In this document: in pieces, positions 1-64,000 of the stretch
How the letters are laid out: every line of letters begins with the position of its first letter
Position numbering within the stretch: the stretch's first letter is position 1
Origin: Bacteroidota bacterium
Lineage (GTDB): Bacteria; Bacteroidota; Ignavibacteria; Palsa-1295
Assembly (NCBI GenBank): GCA_021324685.1
Contig: JAJPIQ010000008.1
Coordinates: forward strand, 47,343 to 111,342
DNA: 64,000 nucleotides
Reading direction: 5' to 3'
Notes under the pieces: generated by a model
Seen by the model: the letters and a program-made list of their open reading frames with translations, nothing else
Databases searched by the model: none
What the model was told of the DNA's origin: nothing
Position numbers and translations under genes: made by a program

Positions 1-303
1 AGGCGGATAGGTAGCGGCTTGCGGTTGTACCGGAGCGGCCGGCGGCGCCGGAGGCGGTTCCTTTGCCGCTTCGAGCTTGGTGTTCGCCGATTCGATTTCG
101 CTTATGGTATCGAAGCGAAATGCCGAGGAAGGCCCGAGAACATCGCGAAGGGATTGTTCCAGAATATCCTGGTAGTGCTCGCCGATCCACTCGCAAAAAA
201 AGCTGCTCGGCGCTCGAAGCGTAATGACGGACCCTTCCAGTTCGACGGCCTCGAGCGGCTCGAACCAGGTTCGCATCGTTTGAGGGCTTAGTTGCGAACG
301 CAT
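1..303 (-). CDS. dnaA: Chromosomal replication initiator DnaA, N-terminal fragment; the gene runs off the left window edge
   Basis: My translation of the reverse complement of 1-303 gives MRSQLSPQTMRTWFEPLEAVELEGSVITLRAPSSFFCEWIGEHYQDILEQSLRDVLG... followed by a Pro/Ala-rich linker. This matches the DnaA domain I pattern (TW..PL......L.L.APN.F...WI...Y). It is absent from the ORF track because it is open at the window edge. Confidence 0.6.
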   Translation of the reverse strand, partial: MRSQLSPQTMRTWFEPLEAVELEGSVITLRAPSSFFCEWIGEHYQDILEQSLRDVLGPSSAFRFDTISEIESANTKLEAAKEPPPAPPAAPVQPQAATYPP

Positions 304-649
304 GGTTTCCAGGCACCGTAGCCAAATGCGGCCCGCCGCATCGCGAAGTTTCGAACGCTCGACCTCCGAGGAGCGCTCGTTTTCGTGCGCCGCGTTCAGG
401 TCTGAATTCGTTCCATTCGACACGAACGCCGGCCCATGGGCCGCGGCATCGTGGGCGGCGTCCGTGGAAGAAAATTCCTCCGACGTTTGAGTGGCGCTAT
501 GTGGAATCGTTTCGGGCACGCGTGTCAATACTCCCGTCCGGAACCGCCCGTCGACACTCGGCCGATCGGATGAAAAAGAGCGATCGTGCACAGGCGATCG
601 GTTCTCAAGATAACGGCTCTCATGACGAGCAAAGGAGTCACGAAGAATT

Positions 650-1054
650 TCTGAAAGTGTGGATGATCGTTCATCCGTCGTGGATAACCGGTTGCTGCCA
701 TCAGTCGTTCGGTTGTCCGGAGAGAACTCGGTTCTCGTCATACATCGTATGAGGAAACACTCGCCGAAGCGAGTCACGTTCGTACAAATAAGTGGCTATA
801 ATGGATTTAATGGAGAATTGGAAAAACGCTTTCACGGAGTTTCTTCTTCTCTCGGAGAGACGGGCGCATACATGTAAACAGGATTCAGCTTTTATCATCA
901 CGGGCGAGGATCACTTATTCACAATCTCTACACATGTGATTGTATCCATCTCATGGCGCAGTATAATACATTGCTCGCTCGAAAGCAAGTATTTTCAGAA
1001 ATAATTTTAAAAAATTTTTTTGTTCGGAAAAAAATGTTGCGTGATAAAAACGCT
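650..1054. other. Candidate oriC / dnaA upstream regulatory region: DnaA-box-like 9-mers plus an AT-rich DNA-unwinding-element-like stretch
   Basis: A 750-bp non-coding gap lies between the anmK stop (1055) and the dnaA start (303). Three 9-mers have 1 mismatch to TTATCCACA/TGTGGATAA: tgtggatga at 658-666, cgtggataa at 679-687, ttattcaca at 915-923. A strongly AT-rich tract at 960-1054 includes aaaaaatttttttgttcggaaaaaaatg. Confidence 0.35.
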
Positions 1055-2200
1055 TCAGAAAATTTTTCCTTTACTCCAAACTCCGAGCGCAATTTGCGAC
1101 CGTGCCCCGGTCGTATGTGGAAGATGAATCGGGATATTTTGAATAAACGCTTGAGCGAAGAACGCGAATGCGATTGCCTCCTTCGCTTTAGAAGGGATAC
1201 CGTATGCATCGGATGAGGCGACGCGTGCCTGGGGCAGGTTTTTTCGAAGGCACTCCATCAAAAAATCATTGTTCGCTCCGCCGCCGCTTACAATAATTTC
1301 GAGATCGATCGCGCGCCTCGTAATCCACGAGAAAGCCGAGGCGATGGTCCTTGCCGAAAGTTCGGCAAGGGTTCGGAGTGCGTCGCGGGGGTCGATCGCT
1401 CCGCTCGCGATCTTTCGCTCGAGCGGAGCGAGAAACCGGTCGGAAAAAAGTTCACGGCCCGTCGATTTGGGCGGAGGCAAACGAAAGTAATCGTTCGAAA
1501 GCAATTCCGAAAGCAGTGGTTCATCGATCGTGCCGCTCCGCGCAATTTCGCCGTTCCGGTCGAACGGCATCTCGAAATATTTCTGGGCGATCGCATCCAT
1601 CAGCATATTGCCGGGACCGGTATCGAACGCGATCACTTCGTCCGACGCCGCATGCTGTGGAAGCCACGTCACGTTCGCAATTCCGCCGATATTGACGATA
1701 AGTCGATCGCTCGAATCGCTTGTGAGGTAGCGATAGTCGAACATCGGAACGAGCGGAGCACCCTGACCGCCCAGGGCAATATCGGCCGAGCGAAAATCGC
1801 TGACAACATCGATCCCTGCGATCGCGGCGAGCGCCGGGCCAGAACCCAGTTGCATCGTAGCAGGAATTCGTCCATAAGGCAAATGGCGAACGGTCTGGCC
1901 ATGAAGACCAATGGCCCGAATTTCTTCCCGTGAAATTTTCGAATGTTCCAGCGCTGCGTTCACCGCCAGGGCATATTCGTTAGCAAGCTCGAAATGCAGC
2001 CGAACCAAATCGTCCATCGGGACCGTCGTGGCCGTTGCAACGTTCAAAATAGCGCGCCGGGTATCGGGCGGCCACTCGGTCGAGTAAAATTCGAGAAGAT
2101 CGACGGTTTTATCTTCGAACCGGCATGCTGCGACATCGATGCCATCGAGGCTCGTGCCCGACATGATCCCAAGATAAATCTCTTTCGGCTCGGAACTCAC
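1055..2200 (-). CDS. anmK: Anhydro-N-acetylmuramic acid kinase
   Basis: 381 aa. N-terminus IYLGIMSGTSLDGIDVA matches the AnmK signature MSGTSLDG; the length fits. Confidence 0.85.
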   Translation of the reverse strand: MSSEPKEIYLGIMSGTSLDGIDVAACRFEDKTVDLLEFYSTEWPPDTRRAILNVATATTVPMDDLVRLHFELANEYALAVNAALEHSKISREEIRAIGLHGQTVRHLPYGRIPATMQLGSGPALAAIAGIDVVSDFRSADIALGGQGAPLVPMFDYRYLTSDSSDRLIVNIGGIANVTWLPQHAASDEVIAFDTGPGNMLMDAIAQKYFEMPFDRNGEIARSGTIDEPLLSELLSNDYFRLPPPKSTGRELFSDRFLAPLERKIASGAIDPRDALRTLAELSARTIASAFSWITRRAIDLEIIVSGGGANNDFLMECLRKNLPQARVASSDAYGIPSKAKEAIAFAFFAQAFIQNIPIHLPHTTGARSQIALGVWSKGKIF

Positions 2201-2203
2201 CCT

Positions 2204-2428
2204 CTATTTCCCTGTCGCAGCCGAAGTATCGACCTGCTCCCTCGTCGAATCTGGAACTAACCCATGCGGAATTTTGCGCTCGGTCACTTTAAGGAGCAGG
2301 AAGAAGATGATACTCATCGCAAGAAAAATGACGATGCGCGAAGCCGTCGAATCGGCGCGCAGCATCGCGGAAAGACCGCGGGCGCGGTCCTTATAATAGC
2401 CAGCAGCAGATCTGCGAAACAGTGCCAC
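2204..2428 (-). CDS. Small hypothetical membrane protein, translationally coupled to anmK
   Basis: 74 aa with a hydrophobic segment IVIFLAMSIIFFLLLKV. Its stop is 3 nt from the anmK start. Could be spurious. Confidence 0.3.
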   Translation of the reverse strand: MALFRRSAAGYYKDRARGLSAMLRADSTASRIVIFLAMSIIFFLLLKVTERKIPHGLVPDSTREQVDTSAATGK

Positions 2429-2431
2429 GCC

Positions 2432-3058
2432 TCAGGAAGGATACTGAATGCTGATTAGTTGCAGGCTCGCGATCTGAGTTCCCGACCCGACAAACTCCTG
2501 CTCCAGGATAAGCCCATGTCCTTCGGCGAAAAAGCGGAGTGTATAATTCTCATCGGGTTGGCCCTCGACATGATATTTAATAGGAAGGACATTCGTATAG
2601 TCCTGTTTGCGCCCCGGGAGGTAATAATCGTCGTACGGGGCGCTCACCACCGTCGCCCGAATGCCATTCGATTCATCCGCGATCCAGGTTGCATTCGGTT
2701 CCAAACGCCCATCGAGGGCCATCAGCGTCGAGGTATCGGTCGCAATGATCCCTGCGACATTTTTATCGATGTCCTGCGAGTAGCCGATATAATAAACCGC
2801 CTCGCCGGTCGCAATATTAACGAGTTTATTGCGCATGTCCGGCGGCTGGCCGATTTCGAGTTCGAGCGAGATCGTATCGTACCGGTTATGCTCGAAGCGA
2901 GCATAGGTATAGATCAGGCCGTTATCCAGCGGATAAAAAAAGGACTGGACCGTCGTGGAAGGCACGGAAGGGGTATTGACCATCGTACATCCGCCGATCG
3001 AGAGCATCGCGATCGACGCAGCGAAGAGCGTGCATCCCATGTGAGATCGCCGGATCAT
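2432..3058 (-). CDS. Hypothetical lipoprotein downstream of the sigma/anti-sigma pair
   Basis: 208 aa. N-terminus MGCTLFAASIAMLSIGGCTM looks like a lipoprotein signal with a lipobox Cys. It overlaps the anti-sigma stop by 1 nt. Confidence 0.55.
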   Translation of the reverse strand: MIRRSHMGCTLFAASIAMLSIGGCTMVNTPSVPSTTVQSFFYPLDNGLIYTYARFEHNRYDTISLELEIGQPPDMRNKLVNIATGEAVYYIGYSQDIDKNVAGIIATDTSTLMALDGRLEPNATWIADESNGIRATVVSAPYDDYYLPGRKQDYTNVLPIKYHVEGQPDENYTLRFFAEGHGLILEQEFVGSGTQIASLQLISIQYPS

Positions 3059-4347
3059 CAGAAATGGAAGAACAGTCCTGCGTCGAGTTCAGTATTGAAG
3101 CTTGGGCTTGCCGCTTCGACCGCATTCGGTATCACGAGCGCACCCGTGCCCGATTTGATCGCAGCTTGCTTTTGGCCGCTCAGGTCATACGTAAACTGCA
3201 GCGCTCGAAGGCCGCAGACAAAACCGACTTCCTGCGAAACATCGTAGTGAAGTCCGATCTCGCCGAACATCATTTTTCCCAAACTGGCAAGGCCATAGCC
3301 CGCGCTGAAGGTAAGGTCCGCCGTCGCAAAGGCCGGCAGGCGAAGTTCTGCAATCGCGGAAATATAGCTCGTTTGCGCATGCGCCGTATCGGCCGAAAGC
3401 ACTTCCTGCGATGGATCGAGCGGGTTACCCGTGCTGGTAAAAAGCGATTTGCGGGTCACGCTGGCCGTACCATAGGCCGCGCCAGCCCACAGAAGGTTCG
3501 AATGTGGAAGGATTTGGAAATAGGTGCCGATCGAGGAATTCGTAATGAGCGGCAGCGAAATATTCGTCGCTACGCTGTTCGGGAATTGTCGCCCGATGCT
3601 CTCGTTGAACCGGAATTCGAAGCGGCTGAGCAGGCTTTCCGATGTTTCGGTCGAACGCTCGGGCCGAATCTTATGAAAGATCGGCGTGATCCCTTTTCCA
3701 TCGCCACCGATCGCCATTGCGATCGGCGCCGTTGCCGGGATCTCCGCAGTCGTGATCCGCGGACGCTCCGAACGGTCCTCCATGGCGGCCACGCCCGGAG
3801 TCAACTGCCGAAGTAAAACAGGAAACGCAAGCGGAGCCCGGTCGAACGAAGTATAGGTCACATATTTTGTGATCGTTTTTGCCGGCTGGGCATTCCCGCG
3901 AAGGACCGTCGTAATGTTCTGGACCGAAACCGGAGACTCGCGGTGCGATGCCGCGATCGCGGGAGCATGGGAATTATTTCCAGCGTTCTTCCCCGCGATA
4001 AATCCGATCCCGAGCCCGGCAACGAGCGTGAACGCGCCGATGGCGGTCGCGGCGCTGCCGAGCGCGCGCGCGAAAAATCCGGAGCGGACCGCGACCGGGG
4101 CCACACGTTCCGCGGGTTCGGCGACCTGGGGAAGGACGGCGTCCAGCCGCGCCCAGAGCCGCTGCTCCGCGGCGTAGGGAACCGAAATCGATTTGCTGTC
4201 GCGCACGAGCAACGCCCGCTGCTCCATAAAATTTCTGAGCAGCGTGCGCTTCTCGGGCGAGACCGAGAGGGTATGCAACAGCTCGGCTTCATCGTCAGCC
4301 GGAAGGGAGCCGTCCAGAAAATCGAGAATACGATCGTTCAACGTCAT
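3058..4347 (-). CDS. Anti-sigma factor: N-terminal anti-sigma domain, one TM helix, and a long C-terminal domain with beta-strand-like periodicity
   Basis: 429 aa. N-terminus MTLNDRILDFLDGSLPADDEAELLHTL is typical of ECF anti-sigma proteins. TM segment AATAIGAFTLVAGLGIGFIAG. C-terminus ends ...DAGLFFHF. Sits immediately downstream of the ECF sigma gene. Confidence 0.65.
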   Translation of the reverse strand: MTLNDRILDFLDGSLPADDEAELLHTLSVSPEKRTLLRNFMEQRALLVRDSKSISVPYAAEQRLWARLDAVLPQVAEPAERVAPVAVRSGFFARALGSAATAIGAFTLVAGLGIGFIAGKNAGNNSHAPAIAASHRESPVSVQNITTVLRGNAQPAKTITKYVTYTSFDRAPLAFPVLLRQLTPGVAAMEDRSERPRITTAEIPATAPIAMAIGGDGKGITPIFHKIRPERSTETSESLLSRFEFRFNESIGRQFPNSVATNISLPLITNSSIGTYFQILPHSNLLWAGAAYGTASVTRKSLFTSTGNPLDPSQEVLSADTAHAQTSYISAIAELRLPAFATADLTFSAGYGLASLGKMMFGEIGLHYDVSQEVGFVCGLRALQFTYDLSGQKQAAIKSGTGALVIPNAVEAASPSFNTELDAGLFFHF

Positions 4348-4356
4348 AAAAACTCC

Positions 4357-5034
4357 TTATAGGCTTTCCTTATAATAGGGCGCTAATAGTTCACGCAGGC
4401 GGCCTTTGGCGCGGTAGATCCGGCTCTTGATCGCCGGAATGGTGGTGTGAAGAATACCGGTGATCTCCGTATAGCTCAGGCCTTCATATTCGCGCAGCAC
4501 GAGCGCCTCGCGATATTCCACCGGTAACTGGGCCATCGCGTGTGCAATGACGGCTTGCCAGTCCTCGCCAAAGTCCTGATCGGGTTCCGAACAGAGCGTA
4601 ACGTTCTCCAGCGCGTCCTGCGGCTTACGATCGCGAATTTTATTCAGGCAAAGATTATGCGCGATCGTGAAGATCCATCCCCCTAAACTTTTTTCTTCTT
4701 CGAAACTTTGCGCGCGCGCATAGACGCGATAAAAAACTTCCTGAAAGAGGTCTTCGGCGTCTTGTTCATTACCGAGCACCCGGAGCGCATAGGCGTAGAC
4801 GCGCTCCCGATAGCGAAGATAGATCTTGGTGAAGGACTCCCGCGCCGCTCGAGCGCCGTCCGGGCCGTTCGAGAGCCCGGCAAGAAATTCCCGAAAGAGG
4901 AGCAGGTCCTCCGCATTTTCCCGTTCGCGATCGCGGCCACCACGGGATTCCCGGCCATTGAGCGGGCCGCCGGCGGGCAATCGGTCGAGTTCGAGAGTCT
5001 CCATCTGATTCAAAGAACACACCGCCCCATGCAA
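4357..5034 (-). CDS. ECF-type RNA polymerase sigma-70 factor
   Basis: 225 aa. Region-2 motif DLFQEVFYRVYARAQSFEEEKSLGGWIFTIAHNLCLNKIRDRK and region-4 motif REALVLREYEGLSYTEITGIL (HTH). Confidence 0.85.
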   Translation of the reverse strand: MHGAVCSLNQMETLELDRLPAGGPLNGRESRGGRDRERENAEDLLLFREFLAGLSNGPDGARAARESFTKIYLRYRERVYAYALRVLGNEQDAEDLFQEVFYRVYARAQSFEEEKSLGGWIFTIAHNLCLNKIRDRKPQDALENVTLCSEPDQDFGEDWQAVIAHAMAQLPVEYREALVLREYEGLSYTEITGILHTTIPAIKSRIYRAKGRLRELLAPYYKESL

Positions 5035-5365
5035 AGTTGCGCGTTTTGGCTCGCCCGTGAGACCTTTTTCTCCCTATTTTGGTCGATATTTTTTATGCAA
5101 GTCGATGCATACGGAGCGCGACGTTATTGCCCGGGTAAATTCTTCGATCTTCAAAATTTGCAGATTTTCGGCAATTTTATAAGCTTCAATTTTGCGGTGG
5201 GATTTAAATTCATGAATCGGCGCATTTTATTCATTAATTTATGCAGCCGAGTTCCCGATTTTTCAAAATTTTACATTATCTCATACGATTTTAAGAACTT
5301 TTTTTCTTCGAAATTCGCCTAAATACAGCGATCCCGTTTCTAATAGACAAAATCTCGTAAATAAC

Positions 5366-5398
5366 CCTTGCTTTTTCAATTTTAAAGCTGTATATTTG
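5366..5398 (+). promoter_or_regulatory. Possible Bacteroidota-type sigma-A promoter (-33 TTG / -7 TAnnTTTG) for the collagen-like gene
   Basis: cttg at 5367-5370 and tatatttg at 5391-5398, with ~20-bp spacing, in the AT-rich 670-bp divergent intergenic region. Weak motif call only. Confidence 0.2.
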
Positions 5399-5701
5399 GA
5401 ATAGAAAGGTGCCCATATGCCTCCAGGGCGCATTGCAGTGTATCTCAGCACACTGCGATCGTGTCTAAAGGCGTGGCACTGTTCCCAGGACTTAGCTTAG
5501 TTTGCCACGGTATATTGAGATACCGGGTCCCGAGGACGGTTCCAGTAAGAGCGAACAAGCGTGATCGTCCGAACGCGACGTACCGCGCAGATCTCTCTCC
5601 GGTTTTTGCGGCTACCTGCCAGATTTGCCATAATAGCTTTGAAGCCTCGTTTGCAGACGCTCCCGGCTATTTTTTGCCATCAAAAACGATATCGTGTCAC
5701 T

Positions 5702-8278
5702 ATGAAACAGTACCATCAAACCCTGCTTTGCGCAGCGGTCATCATCGCAGTGCTGTGCGGGCTTGCGAATGCACCGTTTGCACAATCCTCCACTCCATCG
5801 TCCAGCGTGCCGCGGACGATCTCCTATCAAGGCGTGCTCGAAACGCCGGCCGGCCTTCCGGCCCCCGACGGACCGTGCACGATCCACGTGCGGCTGTATG
5901 CCGATACGAATGGATCGGCACCGCTGTGGAGCGATACCTATACGACGACCGTCCGAAACGGCATCTTCAATGTGATGCTCGGTTCGGGAACCGTTCCACT
6001 TCCGGTGCCCTCCGCGATGGACGCTGCCCGATACGTCAGCATCCAGGTCGGAGAAGGCCCGGAGATCCGTCCGTTCTCGGAACTTGGCGCGACACCCTAT
6101 GCCATCACCGTTGCCGACGGCGCGATCACAAAGGATAAGATCGCGGCCGATTACGTCGGCTCCCTTTCGGTCAACGGCCAGAAAGTAACGGGACATGGCT
6201 CGGACGTAAACATCGAAACAAGCGGTGGACTTCATGCTTCGCTCGATCCCGTAACGAACGCGATCGTGCTTTATGGGACGACGGGCAGCGCCGGAAACGA
6301 TACCAAAGGCGGCGAGCTCCCCCAGGGAAACCAATATATCGACAATCAGACGACACAGCAATCGAGCGCGAGCTTTAATGTCGACGGTTCCGGCGTGATC
6401 GGCACGACCTTATCGGTCGGGTCCACGCTCACAGTGAGCGGTTCGATCAAAGCGGCGCTTGCCTCGGGCGTCGTGCATGCGAACGGTTCGGGCAATGCGC
6501 TGACCTCCGGTGCGGTCGCGCTCGGATCCGAAGTGAGCGGCTCCCTGCCCGTCGTCAATGGCGGCACCGGTGCGACGACCGCGGCGGCGGCAGCCAATAA
6601 CCTGCTCCCCACCCAAACGAGCAGCAGCGGGAAGTTTTTACAAACCGATGGCAATGGCACGCTTTCATGGGCGTCCGTTTCGCTGACGTCGAACGTGACG
6701 GGAACGCTTCCCATCGCGAACGGCGGGACCGGAGCGACCACGGCGACGGCCGCGGCGACCGCGCTATTGCCGGCACAAAGCGGAAATGCCAGCAAGTACC
6801 TTCAGACCGATGGAAATGGAAATTTGACCTGGGCGTCCGGTCCGACCGGACCGCAAGGTCCCGCCGGCCCGACCGGAGCGACTGGTCCTGCGGGCCCCAC
6901 CGGTGCGACCGGCCCCGGTGGTGCCGCCGGTCCTGCCGGCGCAGCGGGTCCTGCTGGAGCAACCGGAGCGACTGGTCCGGCAGGCCCTGCCGGGGCGTCT
7001 GGGCCTCAGGGTCTTCAGGGACCTCCGGGACCGAATACACCTTCGAGCGACAATGCCACGCCGCTTGGCAGTTCGAGCGACCGGTGGAGTGCATTGTATG
7101 TCGCTGGAGCGATCAATACCGGGCTTGCCGCGGGCGTCGTGCATAGTGCAGGTCCGGGATCGAACCTTACGAGTTCCGCCGTCTCGCTTACGAACGATGT
7201 ATCCGGAACGCTTCCGGCCGGCAACGGCGGCACGGGAATGCCAGGATCGGTCGGAACGAATTTCCTGCGCGGAAATAATTCCGGAGGATGGAGCCAGTCG
7301 GTCATCGGCGTTGCCGATGTGCCGGACCTTTCTTCGCTCTATGTCAATATGCGTACGGCGCAGACCGTCGGGGGCATGAAGCACTTTTCGTGCTCGGTCA
7401 CGACCGATTCGGGTTATCGGATCGGGGGGACGATCGTCCTTTCGAATTCCGGTTCGGAAAACCTATTCCTCGGCCAGGGTGCCGGCGTTGGAAATACGAA
7501 CGGCTTCAATAATATGTTCGCCGGTTACCAGGCGGGATATTCGAACACGACCGGTGAGAGCAACGAATTCGCCGGCATGTTCGCCGGATATGGCAACACG
7601 ACGGGCTCTGCGAATACCTTCGAGGGAGCGCTTGCCGGTTACAGCAGCACGAGCGGCGACGTCAATACCTTTATCGGTTCCGAGGCCGGATATAGTAACG
7701 ACGATGGATATCAAAATACGTTCATCGGCGATCTTGCCGGGCCGAACAATACGTCGGGCGCGAACAACACGGCGCTCGGGATGGAGGCGGGCTATAGCAT
7801 TACGGGCGAAGATAACATCACGCTCTTGGGCGCGGGGTCCGACATTGGGAACTACGGCATTACGAACGCAACGGCCGTGGGCGCGAACACTATCGTGAGC
7901 CAGAGTAATACCGTCGTCTTAGGTAGCGGGGCCAGCGTCGGCATCGGGACGAGCGCTCCGGACGCCACGCTGAACGTCGTGGGAACCGTCCATGCAACGG
8001 GCACGGCCACCTTCGACGGTTCCGTGATCGCGACGGCCAGCAACACGGCCGCTTCTTCGAACAGCGGCGTAACGATCACGGACGTACCCGTCTTTATCAT
8101 CGGCCAGGGTTCGGCCACGGCGGATTTTACGCTCACCATGCCGACCGGTTCGGCGGCCGGCGATATGATCGTCGTGATCAACCAGGACGCGACCTATTCG
8201 GCGACCTATAGCACGACGGCAAAAGTGGCACCGCTCGGTTCCCGCACGTTCTATTACGACGGCACGGCCTGGCAGTAG
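5702..8278 (+). CDS. Large secreted fibrous surface protein with tail-fibre-like NGGTG repeats, a collagen-like Gly-X-Y tract and YadA/tail-fibre-like 14-aa repeats
   Basis: ORF-track frame 5561..8278; the likely start is the ATG at 5702, giving signal peptide [29 protein letters not shown]. Two ~46-aa repeats carry LP(V/I)(V/A)NGGTGATTA...YLQTDGNG. There are 22 uninterrupted Gly-X-Y triplets (nt ~6838-7035). Later repeats look like N.F.G..AG.SNT.G ([30 protein letters not shown]...). Confidence 0.8.
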
Positions 8279-8376
8279 TCCATCGCATTTTTTTATCACA
8301 TCTCGTGAGGGAGTTCAACCTGGCGCGAGTTCGAATATCGAACTCGCGCCAGGTTTTTAAAGCATGTTTTTAAGAA

Positions 8377-8715
8377 TTACGGGACCGCCGTAAACGTGTC
8401 GTTCGCGGTGCATAAGGTAATATTCGTCGAGGAATCGCGTAGCTCGACCGAGAAAAAATGCGCGCCAATGGATTGGAAGCTGTGCTGAACGTCCGAACGC
8501 CGGTATTTTGAGATCGTCGCGTCTTCGAACGTCCAGACAAAAAGAAGCGCCGCGGCCGTATCGGAAAAATTCGGGCGAGCCGTAAAATCATAGACCGTAT
8601 TGATGGACCCCGTCTTCGGTCCAGAGATCGCGACCTCGTTCGAAAATGCCGCGGAAGAGGTAGAGTTCTTACACGCGGCGAACGCCACACACACGAGCAA
8701 AGGAAGCAGCTTCAT
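8377..8715 (-). CDS. Hypothetical small lipoprotein
   Basis: Internal start MKLLPLLVCVAFAACKNS (lipobox) within ORF 8377..8796. Confidence 0.5.
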   Translation of the reverse strand: MKLLPLLVCVAFAACKNSTSSAAFSNEVAISGPKTGSINTVYDFTARPNFSDTAAALLFVWTFEDATISKYRRSDVQHSFQSIGAHFFSVELRDSSTNITLCTANDTFTAVP

Positions 8716-8805
8716 GGAATACACCTTTGAACATCGCCGGTCGCATTTTGTTGCGTCTCGATCGGTTCCGTTGTAACTTTGCGCGTCCAAACGCATTCTA
8801 TTCCC

Positions 8806-9423
8806 ATGAAACTACGCAACCTGCCCGTTCTCCTTTCGCTTGCCGTTCTCGCAGCCTGCTCGCCTTCGACCGCCCCAAACACGAGCGAAGACTTCACCGA
8901 CGCCAGCGCCCAATTCAGCGATAACGTCTCAGAGACTTATGCGATCGCCACGATCTCGAACCCGCCCGGGTTCGACCTTAAGTGGAAGGACCCGAACGGA
9001 ATTATTCGTTCCCTCGCTGGATGGCACGATACGACCGTCGTAGTAACGTTTTTTCGGACCGCCGACAAAGGGAGCGATACGCTGTTGCATGTGTTCGATT
9101 CGGTCGCCAACGATCTGCCGGACAGCGTGAAAATCCTTATGATCGATGACGATAACACTCCTTTGCGGTTCGGGACGGCGAACGCATTTGTCTCGGGACA
9201 AAAGTCGAAATCGGAAGTGCTGGTCGATTCCGGTTACCGCGCGCATTTCCGGTTTGCGGGGTTGCTGGATGGCCAGCTTTATTATACCGAAACGTTTATC
9301 GTGCGCCCCAATGGGAATGTGGTCACGGGCACGAATGGCAATGGCGTGATCGTGGGCTGGAATCCGGAATATGAAGCGCCGCATCTGTTCTTCGATAGCG
9401 TGGTCCGCGCGGCGTATCGCTGA
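8806..9423 (+). CDS. Hypothetical lipoprotein
   Basis: MKLRNLPVLLSLAVLAACSPS signal/lipobox; ~205 aa. Divergent from 8377..8715. Confidence 0.55.
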   Translation: MKLRNLPVLLSLAVLAACSPSTAPNTSEDFTDASAQFSDNVSETYAIATISNPPGFDLKWKDPNGIIRSLAGWHDTTVVVTFFRTADKGSDTLLHVFDSVANDLPDSVKILMIDDDNTPLRFGTANAFVSGQKSKSEVLVDSGYRAHFRFAGLLDGQLYYTETFIVRPNGNVVTGTNGNGVIVGWNPEYEAPHLFFDSVVRAAYR

Positions 9424-9427
9424 GCGC

Positions 9428-9691
9428 TCACCACTCCCGCCGGTGACGAAGTTCCCATAAGTGTTTTAAGAGCGACGCGCGGCTCGCTTTGGCCGCCTGG
9501 TGGACCTGGGCGTGCAGGCGCAGCCTTCCGAATGCGGCCAGGGCACAACAGGCAGCCGCCAGGATCAGGACGACGTAGCCCGCCCAATGAAAGGCTCCCC
9601 GAAAAAGATGGGCCGCATAAAAAGCGATGAACATCACGAGCAGCAGGAGCCCGATCGTGTTCAGAACGCGAATGGTTCGGCGGGACATCAT
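9428..9691 (-). CDS. Small hypothetical membrane protein with two predicted TM helices
   Basis: 87 aa. Hydrophobic stretches [16 protein letters not shown] and [16 protein letters not shown]. Overlaps the yidD stop by 4 nt. Confidence 0.45.
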
Positions 9692-9897
9692 GGGACGGGG
9701 TCGTAGCCTCCTTTATGCAGGGGATGGCACCGCGCAATCCGTTTCATTCCCATCCAGCTACCCGTGAATACCCCATATTTTTGGATCGCCTCTGCCGTGT
9801 AGGCCGAGCAGGTCGGCGTGTAACGGCAATTGCCCGGAACGTAGGGTGAAATCACGCGCTGGTAAATACGGATCAAAAAAATGGCTGCCTGCCGCAC
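9688..9897 (-). CDS. yidD: Membrane protein insertion efficiency factor YidD
   Basis: 69 aa. [32 protein letters not shown]...[14 protein letters not shown] is the classic YidD sequence. Located downstream of rnpA. Confidence 0.85.
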
Positions 9898-9984
9898 GCA
9901 GCGATAAGGCGAAGGTAGCGTGTCGGGTTCCGTTTACTTAAGAAGCCCCCGTAAGAACAAATGGGGAGCCCACAAGAACAAATT

Positions 9985-10398
9985 CTACTTCTGAGAGACC
10001 GCGTTCTCTAAGGCGCGAGCAGTTTCCTGAACGTCATTCAGAATAAGCTCCCATTTGAGTTCGCGGACCGCGAGCGACACACGCATCATAATAACGATCT
10101 GTTCGTTTCGCGCGCGGGCGGACTCTTCGATCCCGGAAAACGATCCGGTCTCGGCGATCGCGGCGCGAAGCCAGCGGCGGATCTTATTACGTTCGTGCGC
10201 CGCCTTATGCGTTTTCTTCGAGACGAGAAGAAGAAAGCGGAGCGGGACTTCGCTCTCCGGGAGCGGCCGTTTAGCCCACGCGGCTTCCACGGCTGTGACG
10301 GATGCCCGTCGAAGCCATCTTCGGTTTTTAAAAAACCATTCGAGGGTTATACGGCCGTTTAAAGAATGGCGACGATCGATCGTGACGCGAGCTCTCAT
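9985..10398 (-). CDS. rnpA: Ribonuclease P protein component
   Basis: Internal start MRARVTIDRR... within ORF 9985..10554. Motif KKTHKAAHERNKIRRWLRAAIAE matches the RnpA basic RNR motif. The longer ORF start would overlap rpmH and is rejected. Confidence 0.7.
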   Translation of the reverse strand: MRARVTIDRRHSLNGRITLEWFFKNRRWLRRASVTAVEAAWAKRPLPESEVPLRFLLLVSKKTHKAAHERNKIRRWLRAAIAETGSFSGIEESARARNEQIVIMMRVSLAVRELKWELILNDVQETARALENAVSQK

Positions 10399-10447
10399 GA
10401 ATGGATGAAAGTCATAACCTTCATCCTTCGTCCTTCGTCCCGAAGCT

Positions 10448-10600
10448 TCAGGACTTACGCTCGTCGGAGACGGTGAGTTTGTGGCGGCCTTTGGCGCGGC
10501 GGGAGGCCAGCACGCGGCGGCCATTCTTGGAGGCCATCCGGGCGCGGAAACCATGTTTATTGGCGCGTTTACGGCGGCTCGGTTGATAAGTGCGTTTCAT
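10448..10600 (-). CDS. rpmH: 50S ribosomal protein L34
   Basis: Not in the ORF track (50 aa). My translation of the reverse complement gives [50 protein letters not shown], canonical L34. It sits directly upstream of rnpA. Confidence 0.85.
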
Positions 10601-10720
10601 CGCAGATTCCTTAGTCTAAAGTGGTCGTTTTTTGTCGGGCGGGCTAACAGGCAAAGCAAGGAAATAGGTTCAAACGGCCGAACAAATCAGGCTCGACGGC
10701 TAACAAAATAGCTTCAACGT

Positions 10721-11203
10721 CTATTTGAAATTTACCTGCGTTTCTCCTTTGGTGACCATCGCTACTTTCCACGGTTTGCCATGCTGACGGACCATCCAGA
10801 AGAAGGCAGCGTCCTCATCGGTATTCGGCGATTTGACTTTCACCATACCGGTCTCTTCGATCTGGTTCGAATCGATAAGCGCTCCGGTGAGGTCGGGCTC
10901 CAGGTTTCGATCGACGTCCGCGCTGGCTGTGCCGATGAATTCACCTTTTTTATAATCGTAAAACGACCGGAACCACGTCAGCATATCGTGCGCGACGTAT
11001 GGGTTCTGAAAATAGTCGCGAAATTTTTGGGTCGCGATCATGGAATCGCGCTGTGGCCCATTGTTCTTTGCCACGGCGTCAGAAAAATGCCGCGCGGTGC
11101 CGATCTCCTCGCCTGCGCCGCGATCGCAGGAGTTCAGTGCACCTGCGCCAAGCACGAGCAGTGCGAAAAGAACTCCGTGTTTAACTGTGATAAAGGAAGC
11201 CAT
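10721..11203 (-). CDS. Hypothetical lipoprotein
   Basis: 160 aa. N-terminus MASFITVKHGVLFALLVLGAGALNSCD has a lipobox. Confidence 0.55.
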   Translation of the reverse strand: MASFITVKHGVLFALLVLGAGALNSCDRGAGEEIGTARHFSDAVAKNNGPQRDSMIATQKFRDYFQNPYVAHDMLTWFRSFYDYKKGEFIGTASADVDRNLEPDLTGALIDSNQIEETGMVKVKSPNTDEDAAFFWMVRQHGKPWKVAMVTKGETQVNFK

Positions 11204-11442
11204 TCTTTTTTGGAAAATGATCGGCTACGCTAAGAGCGATTTGAAAGGTATGGTTTCCAGATCGATGATTCACGGATAATGGAATAGAACGAGTATCGTT
11301 TTGCTTCCATAAGGTTTTATCCTGTAGTCACGACCGGATTCGACGTTTTAATTTTCCTATTTCCCACTTCCTGCCACAATTCGTCGTAAATTTGCAGGAA
11401 GTCGTCAGCGTACGAACGGTATTGAATCGAAGGGAACGTTAA

Positions 11443-12774
11443 ATGAGAATACTGGTCCTTGGGGGCGGCGCGCGGGAGCACGCGATCTGCTGGAAATTAA
11501 AACAGCGAGACCGACTCTATGAACAGCCGATCGAAACGAAGATTTTCTGTGCGCCCGGAAATGCCGGGATCGCACAGGTCGCGGAGATAGTGGAACTTAT
11601 ACCGACCGACGTGAAAGCCGTCGTCGGCTTTGCGATGCGCGAACGGATCGACCTGGTCGTCGTCGGACCGGAAGGTCCGCTTGCGGCGGGTGTTGCCGAT
11701 GCGCTCGATAAAGAACGGATCCCGGTCTTCGGCCCGCGGCGAACGGCGGCGCTGCTCGAAAGTTCGAAAGCCTTCGCGAAGGAATTTATGCAACGCCATG
11801 AAATTCCGACCGCGCGATACGCCGTGTTCTCCTTCGAAGAGCAGATCGAGTGTCGCGCGTTCCTTCGGCACGTGAACTATCCGGCCGTCATTAAGGCCGA
11901 TGGCCTTGCGGCCGGCAAGGGCGTCGTCATCTGCGAGACCGAAGCCGAGGGGACCCACGCCCTGGACGAAATTTTCACTCACCGCATTTTTGGCGAGGCC
12001 GGTGCGCGCGTCGTCATCGAAGAATACATGGAGGGCGAAGAAGCCAGCGTGTTCGCCGTGACCGATGGGATCGATTATGGCCTGCTGGCAACCGCCCAGG
12101 ACCATAAGCGGATTTTAGACGGCGATCGTGGAAAAAATACCGGCGGCATGGGTGCGTATGCTCCGGCCCCGATCGTGACCGAAGCTATTTTAGAGCAGGT
12201 CCGGCGGGAGATCATCGAACCGACGCTCAAAGGGTTGCGCGATGAGGGAAGAATGTATCGCGGCGTACTCTATTGCGGACTGATGATCGGCGAGGGCCGC
12301 GCGCGCGTCGTGGAGTTCAACGTCCGTTTTGGCGATCCCGAAGCCGAAGTGGTGCTGCCGCTCATCGACGGCGATGCCGCGGAACTCTTTCTTGCGTGCG
12401 CCGAAGGGCGCCTGGCCGAAACGCTGCCGATCAAACAGTTCCCAGCCTCGGCCGTGACGGTCGTCATGGCGAGCCAGGGATATCCCGAAAGTTACCAGAC
12501 CGGTGAGGCGATTTCCGGGCTGGAGGCGTTTACGCCGAACCGCGAGATTGAAGAAGGGATCGTCGTCTTTCACGGTGCCACGAAATTGGACGAGCGCGGC
12601 CGTTTTCTTACGTCCGGAGGACGCGTGCTCGCCGTGACCGCCGTCGGGTTCCGGGACGACCTGCGCGAAACGATCGCCCAGGCGTACAATGCCGTCTCCG
12701 AGATCAGCTTTAACGGCGCATACTACCGTAGCGACATCGGCAAAAAAGCCTTAAAGGCCATGGCCGCAGCGTAA
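11443..12774 (+). CDS. purD: Phosphoribosylamine--glycine ligase
   Basis: 443 aa. MRILVLGGGAREHAICWKL N-terminus and ATP-grasp core (EEYMEGEEASVFAVTDG) are typical of PurD. Confidence 0.9.
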   Translation: MRILVLGGGAREHAICWKLKQRDRLYEQPIETKIFCAPGNAGIAQVAEIVELIPTDVKAVVGFAMRERIDLVVVGPEGPLAAGVADALDKERIPVFGPRRTAALLESSKAFAKEFMQRHEIPTARYAVFSFEEQIECRAFLRHVNYPAVIKADGLAAGKGVVICETEAEGTHALDEIFTHRIFGEAGARVVIEEYMEGEEASVFAVTDGIDYGLLATAQDHKRILDGDRGKNTGGMGAYAPAPIVTEAILEQVRREIIEPTLKGLRDEGRMYRGVLYCGLMIGEGRARVVEFNVRFGDPEAEVVLPLIDGDAAELFLACAEGRLAETLPIKQFPASAVTVVMASQGYPESYQTGEAISGLEAFTPNREIEEGIVVFHGATKLDERGRFLTSGGRVLAVTAVGFRDDLRETIAQAYNAVSEISFNGAYYRSDIGKKALKAMAAA

Positions 12775-12820
12775 GTCCCTAAAGACGAGGCCGCAACATA
12801 GCGTAGGGGGAGTGGAAGCC

Positions 12821-14065
12821 TTATTTCGCCGAAGGCAACTTGACCGAAATATCGATATTCTTATCGTTGCGGACGAGGTGGAACGTCACATGATCGCCGA
12901 CTTCATGATCAGCCAGCGAGCTTTGAAGCCCGCTCGTGCTCTTGATCGTTTCTTTGTCTAAGCCGACGACGAGATCGCCGGCTCGGAAACCGGCGCGGTC
13001 GGCAAAACCATCGCGTCCGATCGCGCGAATGACGACGCCTTCGTCCCGGGTGAGGTGAAAGTAATCTTTCGCGTCTTCGTTCACGTCCATAAAGGCCATT
13101 CCGAGATCGCCGATGTTATGGTTGAGCGATTCTCCTGCGCGCAACCGGTCGATCACGTCTTTGATACGGTTGATCGGAATGGCAAAGCCGAGCCCGATAG
13201 AACCCATTTCGCCTTCGTAATTGCCGGCCGTCGATTTGATCACGGCGTTCATACCGATCACTTCGCCATTGGCATTGAGCAGGGGTCCTCCGGAATTCCC
13301 GCTCGAGATGGCGGCATCCGTCTGGATCATATTGCGATAGTTGCGGCCTTGCTCGAGGCCTAAGTTCACGCCCGTATTACTCACCACGCCGACGGTGACC
13401 GTCGGTTTATCGTTGATCGAAAAGAGTCCGAAGGGATTCCCCATCGCGATCGCCCATTCGCCGACGGAGAGATCGTCCGAGTTCCCCAGCGTGAGGAACG
13501 GTAAATGCTTCCCGTCGATCTTGAGGAGCGAAACGTCGGAATTTCGGTCGGTCCCGACGAGCTTGGCGTCGTATTGGGAACCGTCGGTCGTCGTGACGAT
13601 GATCTTCGTTGCGTTTCCCGCGACGTGATCGTTTGTCAGGATATACCCGTCGGGGGAAATAATAAAACCGGAGCCGAGCGCCTTGACCTGATATTTTTGC
13701 GTTTGTACACCTCCGCCTCCGAAGGGATCCTGCCCGCCGAAAAACCGCTGGAAGAAGGGATCGCCGGCGAACGGGTCCCACATTTGGTATTGCCGCTCTT
13801 CGACGGCCGTAACATTAATTCCCACCACGGCCGGGCTGGCCTTGGCCACCGCAATGGTGATCGCATTTTTTCGGCTGCCGGTGATCGTGGCATCGACCGA
13901 ATCGCGGTCCGGCCCGTGTTGACGTACGGTATAGACCTGGCCCGAGGGCAGGTCCGCAGCGCCGGGCCCGTTCGCAGTCCGTTTGCATCCCGAAAGAGGC
14001 GAAACAAACGAGAGAAGGCTGAGAAGGTGAATGAGAATAAGCGGCATGGTTGGCTTCGCGTGCAT
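12821..14065 (-). CDS. Periplasmic serine endoprotease, DegP/HtrA family, with PDZ domain
   Basis: 414 aa with a signal peptide. Trypsin-like motifs TNDHV, GNSGGPLLNANGEVIGMN, and a C-terminal PDZ-like region. Confidence 0.85.
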   Translation of the reverse strand: MHAKPTMPLILIHLLSLLSFVSPLSGCKRTANGPGAADLPSGQVYTVRQHGPDRDSVDATITGSRKNAITIAVAKASPAVVGINVTAVEERQYQMWDPFAGDPFFQRFFGGQDPFGGGGVQTQKYQVKALGSGFIISPDGYILTNDHVAGNATKIIVTTTDGSQYDAKLVGTDRNSDVSLLKIDGKHLPFLTLGNSDDLSVGEWAIAMGNPFGLFSINDKPTVTVGVVSNTGVNLGLEQGRNYRNMIQTDAAISSGNSGGPLLNANGEVIGMNAVIKSTAGNYEGEMGSIGLGFAIPINRIKDVIDRLRAGESLNHNIGDLGMAFMDVNEDAKDYFHLTRDEGVVIRAIGRDGFADRAGFRAGDLVVGLDKETIKSTSGLQSSLADHEVGDHVTFHLVRNDKNIDISVKLPSAK

Positions 14066-14149
14066 AACAGTTTGGGATAAAACAAACGGATTTCGCGCGG
14101 CGGAGTTTCGCCGAAGTTCACAGCCGTGATTGCACCGTTTTTGGTCCCC

Positions 14150-14806
14150 TTATCGCGTCCGCCGGCGCAAAAGCTCCAAAAAGGGCTCGAGAAACCGTGA
14201 AAGGATAATGAGGACCATTACGCCGATCGAAGCTCGGACCAAGAGGCCGGAATCCGCGAGGCCGCTGATGGGTAGAGTCGTTTTTTGAATGAATGAGATC
14301 GGCAAAAGGAGCAGGAAGAGCAGCGCGCCGCCACAGGCGAGGACCGAAGCACCGTGAACATTATCCCAGAATTTTTTCGATAGGCCATACAGTGCAAGCC
14401 AGAGGAAGACCGCGGCGGGGTGCACAAGAATGAGCGCTCCCGCCGTTGTTGCAAGACCGCGGCCGCCTTGGAACCGAAGCCAGACCGGGTAACAATGCCC
14501 GAGCACGAGCGTGGGCAAGAGGACCACGAGCGGACCGCTCCAGCCCAGGAGCTCGAACGCAAGGACGGGAAGCATTCCTTTGAGGAAATCGGCGATAAAG
14601 ACGAGGGTGCCGATGGACCGTTTGCCGGTCACGTCATACGCGTTCATCGCGCCGATATTTCCGGTCCCCCATTGCCGGAGGTCAAGCCCCGCGCGCCATT
14701 TCGTGATGAGGTAGGCCGAGGGAATCGATCCCATGGCATATCCCACGATACCGCCAAGAAGCAGGGAGTGGAGCGAGAGCATGGAGGGTCCGCCGTTCGG
14801 CAACAT
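14150..14806 (-). CDS. plsY: Glycerol-3-phosphate acyltransferase PlsY
   Basis: 218 aa polytopic membrane protein. GSIPSAYLI...GTGNIGAMNA matches PlsY motifs. Confidence 0.8.
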   Translation of the reverse strand: MLPNGGPSMLSLHSLLLGGIVGYAMGSIPSAYLITKWRAGLDLRQWGTGNIGAMNAYDVTGKRSIGTLVFIADFLKGMLPVLAFELLGWSGPLVVLLPTLVLGHCYPVWLRFQGGRGLATTAGALILVHPAAVFLWLALYGLSKKFWDNVHGASVLACGGALLFLLLLPISFIQKTTLPISGLADSGLLVRASIGVMVLIILSRFLEPFLELLRRRTR

Positions 14807-15927
14807 TATGCGGTTAATCCGGCGATCAATTTCTTTATCTCCTCTTCCGTATTATAAAAATGGGGAGAGGCGCGAAGCCGGCCCTGGCGGAGCGAAATAA
14901 CAATATTCTCTTTGTGCAGCCGCTCGAACACGGCTTCGGCATTTGGGAACTCGAAGGAGACGATGCCCGCGTGCTCGCGTTCGTGCTTCGGTGTAATGAC
15001 GGAAATACCGTGGCGTTCTAATCGATCGATCAGATCATTCGCGAGGTCGAGCACCGCTCGTTCGATTTCCTTCAGGCCACATTCGAAAAAGAATGCGAGC
15101 GATGCATGGAGCGCCGTAAGGCCGGCAAAATTCAGGGTCCCGTTTTCGAATCGTGCCGCGCCGGTGCGAAGTTCGTCGGGACGGATCGTAAAATCGAACG
15201 GATTTTCTATGCTCGACCACCCCAGGTATCCCGGATGGATCCGTTCCAACGCACGATCGCTTGCATAAATAAACGCAATGCCCGTATCCGACATCATCCA
15301 TTTCTGGCCGCCGCAGGCAAGGAAATCGATAGCATCGCGTTCGACATCGATCTCCGAATACGGGAGCGACTGGATCGCATCGACGACGAAGAGAATATCG
15401 CGGTCGCGGCAGAGCTTCCCGATCGCCGTAAGGTCGGCTTTTGCGCCGGTCCCGAACTGCACGTGACTGATCGAAACGAGTTTTGTCCGCTCGGTGATCT
15501 GACGCGCGATCTGTTCCGGAGTGATCTTATGATCCGTTGCAGCAATACGATCGACCGTCACGCCTTTACTTCGAAGGTTGACGAACGGGTAGACATTGGC
15601 GGGAAACTCAAGATCGTTGAGGAGCACGTGATCGCCGGGTTCCCATTCGATCCCCTGCGCGACAATATTGAGGCCGTCGGTCGTGTTCAGCGTGAAAGCC
15701 ACCTGATCGGCGCGAGCGTGCAGCAGCGTGGCGAGCCGCTCGCGTGTTTCCTGGACCGTTCGTAAGATCCAGGGATAGGGCTCGATCCCTTTCAGGGCGC
15801 GGCGGGTCTGGTAGCGATCGACGGCATCGCGGACGCGGAACGAAAGCGGAGCGACGGCCGCATGGTTAAGATAGACCAGGTCGCCCATCGTATGAGGGAA
15901 TTCTTTGCGCGCTTGCTCGACCGTCAC
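14806..15927 (-). CDS. Aminotransferase class V-fold PLP-dependent enzyme (cysteine desulfurase / selenocysteine lyase-like)
   Basis: 373 aa with the class-V fold pattern (…DAIQSLPYSEIDVERDAIDFLACGGQKWMMSDTGIAFIYA…). Confidence 0.75.
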   Translation of the reverse strand: MTVEQARKEFPHTMGDLVYLNHAAVAPLSFRVRDAVDRYQTRRALKGIEPYPWILRTVQETRERLATLLHARADQVAFTLNTTDGLNIVAQGIEWEPGDHVLLNDLEFPANVYPFVNLRSKGVTVDRIAATDHKITPEQIARQITERTKLVSISHVQFGTGAKADLTAIGKLCRDRDILFVVDAIQSLPYSEIDVERDAIDFLACGGQKWMMSDTGIAFIYASDRALERIHPGYLGWSSIENPFDFTIRPDELRTGAARFENGTLNFAGLTALHASLAFFFECGLKEIERAVLDLANDLIDRLERHGISVITPKHEREHAGIVSFEFPNAEAVFERLHKENIVISLRQGRLRASPHFYNTEEEIKKLIAGLTA

Positions 15928-16685
15928 GATCGTTCGATGATTTTATGTTCTACTCTCGAAAGGTCTTCCGCCGTATCGACGGCGATCGAATCGTATTGGA
16001 CTTCCACGCACCGGATCGGAATGCCGGCTTCGAGGAGCCGCAGTTGTTCCAGCCGCTCGGCGCGTTCGAGGGCACTTTCGCCCAGGGTCACAAATTGCTT
16101 CAGCGTTTCGGCCCGATACGCATAGACTCCGATGTGCTTGTAGTAACGATGCTCGCGTGGCCAGTCGAGGACGAGCCCGTTCCCAAGTTCCCGATAGAAG
16201 GGGATCGGATGCCGCGAAAAATAGAGCGCGTTGTTATTCCGATCTTTTACGGCAAAGACGACATTGGGATTTGAGAGTTCTTCGGGCCGATGAACGGGCG
16301 AAATGGGGGTCGCGACCGAAACGTCGGGATGGCTTTCCATTTCGAGCGCGAGTGCATCGATGACGTGCGGATCGAGGAGTGGCTCATCGCCCTGGACATT
16401 GATGATAACGTTCTCGTTCGAAAGATTTAAAAGCTGGGCCGCTTCGGCGACACGGTCGGTTCCCGATCGGCACGCGGGCGAGGTCATGATGGCGCGGCCG
16501 CCGAACCGTTCCACGGCGTCGAAAATGCTGGCATGGTCGGTGGCGACGACGATGGTATCGGCTTCTCTCGACTGGTTGCATTGCCGCCAGACGCGCTCGA
16601 TCATCGTCATGCCGTGGATCATGGCGAGCGGCTTTTTCGGGAGTCGCTCGGAACCGTAACGGGCTGGAATAATAACGGTCGTCAA
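15924..16685 (-). CDS. kdsB: 3-deoxy-manno-octulosonate cytidylyltransferase (CMP-KDO synthetase)
   Basis: 253 aa. IIPARYGSERLPKKPLAMIHGMTMIERV... and IINVQGDEPL motifs. Confidence 0.85.
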   Translation of the reverse strand: MTTVIIPARYGSERLPKKPLAMIHGMTMIERVWRQCNQSREADTIVVATDHASIFDAVERFGGRAIMTSPACRSGTDRVAEAAQLLNLSNENVIINVQGDEPLLDPHVIDALALEMESHPDVSVATPISPVHRPEELSNPNVVFAVKDRNNNALYFSRHPIPFYRELGNGLVLDWPREHRYYKHIGVYAYRAETLKQFVTLGESALERAERLEQLRLLEAGIPIRCVEVQYDSIAVDTAEDLSRVEHKIIERS

Positions 16686-16708
16686 TTCGATTTGAATGTA
16701 GGGTTAGT

Positions 16709-18559
16709 ATGAACGTTCGGGCACCGTTTTGCGGTTCATACGCCACATTCCTCGCACTGTTTATGCGCCAGTACATCCCTTCTATCTTCTGTTTATCGTT
16801 CCTTTCGTGTGTCCTGTTTGCCGGCTGTTCCGGCAGCGAACGGCCGATCTCCACCGATAACCGTGTCATCGAGTGGGAACTCTCCGATGCCGATGCGCTC
16901 AACCCCTATAACGCGACCTCGGCCAATGCGCTCGATGTCTATGAGCAGATCTTTCAGCGCCTTCTTACGATCGATGTGCATACGATGCAGTACACCGTCC
17001 CGATCCTTGCGACGTCGATGCCGGTGGAGTCGCCCGATCATCTTCAATACGATTTTACGCTCCGAAAAGATATTAAGTGGGCCGATGGGACGCCGTTTAC
17101 CGGCGCGGACGTTATCTTCAGCCTGAAGGCGCTGAAGAATCCGTTCAATACGATGTCGGCGCAGAACCGCATCGTGGTCGATGCGATTCACAGCGCGGAA
17201 CTCATCGATGGCGATCCGTACCGCGTTCGGTTCACATTATGGAAACCGTACTTCCTCGTCATGCAGGCGACCTTCGGGGACGGACTCTATATTCTTCCGA
17301 AGCATATTTTCGATCCCACGGGGCTTACCGATAAATATTCGTGGAACGATCTTGCGGCGCTCATCGAAGCGAGCGGCGATCAACCCGCCGACAGCGCAAC
17401 GCTCGCCGCGCATAAAAATCCGGCGATGATCGAATTTGCTACCTGGTTCACCGATGCGGCCCGCAATCGCGATCCGAAATATATCCAGGGGACGGGGCCC
17501 TATAAATTGGAGTCCTGGGTCACCGGGCAATACACCCGGCTCGTGCGCAATCCGTATTACGTCAATCACTGGGGCCCGGATTTCGCGGCGAATCCGGACA
17601 CGATGCTCTACAAGACGATCAACGATTTCAATGCCGCCGCAACGGCGCTCAAATCGCACGATGTCGATCTCATCGGGTTTATTCAGCCGCAATATTGGGT
17701 CGATATCGATACGAATCACTCCGGGCTTAAACGTACGGCCTTTCCGCTCGGGCAGTTTTCGTACATCGGCTTTAACGAGAAGAGCCCGATCTTTCGCGAT
17801 CCGGGAGTCCGCTGGGCGATGGCCTATATGGTCGATCGCAAGACGATCATCGATAAGCTTCTTTTCGGCATGGCGCGCCTTACCGAGTCGCCGGTCTGGT
17901 CCGCCCATCCGGAATATAATGGTGACCTGCCGATCATTCCCTACGATCCGGCCCGCGCGGCCCATATTCTCGATTCGCTCGATTGGAAGGACCACGATGG
18001 GGACGGCATTCGCGATAAAGTGATCGATGGAAAGCGCATTCCCTTTCGGTTCACCTTCACGGTCAACGCTGGGAACGAAACTCGCAAAAAAGAGCTGCTG
18101 ATCATTGCCGAAGCGCTGAGAAAGATTGGCATCGATGCCAGCGTGAATACGCTCGAATGGAGCGTCTATCTCGAGCGCCTGCGCGACCACCTCCTCGAGG
18201 CGCACTTAGGCGGCTGGATCAATAATCCTTTCGAGTCCGATGAATATCAGCTCTATCATTCCTCTCAGGCGAAAAACCGCGGATCGAACTACGACAATTA
18301 TCACAATCCCAGGGCGGACTCCCTGATGGTGGCGATCCGGCTCGAGTTCGACCCTCAAAAGCGGATCGTCATGGAAAAAGAACTGCAGAAAATTTTTTAT
18401 GATGACCAGACGAGCCTCTTCCTGTGGGAACCGTTGAACACCGCGGCGTGGCTGGACCGGTTCGATAACGTCTCGTGGAATGGTTACCGCCCGGGCTACG
18501 ATGCCGCGACCTGGAAAATTCGGGGTGCCAACGGAGGAGGAATGAAAGCGACGTTTTAG
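16709..18559 (+). CDS. ABC transporter substrate-binding protein, family 5 (peptide/nickel), lipoprotein
   Basis: 616 aa. Lipobox ...LFAGCSGS. Overall SBP-5 architecture (…DIKWADGTPFTGADVIFSL…). Confidence 0.8.
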   Translation: MNVRAPFCGSYATFLALFMRQYIPSIFCLSFLSCVLFAGCSGSERPISTDNRVIEWELSDADALNPYNATSANALDVYEQIFQRLLTIDVHTMQYTVPILATSMPVESPDHLQYDFTLRKDIKWADGTPFTGADVIFSLKALKNPFNTMSAQNRIVVDAIHSAELIDGDPYRVRFTLWKPYFLVMQATFGDGLYILPKHIFDPTGLTDKYSWNDLAALIEASGDQPADSATLAAHKNPAMIEFATWFTDAARNRDPKYIQGTGPYKLESWVTGQYTRLVRNPYYVNHWGPDFAANPDTMLYKTINDFNAAATALKSHDVDLIGFIQPQYWVDIDTNHSGLKRTAFPLGQFSYIGFNEKSPIFRDPGVRWAMAYMVDRKTIIDKLLFGMARLTESPVWSAHPEYNGDLPIIPYDPARAAHILDSLDWKDHDGDGIRDKVIDGKRIPFRFTFTVNAGNETRKKELLIIAEALRKIGIDASVNTLEWSVYLERLRDHLLEAHLGGWINNPFESDEYQLYHSSQAKNRGSNYDNYHNPRADSLMVAIRLEFDPQKRIVMEKELQKIFYDDQTSLFLWEPLNTAAWLDRFDNVSWNGYRPGYDAATWKIRGANGGGMKATF

Positions 18560-18628
18560 GGCAGGCGGGTTTTCCCCTGCTTATTTCTGCCGGTCACGCA
18601 CGGAGGCCAGCCGGCAGATACCGGATTC

Positions 18629-19243
18629 TTAATCCCAGGTTTGCGCCAGTTCCTGGCGCAAAAGCCAGATCTTCGAATGATCGACCTCGTGTCCTTTTTG
18701 GACCGGAGGTAAAATATTCATAAAATAATGCTGGCCGTTTTTCGAAAAATAGTGCTTTTGAGATGGCATCGATCCAACATAGCCCGGGATCGAATCCATC
18801 GGTATTTTGAATTGGCCGCGAATGGTATCGCCGTCCCAGCGAATGCTTATCGCATCGGCGGCTGCCTTGGGCGCCGGAGCACGGATGTGTTGCAGCGATC
18901 CGAGTAGGTTTTCGATCCCAAGGTTTTGGATCAGGCTGTCAATATTGAAGTGTTTCAGAAGCTGAAGAGCGCTATCGACGGCTGGCCGGTGCGCTTTTAA
19001 GATGCTGTCGAAGTTCAGGTGCTGGACCGAAGCAAGGACGCTATCGAGATTCAGGTGGTTCGATTCCAAAACGCTATCCAGATCGATACTCTGGACTGTT
19101 TTGAGCACGCTATCGATATTGACCGATTTCAGGACACTATCGAAGTTAGCTGGCAATCTGCCGTCTCTGTTCTGGGCAAAGGAAGGAGAGGAAAGAGCTA
19201 AGCAAAGCGTGAAGAAGAAGAGGAATGTTCGAAGCTTTTGCAT
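18629..19243 (-). CDS. Secreted hypothetical protein with tandem ~10-aa L(D/N)xDSVL repeats
   Basis: 204 aa. Signal peptide MQKLRTFLFFFTLCLALSSPSFAQ. Repeats NIDSVLKTVQSIDLDSVLESNHLNLDSVLASVQHLNFDSILKA... are encoded by ~30-bp tandem DNA repeats at ~18900-19140. Confidence 0.6.
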   Translation of the reverse strand: MQKLRTFLFFFTLCLALSSPSFAQNRDGRLPANFDSVLKSVNIDSVLKTVQSIDLDSVLESNHLNLDSVLASVQHLNFDSILKAHRPAVDSALQLLKHFNIDSLIQNLGIENLLGSLQHIRAPAPKAAADAISIRWDGDTIRGQFKIPMDSIPGYVGSMPSQKHYFSKNGQHYFMNILPPVQKGHEVDHSKIWLLRQELAQTWD

Positions 19244-19369
19244 AACGATGGGGAATGCCGGGTACTGGACATTAATTCCGTTCGGAAGCGAAATTTTGGA
19301 TGGAGACGAACTAAGGCTTTAGAACGTTTGCTTAAAACTGGCTCAAAAGGCCAAAAATCGAAGATCCAT

Positions 19370-21544
19370 TTGAAGCAACTCCTCCAATCGCTCCGTTCTG
19401 GTGACATTCATATCAAGGACGTTCCTTCGCCGACGGGACCGAAACGCGCGGGCGTGCTGGTACGCGTCCACGCCAGCCTGATTTCCGCAGGGACCGAAAA
19501 AATGAAGGTCGACCTGGCGCGGGCATCCCTGCTCGAAAAAGCTCGTCAACGGCCGGACGATGTAAAGAAAGTTCTTGCCGAAGTCAAACAACAGGGCTTT
19601 TGGGCGACCTGGCAGCGCGTCATGCGCAAGCTCGACACACCCGGGCCGCTCGGGTATTCCTGCGCCGGCGAAGTCCTTGCCGTGAGCGAAGACGTCGACG
19701 ATCTAAAACCGGGCGATCGGGTCGCCTGCGGCGGGCAGGGAGCGTCTCACTCCGAAGTGGTGAGCGTGCTTCGGAACCTTTGCGTAAAACTTCCCGATTC
19801 GGTTCCCTACGAGGAAGCCTGCTATACGACGCTCGGCGCGATCGCGATGCAGGGGCTACGGCAGGCGAATGTGACCTTCGGCGAATCGGTCGTCGTCATC
19901 GGGCTTGGTCTCGTGGGCCAGCTCGCGTGTGCGATCTCGAAAGCGGCCGGGTGCGTGACGATCGGCGTCGACCTGGACGATCATCATGTCGAAATTGCGC
20001 GCGCCCATACGGCGACGCATGCCTTCAACCGGAACCATCCGAGTCTAGTCGAAACGATTAAATCGCTCACGCACGGGTTTGGCGCCGATGCCGTCATTAT
20101 TTGCGCCGCGACAAGTTCCAACGATCCCATCGTGTTTTCGGCCGAGATCGCGCGGGACCGCGCCCGCATCATTATGGTCGGCGTGAGCCAGATGGACCTC
20201 CCGCGCGATGTTTATTTCCAGAAAGAATTAGAGTTCCGGCTTTCGCGCTCGTATGGACCCGGACGTTACGATGCGTCCTATGAAGAACGCGGCATCGACT
20301 ATCCGATCGGGTATGTCCGCTGGACCGAACGGCGCAACATGCAGGAGTTCGTTCGGCTGCTGGCGGAGAAAAAGATCGATCCCAACGCGATCACCACTCA
20401 TTCGTTCCCTATCGACCAGGCGGCCGATGCGTATGCGATCATCGCCGGCGAGCGAAAAGAGCGCTATCTGGGAATGGTCTTAACGTATCCCGAGGGGGAC
20501 GACAGCGGTCTCAAAACCAGCGCAGGGGATCGTTATCGCGGCGTAGGAAATCGACCGGCCCCGGTCGCACCATCGGGGCAGATCGCCGCCGGCTTCATTG
20601 GCGCCGGAAATTTTGCTCAGGGATTTTTACTTCCCACCCTGAAAGACCACGCGAAGCTGGTCGCGGTCGCAAATCAATCCGGAGCGAGTGCCGAAGATGC
20701 AAAAACAAAGTTTGGCTTCGATCGAACATCGACGAATCCGGAGGACATTATTCACGCTCCGGATATCGACACGGTCTTCATCGCAACGCGCCATGGCGAT
20801 CATGCCCGGCTTGTGACCGAGGCGTTGAAGGCCGGTAAGAATGTTTTTGTCGAAAAACCGCTCGCGCTCCATAAAGAAGAACTGAGCGACGTTGCCCGGA
20901 CCTATGATGCTTCGGGTAGGAAATTGCTCGTCGGTTTTAACCGCCGGTTTTCTCCACTTGTCAAAAAGACGAAAGATTTTTTTGGCGACGCTGCTCCCAA
21001 AATGATGTTTTATCGGGTCAACGCCGGGCCTTTGCCGCGCTCGCACTGGACGCAGGACGAACAGGAGGGCGGCGGACGCATTATCGGCGAAGTTTGTCAT
21101 TTTATCGATACGGCTGCTTTTCTAACCGGCGATGCAATGCCACGCAGCGTCTATGCGAAGTCGATTTCGACCGGCCGTGCCGATTCCGTAGACCGCGATA
21201 CCGTCTCGATCACCGTCGATTATGAGGACGGGAGCCTCTTGGAGATTTTCTATGTTGCCAACGGAAGCCGGTCGCTTCCCAAGGAGGAGTTGCAGGTCTT
21301 CTCGAACGGGCGAACGGCAATACTCAAAAATTTTACCGAACTCGAGCTCTGGTCGAGCGGCGCCAAACCTGCGACCCATAAAGGCTCCGGGAAAGGACAC
21401 GCCGAAGAAGTACAAGCGTTTCTGAAATCGCTGGCTTCGGGTAGTGAAGCTCCCATCCCGTTCGACTCGATCCTTGCGACAACGCTCGTGACGTTTGCTG
21501 CCCGCGAATCGCTCGCGTCTGGAGAACCGGTGAGATTTGAGTAA
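19370..21544 (+). CDS. Bi-domain oxidoreductase: N-terminal zinc-type alcohol dehydrogenase (MDR) domain fused to a C-terminal Gfo/Idh/MocA NAD-binding oxidoreductase
   Basis: ORF-track frame 19238..21544; the likely start is TTG at 19370 (MKQLLQSLRSGDIHIKDVPSPTGPKRAGVLVRVHASLISAGTE, MDR-like). C-terminal half has GFIGAGNFAQGFLLPTL and other Gfo/Idh/MocA motifs. Confidence 0.75.
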   Translation: MKQLLQSLRSGDIHIKDVPSPTGPKRAGVLVRVHASLISAGTEKMKVDLARASLLEKARQRPDDVKKVLAEVKQQGFWATWQRVMRKLDTPGPLGYSCAGEVLAVSEDVDDLKPGDRVACGGQGASHSEVVSVLRNLCVKLPDSVPYEEACYTTLGAIAMQGLRQANVTFGESVVVIGLGLVGQLACAISKAAGCVTIGVDLDDHHVEIARAHTATHAFNRNHPSLVETIKSLTHGFGADAVIICAATSSNDPIVFSAEIARDRARIIMVGVSQMDLPRDVYFQKELEFRLSRSYGPGRYDASYEERGIDYPIGYVRWTERRNMQEFVRLLAEKKIDPNAITTHSFPIDQAADAYAIIAGERKERYLGMVLTYPEGDDSGLKTSAGDRYRGVGNRPAPVAPSGQIAAGFIGAGNFAQGFLLPTLKDHAKLVAVANQSGASAEDAKTKFGFDRTSTNPEDIIHAPDIDTVFIATRHGDHARLVTEALKAGKNVFVEKPLALHKEELSDVARTYDASGRKLLVGFNRRFSPLVKKTKDFFGDAAPKMMFYRVNAGPLPRSHWTQDEQEGGGRIIGEVCHFIDTAAFLTGDAMPRSVYAKSISTGRADSVDRDTVSITVDYEDGSLLEIFYVANGSRSLPKEELQVFSNGRTAILKNFTELELWSSGAKPATHKGSGKGHAEEVQAFLKSLASGSEAPIPFDSILATTLVTFAARESLASGEPVRFE

Positions 21545-21574
21545 GAGCCGGCCGTTTTAACAACTAACAGGTTA

Positions 21575-22444
21575 TTGCCGACCATGTGTCGTAAGCTCGT
21601 CCTTGGGTTTCTCTTTTTCGCTCCGTTTTTTACAAACGTTGCACGTTCGCAGTATTCCTTAGGCGCGATGCCGGATACCGGCAGTTTCCAGCCTTCGGCC
21701 GATTCGCTACGACGGTACGATTCGGTATATCGGGCGCGCAAGGCACAGCTCGATCAATGGATCCATACGCAGCGAAGCGCTGCCCACCCTCAGTCCGATT
21801 TTATCAGCCTGTATGTCGCATACGACGGTTATGTCCAGATCCTTCCGCGCGACCTGAATCAATTTTTTTCCGAACGCGTCCTGCGGCCGGACCCGATCTC
21901 GGACCGCGATGAATACGGTACGGTCGATCGCGGAATTATCGTAGGAATGCAGGCCCAGCTCGCGCAGTCCTGGGGAATTTTTCTTGAGTACGATCTCGTG
22001 GCAAAATGGGCCAACACGATCGTCGATAGTACGAGCGCGATCACCGGAGCGCAGGAAGAGCTGGACCTCACCGAGCATAGCCTGATCGTGGGCGGCATGT
22101 ACGTGATCTATAGCGGACCCTGGTACCGCCTGCGTGCGACCGGCGGCTTTGGCGGCGTGCTCGCGCTCACGCACGAGACCGAATCCCCGGGGAGTTATTC
22201 CCGCTCGGCCTCGGCCGAAGGATATCAGATCAACTTCGACCTGCTGAACGATCTTCGCTTTACACAAAGCGCGAGCTTCACGATCGACCTGCTCACCCGC
22301 TCCGTTACGACGGGCGAACTGAAAACGTCCTCCGGCCAAACGCTGGACGCGCCGTTCGGCAAACGGACGGCAACACTCTCGCTGAAACCGACCGCCTCGA
22401 ATGTGATGTATGGCGCCGCGGCCGGCTTTGTGTTCTATTTTTAA
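21575..22444 (+). CDS. Hypothetical outer-membrane beta-barrel-like protein
   Basis: 289 aa. Signal peptide MCRKLVLGFLFFAPFFTNVARSQ. Alternating hydrophobic pattern; C-terminus ...GFVFYF ends in an aromatic residue. Confidence 0.5.
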   Translation: MPTMCRKLVLGFLFFAPFFTNVARSQYSLGAMPDTGSFQPSADSLRRYDSVYRARKAQLDQWIHTQRSAAHPQSDFISLYVAYDGYVQILPRDLNQFFSERVLRPDPISDRDEYGTVDRGIIVGMQAQLAQSWGIFLEYDLVAKWANTIVDSTSAITGAQEELDLTEHSLIVGGMYVIYSGPWYRLRATGGFGGVLALTHETESPGSYSRSASAEGYQINFDLLNDLRFTQSASFTIDLLTRSVTTGELKTSSGQTLDAPFGKRTATLSLKPTASNVMYGAAAGFVFYF

Positions 22445-22452
22445 GACCTGAA

Positions 22453-23310
22453 ATGCCGGGCCAGGCGTGGTGGAAACAGTTCTATGCGAACGAACGCTCT
22501 GGCCTTGGCCGCACGGGCCTCGAACGCCTCTTTGATGGCGCTCCGCGTATTTCCGTTCCCACCGATGGCGCGCTCGTCTTTCCGCATACTCGGTTGTCTT
22601 CTTCCGGAGCACTGATTGCGGCCGCGGCTCGCGCCGTCATAGAATCGCACAGCGATACCGTTCTCGTGCTTGGAGTCCTGCACGCCCGTGAGCATCGAAA
22701 CAATAGTTCTCTGAAAGGCATCCACGGCCCGGGCACCGCGTTCGGGCCGAACCTATGGCAGAACGAATTTTCGCTCGACCATTTCAAATCGCTGCTGACG
22801 CTCGCCTCGGAACTTTATGGAACAAGGATGCCGAACGTCATCGAACGCTATCCGTTTTTAACAGGGACCGACCCGGAAGCACTGGCCGGATTTTCGGAAT
22901 TGCGGACCGTTCGCGAAAACGGCGCAGCATTGGTCGCTACGGCGGACATGGTCCATCACGGCATTGGATATGGAACGGCACCAGCGGACGCCCGTGAACC
23001 CGAACGCGATGAGACCGATGAATGGGTGCGGGAACACATCGAGCGCTCACTTGAGGTGCTGTTTGCGCGCGATTGTAAAAGCTTTCTGGAGCGCTGCGAC
23101 GTTATGCAGTCCGATTTTCGCGATGCGGGTCCTGTACTGGCGGCACTCCTCGAAAAGAAGATTCCCTTCCAGGTTTCCGCACTGCGCCTCGTCGATTATT
23201 CGGACGTTCTCGAAACGCCACCGCCGACATGGGTTGCAGGAGCGCTCGTCGAGTGCAACCCCATTCGCGAGTGCAACACCATTGTCGAGAGCAACCCCAT
23301 TATTGTTTGA
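22453..23310 (+). CDS. Hypothetical protein (possible Memo/LigB-like fold), with three tandem hexapeptide repeats at the C-terminus
   Basis: 285 aa. HTRLSSSGALIAAAARAV...TVLVLGVLHA...MVHHGIGYG are weak Memo/class III dioxygenase-like cues. C-terminal ECNPIR-ECNTIV-ESNPII is encoded by 3 x 18-bp tandem repeats at 23250-23303. Confidence 0.5.
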   Translation: MPGQAWWKQFYANERSGLGRTGLERLFDGAPRISVPTDGALVFPHTRLSSSGALIAAAARAVIESHSDTVLVLGVLHAREHRNNSSLKGIHGPGTAFGPNLWQNEFSLDHFKSLLTLASELYGTRMPNVIERYPFLTGTDPEALAGFSELRTVRENGAALVATADMVHHGIGYGTAPADAREPERDETDEWVREHIERSLEVLFARDCKSFLERCDVMQSDFRDAGPVLAALLEKKIPFQVSALRLVDYSDVLETPPPTWVAGALVECNPIRECNTIVESNPIIV

Positions 23311-24145
23311 CCACCATGCGTACAGCTTGTACGCGATCGCTCATGCGAAGGACGCACTCGTACACTCCCGCCGGCAGTCCTTCGGCGCTCCAGGTGACGC
23401 GGTGCTCGCCGGGCGACAGGTTCCCGGAATAGACGTTCCCAACGGTAACCCCCAATGGGTTGACAATACAAATTTCTGCCGGACCTTCCACGTCCGTCGT
23501 AACATCGATCGAGGTCGATAGAAAAAACGGATCGGGAGATATACGAAGGGCGACAGGTTGAATAGAAGGCGTTGTAATACCACTCGTCGGGCGGAGCCGA
23601 ACGAGAGAGATATCATTCACGAACGTATGCCAAAACGCGATCTCGGATCCGCCGCCATCGAGCTGCAATCGCAGGGTATCGTTCGGGCTTAGGGTCAGGG
23701 TGTCCGTCAATATGTAATTCCGCCAAACGGTATCGTTAATGACTCCACGATCAGGAGGGTAGAGCGAATACGTGGAATCGCTCTGCATCAATGCGAACCA
23801 TCCATTGCTTCCCGGGGAGGTGCTCCGGCCCCATAGAGAGACGTGATAGATACCGCTCGGGAGCCCGATGAACTCGCGGACGACATTCGTTCCTCCGAAC
23901 ACCCATCCGGGTTCGAGGGATACGGACCATGCGGCCTTCGAGCCGGGCGGCACATCGGGAACGAAATGCTGCGTGTCCGAAGCGCCCATCGGAGTCAGGG
24001 TCCACCCGTCCAGCCAGGGCGTACCGCTGCTATCGAAGACAAAATCGTTCACGAGTACCGAATCGACGACCGGCGTGGACGATCGTGCGGAGGTACACGC
24101 GAAAAGTATCACGAATACTGTAGCAAACGGGAAGACTCTTTTCAT
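23300..24145 (-). CDS. Secreted protein with a T9SS C-terminal sorting domain
   Basis: 281 aa. Signal peptide MKRVFPFATVFVILFACTSARS. C-terminal ~80 aa (...ICIVNPLGVTVGNVYSGNLSPGEHRVTWSAEGLPAGVYECVLRMSDRVQAVRMVVKQ) matches the T9SS type-A CTD pattern. Confidence 0.7.
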   Translation of the reverse strand: MKRVFPFATVFVILFACTSARSSTPVVDSVLVNDFVFDSSGTPWLDGWTLTPMGASDTQHFVPDVPPGSKAAWSVSLEPGWVFGGTNVVREFIGLPSGIYHVSLWGRSTSPGSNGWFALMQSDSTYSLYPPDRGVINDTVWRNYILTDTLTLSPNDTLRLQLDGGGSEIAFWHTFVNDISLVRLRPTSGITTPSIQPVALRISPDPFFLSTSIDVTTDVEGPAEICIVNPLGVTVGNVYSGNLSPGEHRVTWSAEGLPAGVYECVLRMSDRVQAVRMVVKQ

Positions 24146-24262
24146 ATTACCTCCAGAGATGGTACAACACGGCGCAGAGCGAGAAGTTACATGTCGGGGT
24201 GGCGTACGTATGAATGCGCCTTTTGTGCGGCAAGAACGGTCTTTCTTCCGTAAATTTGCAAT

Positions 24263-25267
24263 ATGAAACTGGTCACCTATTTATCGCACACATCGGTGGA
24301 CGACCACGACGCACCACGGCTCGGCCTTCTTCTGTTAGGCGGTCCATCGGGCGATGAGGTCATCGATCTCGAAACCGCAAGCAGCGAGCTGGCGACGCCG
24401 CTCCCGCACGATATCCTTCCCTTTTTGCATTTGGGCGAACCGGCCATGCTCGCCGCGCGTAAAGTCGAAACATCGGCACAGGAGCATGCACACCTGTTTC
24501 GGGACAAGAACGCGCGCCTTCCGCGTACGAGCGTAACCCTCCTCGCGCCGGTTCCCAGGCCCGCTTCGATGCGCGATGGATATGCGTTCCGGCAGCATGT
24601 GGAAGCGGCACGAAGGAACCGGGGAGTGGAAATGATTCCCGAATTCGACCAGTTCCCGGTCTTTTACTTTACGAACCATCAGGCCGTGATCGGTCCGGGG
24701 CCGATGGAAGTGATGCCGGAGCATTTGAACCGATTGGATTACGAACTCGAAGCGGCGATCGTCATCGGCAAAGAGGGACGCACGATTAAAGCGGCCGATG
24801 CAGACGGGTACATCGCCGGCTATACGATCATGAACGATTGGTCCGCGCGCGCGCTGCAAATGGAAGAGATGAAGCTTTCGCTCGGCCCCGCAAAAGGGAA
24901 GGATTTCGCGACGGCGATCGGGCCCTGGCTCGTCACGAAGGACGAATTAGCGAACAAGCGGATCCCTTCCGAGCAGGGAGAGCGCTACGATCTCACGATG
25001 ACGGCCAGCCTGAACGGAAAAGAGTTGAGCCGCGGAAACCTGAAGGACATGACGTGGACCTTCGCCCAGATCATCGAGCGTGCCAGTTATGGCGTGACAC
25101 TCTATCCCGGCGATGTCATTGGTTCCGGAACCGTCGGCACCGGCTGCCTTTTAGAACTCAACGGATCGAAGGTCACCGATAATCTTTGGGTCAAGGCGGG
25201 CGATACGGTGACGTGCGCGATCGACTTGCTCGGCGAACTCACGAATACCGTCGTGCTCGCACGATGA
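24263..25267 (+). CDS. Fumarylacetoacetate hydrolase (FAH) family protein
   Basis: 334 aa. DYELEAAIVIGKEG...GYTIMNDWSARALQ...GDVIGSGTVG are FAH-family motifs. Confidence 0.8.
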   Translation: MKLVTYLSHTSVDDHDAPRLGLLLLGGPSGDEVIDLETASSELATPLPHDILPFLHLGEPAMLAARKVETSAQEHAHLFRDKNARLPRTSVTLLAPVPRPASMRDGYAFRQHVEAARRNRGVEMIPEFDQFPVFYFTNHQAVIGPGPMEVMPEHLNRLDYELEAAIVIGKEGRTIKAADADGYIAGYTIMNDWSARALQMEEMKLSLGPAKGKDFATAIGPWLVTKDELANKRIPSEQGERYDLTMTASLNGKELSRGNLKDMTWTFAQIIERASYGVTLYPGDVIGSGTVGTGCLLELNGSKVTDNLWVKAGDTVTCAIDLLGELTNTVVLAR

Positions 25268-26178
25268 GCGTCCCGTGCCTGTCGTCGCGGAATGGCGGAA
25301 TAGCCGTCCTTGCCGCCGCTCTGCTCTGGAGCACTGGAGGCCTCTTTATCAAAGAAGTGACGCTCGATGCGTGGGGCGTCTCCTTCTGGCGCAGCACGTT
25401 TGCCGGCATCACCATTTTTGCGATTTACCGCTCGATGCAGCGGCAGACCGGATTGGGAACTCTTCGCGAATGGTGCTCGCCGCTGGTCCTGCTCGGAGCG
25501 TTCTTTTATGCCTTAATGCTCGTGGTCTTTGTATTGGCGACAAAGCTGACGACGAGTGCGAACGCTATTTTTCTCGAGTATACGGCGCCGATCTATGTGC
25601 TCTTTATCGAGCCGCTGCTCTCGCACACGCGGATGAAACGGAGCGACCTTGCGACCGTCCTGATTTCGACCGCCGCCATGGCCCTTTTCTTCATCGGCAA
25701 ATTCCAAGTGCGCAGCTTTTGGGGTAATGTGGCGGCCCTGGTGAGCGGCATGGCCTTCGCGGCGTACGCACTGACGCTCAAGCACCAGCATGCAACGATC
25801 GCAAGCCGATGGCAGGGCGTGATCCTCGGCCATGCCGCGATCGCCATCGTTATGGCGATCGTCGCTGCGAGCGGAGGAACCACGCTCGCACTCTCTGGGA
25901 ACGATCTATGGCGACTGCTTTTCCTGGGCATCCTGCAGATCGGCGTCGCCTACTCGCTTTTCACCTATGGCATATCGCACATCCGGGCGATCGACGCAAC
26001 GCTGATCGCGATGGTCGAACCGGTACTGAACCCGATCTGGGTATTTCTGGGTATCGGCGAACGTCCGGCGAATTTTGCGATCGTGGGCGGACTCATGATC
26101 CTGACGGTCTCGATCGTTCGGACCGTCCGTGGCGCGCGCGAAACGGTGGAGCTCGAATCGGTCCGCTCCGGCGAGTGA
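25264..26178 (+). CDS. EamA/DMT family transporter
   Basis: Internal start MSVPCLSS... within ORF 25186..26178 overlaps the FAH stop (ATGA). ~10 TM helices in two EamA-like halves. Confidence 0.7.
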   Translation: MSVPCLSSRNGGIAVLAAALLWSTGGLFIKEVTLDAWGVSFWRSTFAGITIFAIYRSMQRQTGLGTLREWCSPLVLLGAFFYALMLVVFVLATKLTTSANAIFLEYTAPIYVLFIEPLLSHTRMKRSDLATVLISTAAMALFFIGKFQVRSFWGNVAALVSGMAFAAYALTLKHQHATIASRWQGVILGHAAIAIVMAIVAASGGTTLALSGNDLWRLLFLGILQIGVAYSLFTYGISHIRAIDATLIAMVEPVLNPIWVFLGIGERPANFAIVGGLMILTVSIVRTVRGARETVELESVRSGE

Positions 26179-26225
26179 TCGTTCGTTATGCGAGGGGAAT
26201 GCAGTACGGTTTCGTCATGGCAGCT

Positions 26226-27737
26226 TTAGCGGTGATGAAAGCCCTGATATTCAAGCGAGAGCAGGCGGTCGATCAGGGCTTTGCGTGCTTCCGCATTTCC
26301 GCGACAATCGATATATTGCAGGTCGGCCGATTCCTTGAGCGGGACGCCCGGCGGCAGGGCACTATCGATAAAAGTTCTTGCAAACGATTTTTCAAAGAGC
26401 CCTGCAAGGTACGGCCGCTCCGGTAATGGGCGCGCAAAGGCGGTATCGAGCAGGCCATTGATGCGCACACGGTTGATCGGCACGCCATAGAACCAGCCAA
26501 AGTGGCCTTGCGGGAACAACGCGCCGAGCGTTGCGCCATCGAACCACTCATCGGTCCCGCCATTCAAGAGGACAAGCGTGGAATCGATCTGCTCCTGAAG
26601 AATAATGGCTCGCGCCTGGGATTCTCCCGACCGCTGCGCAAGCAGCGCCTGATCGCTGAAGAGATCGAACGCGCCATAGTAAGAGAATGCGATAGGATCG
26701 TTTCGCTCGGTGCGGCTGCGGTCCGAAAGTGCGATTTGGGGATCGAGCGGGATGGCCGGAAGCAAAAAGAAAAGGAGCAGATTGAACGCGATATAAATCA
26801 TTCCAAACCGTTCCCATTTTGGTAGCGAGTCCATTGCGACGAGGATAAGGCAGGGGACCAAAATAGCGGCGTCGTGCAGCATTTCCTCGCGCGAAAAAAG
26901 ATTCGTGATAACGTACACGCCGAGGATCAGGAAGGCGGAAGAAAATTCCCTTCCGAGCCCGCCGCGTTTACGCCGCACCGGGAGTATCAGCAGCAGGTTT
27001 GCCGAAACTGCCGCAACGATCAGGCCTTGCGCAATGAGGCTTACGCCGTGTGGCGGATAAAATGCGGGGTTCATCGCATTCCAGACGTGCGCCCCTCCGA
27101 AATAAAAGATTTCGAGTAACAGATACGATGCAACGCCAACAAGGATCAGCCCGAAGAGCGCAAACGTCGATTTGGAACGGAGGGTATAGACCGTGTGATG
27201 AAGATTGAGGCCTACGGTCAGGACCGAAATAAGCAGCACGAAGGGCCAGAACCCGATCGAAAGGCTGAGCCCCAGAAGGAGCGCGCCGATTTTGTGGTGC
27301 TTTGCTTCGGGACTGGTAAAAAGGTAGAGCAACAGCGTTGCGGCCGTAAGCGTGAGTAGTGGGAGCGAAAACGTGTGCGAAACGTAAAGGACCGTTGCGT
27401 TCGCGGCCATCATCGCTCCGGCGATCGCGGCGCGGCGTTCATCGAAAAGCCGGCGTGCGGTCTGAATGACGAGCAGTACAGAGACCGCCGCGAGCACCGC
27501 TCGAAAGACGAGTAGCGCGCCGATCGCCGTTTGCGTTGCGATGGCAAAGAGGCGTGGGATCCAAAGCCAGTGGACGTGCAGCGCCTCGAAGGTGTCGGGA
27601 TGACCGTACATCCAATGTTCGAGGCTTTGGACCGCGAGCGCACCGGAGCTCGTCCCGATCGAAAGCGGCGGCACGAGCGAAAAAAGTCCCGCGATCACGG
27701 GCAGGATAACGACCGAATATTTATAAAATCGCTCCAC
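26226..27737 (-). CDS. Polytopic membrane protein, probable PMT/ArnT-like (GT39/GT83) glycosyltransferase
   Basis: 503 aa, >10 TM helices, with the general GT-C fold topology. Family assignment is tentative. Confidence 0.5.
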   Translation of the reverse strand: MERFYKYSVVILPVIAGLFSLVPPLSIGTSSGALAVQSLEHWMYGHPDTFEALHVHWLWIPRLFAIATQTAIGALLVFRAVLAAVSVLLVIQTARRLFDERRAAIAGAMMAANATVLYVSHTFSLPLLTLTAATLLLYLFTSPEAKHHKIGALLLGLSLSIGFWPFVLLISVLTVGLNLHHTVYTLRSKSTFALFGLILVGVASYLLLEIFYFGGAHVWNAMNPAFYPPHGVSLIAQGLIVAAVSANLLLILPVRRKRGGLGREFSSAFLILGVYVITNLFSREEMLHDAAILVPCLILVAMDSLPKWERFGMIYIAFNLLLFFLLPAIPLDPQIALSDRSRTERNDPIAFSYYGAFDLFSDQALLAQRSGESQARAIILQEQIDSTLVLLNGGTDEWFDGATLGALFPQGHFGWFYGVPINRVRINGLLDTAFARPLPERPYLAGLFEKSFARTFIDSALPPGVPLKESADLQYIDCRGNAEARKALIDRLLSLEYQGFHHR

Positions 27738-27830
27738 GAAATTTCGTACTTTTGTGCGTAACGTAGTTTTGCGCGTGAAAGGAAACAGGCCTAAACGAAT
27801 GGGGAACGCCTGCCACTCCCCGAAATCTCT

Positions 27831-29282
27831 ATGAAATCTCGCTTTGCCACGCTTGCCAGTATTTGCCTGTGTGCGGCCGCACCGGCGTTTTCACAAGGTT
27901 CCCATCCCACCCATGCCGTAATGGTCATCGAGTGTGACAGCACTCCGAATGGAAGCGTGTTTTATCTCACGCGGTTTCATGCGGCCGGGCTCGAGTACGA
28001 CCGGATCGATTCCGCGCGGAGCAAGGACGACCGCGAAATTCAATTTTCGTTCGTGCCCGACCCTGGGGCCGAATACCAGCTCCAGCTCGGCGATCGCGCG
28101 ATCGAATGGAACTTGTTCTTCAATGGCGGGGACAGTATTGTGATTCGTCACTCGCCCACGCGCACAAAGCTCGCCTTCGATAAGATCGGCGCCAATGCCC
28201 TGTTCCGCGATAGTTCCGGCCGCCCGCGAAGCCAATGGGATTTCCACCACACGATGGGCGAGCGCGACTGGAACGGCATGTGCCAGTACGTCGATGACCA
28301 GGAGCGAAGGATGAAAGCCGGGGAAGCGCGGCTCACCACGGAGTTCCCCAAATATACCGCCGCCGTGAACGCGATCCGGGCGGCCGAAATCCACTGGTAC
28401 CTCGAAGCGCGCGCTTCTTATTTCGACAAATATCTCGCGACGGGCAACGGCATTCCAGGCGAGGAAGAACAGCACTTACGCTTTCTCGATTCGGTGCCGT
28501 GGAACGATGCATCGCTCAAAGTCAGGAACGAACTGGACGATATTGTCACGCAATGGATGAACCTGAAAATGTGGGTGCTCGAGCGAGACCATCCCGATTC
28601 GAACGCCATTGCGTACCAAAACCGGGAGTTTGCGCTGGCGCGCTCGCTTCCGCCGCCCGCCGGCGACGTTGCCGTAATGACGACGCTCGAAGGGCTAAAC
28701 TACATGAAGGTAAAGGATGCCGTCCGGACGGCGGAGGACGAACTGTCGCACTATCGTAGTTCGGCGTCCGATCCTGCGTACGCGGCGAAATTCGAAGGGA
28801 CGCTCGAAAAGCTTCGCAACAAACTTCCCGGCCGTCCCGCGCCGGAATTCTCACTCCCGGATACGAACGGAACCGCGATGTCGCTCCACGACTTTCGTGG
28901 CAAGATCGTGTATCTCGATTTCTGGGGCAATTGGTGCGGCCCCTGTTTGGAAGAAATTCCCGCGCTGAAAAAACTTCAGGAACGCTTTGCCCAGGATACT
29001 TCGGTCGTCTTCGTCGGTATTGCGCTCGAAGCCTCGGAGTCCCGCGCGCAGACGATGGACGCGTGGAAGATGTTCATCGTCAATAAGGAGCTCGGCGGAG
29101 TCCAGCTGTACGCAGACGATCAGTTCCATAACCCATACACCGAGCAGTACGATATTACGAGTGTACCGATCTATATGATCCTGAACCGCGACGGGACCTT
29201 TTTCGATGCCGCCGCCCCGCGCCCCTCCAGTGGGAAAGCCGAAGCCGAGATCCGCGCGGCGCTCACTGGGAACGGCCAGTAA
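27831..29282 (+). CDS. Secreted thioredoxin-fold protein with a TlpA-like thiol:disulfide oxidoreductase domain and a long N-terminal domain
   Basis: 483 aa. Signal peptide. C-terminal LPDTNGTAMSLHDFRGKIVYLDFWGNWCGPCLEEIPALKKL has a WCGPC active site. Confidence 0.75.
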   Translation: MKSRFATLASICLCAAAPAFSQGSHPTHAVMVIECDSTPNGSVFYLTRFHAAGLEYDRIDSARSKDDREIQFSFVPDPGAEYQLQLGDRAIEWNLFFNGGDSIVIRHSPTRTKLAFDKIGANALFRDSSGRPRSQWDFHHTMGERDWNGMCQYVDDQERRMKAGEARLTTEFPKYTAAVNAIRAAEIHWYLEARASYFDKYLATGNGIPGEEEQHLRFLDSVPWNDASLKVRNELDDIVTQWMNLKMWVLERDHPDSNAIAYQNREFALARSLPPPAGDVAVMTTLEGLNYMKVKDAVRTAEDELSHYRSSASDPAYAAKFEGTLEKLRNKLPGRPAPEFSLPDTNGTAMSLHDFRGKIVYLDFWGNWCGPCLEEIPALKKLQERFAQDTSVVFVGIALEASESRAQTMDAWKMFIVNKELGGVQLYADDQFHNPYTEQYDITSVPIYMILNRDGTFFDAAAPRPSSGKAEAEIRAALTGNGQ

Positions 29283-29357
29283 CGATCGCGATCGCAGCTC
29301 AATCTTTCTGAAGGGCTGTTGAAATTTCGAGTCCCGCGAAATGCGTGCGCCGTGTTC

Positions 29358-29867
29358 CTACTTGTTCTGCGTATGGATGGTCGTCCGTGCACTGTCCAAT
29401 GGCGGGATGACGACGGGGTGAGCGATTTCCTCTTGCAACAGGCTGTCATCGGAAACGATCGTCTTTACGTTCTTTTGGGGCGTGTGTATCGACGGATAGG
29501 ATTTTGACGACGGATGGTCGAGCGAAAACGGTGGGGTCGTTCTCGTTATGACAGATGCCGTATCGGCCATACGTATCGGAGCAGGCCGGGGTTTGATCGA
29601 GTTTGGTCCGCCAGCCGGGGAAAATTTCGAATGGAGAGCAAAATAGGCAGCGCCGGCGGTAAGGGAACCGAGCGCAAGGACCATCAGCCACTTCGTTGCC
29701 ACAAATCCGAGCGAATGAGCGCCAGAAAGATGCGTGGCAGTCGACAATTTCCGAAGGAGGCGCGCAGAGGGGGCTTTCGGCGGCTCGGGCAGGCGATGGA
29801 GGTCGTGCGCAATGGCACGGTCGATGAGCCGGTCAGTTTCGGAATGCATATCCTGAATCTGTTTCAT
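29358..29867 (-). CDS. Putative anti-sigma factor (membrane-anchored), partner of the adjacent ECF sigma
   Basis: 169 aa. 4-nt overlap with the upstream sigma gene. One TM helix (WLMVLALGSLTAGAAYFAL). Confidence 0.5.
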   Translation of the reverse strand: MKQIQDMHSETDRLIDRAIAHDLHRLPEPPKAPSARLLRKLSTATHLSGAHSLGFVATKWLMVLALGSLTAGAAYFALHSKFSPAGGPNSIKPRPAPIRMADTASVITRTTPPFSLDHPSSKSYPSIHTPQKNVKTIVSDDSLLQEEIAHPVVIPPLDSARTTIHTQNK

Positions 29868-30514
29868 CGGTCATTTCCAATCGTTTTTTCTCGCAGCCGT
29901 TTTTCGATGGAGGCTTTCAATTCCGCGCGCGCACGGGAAGCGCGCGTCCAGATGGCATTCGGTTTTTTCCCGAGCATCGCGGCGATTTCCTCGAAGCTGT
30001 ACCCGCTATAATAATGCAGTATCAGGAGTTCTCGGGCAGGCAGCGGTAACGCTTCGAGGCATTCGAGAACGATCTGCTCCCGCTCCGGAAGTTCACTCGA
30101 CCCTGTCGTTGGCGGATCCGCCGATTCCAGCGAAGCAATTATTTTCCGATGCTTCAGATGATCGAGCGCCAGGTTCCGCGCGATCCGGAACAGAAAGCCG
30201 GGAACGTTCCGCACGGCGGCTACCTCACCGGCACGATCGATGACGCGTTCCCACATTGCCTGAGAAATGTCCTCCGCGGTGGCGTGATCGTGAAGCAGCT
30301 TCACGCAATAGCGATAGACGCGCGCATGGTGCCGCTTGAATAACTCGGTGAATGCCGCCTGATCGCCCGTACGAAATCGTTCGAAGAGTTCGGAATCTGT
30401 CTGAAGATCGGCGGCGACTGGCGAAGGTGCGATGGAGTTCACGATGCGAATGCGGAGAGGCCGCGCACGGTTCATCGGCGCGAATTCCTCGATTCCGAAC
30501 GCAATTGTTTCCAT
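29864..30514 (-). CDS. ECF-type RNA polymerase sigma-70 factor
   Basis: ELFERFRTGDQAAFTELFKRHHARVYRYCVKLL...FLFRIARNLALDHLKHRK...LILHYYSGYSFEEIAAMLG matches sigma-70 regions 2 and 4. Confidence 0.8.
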   Translation of the reverse strand: METIAFGIEEFAPMNRARPLRIRIVNSIAPSPVAADLQTDSELFERFRTGDQAAFTELFKRHHARVYRYCVKLLHDHATAEDISQAMWERVIDRAGEVAAVRNVPGFLFRIARNLALDHLKHRKIIASLESADPPTTGSSELPEREQIVLECLEALPLPARELLILHYYSGYSFEEIAAMLGKKPNAIWTRASRARAELKASIEKRLREKTIGNDR

Positions 30515-30688
30515 CCCTATTCCTATGCTCTAAAGTGATTTGCGCTAAAGACGATTTCGAAAGCCAATTCCTTACAGTGTCGTGTAAGGTTTCGCCGGCC
30601 TTAATCGTCATGGGTCCGAAAGTCGTCGCGAAACTGTTTATCTCAGAGCGTTATCTCAAAGATGGTTCGGCTTCTGGCCGCTGCGAAT

Positions 30689-31123
30689 ATGAAAACGAAA
30701 CGATTCTTCTTGCTGATTTTCCTGCCGGTCGTGCTCGTAAGCTGCTCCGACTCTGTCGGGCCAGGAACGAAGCCCTACCTCAATATTTCCGGGAATTATC
30801 CCGTATTTCTCGTCGATTCCACCGGCGGTCGATGGATGACCGATAGCACGGTCCTCGTCCAATTATCCGACGGATCGAATTTCCGTCTCGTGCCGGGCGT
30901 GAGCAGTGGCTATGCGGATTGCTTCTCGTGGGTGGTCGATGATTCCCTCGATGCGCCGTTCCATCATGTCGTTTTCCATGTCAATTGGCAGGCCGTGGAG
31001 CGGCTTACTCCTGCCAACAGCTTTGCGGAAGCCGATTATCAGCCGATGGTCCTGAACACGACCGATTTCCTTTCGATGCAGCAGCTCGCGGCGCTCGTAG
31101 CGATCGTAGATTCTACGAAATAG
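30689..31123 (+). CDS. Hypothetical lipoprotein (paralogous lipobox context SCSDxVGP)
   Basis: Start MKTKRFFLLIFLPVVLVSCSDSVGPG within ORF 30662..31123. Confidence 0.5.
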   Translation: MKTKRFFLLIFLPVVLVSCSDSVGPGTKPYLNISGNYPVFLVDSTGGRWMTDSTVLVQLSDGSNFRLVPGVSSGYADCFSWVVDDSLDAPFHHVVFHVNWQAVERLTPANSFAEADYQPMVLNTTDFLSMQQLAALVAIVDSTK

Positions 31124-31149
31124 GCGATTCAATTTTATTTCTTTAAATC

Positions 31150-31794
31150 ATGAACAAACCATATTCGATTACGTCCGTGATCGCACGGGCGTGCCTCTTC
31201 CTCCTCCTCGTGGCTCCACTCGTTATTTCGAGCTGTTCCGATAAGGTAGGGCCAAATACCTCGAACGGTGTAAATTGGACGATCCCCAACGTGGGAAGTT
31301 ACTATGTCCTCGAATCTATAGACTTACCCGACACTTCGATCGATACATTTTGGGTTACAGCTCGCGGCGCGGCGCATGGCGAGGGCAACACCGTTACCCT
31401 CGATACGGGGTTATATCTTGCATATCGAACGAATGGCGATATTGCCACTTGGTCGGAGGACACGGGCTGGTCCAGCATGCCGACGGGTGGCGGAACGATA
31501 ATCGATTCCGAAGTGAACCAGCCGGTCGGACAGCCGCGTCATGTCAATCGGAGGACGAAGCATTACATGGGAACCGAATCTGTTTCGCTGATGGGAACCA
31601 CATTTTCCTCCATCAAGATCCACGAGGATGATTCCATTGCGAATTACGATAACGTGACCGGAGCATTAATGGACACGGGTTCGGAATCCCATGACTATTG
31701 GTTTATTCCTTCGCTCGGTTTCATCGGTAAGGAATATGACGATAATGGTACCTGGTGGTCCAGCGAGCAGTTGATCGCCTATAAGTTGCAGTAA
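31150..31794 (+). CDS. Hypothetical lipoprotein (SSCSDKVGP lipobox, similar to the preceding gene)
   Basis: 214 aa. Signal peptide VIARACLFLLLVAPLVISSCSD. Confidence 0.55.
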   Translation: MNKPYSITSVIARACLFLLLVAPLVISSCSDKVGPNTSNGVNWTIPNVGSYYVLESIDLPDTSIDTFWVTARGAAHGEGNTVTLDTGLYLAYRTNGDIATWSEDTGWSSMPTGGGTIIDSEVNQPVGQPRHVNRRTKHYMGTESVSLMGTTFSSIKIHEDDSIANYDNVTGALMDTGSESHDYWFIPSLGFIGKEYDDNGTWWSSEQLIAYKLQ

Positions 31795-32001
31795 TGAACG
31801 GCCAACGTGCGCTCCAGCGCATGCGTTCAAGGGTATGCTCGATGATGTTCCCATCTACCAGGGCGCGCTTACTCCCCTGAAAATCGACTCGGAAAAGGTT
31901 GGTTAACTAATGGCGCGCGGGCGAGCGCATGCAAGGAGTACCGTGTTATTCCCTCGAACGCTGGGAACCAAGCCCATGGGAACTCGGTAAGTGTTCTGGC
32001 G

Positions 32002-33609
32002 ATGGCGAAATTCTGGATTCTCGCGTGTACGGGAATGATAAAACAGCAGCTTTGCGCGGTGAACGTATTCGTTTTTTTATTCCTCGCGGCTTCCGCCATG
32101 TTTCCGGGCGGGCTACTGGCACAGGCGGACTCGGTCTTCTCGTTCGGCCCCCATGTTGCGTACACGTTCGGTGCGCCCCAGGACATCGAGCGCTCGGCTG
32201 TCAGCACGCTCGGGTCGAACGGGATGGGAACCTCTTATGCGCAGACGATTCGTGCGGGACTCGAAGTTTCGATTCCAAAGATTTTTTTTAGGGACATCGG
32301 TCTTTCACTGATCGGAACATATTCCTGGAGCACGGGGGAATTCACTTCGCGTGCCTATCCGTCGTCCGATAATGCGAGTGCAGCGCAGAGCACGCAGGAA
32401 TTTCATCTTTCGTCACGGTACGCCACCGCGAGCCTTACAGCGCTCCTGGCATACCATCTCTCGGATGCGTGGGACGTGGGCGTGGGCGCAGAACTCGGGT
32501 ACCGCGCCCAGGATTCCCTAACGGATTGGCGTGAGATACTTTCTCCGGCAGGCGTACGATTTGCGAACGGCAGCACCCGGGACACGGTCGCAACGGGAAC
32601 CTCGATTAGTTCCAGTCCGCTCGGCGTTACGGTGCCGGTCTTTCTGGGATATCGCATTCCATTGGGACGCGGAATATCGCTTGCAGGCCGTTTTTTCGGT
32701 ACGGCCGACCTGAACGAAATCGTCGCCGGCTATGCGGCGCAAAGCTTGAGCGCGGGAATTTCTTTTTCGCTCCTTTTTGCAAAGAATGCGGCCGCTCCAA
32801 CCGACATACCCATCGTACACGCACCGCCATCTCAACCGAAACCATCGCCATCGCAACAACCTGCGACGCAGCGGCCCGCTTCCGCACATATTTTAGCGGC
32901 GGTCCACCTCGAGATCAATAGTGTGGCTGCGAAAACGGCCACCGTCCGCGAGGTCGATACGCTCATTGAAACGTTCACAGCGACCCCGGACGGTGGCCGC
33001 ATTCCGAAAGCCGAGTCGCGGCTCGTCCGGAGTTATATCGTTCCCGACCTTTCCGTGTCCCGTTTTGTCGAATCGGAAGAAGGAGTTCGCTCCTGGAATG
33101 TCCGCATCTCGCAGGCGGGGCGAGTATTATCCGAATATTCGAGTGAGGATTCCACGGGCGCTGGTGCGATGTCCGCGGCAATCGAACTCGGTGGCGCAAA
33201 CGAGCCTTCGCCGGTCCTAGCGGAACTTACGATCACCAACACCGAGGGCGCGAGCCGATCGGTATGGGACACGCTATCACTCCTTATCGATACAACGCAC
33301 GTTGCCTCGCGCATCCGGAAACAAAACTATTTATTTCTTCCCCGGACCAATGCCGGACTTGGCCACCAGGACTCGCTGATGCTCCGGAATCTCCTTTCTT
33401 CGCTCGACACATCGGGAGCTCTCGTCATTTTATCCGGCAATCCGAACACGCAGGGATGCCCGGATGCCGATTCACTCTCTTCGTTCGTACTTACGGCAAT
33501 TCGAGAGTCCGCAAATCATCCCCGTCGAATCGAACTCCTCGACCGCTCCCAACCGGAATTGGCTGACGGCACGTGCGGGATTCTTGTGCGGTATCAACGG
33601 AGCCAATAG
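32002..33609 (+). CDS. Hypothetical outer-membrane protein: N-terminal beta-barrel-like region, Pro-rich linker, C-terminal globular domain
   Basis: 535 aa. Signal peptide. Linker PPSQPKPSPSQQPATQRP. No recognisable catalytic motif. Confidence 0.5.
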   Translation: MAKFWILACTGMIKQQLCAVNVFVFLFLAASAMFPGGLLAQADSVFSFGPHVAYTFGAPQDIERSAVSTLGSNGMGTSYAQTIRAGLEVSIPKIFFRDIGLSLIGTYSWSTGEFTSRAYPSSDNASAAQSTQEFHLSSRYATASLTALLAYHLSDAWDVGVGAELGYRAQDSLTDWREILSPAGVRFANGSTRDTVATGTSISSSPLGVTVPVFLGYRIPLGRGISLAGRFFGTADLNEIVAGYAAQSLSAGISFSLLFAKNAAAPTDIPIVHAPPSQPKPSPSQQPATQRPASAHILAAVHLEINSVAAKTATVREVDTLIETFTATPDGGRIPKAESRLVRSYIVPDLSVSRFVESEEGVRSWNVRISQAGRVLSEYSSEDSTGAGAMSAAIELGGANEPSPVLAELTITNTEGASRSVWDTLSLLIDTTHVASRIRKQNYLFLPRTNAGLGHQDSLMLRNLLSSLDTSGALVILSGNPNTQGCPDADSLSSFVLTAIRESANHPRRIELLDRSQPELADGTCGILVRYQRSQ

Positions 33610-33743
33610 TTCGACAGGCATTCACAGCGAAACGGCAAATAACGATCGCGGCAAAGCAATTGGGGCGAGGGGAATAATTTGCCATATTCGAACGTCCTTT
33701 GCCGCTCCATGTCGTATTTTTGCAGGAAATTAGAGATTAGCGA

Positions 33744-34907
33744 ATGAAGATACACGAACATCAGGCGAAAGAAATTTTAAAGAAATATGGCGTTCCGGTG
33801 CCGGTGGGCTATGTGGCCTACACGGCAAACGAGGCCATGGAAGCGGCGAGGAAACTGCCGACCGAGATCGCGGTCGTGAAAGCGCAGATCCATGCCGGCG
33901 GCCGTGGAAAAGGCGGCGGAGTGAAGATCGCGCGCTCGCCGGAGGATGTCGGCTCGCTCGCACGAAATATGCTCGGGATGACGCTCGTCACACACCAGAC
34001 CGGACCCGAAGGCCGCAAGGTTCAACGGTTACTCGTCGAGCAGGGCGTCGATATTCTAAAAGAGTACTATGCGGGAATCGTGCTCGACCGCTCGACCGCC
34101 AAGAACGTCGTCATGGTCTCGACCGAAGGCGGAATGGAGATCGAAAAAGTGGCCGAAGAGGCACCCGAAAAGATCGTGAAGGTCTTTGTCGATCCGGCCG
34201 TCGGGTTCCGGGACTTCGAAGCGCGGGAACTTGCTTTCGCGCTCGGCTTAAGCGGCGAGGCGTTCAAGCAGTGCGTTTCGTTCCTCAAGGCACTCTACCG
34301 GGCGTATGAAGAAACCGATGCGTCGCTCTTCGAGATCAATCCGCTCGTGCTGACGAAAGACGCGAAGATGCTCGCGCTCGATGCGAAAGTGAATTTCGAT
34401 GACAACGCGATGTTCCGCCATCCCGATTATGCGGCGCTCCGCGACCTTGCAGAAGAAGATCCGCTCGAAGTCGAAGCCTCCAAATCGAACTTGAACTACA
34501 TCAAGCTCGATGGCAACGTCGGCTGCATGGTGAACGGCGCCGGGCTTGCGATGGCGACGATGGACATCATCAAGCTGGCGGGCGGGGAACCGGCAAACTT
34601 CCTCGATGTCGGCGGCGGGGCGAATAAGGATACCGTAGCGAGTGGCTTCCGGATTATCTTAAGCGATCCGCATGTGAAGGCGATCCTCATCAATATCTTC
34701 GGCGGTATCGTACGCTGCGATCGCGTGGCGACGGGAGTCGTGGCGGCCTCGAACGAAGTGCATCCACAGGTCCCCATTATCGTGCGCCTCGAAGGAACGA
34801 ATGCCGAGGAAGCCGGAAAGATCCTTCAGGACAGCGGCCTCAACTTTCTCGTCGCCAAAGGCCTGGCCGATGCGGCAAGGAAAGTGACCGAGGCACTGGC
34901 GGCATAA
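33744..34907 (+). CDS. sucC: Succinate--CoA ligase [ADP-forming] beta subunit
   Basis: 387 aa. [20 protein letters not shown], an ATP-grasp core, and C-terminal GGIVRCD...IVRLEGTN. No sucD is adjacent. Confidence 0.9.
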
Positions 34908-35173
34908 ACAGTGTTGCGATCGAGATGCTCCGTTCCTTCGCTCGCTTTTTTCGTGGGGTCAGTATGGCGCTGGGCATTACCACGATCCCGGAAAACGCGC
35001 CGCGGGACCGGGAACGAATGTTCGTCCGGATGTGGATTGCGATCGTGGTGTTCCTCGTCTTATGGATTGGAATTCTCTTCGTTTGGATCACGAGTTAAGA
35101 AGTCGGAGTACCCTGGTTTTGTAGTATATTTGCAAAACAGTTCTTCGCTTTTTCAGCCGTTCTTTTTGTCGTT

Positions 35174-35722
35174 ATGAAACTCACACTGGTTCTTTTCTCC
35201 ATCGTCGCATTCCTCGGTGTCTCTAACGCATTCGCTCAGGATGGCTCTGTCGGTACGGAGCACCAAGCAGTTATTACGGCGCCGAACGCCATCTATCTGG
35301 AAATTCTCGGATCGGGCCTGGTGCCATCGATCAATTACGACCGAATGATCGGGAATAGTTTTGCGGTCCGTGTCGGAGTCGGGTATTTACCTCTGGGAAC
35401 GGTCGTGTCCGATTCTGCCGATGGCCCCATTTCGGCTTCTATCACCACCGTTCCCGTCGGCCTCAGTTGGTTCCCATTCAGCGGCCCGAACTCCGCGCCG
35501 GCCAGCAAGCTCGAAATTGGCGTCAGCGCTTTTTATGCGAACGTGGTGGCAAAGTCGTTCAGCAATACGGCCGCAGGAAGCGGTATCGGATTCGGCGGAA
35601 TCCTGGGATATCGACTGGAACCGTCGGACGGCGGTTTTCTGCTACGCGTTGCACTCACGCCGTGGGACCTCCTGAATCACTTTCAAATGTACGGCGGGAT
35701 CAGTCTCGGCTGGTGCTTCTAA
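35174..35722 (+). CDS. Small hypothetical outer-membrane beta-barrel protein
   Basis: 182 aa. Signal peptide MKLTLVLFSIVAFLGVSNAFAQ. Alternating hydrophobic strands. C-terminal ...GGISLGWCF. Confidence 0.5.
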   Translation: MKLTLVLFSIVAFLGVSNAFAQDGSVGTEHQAVITAPNAIYLEILGSGLVPSINYDRMIGNSFAVRVGVGYLPLGTVVSDSADGPISASITTVPVGLSWFPFSGPNSAPASKLEIGVSAFYANVVAKSFSNTAAGSGIGFGGILGYRLEPSDGGFLLRVALTPWDLLNHFQMYGGISLGWCF

Positions 35723-35934
35723 TTACAGCGGCTGCAAACGTATTTGTAGAAGAGCTCTTTTCAGCCGGCTATCATACCACTTTTGTTGATCCATCACACA
35801 ATAATGAGATAAGGTATGCATCGAGTGGACCGAAGTCAAACATAATCGCTGCTACAATGCCGTAAATCGGTTTGCACCCATCGAACAACTGTTCGAGTCT
35901 TGCTTTGAAATCGAGCGCACGAATGGGAACAATG

Positions 35935-36717
35935 TCAGCGTTTCAACTTAAACGTATGGCTCACGTGGGACTCGGTGATGAAGCCATAGATACAGTTCCC
36001 AACATGGACCGTATCGCCTTTTCCTGCGGAAATATTAACTAAAAGTCGGTCTGCGTCGAACGATTTGAAATTTTGACTCATCGCCAATGGCGGGACAATG
36101 TATATTCCCGTATTTGGCACTACGCGGTAATACGATTGCCCCGTTTCCAGAATTTTTGCCGTGTCGTGTTTTAAGATTCCGCTTCCAAAGCAGGCAATGT
36201 GTATTAATACGGAGTCAGTCGTTTTAGGGGCACGATACCGTATCTCAAAGCCTTCCGACAAGCTAATAGAATCGCCGTCATCAGGAGCAAGAAATTGAAG
36301 CGAGGAGTCTCGAACAATAGTATGAGTGATAGAAGGATGATCCTCGCTCCCACTAAATTCCCATACTATGAGTTTCCCACGATTTGAAAGAATTCTCTTC
36401 GATTGCCCATAACCGACCGGGTTCCCATCGAGACGTACGCACGGCATTTCCGCACCGCCCGGTCGTTGAAGAGCCCCTATAGGGAACAGGACTTCAGCGT
36501 TGTAGTAATGCAGCGAATCGTTCGTGGAAGCCCCGTCGTCGTAGCATTCGAATATAGCATCGTACTCTCCCGGCGGAATCGGATTTAAGTGATGGTCCTG
36601 CCACTGGCGAACGATCCTGTCGGGATGATGTACGTTCTCCTGCTTACAGCCAGCGAAGAGAGCGACAAAAACTGCGAAGACGATCGAGCTACGAAGTTCC
36701 ACAACCCTCTGAATCAT
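35935..36717 (-). CDS. Hypothetical lipoprotein
   Basis: 260 aa. VFVALFAGCKQ lipobox. Stop overlaps the paaD start region. Confidence 0.5.
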   Translation of the reverse strand: MIQRVVELRSSIVFAVFVALFAGCKQENVHHPDRIVRQWQDHHLNPIPPGEYDAIFECYDDGASTNDSLHYYNAEVLFPIGALQRPGGAEMPCVRLDGNPVGYGQSKRILSNRGKLIVWEFSGSEDHPSITHTIVRDSSLQFLAPDDGDSISLSEGFEIRYRAPKTTDSVLIHIACFGSGILKHDTAKILETGQSYYRVVPNTGIYIVPPLAMSQNFKSFDADRLLVNISAGKGDTVHVGNCIYGFITESHVSHTFKLKR

Positions 36718-37259
36718 TACAGCGGCTTAAACCGTTCGAAGCCCTGTTTGCAGTCGTTACAGTAGTGGATCGAGCGGCAGAGTGTGGAACCGAACATGGA
36801 ACGGAGCTCGGTATTTGTGCTCCCGCAGTGCGGACACGCTACATGTTCGATCTGTGCGAAGTCGAGAACGCCGTCGATCGCGACCGGCGCGCCCAGCCCA
36901 AAGGCTTCGAGCTTTTTTCTTCCCAATTCCGAAATGCGGGCGCTCGTCCAATTCATTTCTGTTTCGAGATCGACCTGGACGCTTTTAAATCCCGCGTGGT
37001 GAAGCGCTTCTTCGATATTATTCCTAATATAGCTGGTGGCCGGGCAGGCTACGAATGTCGGAAGAAACCGGACGCTCACCGTATTGTCGCTGACTGCGAC
37101 GTTAGTAATCATTCCCAAATCCATGACAGACAATGTGGGAATCTCGGGGTCCATGACTGTTTCAAGGACGGAGAACGCTTTATGATTGCTGTCATTGCGA
37201 GGAGCATCGAACACGGCTCGGTCGTTCGATGCTGCTGACGGTGTAGAAAGATTTACCAT
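36717..37259 (-). CDS. paaD: 1,2-phenylacetyl-CoA epoxidase subunit D (PaaD/PaaJ, MIP18/DUF59 + Cys-rich C-terminus)
   Basis: 180 aa. VMDPEIPTLSVMDLGMI (DUF59-like) and C-terminal CPHCGS...C...CNDC zinc-ribbon. Positioned after paaC. Confidence 0.7.
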   Translation of the reverse strand: MVNLSTPSAASNDRAVFDAPRNDSNHKAFSVLETVMDPEIPTLSVMDLGMITNVAVSDNTVSVRFLPTFVACPATSYIRNNIEEALHHAGFKSVQVDLETEMNWTSARISELGRKKLEAFGLGAPVAIDGVLDFAQIEHVACPHCGSTNTELRSMFGSTLCRSIHYCNDCKQGFERFKPL

Positions 37260-38008
37260 GTTGCCGCCGGATCCAATCTATAGACTTCCGTCATTTCATC
37301 GAGGAGCGGCTGGAGGTACTCCGTGTGATAACCCTGACGCCCGCCATACACTCGCTCCTTGATCGGAAGTTTCGGTAGGGTAAGATTGGCCCGCTGCAAT
37401 AGTGGCGAAATAACATCAAGCCATTCGGTCTGGAGCGCGGTTTCGCCGATCGCGATTTTTTCGGCCACAAGCTCCTCTTCATATTTCGATGGCTCGAATA
37501 TTCCGAGGGCGTACGGAAACGCTTCGTTCAGCGCCGTCTGCATTCGTGCATGGCTTTCTTCAGTTCCCATGCCTAACTTTTTCACCCAAAGATCGGCGTG
37601 GAGCGTATGATATTTCAGTTCGCCTTTGATCTTCTTCGCTAACGCCGCAAGCGGAGCAAAAGAAGAATCCGAAAGCCTCGCATACCGGAGCGATTCGGCA
37701 TGATCGAAGAGAAAATGCCGCATCAGGCTGAAGGCGTAGTCGCCAATGGGGAGTTCGACGAACTGCGAGCACCGAAACTCCTTCTCATTGCGCGAAAAGG
37801 CGATGACATCCGGTACCGGCTCGCCGAAGTGCTCGTTCAGCAGCGTGTAGTTCGCAACGGCATGGCCGATCTGGTCCTGCGCGATGGAACTGAAAGCGAT
37901 ATCCTCTTCGAGGATCGGTCCGAGGCCGGTCCATTCGCTGTTGCGGTGGCCGATGATGAGTTCGTCATCGGCCATGCGATAGAGTAGGTCTTTTATTGCT
38001 TCGTTCAT
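37253..38008 (-). CDS. paaC: 1,2-phenylacetyl-CoA epoxidase subunit C
   Basis: 251 aa. LYRMADDELIIGHRNSEWTGLGPILEEDIAFSSIAQDQIGHA is a PaaC/PaaI ferritin-like sequence. Confidence 0.8.
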   Translation of the reverse strand: MNEAIKDLLYRMADDELIIGHRNSEWTGLGPILEEDIAFSSIAQDQIGHAVANYTLLNEHFGEPVPDVIAFSRNEKEFRCSQFVELPIGDYAFSLMRHFLFDHAESLRYARLSDSSFAPLAALAKKIKGELKYHTLHADLWVKKLGMGTEESHARMQTALNEAFPYALGIFEPSKYEEELVAEKIAIGETALQTEWLDVISPLLQRANLTLPKLPIKERVYGGRQGYHTEYLQPLLDEMTEVYRLDPAATW

Positions 38009-38044
38009 AAGTTCCTAAAAATGTCATTCCTGCAATGCTTTTGA

Positions 38045-38071
38045 TGTCATTCCCGCGAATGCGGGAATCCA
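38045..38071. repeat. Hairpin repeat copy A (tgtcattcccgcgaatgcgggaatcca; stem ATTCCCGC/GCGGGAAT, loop GAAT)
   Basis: Perfect 8-bp stem with a 4-nt loop. One of four related copies bracketing the GIY-YIG gene. A degenerate half-copy (tgtcattcctgcaatgc) lies at 38022-38038. Confidence 0.7.
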
Positions 38072-38081
38072 TAGCTTTCAT

Positions 38082-38459
38082 TTAGTATGAAGGTCCATTT
38101 TCACTCGGCTTATGGATGCCCGCATTCGCGGGCATGACAGGATTTGTTTCGAAATACGGAAATTGATAATTATTTGTTGAAAGATCGACCCATTCTGGAT
38201 TTTTCTTCTCGATCAAATTTATTTTCCACTGACGATTCCACTTTTTTAATTGCTTTTCCCGAGTTATTGCCGCGTTAATATCTGAAAAAAATTCGAAGTA
38301 GACTAATCGATTAACGTCGTATTGCTTTGTGAAACCCTCGAAAGTGCCTTCTTTGTGTTGAGCCACACGTCGCTCCAGATCCTTGGTCACGCCGATATAG
38401 AGCGTTCCGTTACGCTGACTCGCCATAATGTACACATAGTAGTTATGATTCATCATCAT
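38082..38459 (-). CDS. GIY-YIG nuclease family protein (small, single-domain)
   Basis: Start MMMNHNYYVYIMASQRNGTLYIGVTKDLERRVAQHKEG (GIY...YIG motif) within ORF 38082..38621. The ORF's N- and C-terminal extensions are simply read-through of hairpin repeats C, D and B (e.g. IPASAGMT, MPANAGIH). The region is AT-rich relative to its flanks. Confidence 0.75.
   Translation of the reverse strand: MMMNHNYYVYIMASQRNGTLYIGVTKDLERRVAQHKEGTFEGFTKQYDVNRLVYFEFFSDINAAITREKQLKKWNRQWKINLIEKKNPEWVDLSTNNYQFPYFETNPVMPANAGIHKPSENGPSY
38112..38139. repeat. Hairpin repeat copy B (inverted orientation; stem ATGCCCGC/GCGGGCAT)
   Basis: tggatgcccgcattcgcgggcatgacagg. Relative to copy A it carries compensatory t>g / a>c changes that preserve the stem. 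Confidence 0.7.
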
Positions 38460-38467
38460 CAGACTTC

Positions 38468-38495
38468 TTGTCATTCCCGCGGATGCGGGAATCCA
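38468..38495. repeat. Hairpin repeat copy C (ttgtcattcccgcggatgcgggaatcca)
   Basis: Same orientation as copy A; loop variant GGAT. Confidence 0.7.
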
Positions 38496-38539
38496 GCGCT
38501 TTCCTGCGATTTGAACTTCGCGGTTGGCCGCAAAGAATA

Positions 38540-38567
38540 GATTCCCACATTCGCGGGAATGACATTC
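38540..38567. repeat. Hairpin repeat copy D (inverted; gattcccacattcgcgggaatgacattc)
   Basis: Reverse complement is gaatgtcattcccgcgaatgtgggaatc. The stem has one G-T wobble position. Confidence 0.65.
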
Positions 38568-38574
38568 AAAATGT

Positions 38575-38922
38575 TTATCCCGACTCCTCCTCCATGTGAT
38601 CGAGATACTTGCTCTTGGCAAGCGTCTTCAGATCGTCGAGATATTTATTGATGCGTTTGCGAACGGGATAGCCCGAGGCTTCGCGATAGTTCTTATCGGG
38701 AATGGTCGAGAACATATCGTCATCCTCGTGCTGGAAGGTGAAAATATCGGTCGAGCGCACGACCCACAGGTTCACCGTCTTCTTGCGGCGGCCGAACTGC
38801 TCTTTCGCGAACGCGAGCGCAAGTTCCGGGTCCGGCGCGTGAACGATTCCGACGAATTCGTGCGCCGCGCCGCGCTTGTCCTGATGGAAGACCGCGAACG
38901 GTTCCCAATGTTCGTTTTGCAT
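38575..38922 (-). CDS. paaB: 1,2-phenylacetyl-CoA epoxidase subunit B
   Basis: Start MQNEHWEPFAVFHQDKRGAAHEFVGIVHAPDPELALAFAKEQFGRR...NLWVV matches PaaB (WPLYEVF...HVGS.HA.D...AL..AR..Y.RR). The ORF-track N-terminal extension (38923-38991) lies in the repeated 62-bp element and is rejected. Confidence 0.8.
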   Translation of the reverse strand: MQNEHWEPFAVFHQDKRGAAHEFVGIVHAPDPELALAFAKEQFGRRKKTVNLWVVRSTDIFTFQHEDDDMFSTIPDKNYREASGYPVRKRINKYLDDLKTLAKSKYLDHMEEESG

Positions 38923-38982
38923 GAGGCCGCCCGAGGCCGGAGCATGCTCCAGATCGGCGCGGCGGATGCGGGGGTCGAGACT
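38919..38982. repeat. 62-64-bp direct repeat R2 (gcatgaggccgcccgaggccggagcatgctccagatcggcgcggcggatgcgggggtcgagact), containing the paaB start codon and a 12-bp perfect palindrome GGAGCATGCTCC
   Basis: Near-identical copy (3 mismatches) at 40148..40211. Palindrome at 38939-38950. Confidence 0.8.
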
Positions 38983-38993
38983 GGTGGTCATAA

Positions 38994-40151
38994 TTAAAAT
39001 TTGTAAACGTATTTTTCTGCTAATATAATTGAGTCATTGCTCCCTAGATAACTGCACGATAATGGGAGGTTATCTTCTCTCCATTCGTATGAAACAGCAT
39101 TCGTTAAACCTGGAAGGGAAATAAATTTACGTGTACGCTCGACAGGTCTGCCTTCTTCGTCATACACATATTGTATTATCTCCGTGTCCAATGGGTTCGA
39201 GCAAGGCAGAGGCGGGCAGTTTATACAACGTTCTCGTATAATTACCTTATTGAGCGAAAGGATGACATTACCATGGCTATCAAATCGATCTTCGCTACGA
39301 AGGCACGGTGCTGTCACATCCTTTAATAGTTGATAATGTGAGGTTCGAATGATATTACCATTTCTATCGAGAATAGTGCTATCTATATATAGAGGTTCTT
39401 GGTCATTGTATTGCAATCTTTGTGACGCAATAATTTCATTCCTGTTGTTAAAGTAATTAATAATGCGTTCCGAAAGTCGAAGATTGTTTACGTTGTTGCC
39501 GGTTTTATGCTGCCAATCAATTTCGCTGTCGATCCTTTCTGAAGGTCCCCAATACATTACCGATTTCGTACCCTGATAATCGACGGAACTCCAATTGGAG
39601 TTATCCGTGATTTGAGCGACTGTCGCAGTCTCCACTGAATTGTCCCGGTATTGAACGTATGATAATTCCCGACCCAAAGAATCATAATGGAAGATATCGG
39701 ACGAACCGGGATCTTTCTGAAAGTTACCGTATTCCCTTTTGATATTCCGTTTGTCGAATTTTATTTCTGTCGTTGCATTTAGTTCTCGATTAAAGTTTGT
39801 CGCAATAAGCGTATCACCCGAATAAGAGAACGTCCACGTTTCCGTATCGGCGACGGGAGAATATTTGGACGAGTCGAATACTGGAATCGTATCGTTTGGA
39901 TTGGTTGAATCGATACGATGCGGATAATTAAAGCTATAGCTAATACATGAGAACGATTTCAGATGATGACTACGAATCCATTGGAGCGCTGATGTATCGT
40001 CACACCAAGCAAGTTGATGCAAGTTAATTCCCGGTGAGGTGTGTTCCGGCCAGTCGGGGACAAATTGAGCGTATAGTTCCGTTCCCGTTAACAGCATAAA
40101 ACAAAACGAGAAGAATCCGAAAGCATATCCTTTCCAATGCCTAGTCTGCAT
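38994..40151 (-). CDS. Secreted YD-repeat (RHS-repeat-like) protein, paralog 2; low-GC
   Basis: Start MQTRHWKGYAFGFFSFCFMLLTGTELYAQ (signal peptide) within ORF 38994..40220. YD motifs HYDSLGRELSY, FDSHGNVIL, YVYDEEGRPVER; C-terminal ...VYKF. The first 6 codons (MQTRHW) mirror paaB's MQNEHW because the R repeat spans the start. Confidence 0.65.
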   Translation of the reverse strand: MQTRHWKGYAFGFFSFCFMLLTGTELYAQFVPDWPEHTSPGINLHQLAWCDDTSALQWIRSHHLKSFSCISYSFNYPHRIDSTNPNDTIPVFDSSKYSPVADTETWTFSYSGDTLIATNFNRELNATTEIKFDKRNIKREYGNFQKDPGSSDIFHYDSLGRELSYVQYRDNSVETATVAQITDNSNWSSVDYQGTKSVMYWGPSERIDSEIDWQHKTGNNVNNLRLSERIINYFNNRNEIIASQRLQYNDQEPLYIDSTILDRNGNIIRTSHYQLLKDVTAPCLRSEDRFDSHGNVILSLNKVIIRERCINCPPLPCSNPLDTEIIQYVYDEEGRPVERTRKFISLPGLTNAVSYEWREDNLPLSCSYLGSNDSIILAEKYVYKF

Positions 40152-40211
40152 AAGCCCGCCCGAGGCCGGAGCATGCTCCAGATCGGCGCGGCGAATGCGG
40201 GGGTCGAGACT
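40148..40211. repeat. Direct repeat R1, copy of R2 (gcataagcccgcccgaggccggagcatgctccagatcggcgcggcgaatgcgggggtcgagact)
   Basis: Lies between the two YD-repeat genes. Carries the ATG of the downstream YD paralog and the same 12-bp palindrome (40168-40179). Confidence 0.8.
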
Positions 40212-40229
40212 TTGTAACATGGTCGCTAT

Positions 40230-41249
40230 TCAAAATTTGTATACACATGTTGAATTTCCGTTATGATCTCTTATGGCCAGAAGACGATCATCATCTCCCC
40301 AAATGTATTCATTTCGTCCCCCGTCGCCCGTGCTCACTGTGACACGCCCAAATGAGTCATATTCATATGAATCACTAGTGGTATCAGGCTCAGCCCCCCA
40401 TAGATCGTAGCGTGTCTCGGTCGTGATAGAGCGAATACGATTGGCGTGCTCATCGAACAGTTTTTCCCCACAGAAATGAAGATTGTTGTCTTCGTCCTTA
40501 TCTGGATTATTCCAAAATCCATACGTGACAACCCGTTGCAAAATACCGGAAGGATAGTAGAAAAAACTATCGATCGATGTCGCTCCGCTGAATATCTCGT
40601 AAGAAAGCTGGAGCCGATTCGATACGTCGTAGAAATTGTGCGTTGCTGTAACAAGAATTGTATCTACGTTGCTTTGCTTGAGCTTTCCTTTCCGTTTCTT
40701 GGGTGTAAGGACCATTCTCTCGAAAGCGCTATCTACTCGTCCTCCCAAACCGAAATACTTAGTCTCAAGCCAATAGCCGTGTTGGATGGTAAGCACCTTG
40801 CCGATCTGTGCATATGACCATGTTTCAAGATTTGGCTTCTCGTCACTCCATCTCCGCGCTGAGTCTGCCAGCAAGACTTGTTCGCTTAACTGCCTCCCAA
40901 TTGAGTCGAAGGTTTTAATCCTTGTCAGACCGGATGAGTGCGTTTCGAGATAACAAAGCGTATCACGGCCATCGTACTTCTCTATCATTTCTTGATTCGG
41001 ATGTCCAATATTCGTAATACGGACAAGGGTATCTCCTGAGACTGAGAAGCCGTATTCCCAAATGGTATCTGGACGATTAGACACTACTACTCCAGCCATT
41101 TTGAGATGATGCGCTCTGATCCAAGCGAGTGTAAGCGGAGTCGGCGATTCCAAGTTCACACCTGGATCCGTACGAATATTGTACTGAGCGTTCGCATAAT
41201 TAGCGAACGTCAGTAACAATACCATCCCCATAAGCAATCGCGCGTTCAT
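40230..41249 (-). CDS. Secreted YD-repeat (RHS-repeat-like) protein, paralog 1; low-GC
   Basis: 339 aa. Signal peptide MNARLLMGMVLLLTFANYANAQ. Shared motif LAWIRAHHLKM (vs LQWIRSHHLKS in paralog 2). YEYDSFGRVTV YD repeat; C-terminal ...CVYKF. Confidence 0.65.
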   Translation of the reverse strand: MNARLLMGMVLLLTFANYANAQYNIRTDPGVNLESPTPLTLAWIRAHHLKMAGVVVSNRPDTIWEYGFSVSGDTLVRITNIGHPNQEMIEKYDGRDTLCYLETHSSGLTRIKTFDSIGRQLSEQVLLADSARRWSDEKPNLETWSYAQIGKVLTIQHGYWLETKYFGLGGRVDSAFERMVLTPKKRKGKLKQSNVDTILVTATHNFYDVSNRLQLSYEIFSGATSIDSFFYYPSGILQRVVTYGFWNNPDKDEDNNLHFCGEKLFDEHANRIRSITTETRYDLWGAEPDTTSDSYEYDSFGRVTVSTGDGGRNEYIWGDDDRLLAIRDHNGNSTCVYKF

Positions 41250-41261
41250 TGATTCGGATAA

Positions 41262-42263
41262 TTACGCATACGGCACCATCGTTTTCACGCCCGGTTTCAT
41301 CATTGCTTCGCGCACCCAGCGCCCATTCTCCTCGGCGTAGCGGCGGACGGCGAGGCGCTCCTTGTTGCAGGGGCCATCGCCATTGATGACGCGGAAGAAT
41401 TCATCCCAGTCGGGCTGGGTATATTCCCATTTGCCTTCAGCGTTTTTCTTGAGCGCAGGATCGGGAAGTGTAAGCCCCAGTTCCCAGATCTTCGGAACAT
41501 ATTGTTCGAGGAAGTCCTGCCGCATCTCTTCGTTCGACATCATCTTCACTTTCCAGCGCATGAGTTTTTCGGTGTGGACCGAGATCGTGTCCGGCGGACC
41601 GAAAAAGTGCATCATCGGCGGGAACCACCACCGGTTGAGCGCGTCCTGTACCATCGCGCGCTGCATCGGGGTTCCCACTGCGAGCGCGACGAACGCATCG
41701 TAGCCCTGCTTCAAATGGAATGATTCCTCATAGCAAATTCTCTCGAGCGCGCGGCAGTACGGGCCGTAGCTGCCCTTCGCATTGGCGAGCTGATTGACGA
41801 TCGCGCCGGCATCGACCAGAAACCCGATGACCGCAATATCGGCCCAGGTTTTCGCGGGATAGTTGAAAATATTGCTGTACTTCGATTTGCCGCTGATGAG
41901 ATCGTTGATCATCGCCTCACGCGATTTGCCGAGCGTTTCGGCGGCGCTATAGAGCAAGTGCCCGTGGCCAACCTCGTCCTGCACTTTCGCGATGAGTGCA
42001 AGTTTCCGTTTCAGCGTTGGTGCGCGAGTGATCCAGGTTCCCTCCGGCAGCGCGCCGATGATTTCGGAGTGAGCATGCTGCTCGATCATGCGCAGCACCT
42101 GGCGGCGGTATTCGGCGGGCATCCAGTCATCCGGCTCGATCTTTTCGCCGCGCGCAATGCGAGCTTCGAATTCCGCGAGTTTAACGGGATCTTCCTGTAC
42201 TTCCGGTTTGGAAGCTTTTCCATTGATTTTTGGATCTTCTTCGATCGAGGCGTTTCCGTACAT
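41262..42263 (-). CDS. paaA: 1,2-phenylacetyl-CoA epoxidase catalytic subunit A
   Basis: 333 aa. [50 protein letters not shown] is a di-iron PaaA sequence. Confidence 0.85.
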
Positions 42264-42268
42264 AGGTA

Positions 42269-42841
42269 TTAAATGGTGATTCCTTCAATCAGGATCGTGG
42301 TAATGAGCTCCGCAACCTGGTCGGATGAAAATTTGGTGTTGGGCCGATATGATTCGTACGTCCAGTTCGTGGCCGAAAGCAACGTCCGCGCCGCAATGTT
42401 CGGGTCGACGTTCTTGAATACGCCGGCTGAAATTCCTTCTTCGATCAGCTCACGAAAGATTCCCTCGTACCGGCGGCGCATGTGCCGAAAATCTTTAAGG
42501 AAGGGCTCCCGCATGTGCCGCCATTCATGCAGGAACACTCCCGAGGCATCGGAATTCGCGGCGATCACCCGCAGGTGCGCCCCGATCGCGGCGTGTAATC
42601 GTTCCGAGGGGCCCTCAACGGCCTGAATAGCGGACTCGATGCTGGTAAAAAATTCGTCCGCCATTCGAAAACAAATTTCCTGAAGGATCTCCTCTTTCGA
42701 ACCGACGTGATTATAAAGGCTTGCGGCCTCGATCCCAAGGGTTTCCGCGAGGTCCCGCATGGAGGTAGCGGTGTAGCCCCGTTCCCGAAAAAGCAGTTGT
42801 GCTTTTTCGCGGATTTGGTCTTTTCGAGCAATCGTCCTCAC
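42269..42841 (-). CDS. TetR/AcrR family transcriptional regulator, candidate paa repressor
   Basis: 190 aa. N-terminal [46 protein letters not shown]. Immediately upstream of paaA, divergent from mraZ. Confidence 0.8.
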
Positions 42842-43025
42842 TAAAAAACTAACGCTCGTTAGTTAATGGATGGTTCGCCGGGCGAATACTTTGCTGAAAG
42901 AATGCGCTTTTTTTTCACTTTTATGCATTTTTTTTCTTAGAAAGTGAGCGACTTTTGCGAATTTGTAGTTATATTTGCAACAAAGTGGGTAAATGTGGGA
43001 GACATGAAACCAAAGGTGCTCATAG

Positions 43026-43487
43026 ATGTCATCTTTTAAAGGCAGCGATACTTACGTCGTCGATGCAAAAGGGCGGGTAAGCATCCCGTCCAAGATGCGA
43101 AAAAATATCGAACCTGAGGCGCATTTGACCTTTATCGTCACGCGCGGTTTGGAAAAATGCCTCTATGCCTACCCCCTCGACGAGTGGCAGCGCCTGGAAG
43201 ATTCCATTCGGCTGCTCTCTCCGGCCAACGAGAAGGACCGATTTTTTGCTCGGACGCTCATGCAATGGAGCGAAGAAGTACAACTGGATTCACAATTTCG
43301 ACTCCTCATTCCAAAATCGCTTCTCGATTTCGCCGAAATTTCCAAAGAAGTTTTTTTTATCGGTGTGCTCGATCATATCGAACTCTGGAAACCCGAGCAT
43401 TTTAAAAAATACCTGGAATCCAGAAAAGAGACCTACGAGAAAGTGGTCGAACACGTCATGGGAAAAACGCAGGGAACGGATTCGTAA
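43026..43487 (+). CDS. mraZ: Division/cell wall cluster transcriptional regulator MraZ
   Basis: 153 aa. Duplicated MraZ halves (DAKGRVSIPSKMRK ... DSQFRLLIPKSLLDFA). First gene of the dcw cluster. Confidence 0.85.
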   Translation: MSSFKGSDTYVVDAKGRVSIPSKMRKNIEPEAHLTFIVTRGLEKCLYAYPLDEWQRLEDSIRLLSPANEKDRFFARTLMQWSEEVQLDSQFRLLIPKSLLDFAEISKEVFFIGVLDHIELWKPEHFKKYLESRKETYEKVVEHVMGKTQGTDS

Positions 43488-43511
43488 TCGGCGTTTGGAC
43501 GCGATCGTTAA

Positions 43512-44462
43512 TTGAAAACGAATGCTGTATATCATGTTCCGGTGCTGCTTCGGGAAGCGCTGGACTATCTTGAGGTACACGCCGGCGGGACCTATATCGA
43601 TGCGACCGTAGGCGGCGGCGGGTATGCCGAGGCGTTGTTGGAGCAGGGAGCGCGCGTGTTCGGATTCGATACCGATCCGGCGGCATGGGAATTTAGTCAT
43701 CGCCGGCTCGCAATCTTCGGGGATCGATTTACACTCGTGAAAGAGAATTTTTCACGGATGGAAACATCGCTCCTGGCACGTGGGATCGAGCACGGAGCGA
43801 TCGATGGCGTCGTGTTCGACCTCGGGGTAAGCAGCCATCAGCTCGATACGACGAGTGTCGGCCTTAGCTATCGCATCGATGCGCCGCTCGATATGCGGCT
43901 CGATCCGCGGCTGCCGGTTTCAGCGCGAGAGGTCGTCGCGGCGTATGACGAATCGAAACTTGCACGAGTGTTCCGGGACTATGGCGAGGAACCATATTCG
44001 AAGCAGATTGCTCGACACATTGCGCGAGCACGCGAAGCGCAGCCGATCGGGACAACAATGGAACTGGCGGAGGCCGTGACGCGCGGCATGCGGGAAGATA
44101 AAAAGAATGAAACGCTTTCTCGCATTTTTCAGGCGCTGCGCATCGAGGTCAACCATGAACTGGAGAATTTAAAAACCGCCCTCGATGCCTCGCGTTCGAT
44201 GCTGAAGGAAGGTGGACGTTTGGTCGTCGTTTCCTATCACTCGCTCGAGGACCGCATCGTAAAAGATTTTTTTAAGCGTGAAAGCGAGCCGGAATTTACA
44301 CCCGGCTCGATCGGAGCGCTCCGAGAACGGATCGATCGGTCGCGGGCAGGCTTACGCATCCTGACCAAAAAGCCGGTCGTGCCGAGTGCAGCAGAATTAG
44401 AGCAAAACCCACGCGCGCGCAGCGCAAAGCTGCGTGCCGCAGAACGATTAGCCAAACGATAA
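43512..44462 (+). CDS. rsmH: 16S rRNA (cytosine1402-N4)-methyltransferase RsmH (MraW)
   Basis: 316 aa, TTG start. HVPVLLREALDYL...YIDATVGGGGYAEALL...DLGVSSHQLD motifs. Confidence 0.9.
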   Translation: MKTNAVYHVPVLLREALDYLEVHAGGTYIDATVGGGGYAEALLEQGARVFGFDTDPAAWEFSHRRLAIFGDRFTLVKENFSRMETSLLARGIEHGAIDGVVFDLGVSSHQLDTTSVGLSYRIDAPLDMRLDPRLPVSAREVVAAYDESKLARVFRDYGEEPYSKQIARHIARAREAQPIGTTMELAEAVTRGMREDKKNETLSRIFQALRIEVNHELENLKTALDASRSMLKEGGRLVVVSYHSLEDRIVKDFFKRESEPEFTPGSIGALRERIDRSRAGLRILTKKPVVPSAAELEQNPRARSAKLRAAERLAKR

Positions 44463-44466
44463 GACG

Positions 44467-44895
44467 ATGACAACAATCGCCTTTGCGCCAAAAGCCCCGA
44501 CGTCCGCCATGCCGGAACGGGAACTCCTGGGTATGCGACGAACGCCCGACCGCTGGAGTGAAACGGTTCCCGCCGAACCGGTGGCACCGCCGAGGCCTTC
44601 GCCGCCGACGGAACTCGAAAAAGCCGTTCGGCGGATGCCGACGCTCTATGTGATCGCCTTCTTTGGCATCGTCGTCCTCTCGGCCGTGCTCATCATTTGG
44701 AACACGCTGCAGGTCAATCTTTTGACGGCGCAGGAAACAAAGCTGGATACGCAAATCGCGCAAACGGAGCAGCGCCTCATTCGCCTGCGCGCGGAAGAAA
44801 TGCAACTTTCGGCTCCGGAACGAATTCGAGCGCTCGCTCAAACGAATTTGGGAATGGTCGAAGCGCAAAGCCAGGACATCATCACGGTAAAATAA
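44467..44895 (+). CDS. ftsL: Cell division protein FtsL-like (single TM + coiled coil), with a long N-terminal extension
   Basis: 142 aa. TM LYVIAFFGIVVLSAVLIIW followed by coiled-coil LLTAQETKLDTQIAQTEQRLIRLRAEEMQL. Canonical position between rsmH and ftsI. Confidence 0.6.
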   Translation: MTTIAFAPKAPTSAMPERELLGMRRTPDRWSETVPAEPVAPPRPSPPTELEKAVRRMPTLYVIAFFGIVVLSAVLIIWNTLQVNLLTAQETKLDTQIAQTEQRLIRLRAEEMQLSAPERIRALAQTNLGMVEAQSQDIITVK

Positions 44896-44902
44896 ACATA
44901 TT

Positions 44903-47353
44903 GTGACATATCGGGACCAGGACGAATTGCCGTTCGAAGGTGTCGCAATCCGGCGTGAAGATCGCGTCGGTGCGGCTCCCGGTCGTCCTGTGACTTCCGG
45001 TGGTTCTGTAGCTTCCGGTCGTCCGGCGGTCCCTATTCGTCCGGCAGTGTCGGCTCGTCCGGCCGGACGCCCATCGCCACAGGTTCCGCAAAGAACACCG
45101 TCTGTTGCTACGCAGGACGAACCAGAAGACTCCGAGGAAAAAACTTCCTGGCACGAAAAAATGGTGGAGCGCTTTTTCGCTCCACCGCCGCCAGTCGATC
45201 CGTTAAAGAAGAACGGTCGTTTGTATACCGCTCTTGCGCTGTTCCTCTTATGCTTTATACTCGTCGGCGCAAAACTCTTCAAACTTCAGGTCTTAGATCA
45301 CGCCGCTTTTTCTGCCGAGGCTGCCGAGCAGTATAAAATGGAGATGCCGATCGAACCCGAGCGCGGACTCATCCGCGATCGGAATGGGATCATCCTGGCC
45401 GCCAACGCTTTTGTCGTCAAATATGCGGTCGATCCGAAAGCGATCCAGCATCCCGACCGGCTGGCCGCGATCTTCTCCGAGACCTTCGGAAAGCCGGCAA
45501 AATATTACAACGACTTATTTCACGATACGTCGCGGCGCTATATCGTGATCGAAAAAGAAGTGCCGATGGAGGTCGCGGCGCGACTCGACTCCATCAAGGA
45601 TCGCGGCCTGATGAGGGAACTCGATTCAAGGCGAAATTATGCCTTCAGCGATCGTGCGGCCCATGTCCTCGGGTTTGCGAGCAAAGACGGTCGCGGCCTT
45701 GCCGGGATCGAACTGTTTGCAAACCGCGATCTGGCCGGCCGCGAAGGATTCCAGATCATGCAGCGCGACGGGCGCGGGGGACTTCGACCCGATGTGGACT
45801 ACGATAAAGTCGCGGCCGTCAACGGCGAAAACATTACGCTCACGATCGATGAAGCCATTCAGGCCGCGACCGAATCGGCCCTGAAGGACGGCGTCGAAAA
45901 AGCCGAAGCGGAAGCCGGTATCGCGATCGTCATGCGGCCCTCCACCGGAGAGATCCTCGCGCTGGCGAACGTTCCAGATTTCGATCCCAACCATTTCAGC
46001 GCGGCTACGAACGATATGTTGCGCAATCGGGCGATTACGGACGCGTATGAGCCCGGGTCGACGATCAAAGTCCTCGTCGCGGCCGCGGCGTTGGAAGATG
46101 GGGCCTGGAAACCGGATGACAAGATCGATGCCGAGCATGGGCACTGGAACCCCGAGCCCGGCGTGCGGATCACGGACACGCATCCCTATGGCATTCTGAC
46201 CTTTCAGCAGGCACTCGAAAAGTCGAGTAATATTTCGTTTGCAAAAGTTTCCGACAAACTCGATCGGCGGCGCTTCTATAAATATCTGCGTGATTTCGGG
46301 ATCGGAAACTTTACCGGGATCGATCTTCCCGGCGAAGTCAAAGGGGTGCTGCACACGCCGGCGCAGTGGCAGGAGAATTCCAAACGCTACATGGCGTTCG
46401 GATATGAACTCACGGCGACCCCGATCCAAATGGCAACGGCGTATGCGACCGTTGCGAATATGGGCCTTATGATGAAGCCCTACATCGTGGCAAAACGCGA
46501 AGGGCCAAACGGAACGGAAGTCACGACGCCGCAGGAAATTCGGAGGGTCGTGAGCGAGCAGACCTGCCGCACGCTCATACACATGATGGAAGGCGTCGTC
46601 GATTCCGGAACGGGAACGCTTGTAAAAATTCCCGGCGTACGCATTGCGGGAAAGACGGGGACCGCGCAGCAGTTGGTGGGCGGCCATTGGTCGAAAGAAC
46701 ATTATACCTCGAGCTTTACCGGATTTTTTCCGGCCGAGAAACCCGAATACCTCATCAGTGTGATCCTTCGCTCGCCGAGGAACGGCTATTATGGCGGTGT
46801 CGTGAGCGGACCGATCTTTCGCGAGATCGCGATGGACATCATGGAAATGACGGGTACGCTGCCGCCGGAAGCGCGAACGCAGCCGAAGCCCACACAGCCA
46901 CTGGTCACCGAAGGGGTGGTCGATATCGATGGTATTCCGGTCACGCCGCGCGATCCGGATACGCGGCCCATGTGGGATGTCCGGGGGCTCACGGCCGAGC
47001 AGGGGCGCTCGGTGCTCGCAAGTCAGGGTTTCATCGTGCTCGCGTCGAAATCGAAAGACGACCGCGAGATCATTGCCGATGTACAAAAGTGTGGAGGGGA
47101 TACCGTTCGGTTTGCGCTTGTCACAGACGCATCCTCCGAGCCCGGTCAGAATAATGGTTCCGCGAATGCAACGGTCACACCCGATCTCATGGGGATGCCA
47201 ATGACACGCGCTATTAAACTGGCAGCGGCGGACGGATTTCGTGTCCGGACGAGCGGCTCCGGAGCGGTTGAAAAACAATTCCCTACGGCCGGCGCGACAC
47301 TGAGCACGGCCTATGGAAGCCCGACGCTAACGCTGTTTGGGGAAGAACAATGA
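44903..47353 (+). CDS. ftsI: Peptidoglycan D,D-transpeptidase FtsI / class B PBP, with an unusually long Pro-rich N-terminal cytoplasmic extension and two C-terminal PASTA-like domains
   Basis: 816 aa. TM LYTALALFLLCFILVGAKLF. Transpeptidase motifs STIK (EPGSTIKVLVAAAALE), SSN and KTGT. C-terminal tandem ~65-aa domains resemble PASTA. Confidence 0.85.
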   Translation: MTYRDQDELPFEGVAIRREDRVGAAPGRPVTSGGSVASGRPAVPIRPAVSARPAGRPSPQVPQRTPSVATQDEPEDSEEKTSWHEKMVERFFAPPPPVDPLKKNGRLYTALALFLLCFILVGAKLFKLQVLDHAAFSAEAAEQYKMEMPIEPERGLIRDRNGIILAANAFVVKYAVDPKAIQHPDRLAAIFSETFGKPAKYYNDLFHDTSRRYIVIEKEVPMEVAARLDSIKDRGLMRELDSRRNYAFSDRAAHVLGFASKDGRGLAGIELFANRDLAGREGFQIMQRDGRGGLRPDVDYDKVAAVNGENITLTIDEAIQAATESALKDGVEKAEAEAGIAIVMRPSTGEILALANVPDFDPNHFSAATNDMLRNRAITDAYEPGSTIKVLVAAAALEDGAWKPDDKIDAEHGHWNPEPGVRITDTHPYGILTFQQALEKSSNISFAKVSDKLDRRRFYKYLRDFGIGNFTGIDLPGEVKGVLHTPAQWQENSKRYMAFGYELTATPIQMATAYATVANMGLMMKPYIVAKREGPNGTEVTTPQEIRRVVSEQTCRTLIHMMEGVVDSGTGTLVKIPGVRIAGKTGTAQQLVGGHWSKEHYTSSFTGFFPAEKPEYLISVILRSPRNGYYGGVVSGPIFREIAMDIMEMTGTLPPEARTQPKPTQPLVTEGVVDIDGIPVTPRDPDTRPMWDVRGLTAEQGRSVLASQGFIVLASKSKDDREIIADVQKCGGDTVRFALVTDASSEPGQNNGSANATVTPDLMGMPMTRAIKLAAADGFRVRTSGSGAVEKQFPTAGATLSTAYGSPTLTLFGEEQ

Positions 47354-47469
47354 CCGAAAATGAATTATGAATGATGAATGACGGACCGAAGGTGTTCCTT
47401 CATGGTCATCATTGATATTTCTCATGTTCATTGTAATCACTTCAAAGTTAAAGCGGCGTTCGTTGAAAA

Positions 47470-48996
47470 ATGAAGTTTAGTGAGCAAATACCCGCTCTCC
47501 GGGGAGCGGGGCAGGACTGGCCAGACGAGATCGGCCTTCTCGACGTGTTCGGGGAGGCCGATCTCTCGAGGCCACAATACGATTCGCGGAAAATAAGGTC
47601 CGGCGATGCATTCTTCGCGATTAAAGGATTCCAGTCAGACGGTCATGGCTATATCCCACAGGCGATAGCGAATGGCGCGCGAACGATCGTACTCGAAGAG
47701 AGCGAAGCGTTTACCCGCGAAGATGCCGAGCGCGCGAATGTGGCAAGGCTCGTAGTAAAAAATTCGCGGACGGCACTTGCCGTCGCTTCCGAAGCCGCCT
47801 TCGGAAATCCGAGCTCGAAGCTGAGGATGATCGGGGTGACCGGGACGAATGGGAAAACGACGGTGACCACGCTGTTGCAGGAGTTACTACGCTCGAGCGG
47901 CGAGAAGGTCGGCCTCATTGGAACGATTGCGAACCGAATCGGGGCGGAAGCACTCCCCGCTTCCCACACGACTCCCGAATCGCGAGAACTTTCGGAACTC
48001 TTGAGCAGGATGGTCTCGGAGGGCGTAACGACGTGCGTCATGGAAGTAAGTTCTCACGCGCTTGCCCTGGAACGCGTTGCCGCACTCGATTTCGATATTG
48101 CGGTGTTTACGAACCTCACGCAGGACCATCTCGACTTTCATCGTACGATGGAAGCCTACTTTGCAGCCAAACAAAAATTATTTAATGGACTGAAAGACAC
48201 GGCGATCGCCGTCACCAACGCGGACGATCCCTTTGGTTTTGCGATGGTCGCCAATACCCTCGCGAATGTCCATTCGTATGGAATTAAAAATGAAGGCCTG
48301 CCGAACGCCGACCTTGTGGCATCGGGAATCCATTTAACGCCCGCCGGAGCAGAATTCGAGATCGGGAAACGATACTCCGAAGAACGTTCCCATTTTCGTT
48401 CGCCGCTGTTAGGGACATTCAACGTTCAAAATGTTTTAGCGGCCATTAGCGCACTCTATTTTGGAGTCGAAGGCTATTCGCTTGACGTGCTTTCGAATAA
48501 AGTCAGAAACATCTCTGCTCCTCGCGGCCGGCTGGACCGCATCCCGTTGAAGAACGGTGCGATTGCGGTCATCGATTATGCCCACACGCCCGATGCGCTT
48601 CGGAATATCCTCGAAACGCTGAAGAGTCTCCCTCATAAAAGGCTTCTTACCGTTTTCGGCTGCGGAGGGGATCGAGATCACGGCAAACGACCGCAAATGG
48701 GCGAAATAGCGGTAAATTTATCCGATTTTGTCATCATTACCAGCGATAATCCCCGGTCTGAAGACCCGAGTACTATAATAGAGGATATTCTGGCAGGGAT
48801 TCCAAAGAATATGCGGAGTAAGGTCGGGCTTGAGCCTGATCGCAAAAACGCGATCGAACTTGCGCTTTCCAGAGCGAATGACGGCGATATGATACTTATT
48901 GCCGGGAAGGGGCATGAAAATTACCAGATTTTTGGCTCCGAACGGCGCCATTTCGACGATCGCGAGGAAGTGCTCCGTTTTAATAATAGCCACTAA
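47470..48996 (+). CDS. murE: UDP-N-acetylmuramoyl-L-alanyl-D-glutamate--2,6-diaminopimelate ligase
   Basis: 508 aa. Mur ligase motif GVTGTNGKTTVTTL, DHLDFH, and a C-terminal domain. Confidence 0.9.
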   Translation: MKFSEQIPALRGAGQDWPDEIGLLDVFGEADLSRPQYDSRKIRSGDAFFAIKGFQSDGHGYIPQAIANGARTIVLEESEAFTREDAERANVARLVVKNSRTALAVASEAAFGNPSSKLRMIGVTGTNGKTTVTTLLQELLRSSGEKVGLIGTIANRIGAEALPASHTTPESRELSELLSRMVSEGVTTCVMEVSSHALALERVAALDFDIAVFTNLTQDHLDFHRTMEAYFAAKQKLFNGLKDTAIAVTNADDPFGFAMVANTLANVHSYGIKNEGLPNADLVASGIHLTPAGAEFEIGKRYSEERSHFRSPLLGTFNVQNVLAAISALYFGVEGYSLDVLSNKVRNISAPRGRLDRIPLKNGAIAVIDYAHTPDALRNILETLKSLPHKRLLTVFGCGGDRDHGKRPQMGEIAVNLSDFVIITSDNPRSEDPSTIIEDILAGIPKNMRSKVGLEPDRKNAIELALSRANDGDMILIAGKGHENYQIFGSERRHFDDREEVLRFNNSH

Positions 48997-49110
48997 AATA
49001 AAGGTTCTTCAGGGATTGCTCCCGGGCGTGGGCACTGTTACATGCTCGTTCTGCTCCTTCTTGTGCGGACCCGCGGAAGAGCTTTCGATAACGAATTTTT
49101 TTGACTTGAC

Positions 49111-50529
49111 TTGAATATTACCGTTCAGGACCTCATGACTTTGGCTCACAGCCATGAAATCGGCGTCGAGCAGCTTGGGCGTCTGCGAACCTTTCGCGAT
49201 ATCTCGACCGATTCGCGGACGCTAAAACGCGATGACCTTTTCGTGGCGCTCAGTGGTCCGAATTTCGATGGGCATCAATATCTGTCCCAGGTCGCGAAGG
49301 AAGGGGCCGCTGCGGCGGTCGTGAGCGAACGGTGGTTTGCAATGCAAAAATCGAAAGCTCATCCATTGCCGATCTTTGTTGTCAAAAGTCCTATTCACAC
49401 TCTTGGCGAGTTGGCAAGAGTGTATCGAAAGAAGTTCAATATTCCTGTGATCGCAATTGCAGGATCGAATGGAAAAACGACAACGAAAGAACTTATTGCG
49501 CATGTGTTGTCGGGCACGATGGGAGTTTTGAAGACAGAAGCAAATTTCAACAATCAGGTTGGCGTGCCCCACATGTTATTCCAACTTCGGGACGGACACG
49601 AGGTCGCGGTGCTCGAGATCGGGACCAACCATCCCGGGGAGATCGCATGGCTTTGCGAAATTGCAGAACCGACTCACGTGCTGATCACAAACATTGGGCG
49701 TGAGCACCTTGAATTTTTCAAGGACCTGAAAGGCGTCGCGAAAGAAGAAAAAGCGGCGTTCGACTACGCGCTCGAGCACCATGGGTTTGCATTTGTCAAT
49801 ACCGACGATCCGTTTCTGGAACCGGCGGCAAATAAATTCGGGGACCGTGCTGTGACCTATGGCCAGGGACGTGCCGATCGCAACCGGTTTGTTCATGCCT
49901 ACAAAGTTGGATACTCCAAAGATGGACGTATGGAGCTTCGGGTTGCGTGTGAAGACAAGTCGTTTCGAATTCGAACGCACCTTATTGCCGATTACACACC
50001 GAATCTTATCGCGTCGGCCGTCGCCGTGGGTCTGCACTTTAAAATGCGGCGCGCGGAGATCAAATCGCAGCTCGAAATTTTTCGGCCACACTCCAAACGG
50101 CTTGAAATTGTTCACATCGATGGCTTCACGGTGCTGAACGATGCGTACAATGCGAACCCCGATTCGATGGAATCGGCACTCCGGACATTGAAAGAATTTC
50201 CTGCGGAGGGCAGAAAATTTGCTGTGTTGGGAGATATGCTGGAATTGGGAACGACCTCCTCTCGAGAACATCGGGCCATCGGACTCATAGCGGCGAAATT
50301 CCGACTTGCGAGAGTGTTTTTTACCGGCAAGGATATGAAACTTGCCTCGAAAGCCTATAGCCTGGCATCCGGAAAATCGAACGGTGCCGCGAAGCCATCG
50401 TATTTCTCTAAAAAGAGCGATCTTGTAACTTCACTTCGAGAAGTGCTCCGTCCGGGCGATGCGGTCCTGATCAAAGGATCGCGCGGCATGAAGATGGAAG
50501 AAGTGATCGATCTCCTGCAAAAGGGATAA
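49111..50529 (+). CDS. murF: UDP-N-acetylmuramoyl-tripeptide--D-alanyl-D-alanine ligase
   Basis: 472 aa. AIAGSNGKTTTKELIAHVL and Mur ligase central and C-terminal domains. Confidence 0.9.
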   Translation: MNITVQDLMTLAHSHEIGVEQLGRLRTFRDISTDSRTLKRDDLFVALSGPNFDGHQYLSQVAKEGAAAAVVSERWFAMQKSKAHPLPIFVVKSPIHTLGELARVYRKKFNIPVIAIAGSNGKTTTKELIAHVLSGTMGVLKTEANFNNQVGVPHMLFQLRDGHEVAVLEIGTNHPGEIAWLCEIAEPTHVLITNIGREHLEFFKDLKGVAKEEKAAFDYALEHHGFAFVNTDDPFLEPAANKFGDRAVTYGQGRADRNRFVHAYKVGYSKDGRMELRVACEDKSFRIRTHLIADYTPNLIASAVAVGLHFKMRRAEIKSQLEIFRPHSKRLEIVHIDGFTVLNDAYNANPDSMESALRTLKEFPAEGRKFAVLGDMLELGTTSSREHRAIGLIAAKFRLARVFFTGKDMKLASKAYSLASGKSNGAAKPSYFSKKSDLVTSLREVLRPGDAVLIKGSRGMKMEEVIDLLQKG

Positions 50530-50572
50530 TCGTGGAGTAGAAAAAAGTTAACGCCTGCTCTTAATTTTCGAC

Positions 50573-51700
50573 GTGTTTTATTATCTATTCAACTGGATCA
50601 ATCGCGCGTTCAGCCCACCGGGAGGCGATTTATTTCGCTACCTGACGGTTCGCAGTGCGCTGGCCGCTATTTCGGCGCTCGCTCTTAGCTTATGGAGCGG
50701 TCCGCGAGTTATTCAACGCTTGCGCGAGCTTCAGATCGGCGAGCAGGGGAAAGTGGAAGCTCCGAAGCAGCACCTGGCAAAAGCCGGAACGCCGACGATG
50801 GGGGGCGTCATTATTCTCATTGCGGTCCTTATTCCGACCCTCCTCTGGGCCGACCTCGGGAATTTATTCATTGTCCTTATCTTGCTTGCGACCCTCTTGT
50901 TGGGAGGGGTCGGATTTCTGGACGATTACCTGAAAGTCGTTAAGAAAAAAAGAAAAGGGCTCATTGGGCGCTATAAAATTCTGGGACAAATATTGGTCGG
51001 ATTAGTCATTGCGCTGACGATCTATTTTTCGCCGACGCTCTTCCGTTATGCGGGGGTCGATATTCGGACGGCAACAACGGTCCCGTTTTTTAAAGACCTG
51101 GTGTTCGAGTTCGGTCCGGTGCTCTATGTTCTGTTCGTCATTTTCGTGATCACGGCAACTTCCAATGCCGTAAATCTTACAGACGGGTTAGATGGCCTGA
51201 GCGCTGGAACGGTCGCAATCGCCTTCATACCGATCGGGGCGATCGCTTATTTCTCCGGGAACCTGCAGCTCAGCGATTATCTGAATATTCCGTATTTAAA
51301 AGGAGCGGGTGAACTCACCGTGTTTTGCTCGGCCCTGGTCGGCGGAGCGCTTGGATTTTTATGGTACAATGCCCATCCTGCGGAAGTGTTTATGGGCGAT
51401 ACCGGCTCGCTCGCGCTCGGCGGCGCGATGGGAACGATGATGGTCCTGTGCAAAAAAGAATTCGTGCTCCCGATCGTGGGCGGGATCTTTTTCCTGGAGT
51501 CGATCTCGGTGATCTTACAGACCGGTTATTTTAAATTTTCTCGAAAGATGTATGGGGAAGGCCGGCGTATTTTCCGGATGGCGCCGTTGCACCACCATTT
51601 CGAACTCTGTGGCTGGGCCGAGTCGAAGATCGTAACACGCGCATATATTGCCGCGATCATCCTCGCGATCCTCGCGCTGACCACCTTTAAAGTCCGCTAA
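50573..51700 (+). CDS. mraY: Phospho-N-acetylmuramoyl-pentapeptide-transferase
   Basis: 375 aa polytopic. NAVNLTDGLDGL and FMGDTGSLALGG motifs. Confidence 0.9.
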   Translation: MFYYLFNWINRAFSPPGGDLFRYLTVRSALAAISALALSLWSGPRVIQRLRELQIGEQGKVEAPKQHLAKAGTPTMGGVIILIAVLIPTLLWADLGNLFIVLILLATLLLGGVGFLDDYLKVVKKKRKGLIGRYKILGQILVGLVIALTIYFSPTLFRYAGVDIRTATTVPFFKDLVFEFGPVLYVLFVIFVITATSNAVNLTDGLDGLSAGTVAIAFIPIGAIAYFSGNLQLSDYLNIPYLKGAGELTVFCSALVGGALGFLWYNAHPAEVFMGDTGSLALGGAMGTMMVLCKKEFVLPIVGGIFFLESISVILQTGYFKFSRKMYGEGRRIFRMAPLHHHFELCGWAESKIVTRAYIAAIILAILALTTFKVR

Positions 51701-51740
51701 GGACCGCAGGAGCGCATCGCCATGCGCCCGACCGAACGCT

Positions 51741-53111
51741 ATGCAAGTCAGGGGTAAACGCTTTTCTATCTTAGGTGCCGGAAAGTCCGGCCTTGCGGTT
51801 GCGCGTTTGCTAAAGACGCGAAGGGCTAAAGTCTTCATCTCCGAAAAAGGAAAGCAATCCAAGTTCGAAGGCGCGGCAAAGGAATTAGAAGAGATCGGTG
51901 TCGAATATGAATTCGGCGATAACACGCACCGCGTTTTGGAGGGCGATTACGTCGTCATAAGCCCCGGCGTTCCGCTCGATGCCCCGATCCTAAAGCTTGC
52001 CCGCGAGAAAGGAATTAAAATTTTAAGTGAGATCGAGGTCGCCTTCGACGAGTGCGAAGCGCCCGTCGTTGCAATCACCGGGACGAATGGAAAAACGACG
52101 ACGACAACCCTCGTCGGAGAGATATTTAAGAAAGCAGGATGGGACACCTTCGTTGCCGGCAATATCGGGCTGGCATTTTCTCAAATTGTCGATGAGGCAA
52201 ATTCGGCGCATCGTTCCGAAAATTCAAAGACGGTTGTCGTGCTCGAAGTCTCGAGCTTTCAGCTCGATGCGATCGATGAATTTCGTCCGAAGGTATCGGC
52301 ACTGCTCAATATCACGCCCGACCATTTGGACCGCTACAAAAATTACGAGGCGTACATTCAGGCGAAGTACCGCATCGTCGAGAACCAGAAGGGCCACGAT
52401 ATTTTCGTCTATAATCACGATGACGAGAACGTCCGCAATTGCGCCGACACGGTGAATATCCGCACGCTTGGGTTTTCCCTGAACGAAGAGACAAAGCAGG
52501 GAGCTTTTCTTTCGGGAGACGATGTCGTCCTTCGCATCGGTCGCGAAAAAGAGACCTTGATAAACCGGAATGAAATTGGGATCCCCGGACCGCACAACCT
52601 CATGAACGCCATGGCCGCCGCGCTGATGACGCGTGCCATGGGGGTCGAATTCGAAGCGATCCGCGAAACGTTGCGGGCGTTCAAAGGCGTCGAGCATCGC
52701 ATCGAATTCGTGCGGGAGCTAAATGGCGTGAAATATTACAACGACTCGAAAGCGACCAACGTCGATTCGGTCTATTATGCGCTGGGAAGTTTCAAGGAGC
52801 CGATCGTGATCATTCTTGGCGGCAAAGACAAGGGCAACGATTATTCGCAGATCGCGGAGCTTGTGAAGGAACATGTGAAAGCAATAGTGACCGTCGGCAA
52901 AGGCGCGGAGAAAGTCGAGAAGTTTTTCAAGGAGATGAAGCCGATCTATTCCGCCGGAATGTCCATGGACGAAGCCGTGCGTTTAGCCAAAGAGGCCGCC
53001 GCGCCGGGAGATGTGGTACTTCTTTCGCCCGCCTGCGCCAGCTTCGATATGTTCGATAATTACGAGCATCGGGGGAAGGTGTTTAAGGAATTGGTGTGCA
53101 GCCTGAAATAG
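51741..53111 (+). CDS. murD: UDP-N-acetylmuramoylalanine--D-glutamate ligase
   Basis: 456 aa. ILGAGKSGLAVARLL and ITGTNGKTTTTTLVGEI motifs. Confidence 0.9.
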   Translation: MQVRGKRFSILGAGKSGLAVARLLKTRRAKVFISEKGKQSKFEGAAKELEEIGVEYEFGDNTHRVLEGDYVVISPGVPLDAPILKLAREKGIKILSEIEVAFDECEAPVVAITGTNGKTTTTTLVGEIFKKAGWDTFVAGNIGLAFSQIVDEANSAHRSENSKTVVVLEVSSFQLDAIDEFRPKVSALLNITPDHLDRYKNYEAYIQAKYRIVENQKGHDIFVYNHDDENVRNCADTVNIRTLGFSLNEETKQGAFLSGDDVVLRIGREKETLINRNEIGIPGPHNLMNAMAAALMTRAMGVEFEAIRETLRAFKGVEHRIEFVRELNGVKYYNDSKATNVDSVYYALGSFKEPIVIILGGKDKGNDYSQIAELVKEHVKAIVTVGKGAEKVEKFFKEMKPIYSAGMSMDEAVRLAKEAAAPGDVVLLSPACASFDMFDNYEHRGKVFKELVCSLK

Positions 53112-53112
53112 T

Positions 53113-53511
53113 ATGAAGCAACCGTTACTTGTATTTTTGTACGTTTTGATTTTCGTTGCAATCTGTTTCGGAGTTTACTTCCTTATTGCGTTTATCACGG
53201 GTAAATTTATTCGAAGGAAGGCTATTCGCATATTGGTCGCAGTTCCACTTAGTATTCTTATTTGTGTGCTCGGAATGTGGTTTTTGGGGACCGAGCCGGA
53301 AAATAGCGTGACTGCTCAAAAATATATTTCTGGAAGTCCTGCTCAAGTCGATAGCATTGTGGGGAAAACTCGAAGTGAGACACGTAGCTTGTTAGGAGAC
53401 CCTACAGATTCTGTAGAGAATGAGTATTATTATGGTATAGCTCGTCACGAAGGAATTTCCGTCGAGTTTGAAAACGGAAAGGTTTACAAAGTTTATCATA
53501 CTGGAAGGTAA
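53113..53511 (+). CDS. Small hypothetical membrane protein inserted between murD and ftsW (low-GC)
   Basis: 132 aa. Two TM helices (LLVFLYVLIFVAICFGVYFLIAFI; ILVAVPLSILICVLGMWFLG). Start is 1 nt after the murD stop. AT-rich relative to the dcw genes. Confidence 0.5.
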   Translation: MKQPLLVFLYVLIFVAICFGVYFLIAFITGKFIRRKAIRILVAVPLSILICVLGMWFLGTEPENSVTAQKYISGSPAQVDSIVGKTRSETRSLLGDPTDSVENEYYYGIARHEGISVEFENGKVYKVYHTGR

Positions 53512-53567
53512 ACACAACTGTTAAAAAATATCGCCCTTTTAGGGCATTGGAATTTTAATGCACTGCT

Positions 53568-53725
53568 AACCCAGGGCTTCGTCCGCATTCGCGGACTGCG
53601 CCCTGGGCTGCGAGTACACCGTGCCTACGGCACTAAGGAATTGCGGCAATGGGAATTTATCAAAAATTAGCCACGAAGTGGCGAAGTACTCGCAGCCCAG
53701 GGTGAAGCGAAGCGCAACCCTGGGT
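53568..53725. repeat. Cluster of nested hairpins / inverted repeats in the dcw insertion (X1 53568-53617 and inverted X2 53686-53725 share ends acccaggg...ccctgggctgcgagtac; inner hairpin gtccgcATTCgcggac)
   Basis: The inner hairpin at 53581-53596 shares the CCGC-GAAT/ATTC-GCGG core with the GIY-YIG-associated hairpins. Additional palindromes gtgcctacggcac (53621-53633) and ccacgaagtgg (53671-53681). Confidence 0.6.
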
Positions 53726-53776
53726 AAAATGACGAATAGATTTTTTATGGCCCTGTAAGGGCGATGTTAAACCGAA

Positions 53777-54370
53777 ATGAAACCAAAACGAACCGCCGAC
53801 CTGAGCCTGTTTTTGACCGTGACCGGTCTTTTGCTCGGTTCGGTTAGTTCTCTCGCTGTTGCACAAAAGAATCGGGCAATAGTATCTCACGATAGTACAG
53901 ATCACGAATTTTTGCCGATCACTCAGAATCCCGACTTCATCTTGCCGATGGACGACCCGGAAGATGATTCAAATTATGATTATGGGACACAGGCTGCTTT
54001 GAATGGACTGGCAGGTGAATATTCTCGTAAGGTTGATTCGATGCTGAACACCGTCTATAAAGCAATATTGAGTAAGTATAGCGTGGATACTGAATTTATT
54101 CGATACTTTAAGAGAGCCGAAGCCGCCTGGATAATATATAGAGATGCCGAAATGTTGGCGATTATTCCACCTATTGAACCACCGGATGTCCATGGCTCCA
54201 TGGAAAGCATGTGCTACAGTGAATACCGAGTCTCGCTTACTCGAGAACGAATAAGCGAATTGCTGATGTGGCTAAACGTCGATCCGATGAACCAGACGGG
54301 ATGCGATACTTTTTATCCTGATGATTTATTACAATCAATGCGAGGCCAAAAAAATCAAAGAAAAGAATGA
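53777..54370 (+). CDS. Secreted DUF1311/LprI-like (lysozyme-inhibitor-like) protein whose first 20 codons duplicate the 5' end of ftsW
   Basis: 197 aa. MKPKRTADLSLFLTVTGLLLGSVSSLAVAQ. nt 53776-53837 are ~97% identical to 54366-54427 (the ftsW start). LNTVYKAILSKYS...RAEAAWIIYRDAEML...HGSMESMCYSEYRVSLTRERISELL fits the DUF1311 pattern (Y...L...QRAWI.YRDA.C....GGS....C......R..EL). Its stop overlaps the ftsW ATG (ATGA). Confidence 0.6.
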   Translation: MKPKRTADLSLFLTVTGLLLGSVSSLAVAQKNRAIVSHDSTDHEFLPITQNPDFILPMDDPEDDSNYDYGTQAALNGLAGEYSRKVDSMLNTVYKAILSKYSVDTEFIRYFKRAEAAWIIYRDAEMLAIIPPIEPPDVHGSMESMCYSEYRVSLTRERISELLMWLNVDPMNQTGCDTFYPDDLLQSMRGQKNQRKE

Positions 54371-55539
54371 AACCCAAACGGACCGCCGACCTGAGCCTGT
54401 TTTTGACCGTGACCGGTCTTTTGCTCGCAAGCCTGGCGTTCGTGTACTCGGCAAGCGCCTCGTTCAGCGCGGTGAAGATGGGCGCGAGCGAGTCGATGCT
54501 CTTCAATCACGCAAAGAAAGTGTTCCTGTCGCTCGTCGCGATGATCGTCTTCACGAAGATCGACTACCATAAATTCGAAAAGCAGACGAAATGGATCATG
54601 ATCTCCTCGCTCTTTCTGCTGGTGGCCGTGCTCTTTATCGGGACGCGGGAACTCGGCGCGCGGCGCTGGCTGGCGCTTGGGCCGTTCAGCTTTCAACCGG
54701 CGGAGTTCGCAAAGTTCGCACTCGTGCTGCATGTGGCAGCGCTCTGCGCGGCAAAGCAGGAGATCATCGGTAACTTCAAGAAAGCATTCCTTCCCATTGT
54801 CTTTTGGGCGATCGCCGCCGCGGCGCTGATCGCGAAGCAGCCGAACATGTCCACGGCAAGCGTGCTCATGGTGATCGCATTTGCGATCATGTATATTGCG
54901 CAGGTGCCGCTGAAGTATATGCTGACGAGTGGCGCCCTGGCCCTGTTTGGAGGCGGGCTCTTCGCGCTGACGGCAAGTTACCGCGTTCAGCGCATGCTGG
55001 CGTTCGTTGGGCATCACACCCAGCATACATCGCAGGTCGCATATCAGACGGACCAGGCGCTCATTGCCTTCGGCAATGGCGGACTGTTCGGGGTCGGCAT
55101 CGGGCAGTCGCGGCAAAGCCTGTTTTTCCTTCCTGAGTCCTACGGGGACTTCATTTATTCGGTGATCGGTGAAGAATATGGATTCATCGGCGCGATCCTG
55201 CTCCTGGTCGTCTTCGGATTCATCGTCATTCGCGGCATTCAAATTGCAAAACATGCTCCCGATGCATTCGGACGCTACACGGCCTTCGGAATTACGATGA
55301 CCCTTGCCCTGTACGTTACGATCAATGCGTTCGTGAATGTTGGGCTCCTGCCGGTCACGGGACTGCCGATGCCATTCGTAAGCTATGGGGGCACGAGCAT
55401 GATCTTCAGCGCCGCGGCCATGGGAATTTTACTCAATATCTCGAAATACGCCGTGACGCTCCCGAGGGCACCTCGGGTGACGATCGCGGAGCGCCTCTTG
55501 CGCATCGTAAAACCACCAGAACAGGAAGCCATTGCCTAA
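54367..55539 (+). CDS. ftsW: Peptidoglycan glycosyltransferase FtsW (SEDS family)
   Basis: 390 aa, ~10 TM helices. SEDS motifs (…PAEFAKFALVLHVAAL…, …GLLPVTGLPMPFVSYGGTSM…). Canonical position. Confidence 0.85.
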   Translation: MKPKRTADLSLFLTVTGLLLASLAFVYSASASFSAVKMGASESMLFNHAKKVFLSLVAMIVFTKIDYHKFEKQTKWIMISSLFLLVAVLFIGTRELGARRWLALGPFSFQPAEFAKFALVLHVAALCAAKQEIIGNFKKAFLPIVFWAIAAAALIAKQPNMSTASVLMVIAFAIMYIAQVPLKYMLTSGALALFGGGLFALTASYRVQRMLAFVGHHTQHTSQVAYQTDQALIAFGNGGLFGVGIGQSRQSLFFLPESYGDFIYSVIGEEYGFIGAILLLVVFGFIVIRGIQIAKHAPDAFGRYTAFGITMTLALYVTINAFVNVGLLPVTGLPMPFVSYGGTSMIFSAAAMGILLNISKYAVTLPRAPRVTIAERLLRIVKPPEQEAIA

Positions 55540-56635
55540 GAATACCATCATCATCGCGGCCGGCGGGACCGGGGGCCATCTCTATCCTGCGCTGGCCGTG
55601 GCCGAGCTGATTCGCGAACAACGGCCCGATGTCCGGATGGTGTTCGTCGGAACGAAAGATCGGATCGAATCGAAAGAAGTTCCTAAAGCGGGATTTCCGT
55701 TCCATCCGATCGATATCCAGGCGCCGCGCAAATCGATGGCCTCGCTGGTCGTGTTCCCCTTCCGATTTACCAAAGCGTTGTTCGACTGCCTCGGGCTCAT
55801 GTCGAGGGAGCGGCCGATCGCCATGTTGGGGGCCGGGGCGTATTTAAGTGTACCCGTGGGACTCGCCGCCTGGGCGTTCCATGTGCCGATCGCGCTTTTG
55901 GAGATCAATTCCGTTCCCGGGACCGCGAATACGTTTCTGGCGAGGTTGGCGGATAAATTATTCCTCGCGTATCGGGAAGCCGCCGCACGTTTTGTACCAC
56001 GAGTGTCGAGTTCCGCGACCGTATGTGGAACTCCAGTGCGTGCAGGCCTCGGGGCGCCGCGCTTTTCGAAAGAAGAAGCCCGGACCGCGTTTGGCCTCGA
56101 GGCCTCGCGCACATCGATCCTCGTTTTTGGCGGCTCGCTCGGCGCGAGGCCGATCAATGAAGCCATGCGGTCATCCGTGCAGGAGTTCAACGCGCATGGA
56201 TATAATGTCCTCTGGCAAACAGGAAAATCTGCTAATGTGACGGAGCTCCAAAAAGAGTTTTCCGGCCTTGCGAACGTTTGCATTCGCGAGTATATTTATG
56301 AGATGGAGCAAGCGTATCGCGCCGCCGATTTAGTCGTCTGTCGCGCTGGCGCTTCCTCGCTTGCAGAACTTGCTCGGCTTGGTAAGCCCGCCGTGCTGGT
56401 ACCATGGTCCGGAGCCATGGCGAACCACCAGGAGCACAATGCCCGGGCCTTCGAAGAGACCGGTGCGGCACTCGTTTTGCGTGACGATGAGGTTCGCTCG
56501 AAACTTGCGAAAACCGTTCTCGATGTTTTACGCCAACCGCGCGAGCTCGAGCGAATGTCGGAAGCGATGAAACGGTGTGACCACCCCGATGCCGCGGCGA
56601 TTGTGGCTGAATGGTTGCTCGGCCGGAAGCGTTAA
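55532..56635 (+). CDS. murG: UDP-N-acetylglucosamine--N-acetylmuramyl-(pentapeptide) pyrophosphoryl-undecaprenol GlcNAc transferase
   Basis: 367 aa. IIAAGGTGGHLYPALAV N-terminus and GT-B C-terminal domain (…VCRAGASSLAELARLGKPAVLVP…). Confidence 0.9.
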   Translation: MPKNTIIIAAGGTGGHLYPALAVAELIREQRPDVRMVFVGTKDRIESKEVPKAGFPFHPIDIQAPRKSMASLVVFPFRFTKALFDCLGLMSRERPIAMLGAGAYLSVPVGLAAWAFHVPIALLEINSVPGTANTFLARLADKLFLAYREAAARFVPRVSSSATVCGTPVRAGLGAPRFSKEEARTAFGLEASRTSILVFGGSLGARPINEAMRSSVQEFNAHGYNVLWQTGKSANVTELQKEFSGLANVCIREYIYEMEQAYRAADLVVCRAGASSLAELARLGKPAVLVPWSGAMANHQEHNARAFEETGAALVLRDDEVRSKLAKTVLDVLRQPRELERMSEAMKRCDHPDAAAIVAEWLLGRKR

Positions 56636-56644
56636 GAAAATTCG

Positions 56645-57130
56645 ATGGACACCGAAAAACATGTTTATCGCGTGCGGCTCGACTTTCTCTATCAGTCGAT
56701 CGCGGTCTATGCGGCAACGCTTGTCGTCTACCTGATCATTCGTTCCATCGCCGAATGGCATATCTTTCCGACCTTATGGCAGGACCCCTTACTCTTGCTC
56801 TTATCTGCGATCACGCTGATCAGTGCACTGGCCCTCGCCTATAACATTTTTATGCGCCGCCAAATTGAAATTACGCGCGATGCCCTTCGTTTCACGAGCC
56901 GGGCGCGGACCCGATCGATCGAGCGAACCAATGTCGCGTTCGTCCAGATCGGTCCCCGAGGGCGCGAAGTGCGCCGCGTGCGGGCCGTTCGCATTCGCTT
57001 GCGAAATCAGAAACGTCCCATTCGCATTCGGCTTTCGAATTTTGAACGCAGCCGAAAATTATTAACCGACCTGGAGGAATGGGCCGGGCCACTAGCTTCC
57101 GCGCGAAGCACACGTCCCGCGCAGGCCTGA
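56645..57130 (+). CDS. Hypothetical small membrane protein located between murG and murC
   Basis: 161 aa. Two TM helices (IAVYAATLVVYLII; LLLLLSAITLISALALAY) followed by an Arg-rich tail. Not a canonical dcw gene. Confidence 0.45.
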   Translation: MDTEKHVYRVRLDFLYQSIAVYAATLVVYLIIRSIAEWHIFPTLWQDPLLLLLSAITLISALALAYNIFMRRQIEITRDALRFTSRARTRSIERTNVAFVQIGPRGREVRRVRAVRIRLRNQKRPIRIRLSNFERSRKLLTDLEEWAGPLASARSTRPAQA

Positions 57131-57134
57131 CAAA

Positions 57135-58544
57135 GTGCAACGCGTTCATTTTATCGGTATTGGCGGTGCGGGCATGAGCGGCCTCGCAGAAATACTTCTG
57201 TTGCGCGGCGTTTCCGTTTCCGGAAGCGACTTAGCACCGAATAAAAAAACTGCCGAGCTGGAGGCCCTGGGCGCATCGATCTTTATCGGGCATGACGCAA
57301 AACATGTCGAAGGTTCGGATGTGGTCGTCTATTCTTCCGCAGCGGCGTCCGACAATATCGAACGGAATGCCGCTGCAACGCTGGGGATCCGCCAGGTGCG
57401 CCGCGCCGAATTTATGGCGGAGCTTCTGAAGGAGCATACCGTCATTGCCGTTGCCGGCACGCACGGAAAGACGACCGTAACCAGCATGATCGCTTCTATT
57501 TTTATCGAAGCGCGGCTCGATCCCCTGGTACTGGTCGGGGCAAGCGTTCCGGAACTCGGAAATAAAAATTCTCGAGCGGGCTCCGGAAAAATCGCCATCG
57601 TTGAAGCCGATGAATTCGACCGCAGCTTCCTCGCGCTTTCTCCATTTCTTGCGGTGATGACGACACTCGAAGCCGAACACCTCGATATTTATGGAACGAT
57701 CGAATCCCTGAAGGACGCGTTCGTGGAGTTCGCGAATCAGGGACCCTCCAACGGATATGCCATCGTTTGTCTCGATGAGACCGTCCTGCGCGAAATTACG
57801 CCACGGCTGAAAAAGCGTATCGTCTCGTATGGGATTCATTCGCCCGAAGCAAAATATCGCGCGCGCGATATTTCCATCGCCCGATCGAAAACTCGCGCGA
57901 CCGTGCTCCGGGGAAGTGAAGTCATTGGCGAACTGGAACTCAGGGTTCCCGGTGAGCACAATATCAAAAATGCGCTTGCGGCGATCGCCGTTGCCGATGC
58001 CTTTGCCATCCCGCTGGAGCGGTCGATCCATGCGCTGAAGCGCTTTGGCGGCGCTGAACGGCGCTTTCAAACGATCGGGGAAGCCGGCCGCACCGTCGTG
58101 ATCGACGATTATGCGCACCATCCGACCGAAGTCCGGGCGACGCTCGCCACGGCCCGAGCCTTATATCCGGAGCAACGGATCGTCGCCTGTTTTCAGCCGC
58201 ACACATTCACGCGCACGCGGGACTTTGCCGAAATGTTCGGCGAAGTCCTGGCTTCGATGGCGAACGTTACCGTCCTTCTCGACATCTATCCGGCCCGCGA
58301 GGAGCCGATCGAGGGCGTCACATCGCGCCTGATCGCGGAGGCGGCGCGATCGGCCGGGATCAAAGAGCTCCATGAAACAAGAATGCCTTCCGACCTTCCG
58401 AATGTTTTACGCGGTATCGTCCAGGAGGGCGATGTGATCCTGACGATGGGCGCCGGACCCATTACCGACGCGGCCCCAAAAATTGTTGAAATGCTGAACG
58501 AACGCATGCCGGTCTCGGCACAAGAAATCGATTCTGCGGTATGA
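57135..58544 (+). CDS. murC: UDP-N-acetylmuramate--L-alanine ligase
   Basis: 469 aa. HFIGIGGAGMSGLAEILL and VAGTHGKTTVTSMIAS motifs. Confidence 0.9.
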   Translation: MQRVHFIGIGGAGMSGLAEILLLRGVSVSGSDLAPNKKTAELEALGASIFIGHDAKHVEGSDVVVYSSAAASDNIERNAAATLGIRQVRRAEFMAELLKEHTVIAVAGTHGKTTVTSMIASIFIEARLDPLVLVGASVPELGNKNSRAGSGKIAIVEADEFDRSFLALSPFLAVMTTLEAEHLDIYGTIESLKDAFVEFANQGPSNGYAIVCLDETVLREITPRLKKRIVSYGIHSPEAKYRARDISIARSKTRATVLRGSEVIGELELRVPGEHNIKNALAAIAVADAFAIPLERSIHALKRFGGAERRFQTIGEAGRTVVIDDYAHHPTEVRATLATARALYPEQRIVACFQPHTFTRTRDFAEMFGEVLASMANVTVLLDIYPAREEPIEGVTSRLIAEAARSAGIKELHETRMPSDLPNVLRGIVQEGDVILTMGAGPITDAAPKIVEMLNERMPVSAQEIDSAV

Positions 58545-59833
58545 TGCTCCCAGACAACGAAAATATAGTTCCGATTGCCGGCGAAGCTCCGGCAGCGACG
58601 GTCCCGGAACGAAGCGACGACGACACCGCTGCGGACTCCTCGCCCGCTGCCGTGGAGGAAAAGCATTCCCAAACGCCGCCGCGCGACCGGACCGATCGCA
58701 CAAACCGGAACGACCGGAAAAACCGAAATGAGCGCCCGCAGCGCCGGAACGCGCGCGCGACCGCGGGACCGAAGCCGGCGATTTTTACGCGCGTCGTCGC
58801 GATCAGTTGGTCGGCCGCTCGGGAGCCGATCGACGACCTCTTCTGGGCCGAAGCCATGGTCGAAGGCGATTGGACCGTGGTCCGCTACCTCGACCGCATT
58901 CGTTCCCGAAAGGAACTGCTCGAGCGGATTCTCGACCTCAAGCACGGACTGGTCGCACTCGATTTTAACTTCGGGTTCCCAACCGATTTTTACGATTTTT
59001 TGGCCGCCTCGGAAGGAGTGTCGGACTGGCAAAGCCTCCTCAGGGCCGCCCGGAACGACCTCAAAAAGAATATGGAGGACGGCCTTCGGCTCTGGGTCGA
59101 GCGGCTGGGCCGTTATCGCGAGTCGAGGCTCGACTCCTCGATGCCTCGCGGCAAACTTCAGAGATCGAAACGCTACGACGACTGGGGCTGGAATTTTCAA
59201 CAAAAGTCCTTAGCGCCGCACGAACAGCGTTCGATCGCACAGCGATTTCGCCGGACCGATTATCCGCTGCGGAACGCCGCCGGCGAAAACCTGATGAGCA
59301 CCATGCAGATCGGTTATAACCGGCTGACGCGGCGCTACGAATTCAACGGTAATATTCGCGGCCGCGGAACCGTGCTCGGCCTTGCGCTGCTCGACCAGTT
59401 GTTGGAGGCCGACCGAAAGGACCTCGCCATTTGGCCGATGATGAAGCCGCGGCCGCTGACCATCGTCGAATCGCTCCCGTGGTTATTTACCGGCGGGAAG
59501 GATCTGGAGCCGGCGGCCTTTGCCAACCTGATCGCAAGCTATGAGGATGCCGGCTGGGACATTCCGTCCGCGATCGAAGGCTGGGCCGAGCGAAGTACCG
59601 ATGCGCAACGCGCGCTGCGGACGCTCTTCGGAATTTTAAAAACAGAACGCCGGCTCGAACGCCGTTCGGAGCGTCACCGGCCGATCCGCGAATATAGCGA
59701 AGAACTCTATCGCGATCCCCAGGTCCAGCGCGAAGGCTGGATTTATGGCCTCGGCTATCGCCCTCGCGAAGAAGCCCGGGAGACGGTCGAAGCCACGCCC
59801 GAAGCGGAGGAAGTTCCTTCGCTGGAAGCATAA
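58541..59833 (+). CDS. Hypothetical protein occupying the murB/ddl position between murC and ftsQ; basic low-complexity N-terminus
   Basis: 430 aa. Start overlaps the murC stop (ATGA). N-terminal RDRTDRTNRNDRKNRNERPQRRNARA. No recognisable catalytic motif. A DUF429/RNase-H-like fold is only a guess. Confidence 0.5.
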   Translation: MMLPDNENIVPIAGEAPAATVPERSDDDTAADSSPAAVEEKHSQTPPRDRTDRTNRNDRKNRNERPQRRNARATAGPKPAIFTRVVAISWSAAREPIDDLFWAEAMVEGDWTVVRYLDRIRSRKELLERILDLKHGLVALDFNFGFPTDFYDFLAASEGVSDWQSLLRAARNDLKKNMEDGLRLWVERLGRYRESRLDSSMPRGKLQRSKRYDDWGWNFQQKSLAPHEQRSIAQRFRRTDYPLRNAAGENLMSTMQIGYNRLTRRYEFNGNIRGRGTVLGLALLDQLLEADRKDLAIWPMMKPRPLTIVESLPWLFTGGKDLEPAAFANLIASYEDAGWDIPSAIEGWAERSTDAQRALRTLFGILKTERRLERRSERHRPIREYSEELYRDPQVQREGWIYGLGYRPREEARETVEATPEAEEVPSLEA

Positions 59834-59928
59834 GTTCCTGAACGCTCGCTGAACTTCATTTTTTAACGAACGCAATCGAAGGATTGGCAGCCGCGATCGT
59901 TTGGTCGCTGCGATCGTAAAAAAATAAC

Positions 59929-61071
59929 GTGAAGTTCATCATTCAGCCGCAGGAGCGGAAAGAATTCGTCAATCTGCCGGAGACCGGAACGGATGCGCTC
60001 GTGCGCGCGCACCGGTCGGACCTGCTCGGCCAGGCCGACCGCCTGACGCCCGCTCCGGATTCGGATCCCGAACGTTCCGAGCCACCGCGCGATGCCTTTG
60101 CGGACTTTCTTTCGGGTCCGGTCGAGGAGTCGGAGTCCGAGCCGCACGCCGCGGCTTCGTGGAAGCATTCGAAGTGGGTCGGCATCCTGCCGGTCTGCGT
60201 CCTGGCCGTGCTCGGAATTATCTGGTACTTCGCCGCGCGCTCGGACAGCCAGCTCATGCTTTCCGAAATTCGGGTCGAAGGCGCAAATCTCCTGACCAGT
60301 CAGGAGATCATCTCGCTGGCGAAGATCGATGCAAAAGTTCCGTTTTACCAGATCGACCTGAAACCGGTCGAACTCCGGCTCCTGCAGCATTCCTTTATTC
60401 GGTCGGCCCACGTGCGGCGCGAATTGAACCCTCCGGCGCTCATTCTTTCGATCGAGGAGCGCCAGCCCGTCGCGATCCTCCGTTCCGATTCGACGAACGA
60501 AACGTTCCTGATCGATCGGGAAGGAATGCTGCTGCGGCCACGGCTCATCGCCGGCATCCGCGACCCGGCCCAGCTCCTGCAGGTCCCACTCCTCTCCGGG
60601 GTCTCCGAGCGGGACACCATGGCCTATCAGGGGATGGCAAAATTAGTCCAGTTCATCGTCTCGCTGAACTCGGGTTCCATGCAAAATGCGATCGGCGAAC
60701 TCCGGCGAACGCCGACGGGCGACTACGTGATCTATACGACCGAAACGCAGACCCCGATCTTCTTAGGTTCCCCGTTCGATGCGGAATACAAAGGGGCCCT
60801 CGAAGAACAGACCGATACCGTTCCCGCGCAAAAGGAACCGTTATTCGACCGCCAGCTCCGCCTATTGGCCAGCGTGTGGAAGACCAATATCCAGCCCCAG
60901 TTGCGGAGCGGGACTTCCCTCTACGTCGATGCGCGCTTTAATGGCCAGGTCATTCTGAAACACAAAAATTTTAATCGGACCGCTGCGCCGGCACAGGGCA
61001 CGGCGGTCGCATCCACCAATCTCATTGCAAACAGGTATGCAACGAACGCGAACGAGCGATCCAGTCACTGA
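59929..61071 (+). CDS. ftsQ: Cell division protein FtsQ/DivIB (POTRA domain)
   Basis: 380 aa. TM VGILPVCVLAVLGIIWYF, then POTRA-like LSEIRVEGANLLTSQEIISLA... Canonical position before ftsA. Confidence 0.7.
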   Translation: MKFIIQPQERKEFVNLPETGTDALVRAHRSDLLGQADRLTPAPDSDPERSEPPRDAFADFLSGPVEESESEPHAAASWKHSKWVGILPVCVLAVLGIIWYFAARSDSQLMLSEIRVEGANLLTSQEIISLAKIDAKVPFYQIDLKPVELRLLQHSFIRSAHVRRELNPPALILSIEERQPVAILRSDSTNETFLIDREGMLLRPRLIAGIRDPAQLLQVPLLSGVSERDTMAYQGMAKLVQFIVSLNSGSMQNAIGELRRTPTGDYVIYTTETQTPIFLGSPFDAEYKGALEEQTDTVPAQKEPLFDRQLRLLASVWKTNIQPQLRSGTSLYVDARFNGQVILKHKNFNRTAAPAQGTAVASTNLIANRYATNANERSSH

Positions 61072-61084
61072 TTCCATCGAGCCC

Positions 61085-62422
61085 ATGGCCCGCTATACTC
61101 CGATAAACTCCGCACCCATGATCGGCGTCCCGAGCGCGCTCGATCCCGGCCGTATCATCGTCGGCCTGGACGTCGGAACGACGAAAGTCTGCGCCATCGT
61201 CGCCGCGCTTTCCCTTCGGGAACCGCAGACCATGACGGTCCTCGGCGTGGGCCACGCCGCGGCGGACGGACTTTCGCGCGGCGTCGTAACGAATATCGAA
61301 AAGACCGTCCGCTCGATCGAACGCGCGATCGCCGAGGCCGAAGCCCAGAGCGGAGTCAAGATCCGCGAGGTCGTCGTCGGAATCGCGGGGGACCACATCC
61401 AGTCCTTCCAGTCCCGCGGCGTGGTAACTATTTCGAACGCCGAGCGGACCATCACGCAGGACGATGTGGACCGCCTCATCGAGGACACGAAAAAAGTTCA
61501 CCTCCCAATGGACCGCAAGATCCTGCACGTGATCCCGCAGGAGTACATCGTCGATGGACAGGACGGGATCTACGAGCCGATCGGAATGTCGGGCGTGCGC
61601 CTCGAAGCCAGCGTCCATATTATCAACGGCCTGGTGACTGCCGTCCAGAATATCCATAACTGTGTCGAACGCGCGGGGCTCCGCGTCCGCGATATTGTGC
61701 TCGAGCCGCTCGCCTCCAGCTATGCCGTACTCGACGACGAAGAGAAAGAGGTCGGCGTCGCGCTCGTCGATATCGGCGGCGGAACGACGGACATTGCCGT
61801 CTTCGAGGAACGGACGATCCGGCACACGGCGGTGATCGGCATCGCCGGACAAAAAGTTACCGACGATATCCGGAAAGGGCTCGGGATCCTGGGCGACCAG
61901 GCCGAACGCCTGAAATGCGAATACGGCTGTGCCGTCGTCTCGCATATTTTACGCGATGAAGTGATCCAGTTGCCGGGCCTCGCCGGAAGGAAACCGCGGG
62001 AGATCGCGAAGTCCGTCCTGGCACGAGTCATCCAGCCGCGCATGGAAGAGATCCTGGAATTCGCGCTGGCAGAAATTAAGCGGTCCGGCTATGCGCGGCA
62101 CCTCTCGGCGGGCGTCGTGCTCACGGGCGGCGGATCGATGACGAACGGCACGCGCGAACTTGCCGAAGAAATCTTCCAGATGCCGGTCAAGATCGGGATG
62201 CCGATGGGCTTTGGCGCGGGGCTCGTGAAAGAGGTCGAGTCGCCCGTCTTTTCGACGGCCGTCGGACTCGTACTCTATGCGTTCAAGCACCATGCGCCGC
62301 CGGCCTATATCGAAGAGGCCGCGTCGCAGGAACCCTCGTTCGAAACAGAGGACGACCCGAACCTGAGCGGCCAGGCCGGGAACATTTTTTCTCGGATGAA
62401 AGAATGGTTCGAACAGCTTTGA
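61085..62422 (+). CDS. ftsA: Cell division protein FtsA
   Basis: Start MARYTP.../MIGVPS... within ORF 61025..62422. IIVGLDVGTTKVCAIV, actin-like ATPase motifs (DIGGGTTDIAVF), and a C-terminal amphipathic tail. Confidence 0.85.
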   Translation: MARYTPINSAPMIGVPSALDPGRIIVGLDVGTTKVCAIVAALSLREPQTMTVLGVGHAAADGLSRGVVTNIEKTVRSIERAIAEAEAQSGVKIREVVVGIAGDHIQSFQSRGVVTISNAERTITQDDVDRLIEDTKKVHLPMDRKILHVIPQEYIVDGQDGIYEPIGMSGVRLEASVHIINGLVTAVQNIHNCVERAGLRVRDIVLEPLASSYAVLDDEEKEVGVALVDIGGGTTDIAVFEERTIRHTAVIGIAGQKVTDDIRKGLGILGDQAERLKCEYGCAVVSHILRDEVIQLPGLAGRKPREIAKSVLARVIQPRMEEILEFALAEIKRSGYARHLSAGVVLTGGGSMTNGTRELAEEIFQMPVKIGMPMGFGAGLVKEVESPVFSTAVGLVLYAFKHHAPPAYIEEAASQEPSFETEDDPNLSGQAGNIFSRMKEWFEQL

Positions 62423-62536
62423 GGCAGTGCTGAGCACATATCACTTTTTTTAGAGCACGTAGCACTTTTTTTTGAGTACTCAGCACTTTAACGTAGCACT
62501 TCACGTAGGACTTTTTTACTGCACTCTTTTACGAAC
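62423..62536. promoter_or_regulatory. ftsA-ftsZ intergenic region with five imperfect tandem (A/T)GCAC-Tn units (phased T-tracts)
   Basis: tgagcacatatcacttttttt / agagcacgtagcactttttttt / gagtactcagcacttta / acgtagcacttcacgtaggactttttt / actgcactctttt. T-runs recur at roughly 21-bp spacing. Confidence 0.45.
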
Positions 62537-64000
62537 ATGATAGAACTCGATACGAAACAAGATTATCGTGCGAAGATCCGAATTATCGGCATTGGCGGAG
62601 GGGGATCGAATGCCGTGAATTCGATGATCAACAAGGGCCTCGAGGGCGTCGAATTTTGCGTCCTGAATACGGACGTGCAGGCGCTCGAAAAAAGCACCGC
62701 GTCCACCAAACTGCAGATCGGCAAGAACCTGACGCGCGGCCTGGGCGCCGGCGCCGATCCCGAAGTCGGCCGCAAAGCGGTCGAGGAAGACCGTGAGGAG
62801 ATCAGCCGCATGATCGCAGGCAGCGATATGGTCTTCGTCACGGCGGGCATGGGTGGCGGCACGGGCACCGGGGGCGCGGCCTCCGTCGCGGCCATCGCGA
62901 AGTCCGTCGGCGCGCTCGTCGTGGGAATCGTTACCAAACCGTTCCAGTTCGAAGGAAAGCGCCGCTCGAAGCAGGCTGAAGAGGGCATCGAGGACCTGCG
63001 CAGCAATGTCGATACGCTCATCGTCATCCCCAACCAGAAGCTGCTCGCGCTCGTCGAGAACTCGACCTCGTTCTTGGACGGCTTCTCGCTCGCGAACCAG
63101 GTGCTCTATAATGCCACGCGCGGCATTTCGGAGCTCATCACGCGGCATGGCTACATCAACGTCGATTTTGCCGACGTCCGGACCGTCATGCGGGAGATGG
63201 GCGATGCCATCATGGGTTCCGGCGTGGGCCGTGGCGAGCACCGCGCTTCGATCGCGGCCGAGCAGGCGATCTCCTCGCCGCTCCTGGAAGGCGTGAAGAT
63301 CCAGGGCGCCCAGGGCGTGCTCGTGAATATCACGGGCGGACGCTCGATGTCGCTCCTCGAGGTAAGCGAGGCGACCCAGATCGTACACGATGCCGCCGGC
63401 GACGAGGCCAACATTATTTTTGGCGCCGTGCTCGATGAGTCGATGGAGGACGAGATCATGGTCACCGTGATCGCGACCGGATTTAATTCCCGGCCCAAAT
63501 ACAACGGCGGGCTCAGCCTGCGCGGCACTGAACGCCCGCGCGACATGGCCGACGAAACCCGACCCAAGCCCCGCGTGGAACGGATCCTCCAGCCCACCGC
63601 CGGACTGTCCGAGCGGGAACCCGTGGGCCGCGAGTTTGCAGGGCGCGAGCCTGGCGAACGCGAACTTAGCGAACGCGACGTTATCGAACACGAACCGGTG
63701 GGGCGCGAAGGGGGACTTGCCGTCGAAGAAGAGGGCGGCGAAATTCGGCTCCCGAAAGTCGAGCGGATCTACAAACCGCGCGGCACGCTTACCGAAAAAG
63801 AGCGCCGGGAGACCTACGACCGCCGCGAGTTCCCGGCCCGAGAGTCCGAACCGCAGCATATCGGCCAGATCTCGCGACTGACGCCGAAGACCGATTCGCG
63901 CCATGTGCCGAGCGGGCCTCGCGACCTCAAGGACTACGACCAGCCGGCCTACATGCGCCGCGGTATCGTCCTGCCGCCGATCGACGAGACGAGCGAAGAA
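62537..64000 (+). CDS. ftsZ: Cell division GTPase FtsZ; C-terminus truncated by the window end
   Basis: Not in the ORF track because it is open at the window edge. ATG at 62537 translates to MIELDTKQDYRAKIRIIGIGGGGSNAVNSMINKGLEGVEFCVLNTDVQAL..., with the tubulin signature GGGTGTG (…FVTAGMGGGTGTGGA…). Confidence 0.9.
   Translation, partial: MIELDTKQDYRAKIRIIGIGGGGSNAVNSMINKGLEGVEFCVLNTDVQALEKSTASTKLQIGKNLTRGLGAGADPEVGRKAVEEDREEISRMIAGSDMVFVTAGMGGGTGTGGAASVAAIAKSVGALVVGIVTKPFQFEGKRRSKQAEEGIEDLRSNVDTLIVIPNQKLLALVENSTSFLDGFSLANQVLYNATRGISELITRHGYINVDFADVRTVMREMGDAIMGSGVGRGEHRASIAAEQAISSPLLEGVKIQGAQGVLVNITGGRSMSLLEVSEATQIVHDAAGDEANIIFGAVLDESMEDEIMVTVIATGFNSRPKYNGGLSLRGTERPRDMADETRPKPRVERILQPTAGLSEREPVGREFAGREPGERELSERDVIEHEPVGREGGLAVEEEGGEIRLPKVERIYKPRGTLTEKERRETYDRREFPARESEPQHIGQISRLTPKTDSRHVPSGPRDLKDYDQPAYMRRGIVLPPIDETSEE

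Follow-up and report, generated by a model that had tools for sequence, protein, structure and literature searches.

Single-domain GIY-YIG endonucleases of the Ssn family, their motif (NTS/SRM; dRS3/NIME repeats of Neisseria), the SRM-ssn-SRM arrangement with its likeness to insertion sequences have been described by Chenal et al. (Nat Commun 2025, PMC11893778). The enzyme specifically cuts single-stranded DNA 5' of the SRM, and the RNA form of the motif is not bound by the published Ssn enzymes. Mutagenesis has established that cleavage and binding both depend on the GTC and C flanks, and that the loop is dispensable for cleavage; mobility of Ssn elements was raised as a hypothesis only (PMC11893778). 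In the REPIN/RAYT and IS200/IS605 systems, short palindromic repeats are likewise arranged as intergenic inverted doublets that form long hairpins, and they cluster at a single-copy gene for a nuclease acting on single-stranded hairpin DNA. Minimal mobile elements, or recombination hot spots between conserved genes, are known in Neisseria.

We compared these systems with a stretch of 64 kb (the window) from a member of the Bacteroidota whose genome is related to Kapaibacterium. The earlier note on this DNA had mapped two loci, and its gene map was borne out at both: PaaA, two YD-like ORFs, PaaB, GIY-YIG, PaaC and PaaD at the paa locus, and MurD, ORF132, an LprI-domain ORF and FtsW at the second (dcw) locus. 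The sequences it listed (hairpins, nested dcw hairpin, 12-mer, 10-mers and repeats) are all present. It had concluded that one undescribed hairpin family, possibly served by a palindrome-targeting nuclease, marks every insertion. According to our main reading, to which we assign a probability of about 85%, positions 38021-38570 are an ssn-SRM unit in the paaB-paaC spacer, and the two remaining low-GC insertions have no relation to it. The unit would comprise a gene for an Ssn-family GIY-YIG endonuclease, flanked on each side by two head-to-head copies of the cognate hairpin motif (28-32 nt). Such a system is published (PMC11893778), so that the term 'undescribed' does not apply.

The ssn gene (38082..38462, minus strand) encodes a single-domain GIY-YIG nuclease (Pfam GIY-YIG, E 2.2e-20). 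The core of the protein has ~105 aa (38142-38462), and the ORF continues through SRM copy B to a stop at 38082. The Pfam domain spans residues 7-82 of the core, and Pfam revealed no extra domain. More than 7,900 homologues were found at E <= 1e-10. In an alignment of 24 homologous sequences Y9, Y20 and E67 are invariant, and their spacings of 11 and 58 residues are those of the catalytic Y6, Y17 and E64 of SsnA from N. meningitidis. Size (~100 aa in the published systems), domain content and catalytic spacing thus agree with the described enzymes. Among solved structures, the nearest ones belong to distant UPF0213 proteins, and no NCBIfam model for the Ssn family was found. Judged by architecture, catalytic spacing and motif association, the window gene is a member of the Ssn family (cd10448-type).

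Two SRMs lie on each side of the gene, and all four resemble the SRM/NTS consensus yGTC-ATTCCCGC-N4-GCGGGAAT-CCA. Copy A (TGTCATTCCCGCGAATGCGGGAATCCAT, 38043..38074, plus strand) forms a hairpin at 38049-38068 (ATTCCCGC GAAT GCGGGAAT), and copy B (TGTCATGCCCGCGAATGCGGGCAT CCAT, 38110..38141, minus strand) one at 38116-38135 (ATGCCCGC ATTC GCGGGCAT); both have an 8-bp stem and a 4-nt loop, and the stem of copy B shows a compensatory change, from T-A to G-C. Copy C (TGTCATTCCCGCGGATGCGGGAATCCAG, 38467..38498, plus strand) has an 8-bp stem and the loop GGAT (38473-38492). Copy D (TGTCATTCCCGCGAATGTGGGAATCTAT, 38535..38566, minus strand), the outer motif on the paaB side, carries one G-T mismatch in its stem (38541-38560). 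A truncated half-SRM (TGTCATTCCTGC, 38023..38036, plus strand), recognized by direct reading in the stretch from copy A to the start of paaC, is probably a decayed copy.

The likeness among the four copies withstands proper statistics. A covariance model (R1) built from 78 SRMs, all from other genomes, scores them at 36-46 bits (E 1e-8 to 1e-11): 46.1 bits for copy A (E 2.6e-11), 42.5 for B (E 3e-10), 40.9 for C (E 1e-9) and 36.2 for D (E 2.5e-8). The published SRM search sequence, HGTCWYN(0-2)YYVSBRHN(0-5)WNVSBRGN(0-2)RNCYNB, is matched by copies A and B, with 0.33 matches per window expected by chance; copies C and D do not match it, each being one position off. The A-B doublet folds with -33.4 kcal/mol (z -8.7) and the REPIN-like C-D doublet, whose members are inverted repeats of each other, with -30.3 kcal/mol (z -5.7). 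Copies D and A, the outermost ones, are inverted repeats of 34 nt with 88% complementarity. These four GIY-YIG-flanking hairpins are the only good SRM copies in the 64 kb window, and only they make a real family.

The association of gene and motif is general. ATTCCCGC-N4-GCGGGAAT hairpins flank ssn in 80 genomes that span many phyla. Most of these homologous loci have them to either side of ssn, and the hairpins are mostly in plus orientation upstream of ssn and in minus orientation downstream. Twenty tight (+,-) doublets were found in other ssn loci. Changes on both sides were seen in seven of the eight stem pairs; the high percentage of paired positions is circular, as the hairpins had been pre-selected as perfect. 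The loop is the most variable part of the family. Within 300 nt of ssn the published search sequence is 36 times denser than elsewhere in the 80 loci. This tracking of the gene across phyla speaks against the hairpins being mere operon punctuation (intrinsic terminators, mRNA-stabilizing REP-like elements or a small RNA) functionally untied to the GIY-YIG gene. Their position in the intergenic spacers of an operon would fit such a role, as would a sub-threshold Rfam match of the A-B doublet to WsnRNA46 (38.3 bits, gathering score 65.3) and a weak T-rich tail after copy D. Copies A, B and C, however, have no T-run, the RNA form of the motif is unbound by the published enzymes (PMC11893778), and the empty orthologous spacers described below indicate that the operon works without hairpins. 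Terminator-like sites in the region are not enriched (30, with 21.7 +/- 5.8 expected). Intrinsic terminators were rejected, as only copy D was flagged, and weakly, whereas A, B and C were not. We consider operon punctuation extremely unlikely.

If the window enzyme behaves as the four Ssn homologues with published biochemistry, the motif would fold into its 8-bp hairpin whenever the DNA becomes single-stranded. Ssn would then bind both this stem and its oriented flanks, a 5' GTC and a 3' C, and nick the strand on the 5' side of the motif, a few nucleotides away from it; double-stranded DNA and RNA would be left untouched.

The ssn-SRM unit shares with the published systems the 20-nt palindrome ATTCCCGC-N4-GCGGGAAT with its oriented flanks, GTC (5') and C (3'), the motifs to either side of the gene and, in relatives, extra motifs around other genes. 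It differs from the Neisseria system in its host, a Kapaibacterium-like member of the Bacteroidota, and in its loops, GAAT or GGAT, which fall outside the GMAV consensus of Neisseria. The published single flanking copies are replaced by two tight inverted doublets, and with four good copies in 64 kb nothing points to a hundreds-fold expansion like that of Neisseria. The doublets work like a REPIN system, but membership of REPIN/RAYT was rejected in spite of the doublet arrangement, since the associated gene encodes a GIY-YIG nuclease and not a RAYT (HUH/Y1 transposase). Further, Ssn has no known strand-transfer activity, and REP heads of the GTAG/CGTC type are missing from the window motifs.

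In nine of 10 relatives, the paaB-paaC spacer does not contain the ssn-SRM unit. Seven of them simply lack ssn there (L082, L083, L085, L087, L088, L089 and L218), and two contain other inserts without ssn (L084 and L219). Only L086 has ssn and SRMs at the window's site, 83% identical, together with a half-SRM-like remnant at the same place as that in the window. In L218, ssn is found in the paaA-paaB spacer instead, within a chain of four SRMs. SRMs in this spacer also bracket other genes, namely GmrSD in L085 and ORF128 and ORF208 in L218, whereas in L219 the same GmrSD gene occupies this spacer free of SRMs. Cargo of the two spacers includes defence genes, a resistance gene and genes for secreted proteins. 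Two spacers inside a conserved catabolic operon thus are hot spots.

This variable presence and position among close relatives suggests that the ssn-SRM unit is mobile now or has been so recently. The mobile element postulated in the earlier note is supported to this extent, and so is its palindrome-targeting nuclease, in the form of an Ssn gene with cognate motifs; neither idea extends to the dcw spacer or the YD genes. Loss by deletion instead of gain by insertion may explain the empty sites. This reading stays, because comparison with the empty sites of relatives revealed no recognizable target-site duplication of the unit and no precise excision scar could be defined. A more far-reaching view is that the unit is an active mobile element whose GIY-YIG nuclease, taking the place of a Y1 transposase, also moves the SRM doublets, these being non-autonomous derivatives of the unit comparable to REPINs. 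The unit would hop between the fixed paa spacers of the Kapaibacterium-like lineage, and its hairpins would come to bracket new cargo (GmrSD, ORF128, ORF208). We regard this as tentative and rather improbable. Filled, empty and shifted sites would make the mobility of Ssn elements testable; close relatives with the unit in place, shifted to an adjacent spacer or missing provide the type of evidence that bears on selfish and mobile versus domesticated elements.

The second insertion, the pair of YD-like ORFs, has no hairpin at its junctions, where the spacer is only 2-12 nt. It is associated with an 81-nt direct repeat that is 88% identical (repeats R1 and R2, 38902-38982 and 40131-40211, both minus strand). 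Repeat R1 is the 5' coding end of paaB, is not a hairpin and contains the 10-mer to which the earlier note had drawn attention; repeat R2 is a duplicate of this end, fused to the start of a 408-aa YD-like ORF. The 10-mers are the paaB codons for Pro-Arg-Ile-Arg, and all eight paaB orthologues checked have the 10-mer, whether an insert is present or not. The chance expectation for CGRATGCGGG in the window is 1.04, and because the two repeats are copies of each other, they count as one independent event. Neither 10-mer gave a hit with the covariance model or matched the published search sequence. As paaB coding sequence in every orthologue checked, they were rejected as SRM members.

Duplication of the downstream gene's 5' end, also claimed in the earlier note, is real at both paaB and ftsW, though independent of hairpins. 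The ftsW repeat is 62 nt long and 97% identical (53776-53837 and 54366-54427); the first copy (MKPKRTADLSLFLTVTGLLL, plus strand) is a duplicate of the ftsW 5' end and forms the N-terminus of the LprI-domain ORF. This ftsW-derived N-terminus is conserved in L093, L095, L096 and L097, and the LprI gene carrying it belongs to the old, conserved features of this clade. The repeat R2 arrangement recurs in L087, where both copies share variants of that genome's own. The 5'-end duplications are old and are kept alike by concerted evolution. The YD-like pair sits in an insertion hot spot, the paaA-paaB spacer, and its paaB-derived 5' end is best explained by tandem duplication and subsequent gene conversion. 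Minimal mobile elements of Neisseria are similar in that fixed spacers (here paaA-paaB, paaB-paaC and murD-lprI) hold varied cargo across relatives and in the short duplicated ends of flanking genes. The spacers here differ in lying inside operons.

The third insertion, in the dcw spacer (z -8.1 for folding of the whole spacer), contains a different repeat family. Arm X1 (53570..53634, plus strand) resembles the Acido-Lenti-1 RNA motif (RF01687, Weinberg et al. 2010; 32.2 bits, E 4.8e-4), its elements following one another as in that motif: helix P1 CCCAGGGC/GCCCTGGG, linker, helix P2 GTGCC-TAC-GGCAC. The likeness is real, but membership is not established, as the score lies below the gathering score of 37 and RF01687 has no match at this threshold anywhere in the window. 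The arm also differs in its host phylum and in a 22-nt apical insertion in P1, the P1 loop of the canonical family having 3-4 nt. Arm X2 (53670..53724, minus strand) is an inverted second copy, and CCCTGGGCTGCGAGTAC is found on both strands. The inverted pair and the partial copies make it resemble a DNA repeat more than an RNA gene. Both arms lie outside the SRM system.

The 22-nt insertion is the dcw inner hairpin, GTCCGC ATTC GCGGAC (53581-53596), nested in an inverted pair (53596-53636 and 53667-53707). It shares the exact 12-mer CCGCGAATGCGG, found at 38053 (plus strand), 38120 (minus) and 53583 (minus), with the SRMs. A third exact occurrence somewhere in the window has a chance expectation of 0.07, lower still if insert regions alone are counted; with one mismatch allowed, 1.85 are expected. 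The covariance model gives this hairpin only 8.3 bits (E 6), over model positions 11-22, and the published search sequence does not match it. By direct reading, the GTC and C flanks are absent and the flanks of the 12-mer agree with the SRM consensus at ~1/20 positions. Neither the sister arm X2, whose P1 loop is TTGCGCTTCGCTTCA, nor 96 other copies of the repeat family contain the core. The dcw inner hairpin was therefore rejected as an SRM, being part of an unrelated repeat family, and its likeness to the SRMs is a coincidence. A real but cryptic link may exist; it is kept because the chance expectation for CCGCGAATGCGG is only 0.07 per window. Such a link could be a genuine SRM fragment, copied into the Acido-Lenti-1-like apical loop by template switching or Ssn-induced repair. 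The 12/12 identity inside an insertion absent from the rest of the repeat family would suit this origin. Yet identity falls abruptly outside the core, the shared part is inner stem and loop, that is, it includes the most variable and, for cleavage, dispensable element, and a second example of an SRM core in such a repeat loop was not found. We judge a copied fragment to be most unlikely.

The wider proposal, that one palindromic family and one nuclease or recombinase direct or mark the GIY-YIG, YD-gene and dcw insertions alike, is largely refuted and very unlikely. It could draw on the shared 12-mer with its low chance expectation and on the SRMs bracketing GmrSD, ORF128 and ORF208. Against it stand the model scores for the dcw hairpin and the 10-mers, the missing GTC and C flanks of the dcw hairpin, the lack of its core in arm X2 and the 96 other repeat copies, the 10-mer in orthologues that have no insert, the YD junctions, the SRM-free GmrSD of L219 and the 80 ssn loci, none of which has a (+,-) SRM pair around cargo other than ssn. 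The earlier note mostly rediscovered a published system and stretched it too far, over two insertions that are unrelated; what remains of value is the comparative material.

As in the window, where the ssn ORF runs through copy B, hairpin tails are translated in database homologues (e.g. MDSRxRGND, VIPAxAGIQ and GFPxSRE), which also speaks for the Ssn identity of the window gene. ORFs running through SRM hairpins call for caution in annotation, as they have given thousands of database proteins spurious tails.

The insertions that are low in G+C lie in two conserved operons. The minus strand carries, in this order, a TetR gene, paaA (41262-42263), a pair of low-GC YD/RHS-like ORFs at 40230-41249 and 38994-40220 (the latter encoding 408 aa), paaB (38575-38991), a GIY-YIG ORF (38082-38462), paaC and paaD. 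The plus-strand operon runs from murD (51741-53111) through an uncharacterised 132-aa ORF, a 265-nt spacer and an ORF encoding an LprI domain (53777-54370) to ftsW. The G+C content over the inserts is 0.41-0.49, compared with about 0.56 in the rest of the window. The window is part of a metagenomic contig of 326,709 nt. Among named relatives, the closest with this gene order is a Candidatus Kapaibacterium MAG (GCA_044449045.1; locus L218). This layout agrees with the description in the earlier note for both operons, and the hairpins, the direct repeats of 81 nt and 62 nt, and the nested inverted repeats were confirmed at the positions reported there.

Judged by the spacing of the catalytic residues and the association of gene and motif, the GIY-YIG gene (ssn) and the hairpins around it belong to the Ssn/SRM system, which has already been described (Chenal et al., Nat Commun 2025, PMC11893778). 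In Neisseria, roughly every second dRS3 copy is part of a longer oriented motif, NTS (CGTCATTCCCGCGMAVGCGGGAATCYRG), and NTS-like Ssn-related motifs (SRMs) flank ssnA, a 94-aa single-domain GIY-YIG gene, across bacterial phyla (PMC11893778). SsnA and three of its homologues bind the motif exclusively when it is single-stranded DNA, with cleavage a few nucleotides upstream; the trinucleotide preceding the palindrome on its 5' side and the C directly 3' of it are critical, while the loop is dispensable (PMC11893778). The arrangement NTS-ssnA-NTS was likened to an insertion sequence, and the system was compared with REP-associated transposases (PMC11893778). The proposal of an undescribed insertion system, such as a palindrome-targeting nuclease, was partly right: a nuclease of this kind, of Ssn type, is present, but the system was already in the literature.

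In the window, the SRM TGTC-ATTCCCGC-GAAT-GCGGGAAT-CCAT occurs in two copies on each side of the GIY-YIG gene, arranged head-to-head: copies A (38043-38074) and B (38110-38141) on one side, C (38467-38498) and D (38535-38566) on the other. The inverted arms of the two doublets are separated by 37 and 46 nt, and one copy carries a compensatory stem change from T-A to G-C. As single-stranded DNA, each doublet folds into a single long hairpin (z -8.7 and -5.7). Copies A and B match the published degenerate search sequence for SRMs, for which the chance expectation is 0.33; copies C and D each fall one position short of it. The A-B doublet (38027-38157) also gives a sub-threshold match to the Rfam family WsnRNA46, Wolbachia sRNA 46 (38.3 bits, gathering threshold 65.3, E 6e-5). 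This family may have been built on an SRM doublet, since the Ssn paper counts Wolbachia among the genera rich in SRMs (PMC11893778). A candidate for a decayed doublet was found at 31944-32042, consisting of a minus-strand copy at 32011-32042, which scores 15 bits (E 0.06), with a degenerate second copy near 31944-31975. The pair shows no folding advantage over shuffled sequence (z -0.68), a long ORF runs across it, and the assignment of 32011-32042 as a decayed SRM is uncertain. The longest hairpin in the window, a perfect palindrome with an 18-bp stem at 8317-8355 (AACCTGGCGCGAGTTCGA-ATA-TCGAACTCGCGCCAGGTT), has no relation to SRMs.

More than 7,900 homologues of the window's GIY-YIG protein were found at E <= 1e-10. 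Its invariant residues Y9, Y20 and E67 have a spacing identical to that of the catalytic residues Y6, Y17 and E64 of SsnA. We retrieved 80 homologous loci, from Ignavibacteriota, Bacteroidota, Omnitrophota, Patescibacteria, Proteobacteria, Planctomycetota, Chloroflexota, Cyanobacteria and others. In most of these the same 20-nt palindrome flanks the gene on both sides, usually with a GNNR loop in the upstream copy and its reverse complement in the downstream copy, and stem variants are compensated. Across the 80 loci, matches to the published SRM search sequence are 36-fold enriched within 300 nt of the gene relative to the remaining sequence. Many of the homologous database sequences start or end with stretches like MDSRFRGND, VIPAKAGIQ or GFPLSRE, which represent translated SRM hairpins. 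Gene callers run ssn ORFs through the SRMs, which has left thousands of deposited proteins with spurious tails; the types seen among database proteins P0002-P0041 are MDSRxRGND, VIPAxAGIQ, GFPxSRE and SFPRRRES. NCBIfam contains no model for the Ssn family, the nearest structures in the PDB are only those of the distant UPF0213, and a literature search for a link between GIY-YIG proteins and repetitive extragenic palindromic sequences or REPINs yielded nothing relevant.

The earlier note had further placed one hairpin family at all three insertions, including the inner hairpin of the murD-lprI spacer (53581-53596, within the inverted arm X1) and the direct repeat R1/R2 at the 5' end of paaB and the start of the YD-like ORF (38902-38982 and 40131-40211). 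We built a covariance model from 78 oriented SRMs of other genomes and searched the whole window with speed filters off. Copies A to D were recovered with 46.1 bits (E 2.6e-11), 42.5 bits (E 3.2e-10), 40.9 bits (E 9.7e-10) and 36.2 bits (E 2.5e-8), respectively. The inner hairpin of the spacer reached 8.3 bits in a local alignment over the inner 12 positions only (E about 6), and the R1/R2 segments gave no match in this search. Chance alone would produce the exact 12-mer common to the SRMs and the spacer hairpin 0.07 times per window, which on its own is suggestive of a common family. The identity ends abruptly at the edges of the 12-mer, and neither the GTC nor the C flank is present. The part in common consists of inner stem and loop, the loop being the most variable part across the SRM family. 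The 10-mer in R1/R2 is the reverse complement of the paaB codons for Asp-Pro-Arg-Ile-Arg; it was found in all eight paaB orthologues examined, including that of the insert-free locus L084, and 1.04 occurrences per window are expected by chance. On these grounds the claim of a single family fails. The observation is confirmed in part; the Ssn/SRM system does not unite the three insertions.

The repeat in the murD-lprI spacer is distinct from the SRM. Positions 53570-53634 align to the Rfam family Acido-Lenti-1 (RF01687) with 32.2 bits, under the gathering threshold of 37 (E 4.8e-4), and the inner hairpin appears in this alignment as an insertion of 20 nt, or 22 nt when counted directly, within the apical loop of helix P1. 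The core CCCAGGGC-loop-GCCCTGGGCT has 96 copies in viral contigs, counted as strand-specific pattern matches. About 50 of them have a loop of 3-4 nt, followed by a linker and a hairpin of the GCCC-TTTC-AGGGC type. The 12-mer occurs in none of the 96 copies, nor in the window's inverted sister arm X2, and a BLAST comparison of the spacer with the 80 ssn loci gave only chance matches of 14-18 nt. The region 53525-53775 as a whole is a composite of the Acido-Lenti-1-like repeat, with two full inverted copies and two partial ones (GCCCTTTTAGGGC at 53533-53545 and GCCCTGTAAGGGC at 53750-53762), and folds at z -8.1. The canonical form of the repeat is abundant in IMG/VR contigs, notably in sample 3300045988. 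In one relative (L096, 2360-2577) the murD-lprI spacer is occupied by another element, the long inverted repeat GCGCCAGCGGCGCGGCCTGT...ACAGGCCGCGCCGCTGGCGC, so that unrelated palindromic elements are drawn to this spacer in different genomes.

Duplications of the 5' end of the downstream gene, which the earlier note lists alongside the hairpins, are real at both sites (53776-53837 and 54366-54427 for ftsW, R1/R2 for paaB). They are of old origin, however, and have no connection with the hairpins. The lprI gene lies directly upstream of ftsW and begins with about the first 20 codons of ftsW in every relative recovered, with LprI proteins 59-79% identical. Within a genome, the 5' copies of ftsW and lprI agree in 58 of 60 nt (window and L096), whereas between genomes orthologous ftsW copies agree in 51-55 and lprI copies in 42-53 of the 60 nt; the two copies in a genome have that genome's own synonymous variants in common. 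Similarly, a second paa locus (L087) also has the paaB-derived 5' end seen in the 408-aa YD-like ORF, again with genome-specific variants common to both copies, while the YD proteins of window and relative are just 25-31% identical. The two YD-like ORFs of the window are weak paralogues. Comparison of the copies indicates concerted evolution, in which gene conversion would keep them alike within each genome. The simplest origin would be a tandem duplication with a junction fusing about codon 30 of paaB to the YD gene, followed by later gene conversion. Inserted genes beginning with the 5' end of the downstream gene are conserved in L087, L093, L096 and L097. In the 408-aa YD-like ORF (38994-40220, minus strand), the paaB copy makes up codons 1-23 and a typical signal peptide (RHWKGYAFGFFSFCFMLLTGTELYAQ) follows Met-24, which is probably the actual start.

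Ten loci with the same gene order and paaB were recovered, eight of them with PaaB 82-89% identical to that of the window. Between paaA and paaB, the window and L087 have two YD-like genes, L082 has one, L084 is empty, and L088 has a gene of unknown function and a D12 methyltransferase gene. L085 contains a toxin-antitoxin pair, a duplicated paaA 3' end and SRM-GmrSD-SRM; L219 has the same toxin-antitoxin pair and GmrSD without SRMs; and the Kapaibacterium MAG (L218) has SRM(+)-ORF128-SRM(-)-ssn-SRM(+)-ORF208-SRM(-). This spacer is not covered in L083, L086 and L089. Between paaB and paaC, ssn and four SRMs in the window correspond to ssn (83% identical) and three SRMs in L086, a different hairpin doublet in L084, an Arr-ms gene in L219, and essentially nothing (a few to about 30 nt) in L082, L083, L085, L087, L088, L089 and L218. 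Whether the ssn-SRM unit is present, and where, therefore differs between genomes, as would be the case for an element that is, or recently was, mobile, and the paaA-paaB (41250-41261 in the window) and paaB-paaC (38009-38574) spacers are insertion hot spots. GmrSD is a restriction gene, its partner pair is VapBC-like, and Arr-ms encodes a rifampin ADP-ribosyltransferase.

The SRM-flanked GmrSD of L085 could be read as cargo that moves together with its SRMs as a unit. The same gene occupies the same spacer in L219 without SRMs, and GmrSD homologues from other lineages (L221-L223; 61-63% identity) have no convincing SRMs. Among adjacent (+,-) SRM pairs in the 80 ssn loci, 32 bracket ssn and 20 are tight doublets; none brackets cargo other than ssn. 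Since none of these comparisons gave support, movement of such units was not taken as the main explanation. The duplicated paaA 3' end in L085 (3927-4004) spans 26 codons at 88% identity and separates the toxin-antitoxin pair from the SRM-flanked GmrSD, which suggests that this block was gained by recombination via paaA homology.

Follow-up and report, generated by a model that had tools for sequence, protein, structure and literature searches.

Two tandem genes for putative exported YD-type proteins between paaA and paaB, the second joined in frame to a copy of the paaB 5′ end, in a Bacteroidota genome

Results

Organization of the paa locus

The window, a 64-kb stretch of DNA from a Kapabacteria genome (Bacteroidota), carried a paa operon on its minus strand. 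A TetR-family regulator gene (42269..42841; Pfam TetR_N and TetR_C_24), divergent from mraZ, headed the cluster, and a TetR-family gene also lay upstream of paaA in most related loci. It was followed by paaA (41262..42263; 1,2-phenylacetyl-CoA epoxidase subunit A; Pfam PaaA_PaaC, E 3e-80), which was 90–91% identical to paaA of the Kapabacteria/Ignavibacteriota MAG loci L001–L005, then by YD1 in slot 1 (40230..41249, 339 aa), encoding a putative exported YD-type β-hairpin repeat protein, YD2 (38994..40220, a 408-aa ORF) and paaB (38575..38991, 138 aa), whose product had a Bacteroidota-type N-terminal extension and matched Pfam PaaB over residues 29–113. The ORF coordinates given in a preliminary description were correct, and Pfam (PaaA_PaaC and PaaB) confirmed its paaA and paaB assignments. 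Further downstream were a small GIY-YIG gene (38027..38570, ORF 38082–38474; Pfam GIY-YIG, E 5e-20), then, within 35935..38008, paaC (37253–38008) and paaD (36717–37259), both assigned with Pfam, and orf260 (35935–36717), which encoded a predicted lipoprotein of 260 aa, 3′ of paaD.

Spacers of 12, 9 and 2 nt separated the genes in the paaA-YD1-YD2-paaB stretch, and the coding strand between paaA and paaB showed no terminator-like site; the YD genes are predicted to be co-transcribed with paa. GC and GC3 were 0.46 and 0.46 for YD1 and 0.41 and 0.40 for YD2, versus 0.57 and 0.71 for paaA and 0.58 and 0.75 for paaB. Mean GC of the window was 0.555. The insert was AT-rich, as first described, but its flanks were about 57% GC and not ~60%. 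No transposase or integrase gene was detected within 35–43.5 kb by the ORF list and Pfam, nor any integrase-like ORF near paaA-paaB.

The GIY-YIG gene (GC 0.40) was a second cargo in the operon, with palindromic repeats on both sides (38039–38139 and 38469–38570); a GIY-YIG gene also occupied this position in locus L088. A 70-nt copy of the paaD 3′ end flanked the orf260 homologue in L005; in the window only a 20-nt trace of this duplication was seen (35722–35741).

A direct repeat of the paaB 5′ coding end

A repeat search found 81 nt at 88% identity (38902–38982 and 40131–40211, spacing 1229), with a core of 65 nt and three mismatches (95%; 38918–38982 and 40147–40211; E 1.5e-25 by blastn on the whole window). 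Only one other long dispersed direct repeat occurred in the 64 kb once a collagen-like tandem array and Mur-ligase paralogy were left out. The repeat of the preliminary description was thus recovered on re-alignment and proved longer than claimed. It consisted of paaB codons 4–30, and the upstream copy did place a copy of the paaB 5′ end onto the second YD gene, in frame. The downstream copy, R2, is the genuine paaB 5′ coding end (38902..38991, ATG at 38991), and the R1 leader (40131..40220, ATG at 40220) copies paaB codons 1–30; only the first 29–30 YD2 codons were paaB-derived, outside the Pfam PaaB domain. Over codons 4–25 the R1 leader differed from paaB at four positions, all synonymous, as expected if R1 and R2 derive from two functional paaB alleles. 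Over codons 26–30 it carried N>T, E>R and E>K, giving a more basic stretch just ahead of the hydrophobic core of YD2.

An independent JGI assembly (L084) carried the YD1-R1-YD2 junction at 99.9% identity over 2603 nt, ruling out an assembly chimera. A Logan contig (L083) was 100% identical to the window and terminated inside R1.

Conserved RNA structure in the paaB 5′ end was considered and rejected: folding z-scores were −1.5, 0.1, −1.4 and −0.75, none significant, the repeat folded as RNA or DNA no better than its shuffles (z from −1.5 to +0.1), the hairpin register varied between lineages, and no Rfam match reached the gathering threshold. A nucleotide-level element in codons 1–30 was also rejected, synonymous-codon identity (0.55–0.72) being within the range seen elsewhere in paaB. 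The repeat was ordinary coding sequence in every paaB, not a site-specific element or an integron cassette.

Translation starts of paaB and YD2

The PaaB extension M..SLDPR[IV].R was conserved in ~70 Bacteroidota/Ignavibacteriota loci, and tblastn alignments ran from residue 1–4 of the long ORF; the paaB start was therefore assigned to ATG 38991 (MTTSLDPRIRR...). The Pfam PaaB domain opens only at residue 29. Judged from these alignments, MQNEHW is internal to paaB (Met24) and not its start, and the repeat is coding sequence instead of holding the paaB Shine-Dalgarno region and start codon, as had been proposed.

The probable YD2 start is the leader ATG 40220 (MLQSLDPRIRR...) and not, as first described, MQTRHW (Met24, 40151): A+T in the 20 nt upstream was 65% before ATG 40220, like that of trusted starts, and 20% before Met24. 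Shine-Dalgarno-like motifs were rare in this genome (2/25 starts), and gene callers of public assemblies also took the upstream ATG for YD2 (P0001). With this start the signal peptide would have 52 residues, which is unusually long, and translation could still begin at Met24 instead.

The YD1 and YD2 proteins

YD1 and YD2 were paralogous over their full length, with 24–28% identity, and both ended in VYKF, so that two paralogous YD-like genes do split paaA from paaB. By inspection, the predicted YD1 signal peptide was MNARLLMGMVLLLTFANYANA followed by Q. YD2 comprised, in order, the paaB-derived leader, a hydrophobic core (GYAFGFFSFCFMLLTG), an LYA-Q site and the YD-type repeat body. By inspection and hydropathy alone, KD(11) maxima were 2.61 for YD1 (residues 5–15, then ANA-Q) and 2.25 for YD2 (residues 34–44 of the long ORF, then LYA-Q), and both proteins are predicted to be Sec-exported.

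Against Pfam RHS_repeat (PF05593) YD1 scored 17.8 and YD2 16.5 bits, both under the curated cut-off (22 bits), and at most a single stretch matched instead of multiple copies; a relative, P0015, had a precomputed PF05593 match. NCBIfam gave no family match at E <= 0.1, and neither Pfam nor NCBIfam matched either protein to a Paa subunit family. The motifs YEYDSFGR, FHYDSLGR and YVYDEEGR were of YD type, and the family shared an N-terminal WIRxHHLK helix and a C-terminal Y-x-[YF]-[EK]-F. An AlphaFold model of YD1 had RhsA, VgrG-Rhs, Tse15 and teneurins as its top structural matches, and on this model the fold is a YD-type antiparallel β-hairpin sheet; a YD2 model from five sequences (pLDDT 48.8) was set aside. 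As the preliminary description had noted, no toxin domain was present: Pfam and NCBIfam detected neither an Rhs core nor a C-terminal toxin or cargo domain, and the repeats ran straight into the terminal Y-x-Y-[EK]-F. An annotation as anti-phage defence proteins was rejected, PADLOC giving no match for YD1, YD2 or the LprI-family protein described below. Our best guess is that the YD proteins are envelope-located binding or shielding proteins under diversifying selection, unrelated to phenylacetate catabolism.

The paaA-paaB junction in related genomes

The YD family was tiny, with 12 matches in a profile search of 1.84 billion representatives. Nine of the ten members with known context lay at the paaA-paaB junction, in one Kapabacteria clade, directly 5′ of paaB or 3′ of paaA (L081, L082, L085/L086, L088/L089, L090, L093 and the P0005 and P0012 contigs). 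YD subtypes were 22–37% identical, versus 75–91% for paaB/paaC of the same genomes, and in a paaC tree the carriers were interspersed with non-carriers. Orthologues of YD2 (P0002, 73%; P0003, 58%) occupied the same junction, a finding that the preliminary description had reckoned against its insertion reading if GC content matched as well, but GC3 was low in all family members at the junction. In L081 a lone YD2 orthologue directly followed paaA, in slot 1; its start was ordinary and overlapped the paaA stop codon, an overlap also present in L088. The sequence AATTTTAATTATGACCAC, at the junction of the YD2 stop and the paaB start, was common to the window and L081, where it joined the YD2 orthologue to a paaB relic.

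In 70 loci with paaA and paaB on one strand the gap between them ranged from 8 to 2859 nt (<=100 nt in 44, 100–300 nt in 9 and >300 nt in 17). Cargo in the slot was unrelated between loci, and included PIN, Schlafen/AlbA_2, NOV_C, 23S-rRNA-IVP and T9SS Por_Secre_tail proteins. The paaA-paaB junction of this Kapabacteria clade is a hypervariable cargo slot of the minimal-mobile-element type, variable in content and free of mobility genes. Metagenome scans with a protein pattern and a 35-nt DNA pattern gave no match and no further junction variants, and no genome with paaA-YD1-paaB alone, as donor or recipient, was recovered.

Recurrence of gene-end duplications

The same fusion was present in L085, where orf401 began with MDSLDPRIRRADLEASPASGGLKQNEHW, followed by a putative signal peptide and a YD-family body. 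L086 formed a with/without pair with it: its upstream YD gene was 100% identical to that of L085, and orf401 was absent. The L086 paaB 5′ end matched L085 R1 on its left and R2 on its right, with the crossover within a 43-nt identical block. L086 is the product of an R1 × R2 crossover, that is, of cassette loss by homologous recombination; cassette gain may have taken the same route. In both the window and L085 the paaB/YD joint came after the HW codons, and the downstream genes were only 22% identical. The shared joint hints at an older common fusion or a preferred site, and not at independent random illegitimate joints.

Non-fused paaB relics were found in L081 (a decayed 30-codon ORF) and L002 (47 nt), and joints into paaB differed by locus (47, about 75–90 and 87–90 nt). 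Duplicated gene 3′ ends flanked cargo in L001 and L005. Gene-end duplications of 47–90 nt flanked single cargo genes in four related loci. Overall, seven were counted in ~15 Kapabacteria loci versus none in ~75 loci of other Bacteroidota, an enrichment estimate biased by sampling around one operon. Direct repeats in L021, L023, L028 and L076 were intergenic and REP/MITE-like, and so were not gene-end duplications.

A further case lay at the murD-ftsW junction of the window. A 62-nt direct repeat (97%; 53776–53837 and 54366–54427, plus strand), comprising the ftsW ATG and first 20 codons, was in frame with a low-GC LprI/DUF1311 gene (53777–54370, plus strand) directly upstream of ftsW (54367–55539, plus strand). 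Both differences between the copies were synonymous. The LprI-family product started MKPKRTADLSLFLTVTGLLL-GSVSSLAVA-QK and lacked a further Met until about residue 58, which leaves the borrowed ftsW ATG as the only possible start. Its KD(11) maximum, by inspection and hydropathy alone, was 2.16 (residues 11–21, then AVA-Q). On the sequence, the first 20 ftsW codons would form the signal-peptide core of this putative secreted protein. An exact-sequence look-up of FtsW returned no record, and the arrangement at murD-ftsW is described from the window alone.

Discussion

We consider it somewhat better than an even chance that the slot contains two deeply divergent alleles, YD1 and YD2, joined by one-sided homologous recombination, with R1 a co-opted relic of paaB. 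In the TetR-paaABCD operon the slot would have conserved flanks and different occupants per genome, the usual occupant in one clade being fast-diversifying Sec-exported YD/Rhs-type β-hairpin proteins of ~300–380 aa. A YD2-paaB segment would have recombined into a paaA-YD1-paaB chromosome, by homologous crossover in paaB on one side and by an illegitimate joint from paaB codon ~30 to the YD2 signal-peptide region on the other; the mirror-image event is equally possible. The 5′ end of the resident paaB would be left as the R1 relic, in frame with YD2, with intact paaB (R2) downstream. From the relic YD2 would gain a start codon, A/T-rich surroundings for initiation and, at the N-terminus, the charged part of a long signal peptide that would be cleaved off at LYA-Q upon export. 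Because the direct repeats allow R1 × R2 recombination, which would delete the YD2 cassette, the cassette should be unstable.

The repeat, the in-frame fusion, the synteny of the family and the L085/L086 crossover product are direct observations, and the YD-type fold is read from the model; from these we propose how the founding event came about and in which direction. Homology-facilitated illegitimate recombination is described as giving mainly deletions, not duplications, at the joint, which counts against allele merging, and the low GC3 that persists in a long-resident family is not explained by allelic recombination. The suggestion of the preliminary description that the genes were inserted by recombination at the paaB 5′ end comes close to allele merging; a one-off insertion it was not, nine of ten family members being at this junction.

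Its other suggestion, tandem duplication of a gene-plus-repeat unit, fared less well. A single ancient intrachromosomal duplication, starting inside the YD signal-peptide region and ending at paaB codon ~30, with R1 kept paaB-like by conversion or by selection for the leader, would predict the layout seen (complete YD1, paaB(1–30)::YD2 with no start of its own, complete paaB, period 1229 nt) as well as the full-length paralogy of the two genes, and the HW fusion point common to L085 is compatible with one old event. However, the repeat is 95% identical and the genes 24%, YD1 is as far from YD2 as either is from any other family member, and single slot-1 YD2 orthologues with an ordinary start (L081) could not arise by R1 × R2 deletion. 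Gene-end copies also flank non-paralogous cargo: LprI (ftsW), an AbrB-like ORF (L001), PIN (L002) and orf192 (L081). We regard this duplication as unlikely.

Less probable again is a Campbell-type cycling of cassettes, in which circles of a single cargo gene plus one 60–90-nt host gene end are excised through the repeats and re-integrated, by short-homology single crossover, at the corresponding gene end of other cells. The unit is consistently one gene and one repeat (590 nt at ftsW, 1229 here, 1217 in L085, 445 in L001 and 900 in L005), and L086 has exactly the structure that excision from an L085-like array would leave, but simple deletion explains L086 equally well. RecA recombination over 45–90 nt is inefficient, no circular form, replication or transfer function was seen, and cycling would account for spread but not for the origin of the first fusion.

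The Kapabacteria excess of gene-end duplications is not accounted for by general recombination alone, a further point against allele merging. A dedicated, so far unrecognised insertion mechanism of this clade (by widely staggered cleavage or target-primed synthesis, for example) might duplicate 47–90 nt of target at gene boundaries and install promoterless single-gene cargo. All seven duplications accompany low-GC single-gene cargo, over four targets (paaA 3′, paaB 5′, paaD 3′ and ftsW 5′), and two are in this window. But duplication lengths vary (47, 62, 70, 81 and about 90 nt), none of the cases has a recombinase, transposase or reverse transcriptase next to it, the cargo ends lack shared terminal motifs or inverted repeats, and the sampling was centred on one operon; we give this mechanism very little credence. 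Taking dedicated enzyme and cassette excision/re-integration more broadly, it is improbable that the clade installs promoterless cargo inside operons by a distinct route, with 5′ duplicates routinely co-opted as start and leader; were it so, the PaaB N-terminus and the first transmembrane helix of FtsW would serve as signal-peptide parts of cargo. That YD proteins are phenylacetate-pathway accessories (in periplasmic substrate binding or uptake, for example) selected for their position is as doubtful as the dedicated insertion mechanism, since despite strict paaA-paaB synteny across the clade and tight operon-like spacing, close relatives lack YD genes or have unrelated cargo in the slot, the extreme divergence and low GC3 are unlike the conserved paa genes, and the HMM searches matched no paa-pathway family.

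The locus, as read here, shows at the sequence level how an ORF of foreign or shuffled origin can become expressible in a tight operon of a lineage rarely using Shine-Dalgarno sites: it inherits the start codon and first 20–30 codons of the next gene. In two cases, ftsW included, the borrowed residues appear to have become part of a signal peptide. The locus also defines a tiny, hypervariable and uncharacterised family of short, predicted secreted YD-type proteins restricted to a single slot of a single operon within one clade, and the apparent Kapabacteria excess of gene-end duplications may reflect a general route of operon remodelling.

Comparison with known systems

Rhs/YD-repeat proteins and teneurin YD shells (PF05593) likewise consist of YD-type β-hairpins and are secreted, as is predicted here. 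Unlike them, the YD1/YD2 family (~300–380 aa, ~22 strands) is too short for a closed shell and has no Rhs core, toxin or N-terminal plug. As in integrative elements (attL/attR), direct repeats from the end of the target gene flank the insert and leave the target gene intact; unlike those elements, the YD case has no integrase, joint positions and targets vary, and the cargo is a single promoterless gene.

In the tandem lipoprotein paralogues (lpl) of S. aureus, diversity arises from homologous recombination at a conserved stretch of nucleotides, and the evolutionary unit runs from the 3′ portion of an ORF across the spacer into the 5′ portion of the following ORF (Tsuru & Kobayashi 2008, PMC2568036). 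Tandem paralogous genes for exported proteins (export being predicted here) and a shared nucleotide block are common to both systems, but the YD block comes from paaB, a housekeeping gene unrelated to the paralogues, and has only two copies.

Minimal mobile elements of Neisseria are variable gene cassettes between conserved genes, swapped by homologous recombination (Saunders & Snyder 2002; Snyder 2007; both cited in PMC3787668). They resemble the paa slot in having different whole genes at one site in close relatives, no mobility genes, and exchange or loss by homologous recombination. They differ from it in two respects: the paa slot is internal to an operon and separates the genes for two subunits of the same enzyme, and some events here leave 47–90-nt duplications of the end of a flanking gene that become the N-terminus of the cargo.

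Organization of the paaA–paaB junction

The paa genes were read on the minus strand in the order TetR regulator (42841–42269), paaA (42263–41262), YD1 (41249–40230), YD2 (40220–38994, from ATG 40220), paaB (38991–38575), a small GIY-YIG gene (about 38570–38027), paaC (38008–37253), paaD (37259–36717) and a 260-aa predicted lipoprotein ORF (orf260, 36717–35935). Spacers of 12, 9 and 2 nt separated paaA from YD1, YD1 from YD2 and YD2 from paaB, respectively. No terminator-like site was found on the coding (minus) strand from paaA to paaB, so co-transcription of paaA, YD1, YD2 and paaB is likely. paaA was 90–91% identical to that of Candidatus Kapaibacterium/Ignavibacteriota MAGs. The YD genes had a GC3 of 0.40–0.46 versus 0.71–0.75 for paaA and paaB, confirming the AT-richness noted in the preliminary description.

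A direct repeat of 81 nt at 88% identity (R1, 40131–40211; R2, 38902–38982) was found again, with a 65-nt core of 95% identity (E = 1.5e-25). Only one other long dispersed direct repeat occurred within the 64-kb window, and the YD1-R1-YD2 junction was also present in L084, a contig of an independent JGI assembly, indicating that the feature was real. The structure first described, two YD genes splitting paaA from paaB together with a repeat, was largely right.

The GIY-YIG gene had a GC content of 0.40 and was bracketed by palindromic repeats of 25–35 nt (TGTCATTCCCGCGAATGCGGGAATC), a further diverged copy of which lay at 31944. A GIY-YIG gene occupied the same paaB–paaC position in the related locus L088 (7495–7896). 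The 3′ repeat region gave a sub-threshold Rfam match to WsnRNA46 (38 bits versus a gathering score of 65). Elsewhere in the window, a collagen-like G-x-y tandem array (6837–7032, plus strand; 9-nt period, GGTCC/GGCCC repeats) was seen in a signal-peptide-bearing ORF of 858 aa (5702–8278, plus strand).

Start codons of paaB and YD2

The repeat had been taken for the Shine-Dalgarno (SD) and start region of paaB, with translation from MQNEHW. An N-terminal extension of PaaB, M-x-x-SLDPR[IV]-x-R, was kept in about 70 Bacteroidota/Ignavibacteriota loci, tblastn alignments of PaaB began at residue 1–4 of the long ORF, and the Pfam PaaB model started at residue 29. By these criteria paaB starts at ATG 38991 and MQNEHW is internal; the repeat as aligned is paaB codons 4–30, with no SD/start region, and the former reading was wrong. 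The conserved extension (~28 residues, 38905–38991) lay outside both the Pfam PaaB and TIGR02157 models.

The upstream copy, R1, came with an in-register ATG of its own (40220), and its frame continued into YD2; the resulting ORF read MLQSLDPRIRRADLEHAPASGGLMQTRHW-KGYAFGFFSFCFMLLTGTELYA/Q. Leader codons 4–25 showed four differences from paaB, all four synonymous, while codons 26–30 carried N>T, E>R and E>K, which turned the segment preceding the hydrophobic core basic. The A+T content upstream of ATG 40220 was 65%, as at trusted starts of this genome, versus 20% upstream of Met24 (MQTRHW, 40151), the YD2 start proposed originally. SD-like motifs were found at 2 of 25 starts in this genome, and the upstream ATG was also chosen in public gene calls (protein P0001). 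On these grounds we think that YD2 starts at the leader ATG rather than at MQTRHW, and that the PaaB-derived residues would form the n-region of its long predicted signal peptide.

Predicted fold and function of the YD proteins

YD1 and YD2 could be aligned over their full length, had the motifs WIRxHHLK, GDT, K[YF]D, YDSxGR, RIDS, IDSxFY, FDxHGN and YxYDxxGR in common, and ended in Y-x-[YF]-[EK]-F. Neither was matched in an NCBIfam search. An AlphaFold2 model of YD1 (13-sequence alignment, pLDDT 80.6) comprised a short N-terminal helix and then about 22 beta-strands, and its top Foldseek matches in the PDB were RhsA, VgrG-Rhs, Tse15 and teneurin YD shells (E = 1e-8 to 1e-7). The label “YD-repeat” held at the level of fold and motifs, but both proteins scored under the cut-off of Pfam RHS_repeat and, unlike canonical Rhs proteins, were without Rhs core and toxin. 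The high charge of the strands, and the several relatives that ran past the terminal Phe, make a membrane barrel less likely than a soluble YD-type sheet.

Position was the only link found between the YD genes and phenylacetate catabolism; close relatives were without YD genes or had other cargo in the slot. Our working view, with low confidence in the specific function, is that the YD proteins may be exported by the Sec route to the envelope, be subject to selection that is diversifying or frequency-dependent, and ride on the paa promoter.

Variable cargo between paaA and paaB

Among 1.84 billion representatives, a profile search detected only 12 YD family proteins, and almost no further members came from two word-indexed searches covering 5.8 billion clusters. 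Nine of the ten members with known context were located between paaA and paaB or, on short contigs, directly upstream of paaB, all nine in one Kapabacteria clade; the arrangement was not the one-off insertion supposed before. A distant member, P0014, was sited elsewhere, adjoining msrA. YD2 orthologues at the junction were 73% (L081) and 58% (L082) identical. GC3 was 0.32–0.53 in all family members versus 0.64–0.77 in neighbouring paaA/paaB, and YD subtypes were 22–37% identical versus 75–91% for paaB and paaC of the same genomes. YD carriers were interspersed with non-carriers in the paaC tree. The paaA–paaB distance was ≤100 nt in 44 of 70 loci and >300 nt in 17, and the cargo was unrelated across loci (PIN, Schlafen/AlbA_2, NOV_C, T9SS-sorted proteins, 23S-rRNA-IVP). 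The junction has the pattern of a hypervariable slot with conserved flanking genes.

It was a cargo hotspot across Bacteroidota too (loci L036, L045, L051, L055; L003; L001; L002; L029/L053), with T9SS-sorted secreted proteins of ~470 aa in Flavobacteriales and, as other cargo, a Schlafen/AlbA_2-HATPase_c_4 protein, a NOV_C protein, a PIN toxin pair and 23S-rRNA-IVP four-helix proteins. Some loci had paaB–paaC and paaC–paaD insertions as well. Intergenic REP/MITE-like repeats (49–111 nt, 88–91%) were detected in paa loci L021 (1655–1765 and 2113–2223), L023 (2515–2677 and 4877–4952), L028 (3492–3872) and L076 (4092–4596); one 111-nt element filled the paaA–paaB and paaB–paaC spacers of L021 alike.

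paaB relics and proposed origin of the fusion

Relics of the paaB 5′ end were found at the junction in three relatives. L081 had the order YD2 orthologue, decayed 30-codon paaB relic, unrelated orf192 and paaB, and the stop/start junction ahead of the relic (AATTTTAATTATGACCAC) was that of YD2-paaB in the window. In L002, two unrelated ORFs enclosed the opening 47 nt of a paaB of the window type. The second YD-family gene of L085, orf401, started with the first 28 paaB codons (MDSLDPRIRRADLEASPASGGLKQNEHW), then a signal peptide, and its fusion point was the same as in the window. L086 contained an upstream YD gene identical to that of L085 and was without orf401; its paaB 5′ end equalled L085 R1 in the left part and L085 R2 in the right part, the two meeting in an identical block of 43 nt. 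The L086 paaB is exactly what R1 × R2 recombination yields, which shows loss mediated by the repeats.

A YD2-type gene occurred as a single copy directly after paaA in L081, its start overlapping the paaA stop, as did the start of another YD subtype in L088, and YD1 was as distant from YD2 as from other subtypes. These observations are best read as the joining of two alternative slot alleles by recombination. At one end the crossover would have been homologous (in paaB or paaA); at the other, an illegitimate joint would have linked paaB codon ~30 with the signal-peptide region of YD2, leaving the resident paaB 5′ end stranded as an in-frame YD2 leader. The predicted parental allele has YD1 and then directly paaB, with a ATGTTACAAAGT-type start. 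Two functional paaB alleles would be consistent with the purely synonymous R1/R2 differences. The earlier suggestion of recombination at the paaB 5′ end comes close to this joining of two alleles. A single old tandem duplication with conversion afterwards is possible, but leaves the non-paralogous cases unexplained.

The ftsW copy and other gene-end duplications

An LprI/DUF1311 gene of low GC (53777–54370, plus strand; Pfam E = 4e-15) lay between murD and ftsW. Its first 20 codons (MKPKRTADLSLFLTVTGLLL) were a 62-nt, 97% copy of the ftsW start (54367), ATG included, and its stop overlapped the ftsW ATG. The FtsW N-terminus and first hydrophobic segment provide the LprI gene with its only available start codon and would make up the core of its predicted signal peptide, which ends AVA/Q. 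The murD–ftsW region (53113–55539, plus strand) is a second instance of the paaB/YD2 architecture.

Just after murD was a low-GC membrane ORF of 132 aa and no family (53113–53511, plus strand). The 265-nt intergenic stretch between it and the LprI gene (53512–53776) contained nested inverted repeats (cgcccttttagggc...gccctgtaagggcg; cccagggc...gccctggg; ctgcgagtac...gtactcgcag), had no Rfam match at the gathering threshold and looks like a REP/MITE-like element or a structured RNA.

In L001, an AbrB-like ORF was flanked by a duplicated paaA 3′ end of 81 nt (8932–9010 and 9377–9457), and in L005 the duplication around a lipoprotein-type orf260 homologue was of 70 nt from the paaD 3′ end (10637–10706 and 11537–11606). 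Downstream of orf260, the window retained no more than a trace of the paaD end, 20 nt long (35722–35741), and 2 of 300 shuffles reached as good a score. Gene-end duplications were confined to this Kapabacteria clade in a self-comparison of 95 sequences (1.25 Mb), a sample centred on one operon and giving a biased estimate; a clade-specific mechanism is conceivable. Since no recombinase, shared terminal motifs or fixed duplication length (47–90 nt) were found at these loci, general recombination stays the default explanation.

Comparison with known systems

Known processes, namely hypervariable inter-gene slots, partial-gene duplications and YD-repeat proteins, were combined at the paaB/YD2 locus, with an unusual, recurrent twist: the N-termini of host genes appear to be co-opted as leaders of inserted secreted-protein genes. 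In its variable cargo between conserved flanking genes, the paaA–paaB slot resembles what has been described in Neisseria as “minimal mobile elements” (PMC3787668).

Follow-up and report, generated by a model that had tools for sequence, protein, structure and literature searches.

An LprI-domain gene that shares its start with ftsW in a strain-variable islet of a Bacteroidota dcw cluster

An accessory gene for an LprI-like protein, located between murD and ftsW in the dcw cluster of a bacterium from the phylum Bacteroidota, takes its start codon, its charged n-region and its hydrophobic core from the start and first transmembrane (TM) helix of ftsW, the gene that follows it. The junction in which it resides is a hypervariable, strain-variable islet in a genus-level clade of Kapaibacterium-like bacteria. 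The account that we find probable as a whole combines this hypervariable slot with one old capture of the ftsW start, a copy that would be kept alike by gene conversion, and an export signal that would be borrowed from FtsW. The analysis concerns a stretch of 64,000 nucleotides, here called the window, and the corresponding junctions in related genomes, which are designated L001, L004 and so on.

Results

Layout of the junction and the 62-nt repeat

The features of the window are collected in Table 1, and the coordinates given in a preliminary description of the same DNA all held on re-check. The genes murD and ftsW are separated by 1,255 bp with a GC content of 0.44, compared with 0.57 in ftsW, in agreement with the low-GC segment of about 1.25 kb that had been described. 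The TGA of ORF197, the LprI gene, overlaps the ATG of ftsW as ATGA, and this too is as first reported.

Table 1. Features of the murD-ftsW and paaB regions in the window.
Feature	Position	Strand	Description	Evidence
murD	51741..53111	+	upstream core dcw gene, left border of the variable slot	Pfam Mur_ligase_M, Mur_ligase_C, MurD_N
ORF132	53113..53511	+	small two-TM protein, outside the direct repeats	hydrophobic segments; no family
palindromic spacer	53527..53768	.	nested inverted repeats 53527-53545/53750-53768 and 53596-53636/53667-53707	
direct repeat copy 1	53776..53837	+	start of the LprI-like gene, a copy of ftsW -1 to +61	
ORF197	53777..54370	+	LprI/DUF1311-domain protein, predicted exported	Pfam PF07007
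direct repeat copy 2	54366..54427	+	true ftsW start	
ftsW	54367..55539	+	essential SEDS gene, right border of the slot, repeat donor/partner	Pfam FTSW_RODA_SPOVE, E=6e-91
paaB	38575..38991	-	host gene, N-terminal extension copied onto ORF408	Pfam PaaB, E=3.2e-23
ORF408	38994..40220	-	first 29 codons copy the paaB start, before its own signal-peptide-like segment	

When the two copies of the direct repeat are aligned, 60 of 62 nt are identical, so that the near-identical copy of the ftsW start claimed earlier is real, and both mismatches are synonymous third positions (CCA/CCC and CGA/CGG). From this follows that ORF197 and FtsW have the same N-terminus, MKPKRTADLSLFLTVTGLLL, and the first 20 codons of ORF197 are a copy of ftsW codons 1-20. 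The repeat is far beyond chance: a scan of ORF starts over the whole window found only the ftsW pair and a paaB pair, and 11 identical residues out of 24 were reached by 1 of 740,231 non-neighbouring start pairs. Since independent assemblies (Logan, JGI, NCBI, ENA) have the same repeat architecture, the assembly artefact that had been considered as a possible source of the repeat is ruled out.

The LprI-domain protein

ORF197 (197 aa) matches Pfam PF07007 (LprI) with E=4.4e-15 and 56.4 bits against a curated gathering cutoff of 22, which confirms its earlier assignment as DUF1311-like. The match spans residues 66-162 (nt 53972-54262), covers profile positions 5-106 of 106 and is the sole Pfam match of the protein at E<=1. 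The FtsW-derived residues 1-20 are followed by a diverged c-region (21-29) with the motif AVA-QK, a conserved linker (30-65), the LprI domain and a K/R-rich C-terminal tail. Cys146 is invariant in 4/4 LprI orthologues, and a second Cys, in a TGCDTFY motif, is kept in all three full-length ones. When ORF197 was modelled by AlphaFold2 from a four-sequence alignment, the pLDDT was 39.6 and the model unusable, with helices predicted at 72-100, 105-129 and 142-166; the fold assignment therefore comes from the HMM alone. A PDB sequence search with ORF197 gave no meaningful match. Exact-sequence look-ups of FtsW and ORF197 from the window returned no record, and a protein identical to ORF197 is found in the protein database as P0001.

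The n-region of ORF197, MKPKRTAD, is positively charged and is joined to one hydrophobic Kyte-Doolittle peak (residues 9-29), and the four orthologues have the candidate -3/-1 cleavage sites AVA-Q, SFA-Q, CFG-Q and SLA-F. The proposal that the first TM segment of FtsW serves as the signal of ORF197 is upheld in the sense that the copied start and TM segment are real and make a plausible predicted export signal. Because the h-region and c-region together are long (21 aa), an uncleaved membrane anchor is a possible alternative to a cleaved signal.

Like M. tuberculosis LprI and Salmonella ScwA, ORF197 has a match to the whole domain HMM and conserved cysteines, and from its sequence an exported or periplasmic location is likely. 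It differs from such proteins in its N-terminus, which is borrowed from FtsW and has no native signal or lipobox. A lysozyme-inhibitor-like role, as suggested in the preliminary description, is unsupported: a Pfam search of ORF197 finds no MliC domain (PF09864), in which it differs from M. tuberculosis LprI, where lysozyme inhibition has been attributed to the MliC part, and no experiment ties the LprI domain itself to lysozyme inhibition, the Salmonella scwA deletion mutant, affected in an LprI-only protein, having unchanged lysozyme susceptibility (PMC7933661). ScwA controls the levels of lytic transglycosylases, which ties the LprI domain to peptidoglycan turnover, and its domain is described as periplasmic and disulfide-stabilised by conserved cysteines (PMC7933661). 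The peptidoglycan link of ScwA fits the placement of the ORF197 gene within the dcw cluster, and by analogy with other LprI-domain proteins the role of ORF197 probably lies in the periplasm and relates to peptidoglycan.

ORF132 and the hairpin spacer

In ORF132, Kyte-Doolittle windows of 19 residues with values above 1.6 start at residues 1-16 and 35-43, so that the two hydrophobic segments of the two-TM protein described at this position are confirmed, and the C-terminal soluble part is about 70 aa. No family was found for it in Pfam or NCBIfam. It has one clear homologue, P0008, which is 71% identical (dN/dS 0.20) and is encoded at the same junction in L098-L101; homology to ORF70 of L009 was not demonstrable.

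The spacer (about 240 nt) is a long imperfect palindrome, present in one copy in the window, and folds at -120.1 kcal/mol (z=-9.3 vs shuffles). It has no Rfam match, and neither Rfam at gathering thresholds nor a tRNA scan found anything in the window as a whole. A homologue adjoins the ftsW ATG in L009 (70% over 278 nt), a remnant occurs in L031 and L098 has the left half, these three at the same junction, and a partial match lies elsewhere in L082. The sequence suggests that the spacer may be a REP/MITE-like element; the REPs that flank RAYT genes were considered as its identity and rejected, there being no sequence match. ORF132 and the spacer lie outside the direct repeats and also occur where LprI is absent (L009) or other cargo is present (L098), and are, to judge from this distribution, an independent module of the same islet. 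A scan for sigma-70 promoters and terminators, with a model that does not cover Bacteroidota promoters, gave counts near the shuffled expectation, and the only TAnnTTTG motif sits within ORF132.

A variable slot in a conserved cluster

The dcw cluster is a textbook case of conserved gene order. Among the 27 close relatives in which the murD-ftsW gap was measurable, with MurD 79-88% identical in full-length matches and FtsW 75-97% identical, the gap ranges from -1 to 1,879 nt with a median of 499. The neighbouring dcw junctions are stable (mraY-murD 43-177, ftsW-murG -5 to 18, murG-next -1 to 28) and vary by less than 180 nt. In these about 27 relatives the slot has at least 10 different contents: nothing, LprI with the FtsW start, two other LprI-family genes with signal peptides of their own, a DUF3298/PdaC protein, a glyoxalase, a PLD-like protein, a RAYT, an HNH-repeat/T5orf172 protein and orphan ORFs. 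The RAYT genes (Pfam Y1_Tnp), in L011, L092 and L093, are flanked by inverted REPs. For a cluster known for its gene order, such a number of alternatives at one junction within one genus-level clade is unexpected.

In distant relatives, with FtsW identities of 70% or less, murD and ftsW are 0-160 bp apart, and from this follows that the genes found here are additions to an ancestrally tight junction. To this extent the original claim of an insertion stands; a single insertion of 1.25 kb it is not, because only the LprI body, a unit of 590 bp, is enclosed by the repeats. Apart from this repeat-bounded unit, which it lacks, the sister genome L009 is colinear with the window, and a single HSP of 437 nt runs across its junction.

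Age of the LprI gene

Among 5.8 billion proteins only four clusters of LprI orthologues were found, all encoded between murD and ftsW, and four lineages (the window, L001, L004 and L005) carry the gene at the same site. The orthologues are 57-80% identical in amino acid sequence over the body and 59-79% over the full length, the pS of the body is 0.63-0.89, so that synonymous sites are saturated, and the dN/dS of the body is 0.10 vs L004. The linker HDSTDHEFLPI is common to all of them, and the LprI stop codon overlaps the ftsW ATG in the window, L001 and L005, the L004 contig ending inside the LprI gene. A metagenome scan with the LprI alignment returned FtsW starts only and no further LprI loci. 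Judged by this divergence, the LprI gene with its FtsW start is old and not a recent arrival. When the gene is old, the 97% identity of the repeat is not the scar of a fresh insertion and is to be read as within-genome homogenisation. It had been stated that the same arrangement in all relatives would indicate an old, fixed order; the presence of LprI orthologues here in four lineages agrees with this in part.

Probable concerted evolution of the two starts

Both copies of the start are readable in three of the four LprI lineages, and in 3/3 of these genomes the LprI start is nearest to the ftsW of its own genome among 25 ftsW starts. The ftsW orthologues differ among themselves at 5-9 of the first 60 nt, and at the informative sites, i.e., the positions where they differ, LprI agrees with its own ftsW in 41/46 cases and with the ftsW of another genome in 0/46 (n=3 genomes, with overlapping comparisons). 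The two repeat copies of one genome thus resemble each other more closely than orthologous copies of different genomes do. The matching tracts of LprI and ftsW are about 40, 62 and 78 nt long in different genomes, and beyond the identical tract there is a weaker, older similarity to FtsW in L001 and L004; where FtsW has ASLAFVYTA, the LprI protein of L004 has ASVASVSFA. The structure is accordingly a mosaic of a sharp tract with lineage-specific ends followed by older, diverged homology. These sequence patterns indicate concerted evolution of the LprI start and the ftsW start, most likely by gene conversion.

The mechanism that we propose has a single origin of the copy: part of ftsW, probably at least 87 nt of its 5' end, would have been duplicated once, after which codons 21-29 would have changed into a c-region of small residues with a signal-peptidase site of the AXA type. 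The adjacent ftsW would repeatedly overwrite LprI codons 1 to about 13-26 by intragenomic gene conversion, and it would follow that the two copies evolve in concert. The borrowed FtsW segment would export or anchor the LprI-like protein. Its gene would share a transcript with the dcw genes, and its translation would be coupled to that of ftsW by the ATGA overlap and by the A-rich, Lys/Arg-coding tail. The direct repeats would ease precise loss of the LprI body by repeat-to-repeat recombination, and as flanking sequences they would permit its re-acquisition by homologous recombination. Loss and re-acquisition together would explain the patchy distribution of LprI, which is found in two separate clades of the FtsW tree (a single-gene NJ tree that recombination may distort).

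Start duplications at paaB and in relatives

A second case of start sharing occurs in the same window, as had been noticed before. The sequences at 40131-40211 and 38902-38982, of 81 nt, are 88% identical, and the copied part of PaaB is an extension of residues 1-28, with the Pfam PaaB domain beginning at residue 29. An orthologue of ORF408 in L096, P0006 (73%), is unfused and begins with a start of its own, MRKYQQIM..., and the capture of the paaB start is therefore derived. A tandem duplication, with ORF339 as copy 1 and ORF408 as paaB fused to copy 2, was considered as the source of the repeat and rejected: the paralogues are 28% identical and the repeat 88%, and the native start of P0006 contradicts it as well. 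The sharing of starts at paaB is thus real, and the shared insertion mechanism that had been read into it is not demonstrated; neither the murD-ftsW nor the paaB insert contains a transposase or integrase.

Other copies of the ftsW start are seen in relatives. In L014 an orphan ORF250 has an FtsW-like start that carries L014-specific codons, in L011 and L093 there is a 94-nt duplication composed of a REP and ftsW -56..+37, and in L098 a 17-nt copy of the ftsW start heads a lipobox ORF. By these sequences (L011, L014, L098 and paaB), the process of start duplication is a recurrent one. A wider idea, which we regard as doubtful, is that they are footprints of an undescribed, recurrent route of gene addition, where new coding DNA is joined in frame to the opening 6-30 codons of a downstream gene, the duplicate of the 5' end keeps the host gene intact, and conversion maintains the chimeric start. 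The footprints that can be counted for it are at least four different ftsW-start duplications and the independent, recent paaB capture within the same 64 kb. If the idea were true, the starts of essential genes would be reusable landing pads, serving as expression and export cassettes for accessory genes, and recurrent capture would be a new route to the birth of chimeric genes in bacteria. Literature searches for such start sharing found no description of it.

Alternative explanations

Concerted evolution after one old capture has to be weighed against four other readings. One of them, which we hold to be unlikely, is that a repeat-LprI-repeat cassette moves between related strains by homologous recombination in the absence of gene conversion, with the ftsW start as left arm, ftsW as right arm, and the left repeat partly rewritten by the recipient each time. 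Homology of 62-78 nt is enough for RecA-mediated exchange, and the precise presence/absence polymorphism, the four different upstream contexts of the LprI cassette and its patchy occurrence in two clades of the FtsW tree are all in line with such transfer. One transfer per lineage would be needed, however, and the divergence of the LprI bodies roughly follows that of the hosts, L004 being closest to the window by both MurD and LprI; near-identical LprI bodies common to diverged hosts were not found.

That each lineage has freshly duplicated the ftsW 5' end onto its upstream gene is distinctly improbable. It is in favour of repeated capture that independent duplications exist with other junctions and partners, extending to +17 in L098, +37 in L011 and about +77 in L014, and that the paaB case is demonstrably recent by the native start of its orthologue. 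The LprI orthologues nevertheless have in common both the linker and, in the three where it is readable, the stop/ATG junction, and the older FtsW similarity that L001 and L004 retain past the identical tract is as expected from one old capture with later partial conversion.

That a mobile element or a site-specific recombinase recently inserted foreign, low-GC DNA, the repeat being a target-site duplication or an att-like scar by which ftsW is restored, is highly improbable; it was the view of the preliminary description. It accords with the lower GC of the gap, with the absence of exactly the repeat-bounded unit from L009, with the RAYT and HNH-repeat/T5orf172 genes at the same junction in other genomes, with the duplication in L011, which lies alongside REP/RAYT sequences, and with the second start duplication at paaB. 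Against it, Pfam and NCBIfam searches find no transposase or integrase domain in ORF132 or ORF197, and the ends of the 590-bp unit have no terminal inverted repeats or att core, inverted repeats being confined to the upstream spacer. The LprI orthologues of the four lineages share this site and are saturated in synonymous divergence, which excludes a recent event. Furthermore, the repeat has no fixed length between lineages (40/62/78 nt), it follows the ftsW of each genome, and it brackets the LprI body alone instead of the full 1.25 kb.

It is scarcely credible that the first approximately 60 nt of ftsW are held constant by nucleotide-level selection, as a cis-regulatory RNA element needed by the upstream gene (a translation-initiation region, a small hairpin GACCGTGACCGGTC with a U-run, or an sRNA target), for, although both copies have the same small hairpin followed by TTTT, and A is 0.40 upstream of ftsW vs 0.22 in the window, in line with the A-rich, unstructured initiation regions on which genes of the Bacteroidota type depend, such an element predicts one sequence in all genomes and not lineage-specific synonymous variants shared only within a genome, and the hairpin has just 5 bp and is not kept in L016.

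Discussion

The arrangement suggests that an accessory secreted protein can obtain both its translation start and its export signal by borrowing the first TM helix of the essential gene beside it, and that two unrelated genes can evolve in concert over about 60 nt. Repeats of this kind would make precise gene loss easy, and they can mislead assemblers and annotators; when short and near-identical, they risk being misread as fresh insertion scars although the arrangement is old.

A related situation is the tandem lipoprotein (lpl) cluster of S. aureus, in which, according to Tsuru & Kobayashi 2008 (PMC2568036), the concerted unit consists of the 3' part of an ORF, the intergenic region and the 5' part of the next ORF. 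Common to both cases is that the 5' coding (signal-peptide) part of neighbouring genes evolves or recombines apart from the gene body; the lpl genes are paralogues, whereas ORF197 and ftsW are unrelated, one of them is essential, and they have only about 60 nt in common. In chimeric genes from partial duplication, a class reviewed in PMC3449122, a 5' copy likewise supplies start and N-terminus to another body. For ORF197, in contrast, the source gene is intact directly downstream, and the duplicate is very short and homogenised. The borrowed part also shifts here from the first TM helix of a polytopic membrane protein to a predicted export signal.

Integrative elements carry a copy of the end of their target gene (attL/attR at tRNA or protein genes) and thereby restore it. 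As with these elements, direct repeats of a host-gene end flank the insert, the host gene is intact and precise excision would be possible. The 590-bp LprI unit differs in that it has no integrase, that its repeat, translated in frame, forms the beginning of the cargo gene, and that the repeat length varies by lineage.

RAYTs are IS200-like Y1 transposases associated with REP/REPIN elements. The spacer resembles such elements in being a long imperfect palindrome in intergenic DNA, at a junction where REP-flanked RAYTs occur in L011, L092 and L093. It differs from them as a single-copy sequence in 64 kb that has no match to the L011 REPs, that does not bracket the LprI unit and that is accompanied by no RAYT in the window region; the RAYTs at the junction in L011, L092 and L093 carry REPs of their own, different from the spacer.

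An LprI Gene That Begins with the Start of ftsW

In the window, the interval between murD and ftsW comprises 1,255 bp with a GC content of 0.44, versus 0.57 in ftsW, and all coordinates assigned to its parts in a preliminary description (ORF132, ORF197, the 62-nt repeat and the stop/start overlap) were borne out. The second of its two ORFs, ORF197, belongs to the Pfam family PF07007, as had been proposed, and its N-terminus is chimeric: when the starts of ORF197 and ftsW are aligned, the first 62 nt, counted from position -1, are identical at 60 positions, and both mismatches are synonymous. At the other end, the TGA of ORF197 overlaps the ATG of ftsW. The direct repeats enclose the LprI body only, in a unit of 590 bp, so that ORF132, for which Pfam and NCBIfam gave no family match, and the palindromic spacer fall outside. 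The core of this spacer has a predicted folding energy of -120 kcal/mol (z = -9.3) and no match in Rfam.

Features of the window
Feature	Position	Strand	Remarks
Gly-X-Y repeats	6837-7032		
GIY-YIG gene	within 38045-38621	minus	between paaB and paaC; Pfam E=2.1e-20
Hairpin repeat, 35 nt	38045-38079, 38469-38503		third, diverged copy at 31944-31978
ORF408	38994-40220	minus	
ORF339	40230-41249	minus	
murD	51741-53111		Pfam
ORF132	53113-53511		starts 1 nt past the murD stop; two hydrophobic segments
Non-coding stretch	between ORF132 and ORF197		265 nt; nested-palindrome core 53527-53768
ORF197	53777-54370		Pfam LprI/DUF1311, E=4.4e-15, residues 66-162
5-bp hairpin	53815-53837, 54405-54427		in both repeat copies
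ftsW	54367-55539		Pfam
161-aa ORF	56645-57130		between murG and murC

A Variable Junction in a Constant Cluster

Among species-representative genomes, FtsW relatives come from MAGs that carry the labels Candidatus Kapaibacterium, Ignavibacteriota or Bacteroidetes; NCBI assigns Kapaibacterium to Bacteroidota. A search of 5.8 billion proteins gave only four clusters of ORF197 orthologues (identical, 79%, 65% and 59% identity). In line with the proposal that genes were added between two normally adjacent ones, relatives with an FtsW identity of at most 70% keep murD and ftsW 0-160 bp apart. Every ORF197 orthologue is located at this same junction, which goes part of the way towards the preliminary description's own condition for an old, fixed arrangement. 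The overlap with the ftsW ATG is also present in L001 and L005, and the L004 contig breaks off inside the LprI gene.

In close relatives (FtsW identity 75-97%, 27 measurable), the gap between murD and ftsW varies from -1 to 1,879 nt, while the neighbouring junctions stay constant (mraY-murD 43-177 nt, ftsW-murG -5 to 18, murG to the next gene -1 to 28). The murD-ftsW junction is a hotspot, and its insert is modular. Presence or absence of the LprI unit is a precise polymorphism: L009, the sister of the window on the FtsW tree, is colinear with the window minus the 590-bp unit, and one 437-nt HSP spans the junction.

Content of the murD-ftsW junction in the window and in loci of relatives (L numbers)
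Content	Locus	Remarks
Empty	L010, L012, L013, L016, L082, L087, L090, L091, L095	
LprI with FtsW start, nothing else	L005	
Two small TM ORFs, then LprI with FtsW start	L001	
DUF3298/PdaC, RsiV-like protein, then LprI with FtsW start	L004	6812-7972; 386 aa, immediately 5' of LprI; resembles RsiV, an anti-sigma factor that senses lysozyme, only weakly (NCBIfam E=1.4e-4, far under cutoff); a further envelope or lysozyme-related domain in this slot
ORF132 and spacer, then LprI with FtsW start	window	
Spacer and small TM ORF, no more	L009	
Other LprI-family genes, own signal peptides	L008 (309 aa), L015 (164 aa)	
Glyoxalase	L028, L086	
PLD-like protein	L089	
REP-flanked RAYT/IS200-like Y1 transposase	L011, L092, L093	L011 4131-4990 (Y1_Tnp, E=4.5e-23); inverted REP hairpins CCAGTGGC..GCCACTGG, GCGCC..GGCGC; equivalents in L093, L092
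HNH-repeat/T5orf172 protein and unknown ORF	L094	341-1991; homing-endonuclease-associated HNH_repeat plus MUG113/T5orf172 (GIY-YIG-like); ORF of 280 aa without family
Orphan ORF250	L014	
4-TM ORF, ORF132 homologue, 207-aa ORF	L098-L101	

Further downstream, the conserved 161-aa ORF has no Pfam family; it has a 166-aa counterpart in L001-L003, and therefore appears to be a fixed, lineage-specific member of the dcw cluster.

An Old Gene with a Start Matched to Its Own ftsW

The repeat is not the fresh scar of an insertion: synonymous sites are saturated between the LprI-bearing genomes (pS about 0.65 in ftsW and 0.63-0.89 in the LprI body). The body is conserved, with a dN/dS of 0.10 between the window and L004, i.e., under purifying selection.

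While ftsW orthologues differ from each other at 5-9 positions within their first 60 nt, the LprI gene differs from the ftsW start of its own genome at two of 60 nt in the window, at three of 78 nt in L005 and at one of 40 nt in L001 (by BLAST; three in the first 42 nt without gaps, with divergence afterwards). In all three genomes, the closest of 25 ftsW starts is that of the same genome, and at positions that vary among ftsW orthologues, the LprI base agrees with its own genome in 41 of 46 comparisons and with the other genome in none. The two starts evolve in concert. The end points of the identical tracts differ between genomes, and past the tract L001 and L004 retain a weaker similarity to FtsW codons 21-29 (ASVASVSFA versus ASLAFVYTA).

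The simplest reading is that the 5' end of ftsW was captured once, long ago, over at least 87 nt, after which the c-region would have diverged, and repeated short conversion from ftsW would have overwritten the LprI start. The data agree with interlocus gene conversion on every point save the one that excludes horizontal re-acquisition, in three genomes with both copies. With data from these three, the start may instead have been rewritten when the gene was re-acquired by homologous recombination, or the ftsW start may have been freshly duplicated time and again. The 590-bp unit shows none of the marks of a mobile element that were looked for (an enzyme, terminal repeats and a fixed duplication length).

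Capture followed by conversion involves known processes (partial duplication, chimeric genes and gene conversion), on which we rate the present case a variation. As a precedent, the S. aureus lpl cluster comes nearest: its 5' ORF regions form a unit of evolution, but they belong to paralogues, unlike the LprI gene and ftsW (PMC2568036). In our literature search, no account turned up of an accessory gene whose start is shared with, and co-evolves with, that of an adjoining essential gene, nor of a hypervariable islet at murD-ftsW.

A terminator scan picked up a hairpin in each copy of the repeat, GACCG-TGAC-CGGTC with TTTTGCTC behind it. The repeat boundaries at +37 and +40 in other genomes coincide with the 5' foot of this hairpin, and that of the window, at +61, lies directly after the U-run. 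The hairpin may mark a site of breakage or pausing, or the agreement may be coincidental.

Export, Expression and Function

In ORF197, the n-region and TM1 core of FtsW would function as a Sec signal. A plausible -3/-1 site, 26-29 residues from the start, is retained by all four orthologues, and so are their cysteines, whose conservation suggests a periplasmic disulfide. Transcription of the gene would come by read-through from the dcw promoter, with translational coupling to ftsW. Over 26 loci, the 25 nt before the ftsW ATG (54342-54366 in the window) show no obvious Shine-Dalgarno sequence; their A content is 0.56-0.64 with LprI and 0.40 on average, versus 0.22 for the window, and in LprI-bearing loci this stretch is the Lys/Arg-rich C-terminal tail of the gene. 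Recombination between the repeats could delete LprI, which would account for its patchy distribution.

Three divergent genes of the LprI family, together with an RsiV-like protein, occupy one junction among peptidoglycan-synthesis genes, which suggests an envelope role. The narrower label of a lysozyme-inhibitor-like protein could not be upheld, since inhibition has not been demonstrated for the LprI domain by itself; ScwA, the sole Gram-negative member studied, modulates lytic transglycosylase levels (PMC7933661).

Start Duplication in Other Genomes and at paaB

Judged by sequence similarity, start duplication is recurrent. The orphan ORF250 of L014 begins MMPKHISLSRFLTFTAFLLASLAFV and has 52 nt (86.5%) in common with its own ftsW, L014-specific codons included. 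In L011 and L093, a tandem-like duplication of 94 nt, consisting of a REP and ftsW positions -56 to +37, lies 162 nt 5' of the real start; its upstream copy is degraded and meets a stop at codon 5. A 38-codon ORF in L098 (1732-1848; MKPKRTDELSKTLAIVAFLSSLIISC..., MKPKRTDELS...) has the first 17 nt of ftsW, and combines six FtsW-like codons with a lipobox-like IISC; being identical in the four assemblies L098-L101, it is not a read error. It ends ahead of the 207-aa ORF, which uses another frame, and could represent a lipoprotein gene broken by a frameshift, or else a remnant.

The similar sharing claimed at paaB was confirmed: the first 29 codons of ORF408 are copied from paaB (81 nt, 88%), and the copy carries paaB variants particular to the window genome. 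Since the orthologue in L096 (73% identical) has a native start and sits elsewhere within the paaA-paaB gap, this capture is, on the sequence comparison, derived and recent. No further unrelated neighbours share starts in the 0.89 Mb of the window and loci.

ORF339, a distant paralogue of ORF408 (28%), carries a signal peptide of its own and matches the RHS repeat weakly. Both ORFs are low-GC cargo in the paaA-paaB interval; the contents differ in L096 and L097, so that paaA-paaB may be a second variable slot. The GIY-YIG gene and the hairpin repeats that flank it (TGTCATTCCCGCGAATGCGGGAATCC...) have the appearance of a small selfish element that entered the paa operon. Elsewhere in the window, GC-rich (0.69) repeats with a 9-nt period code for collagen-like Gly-X-Y triplets.
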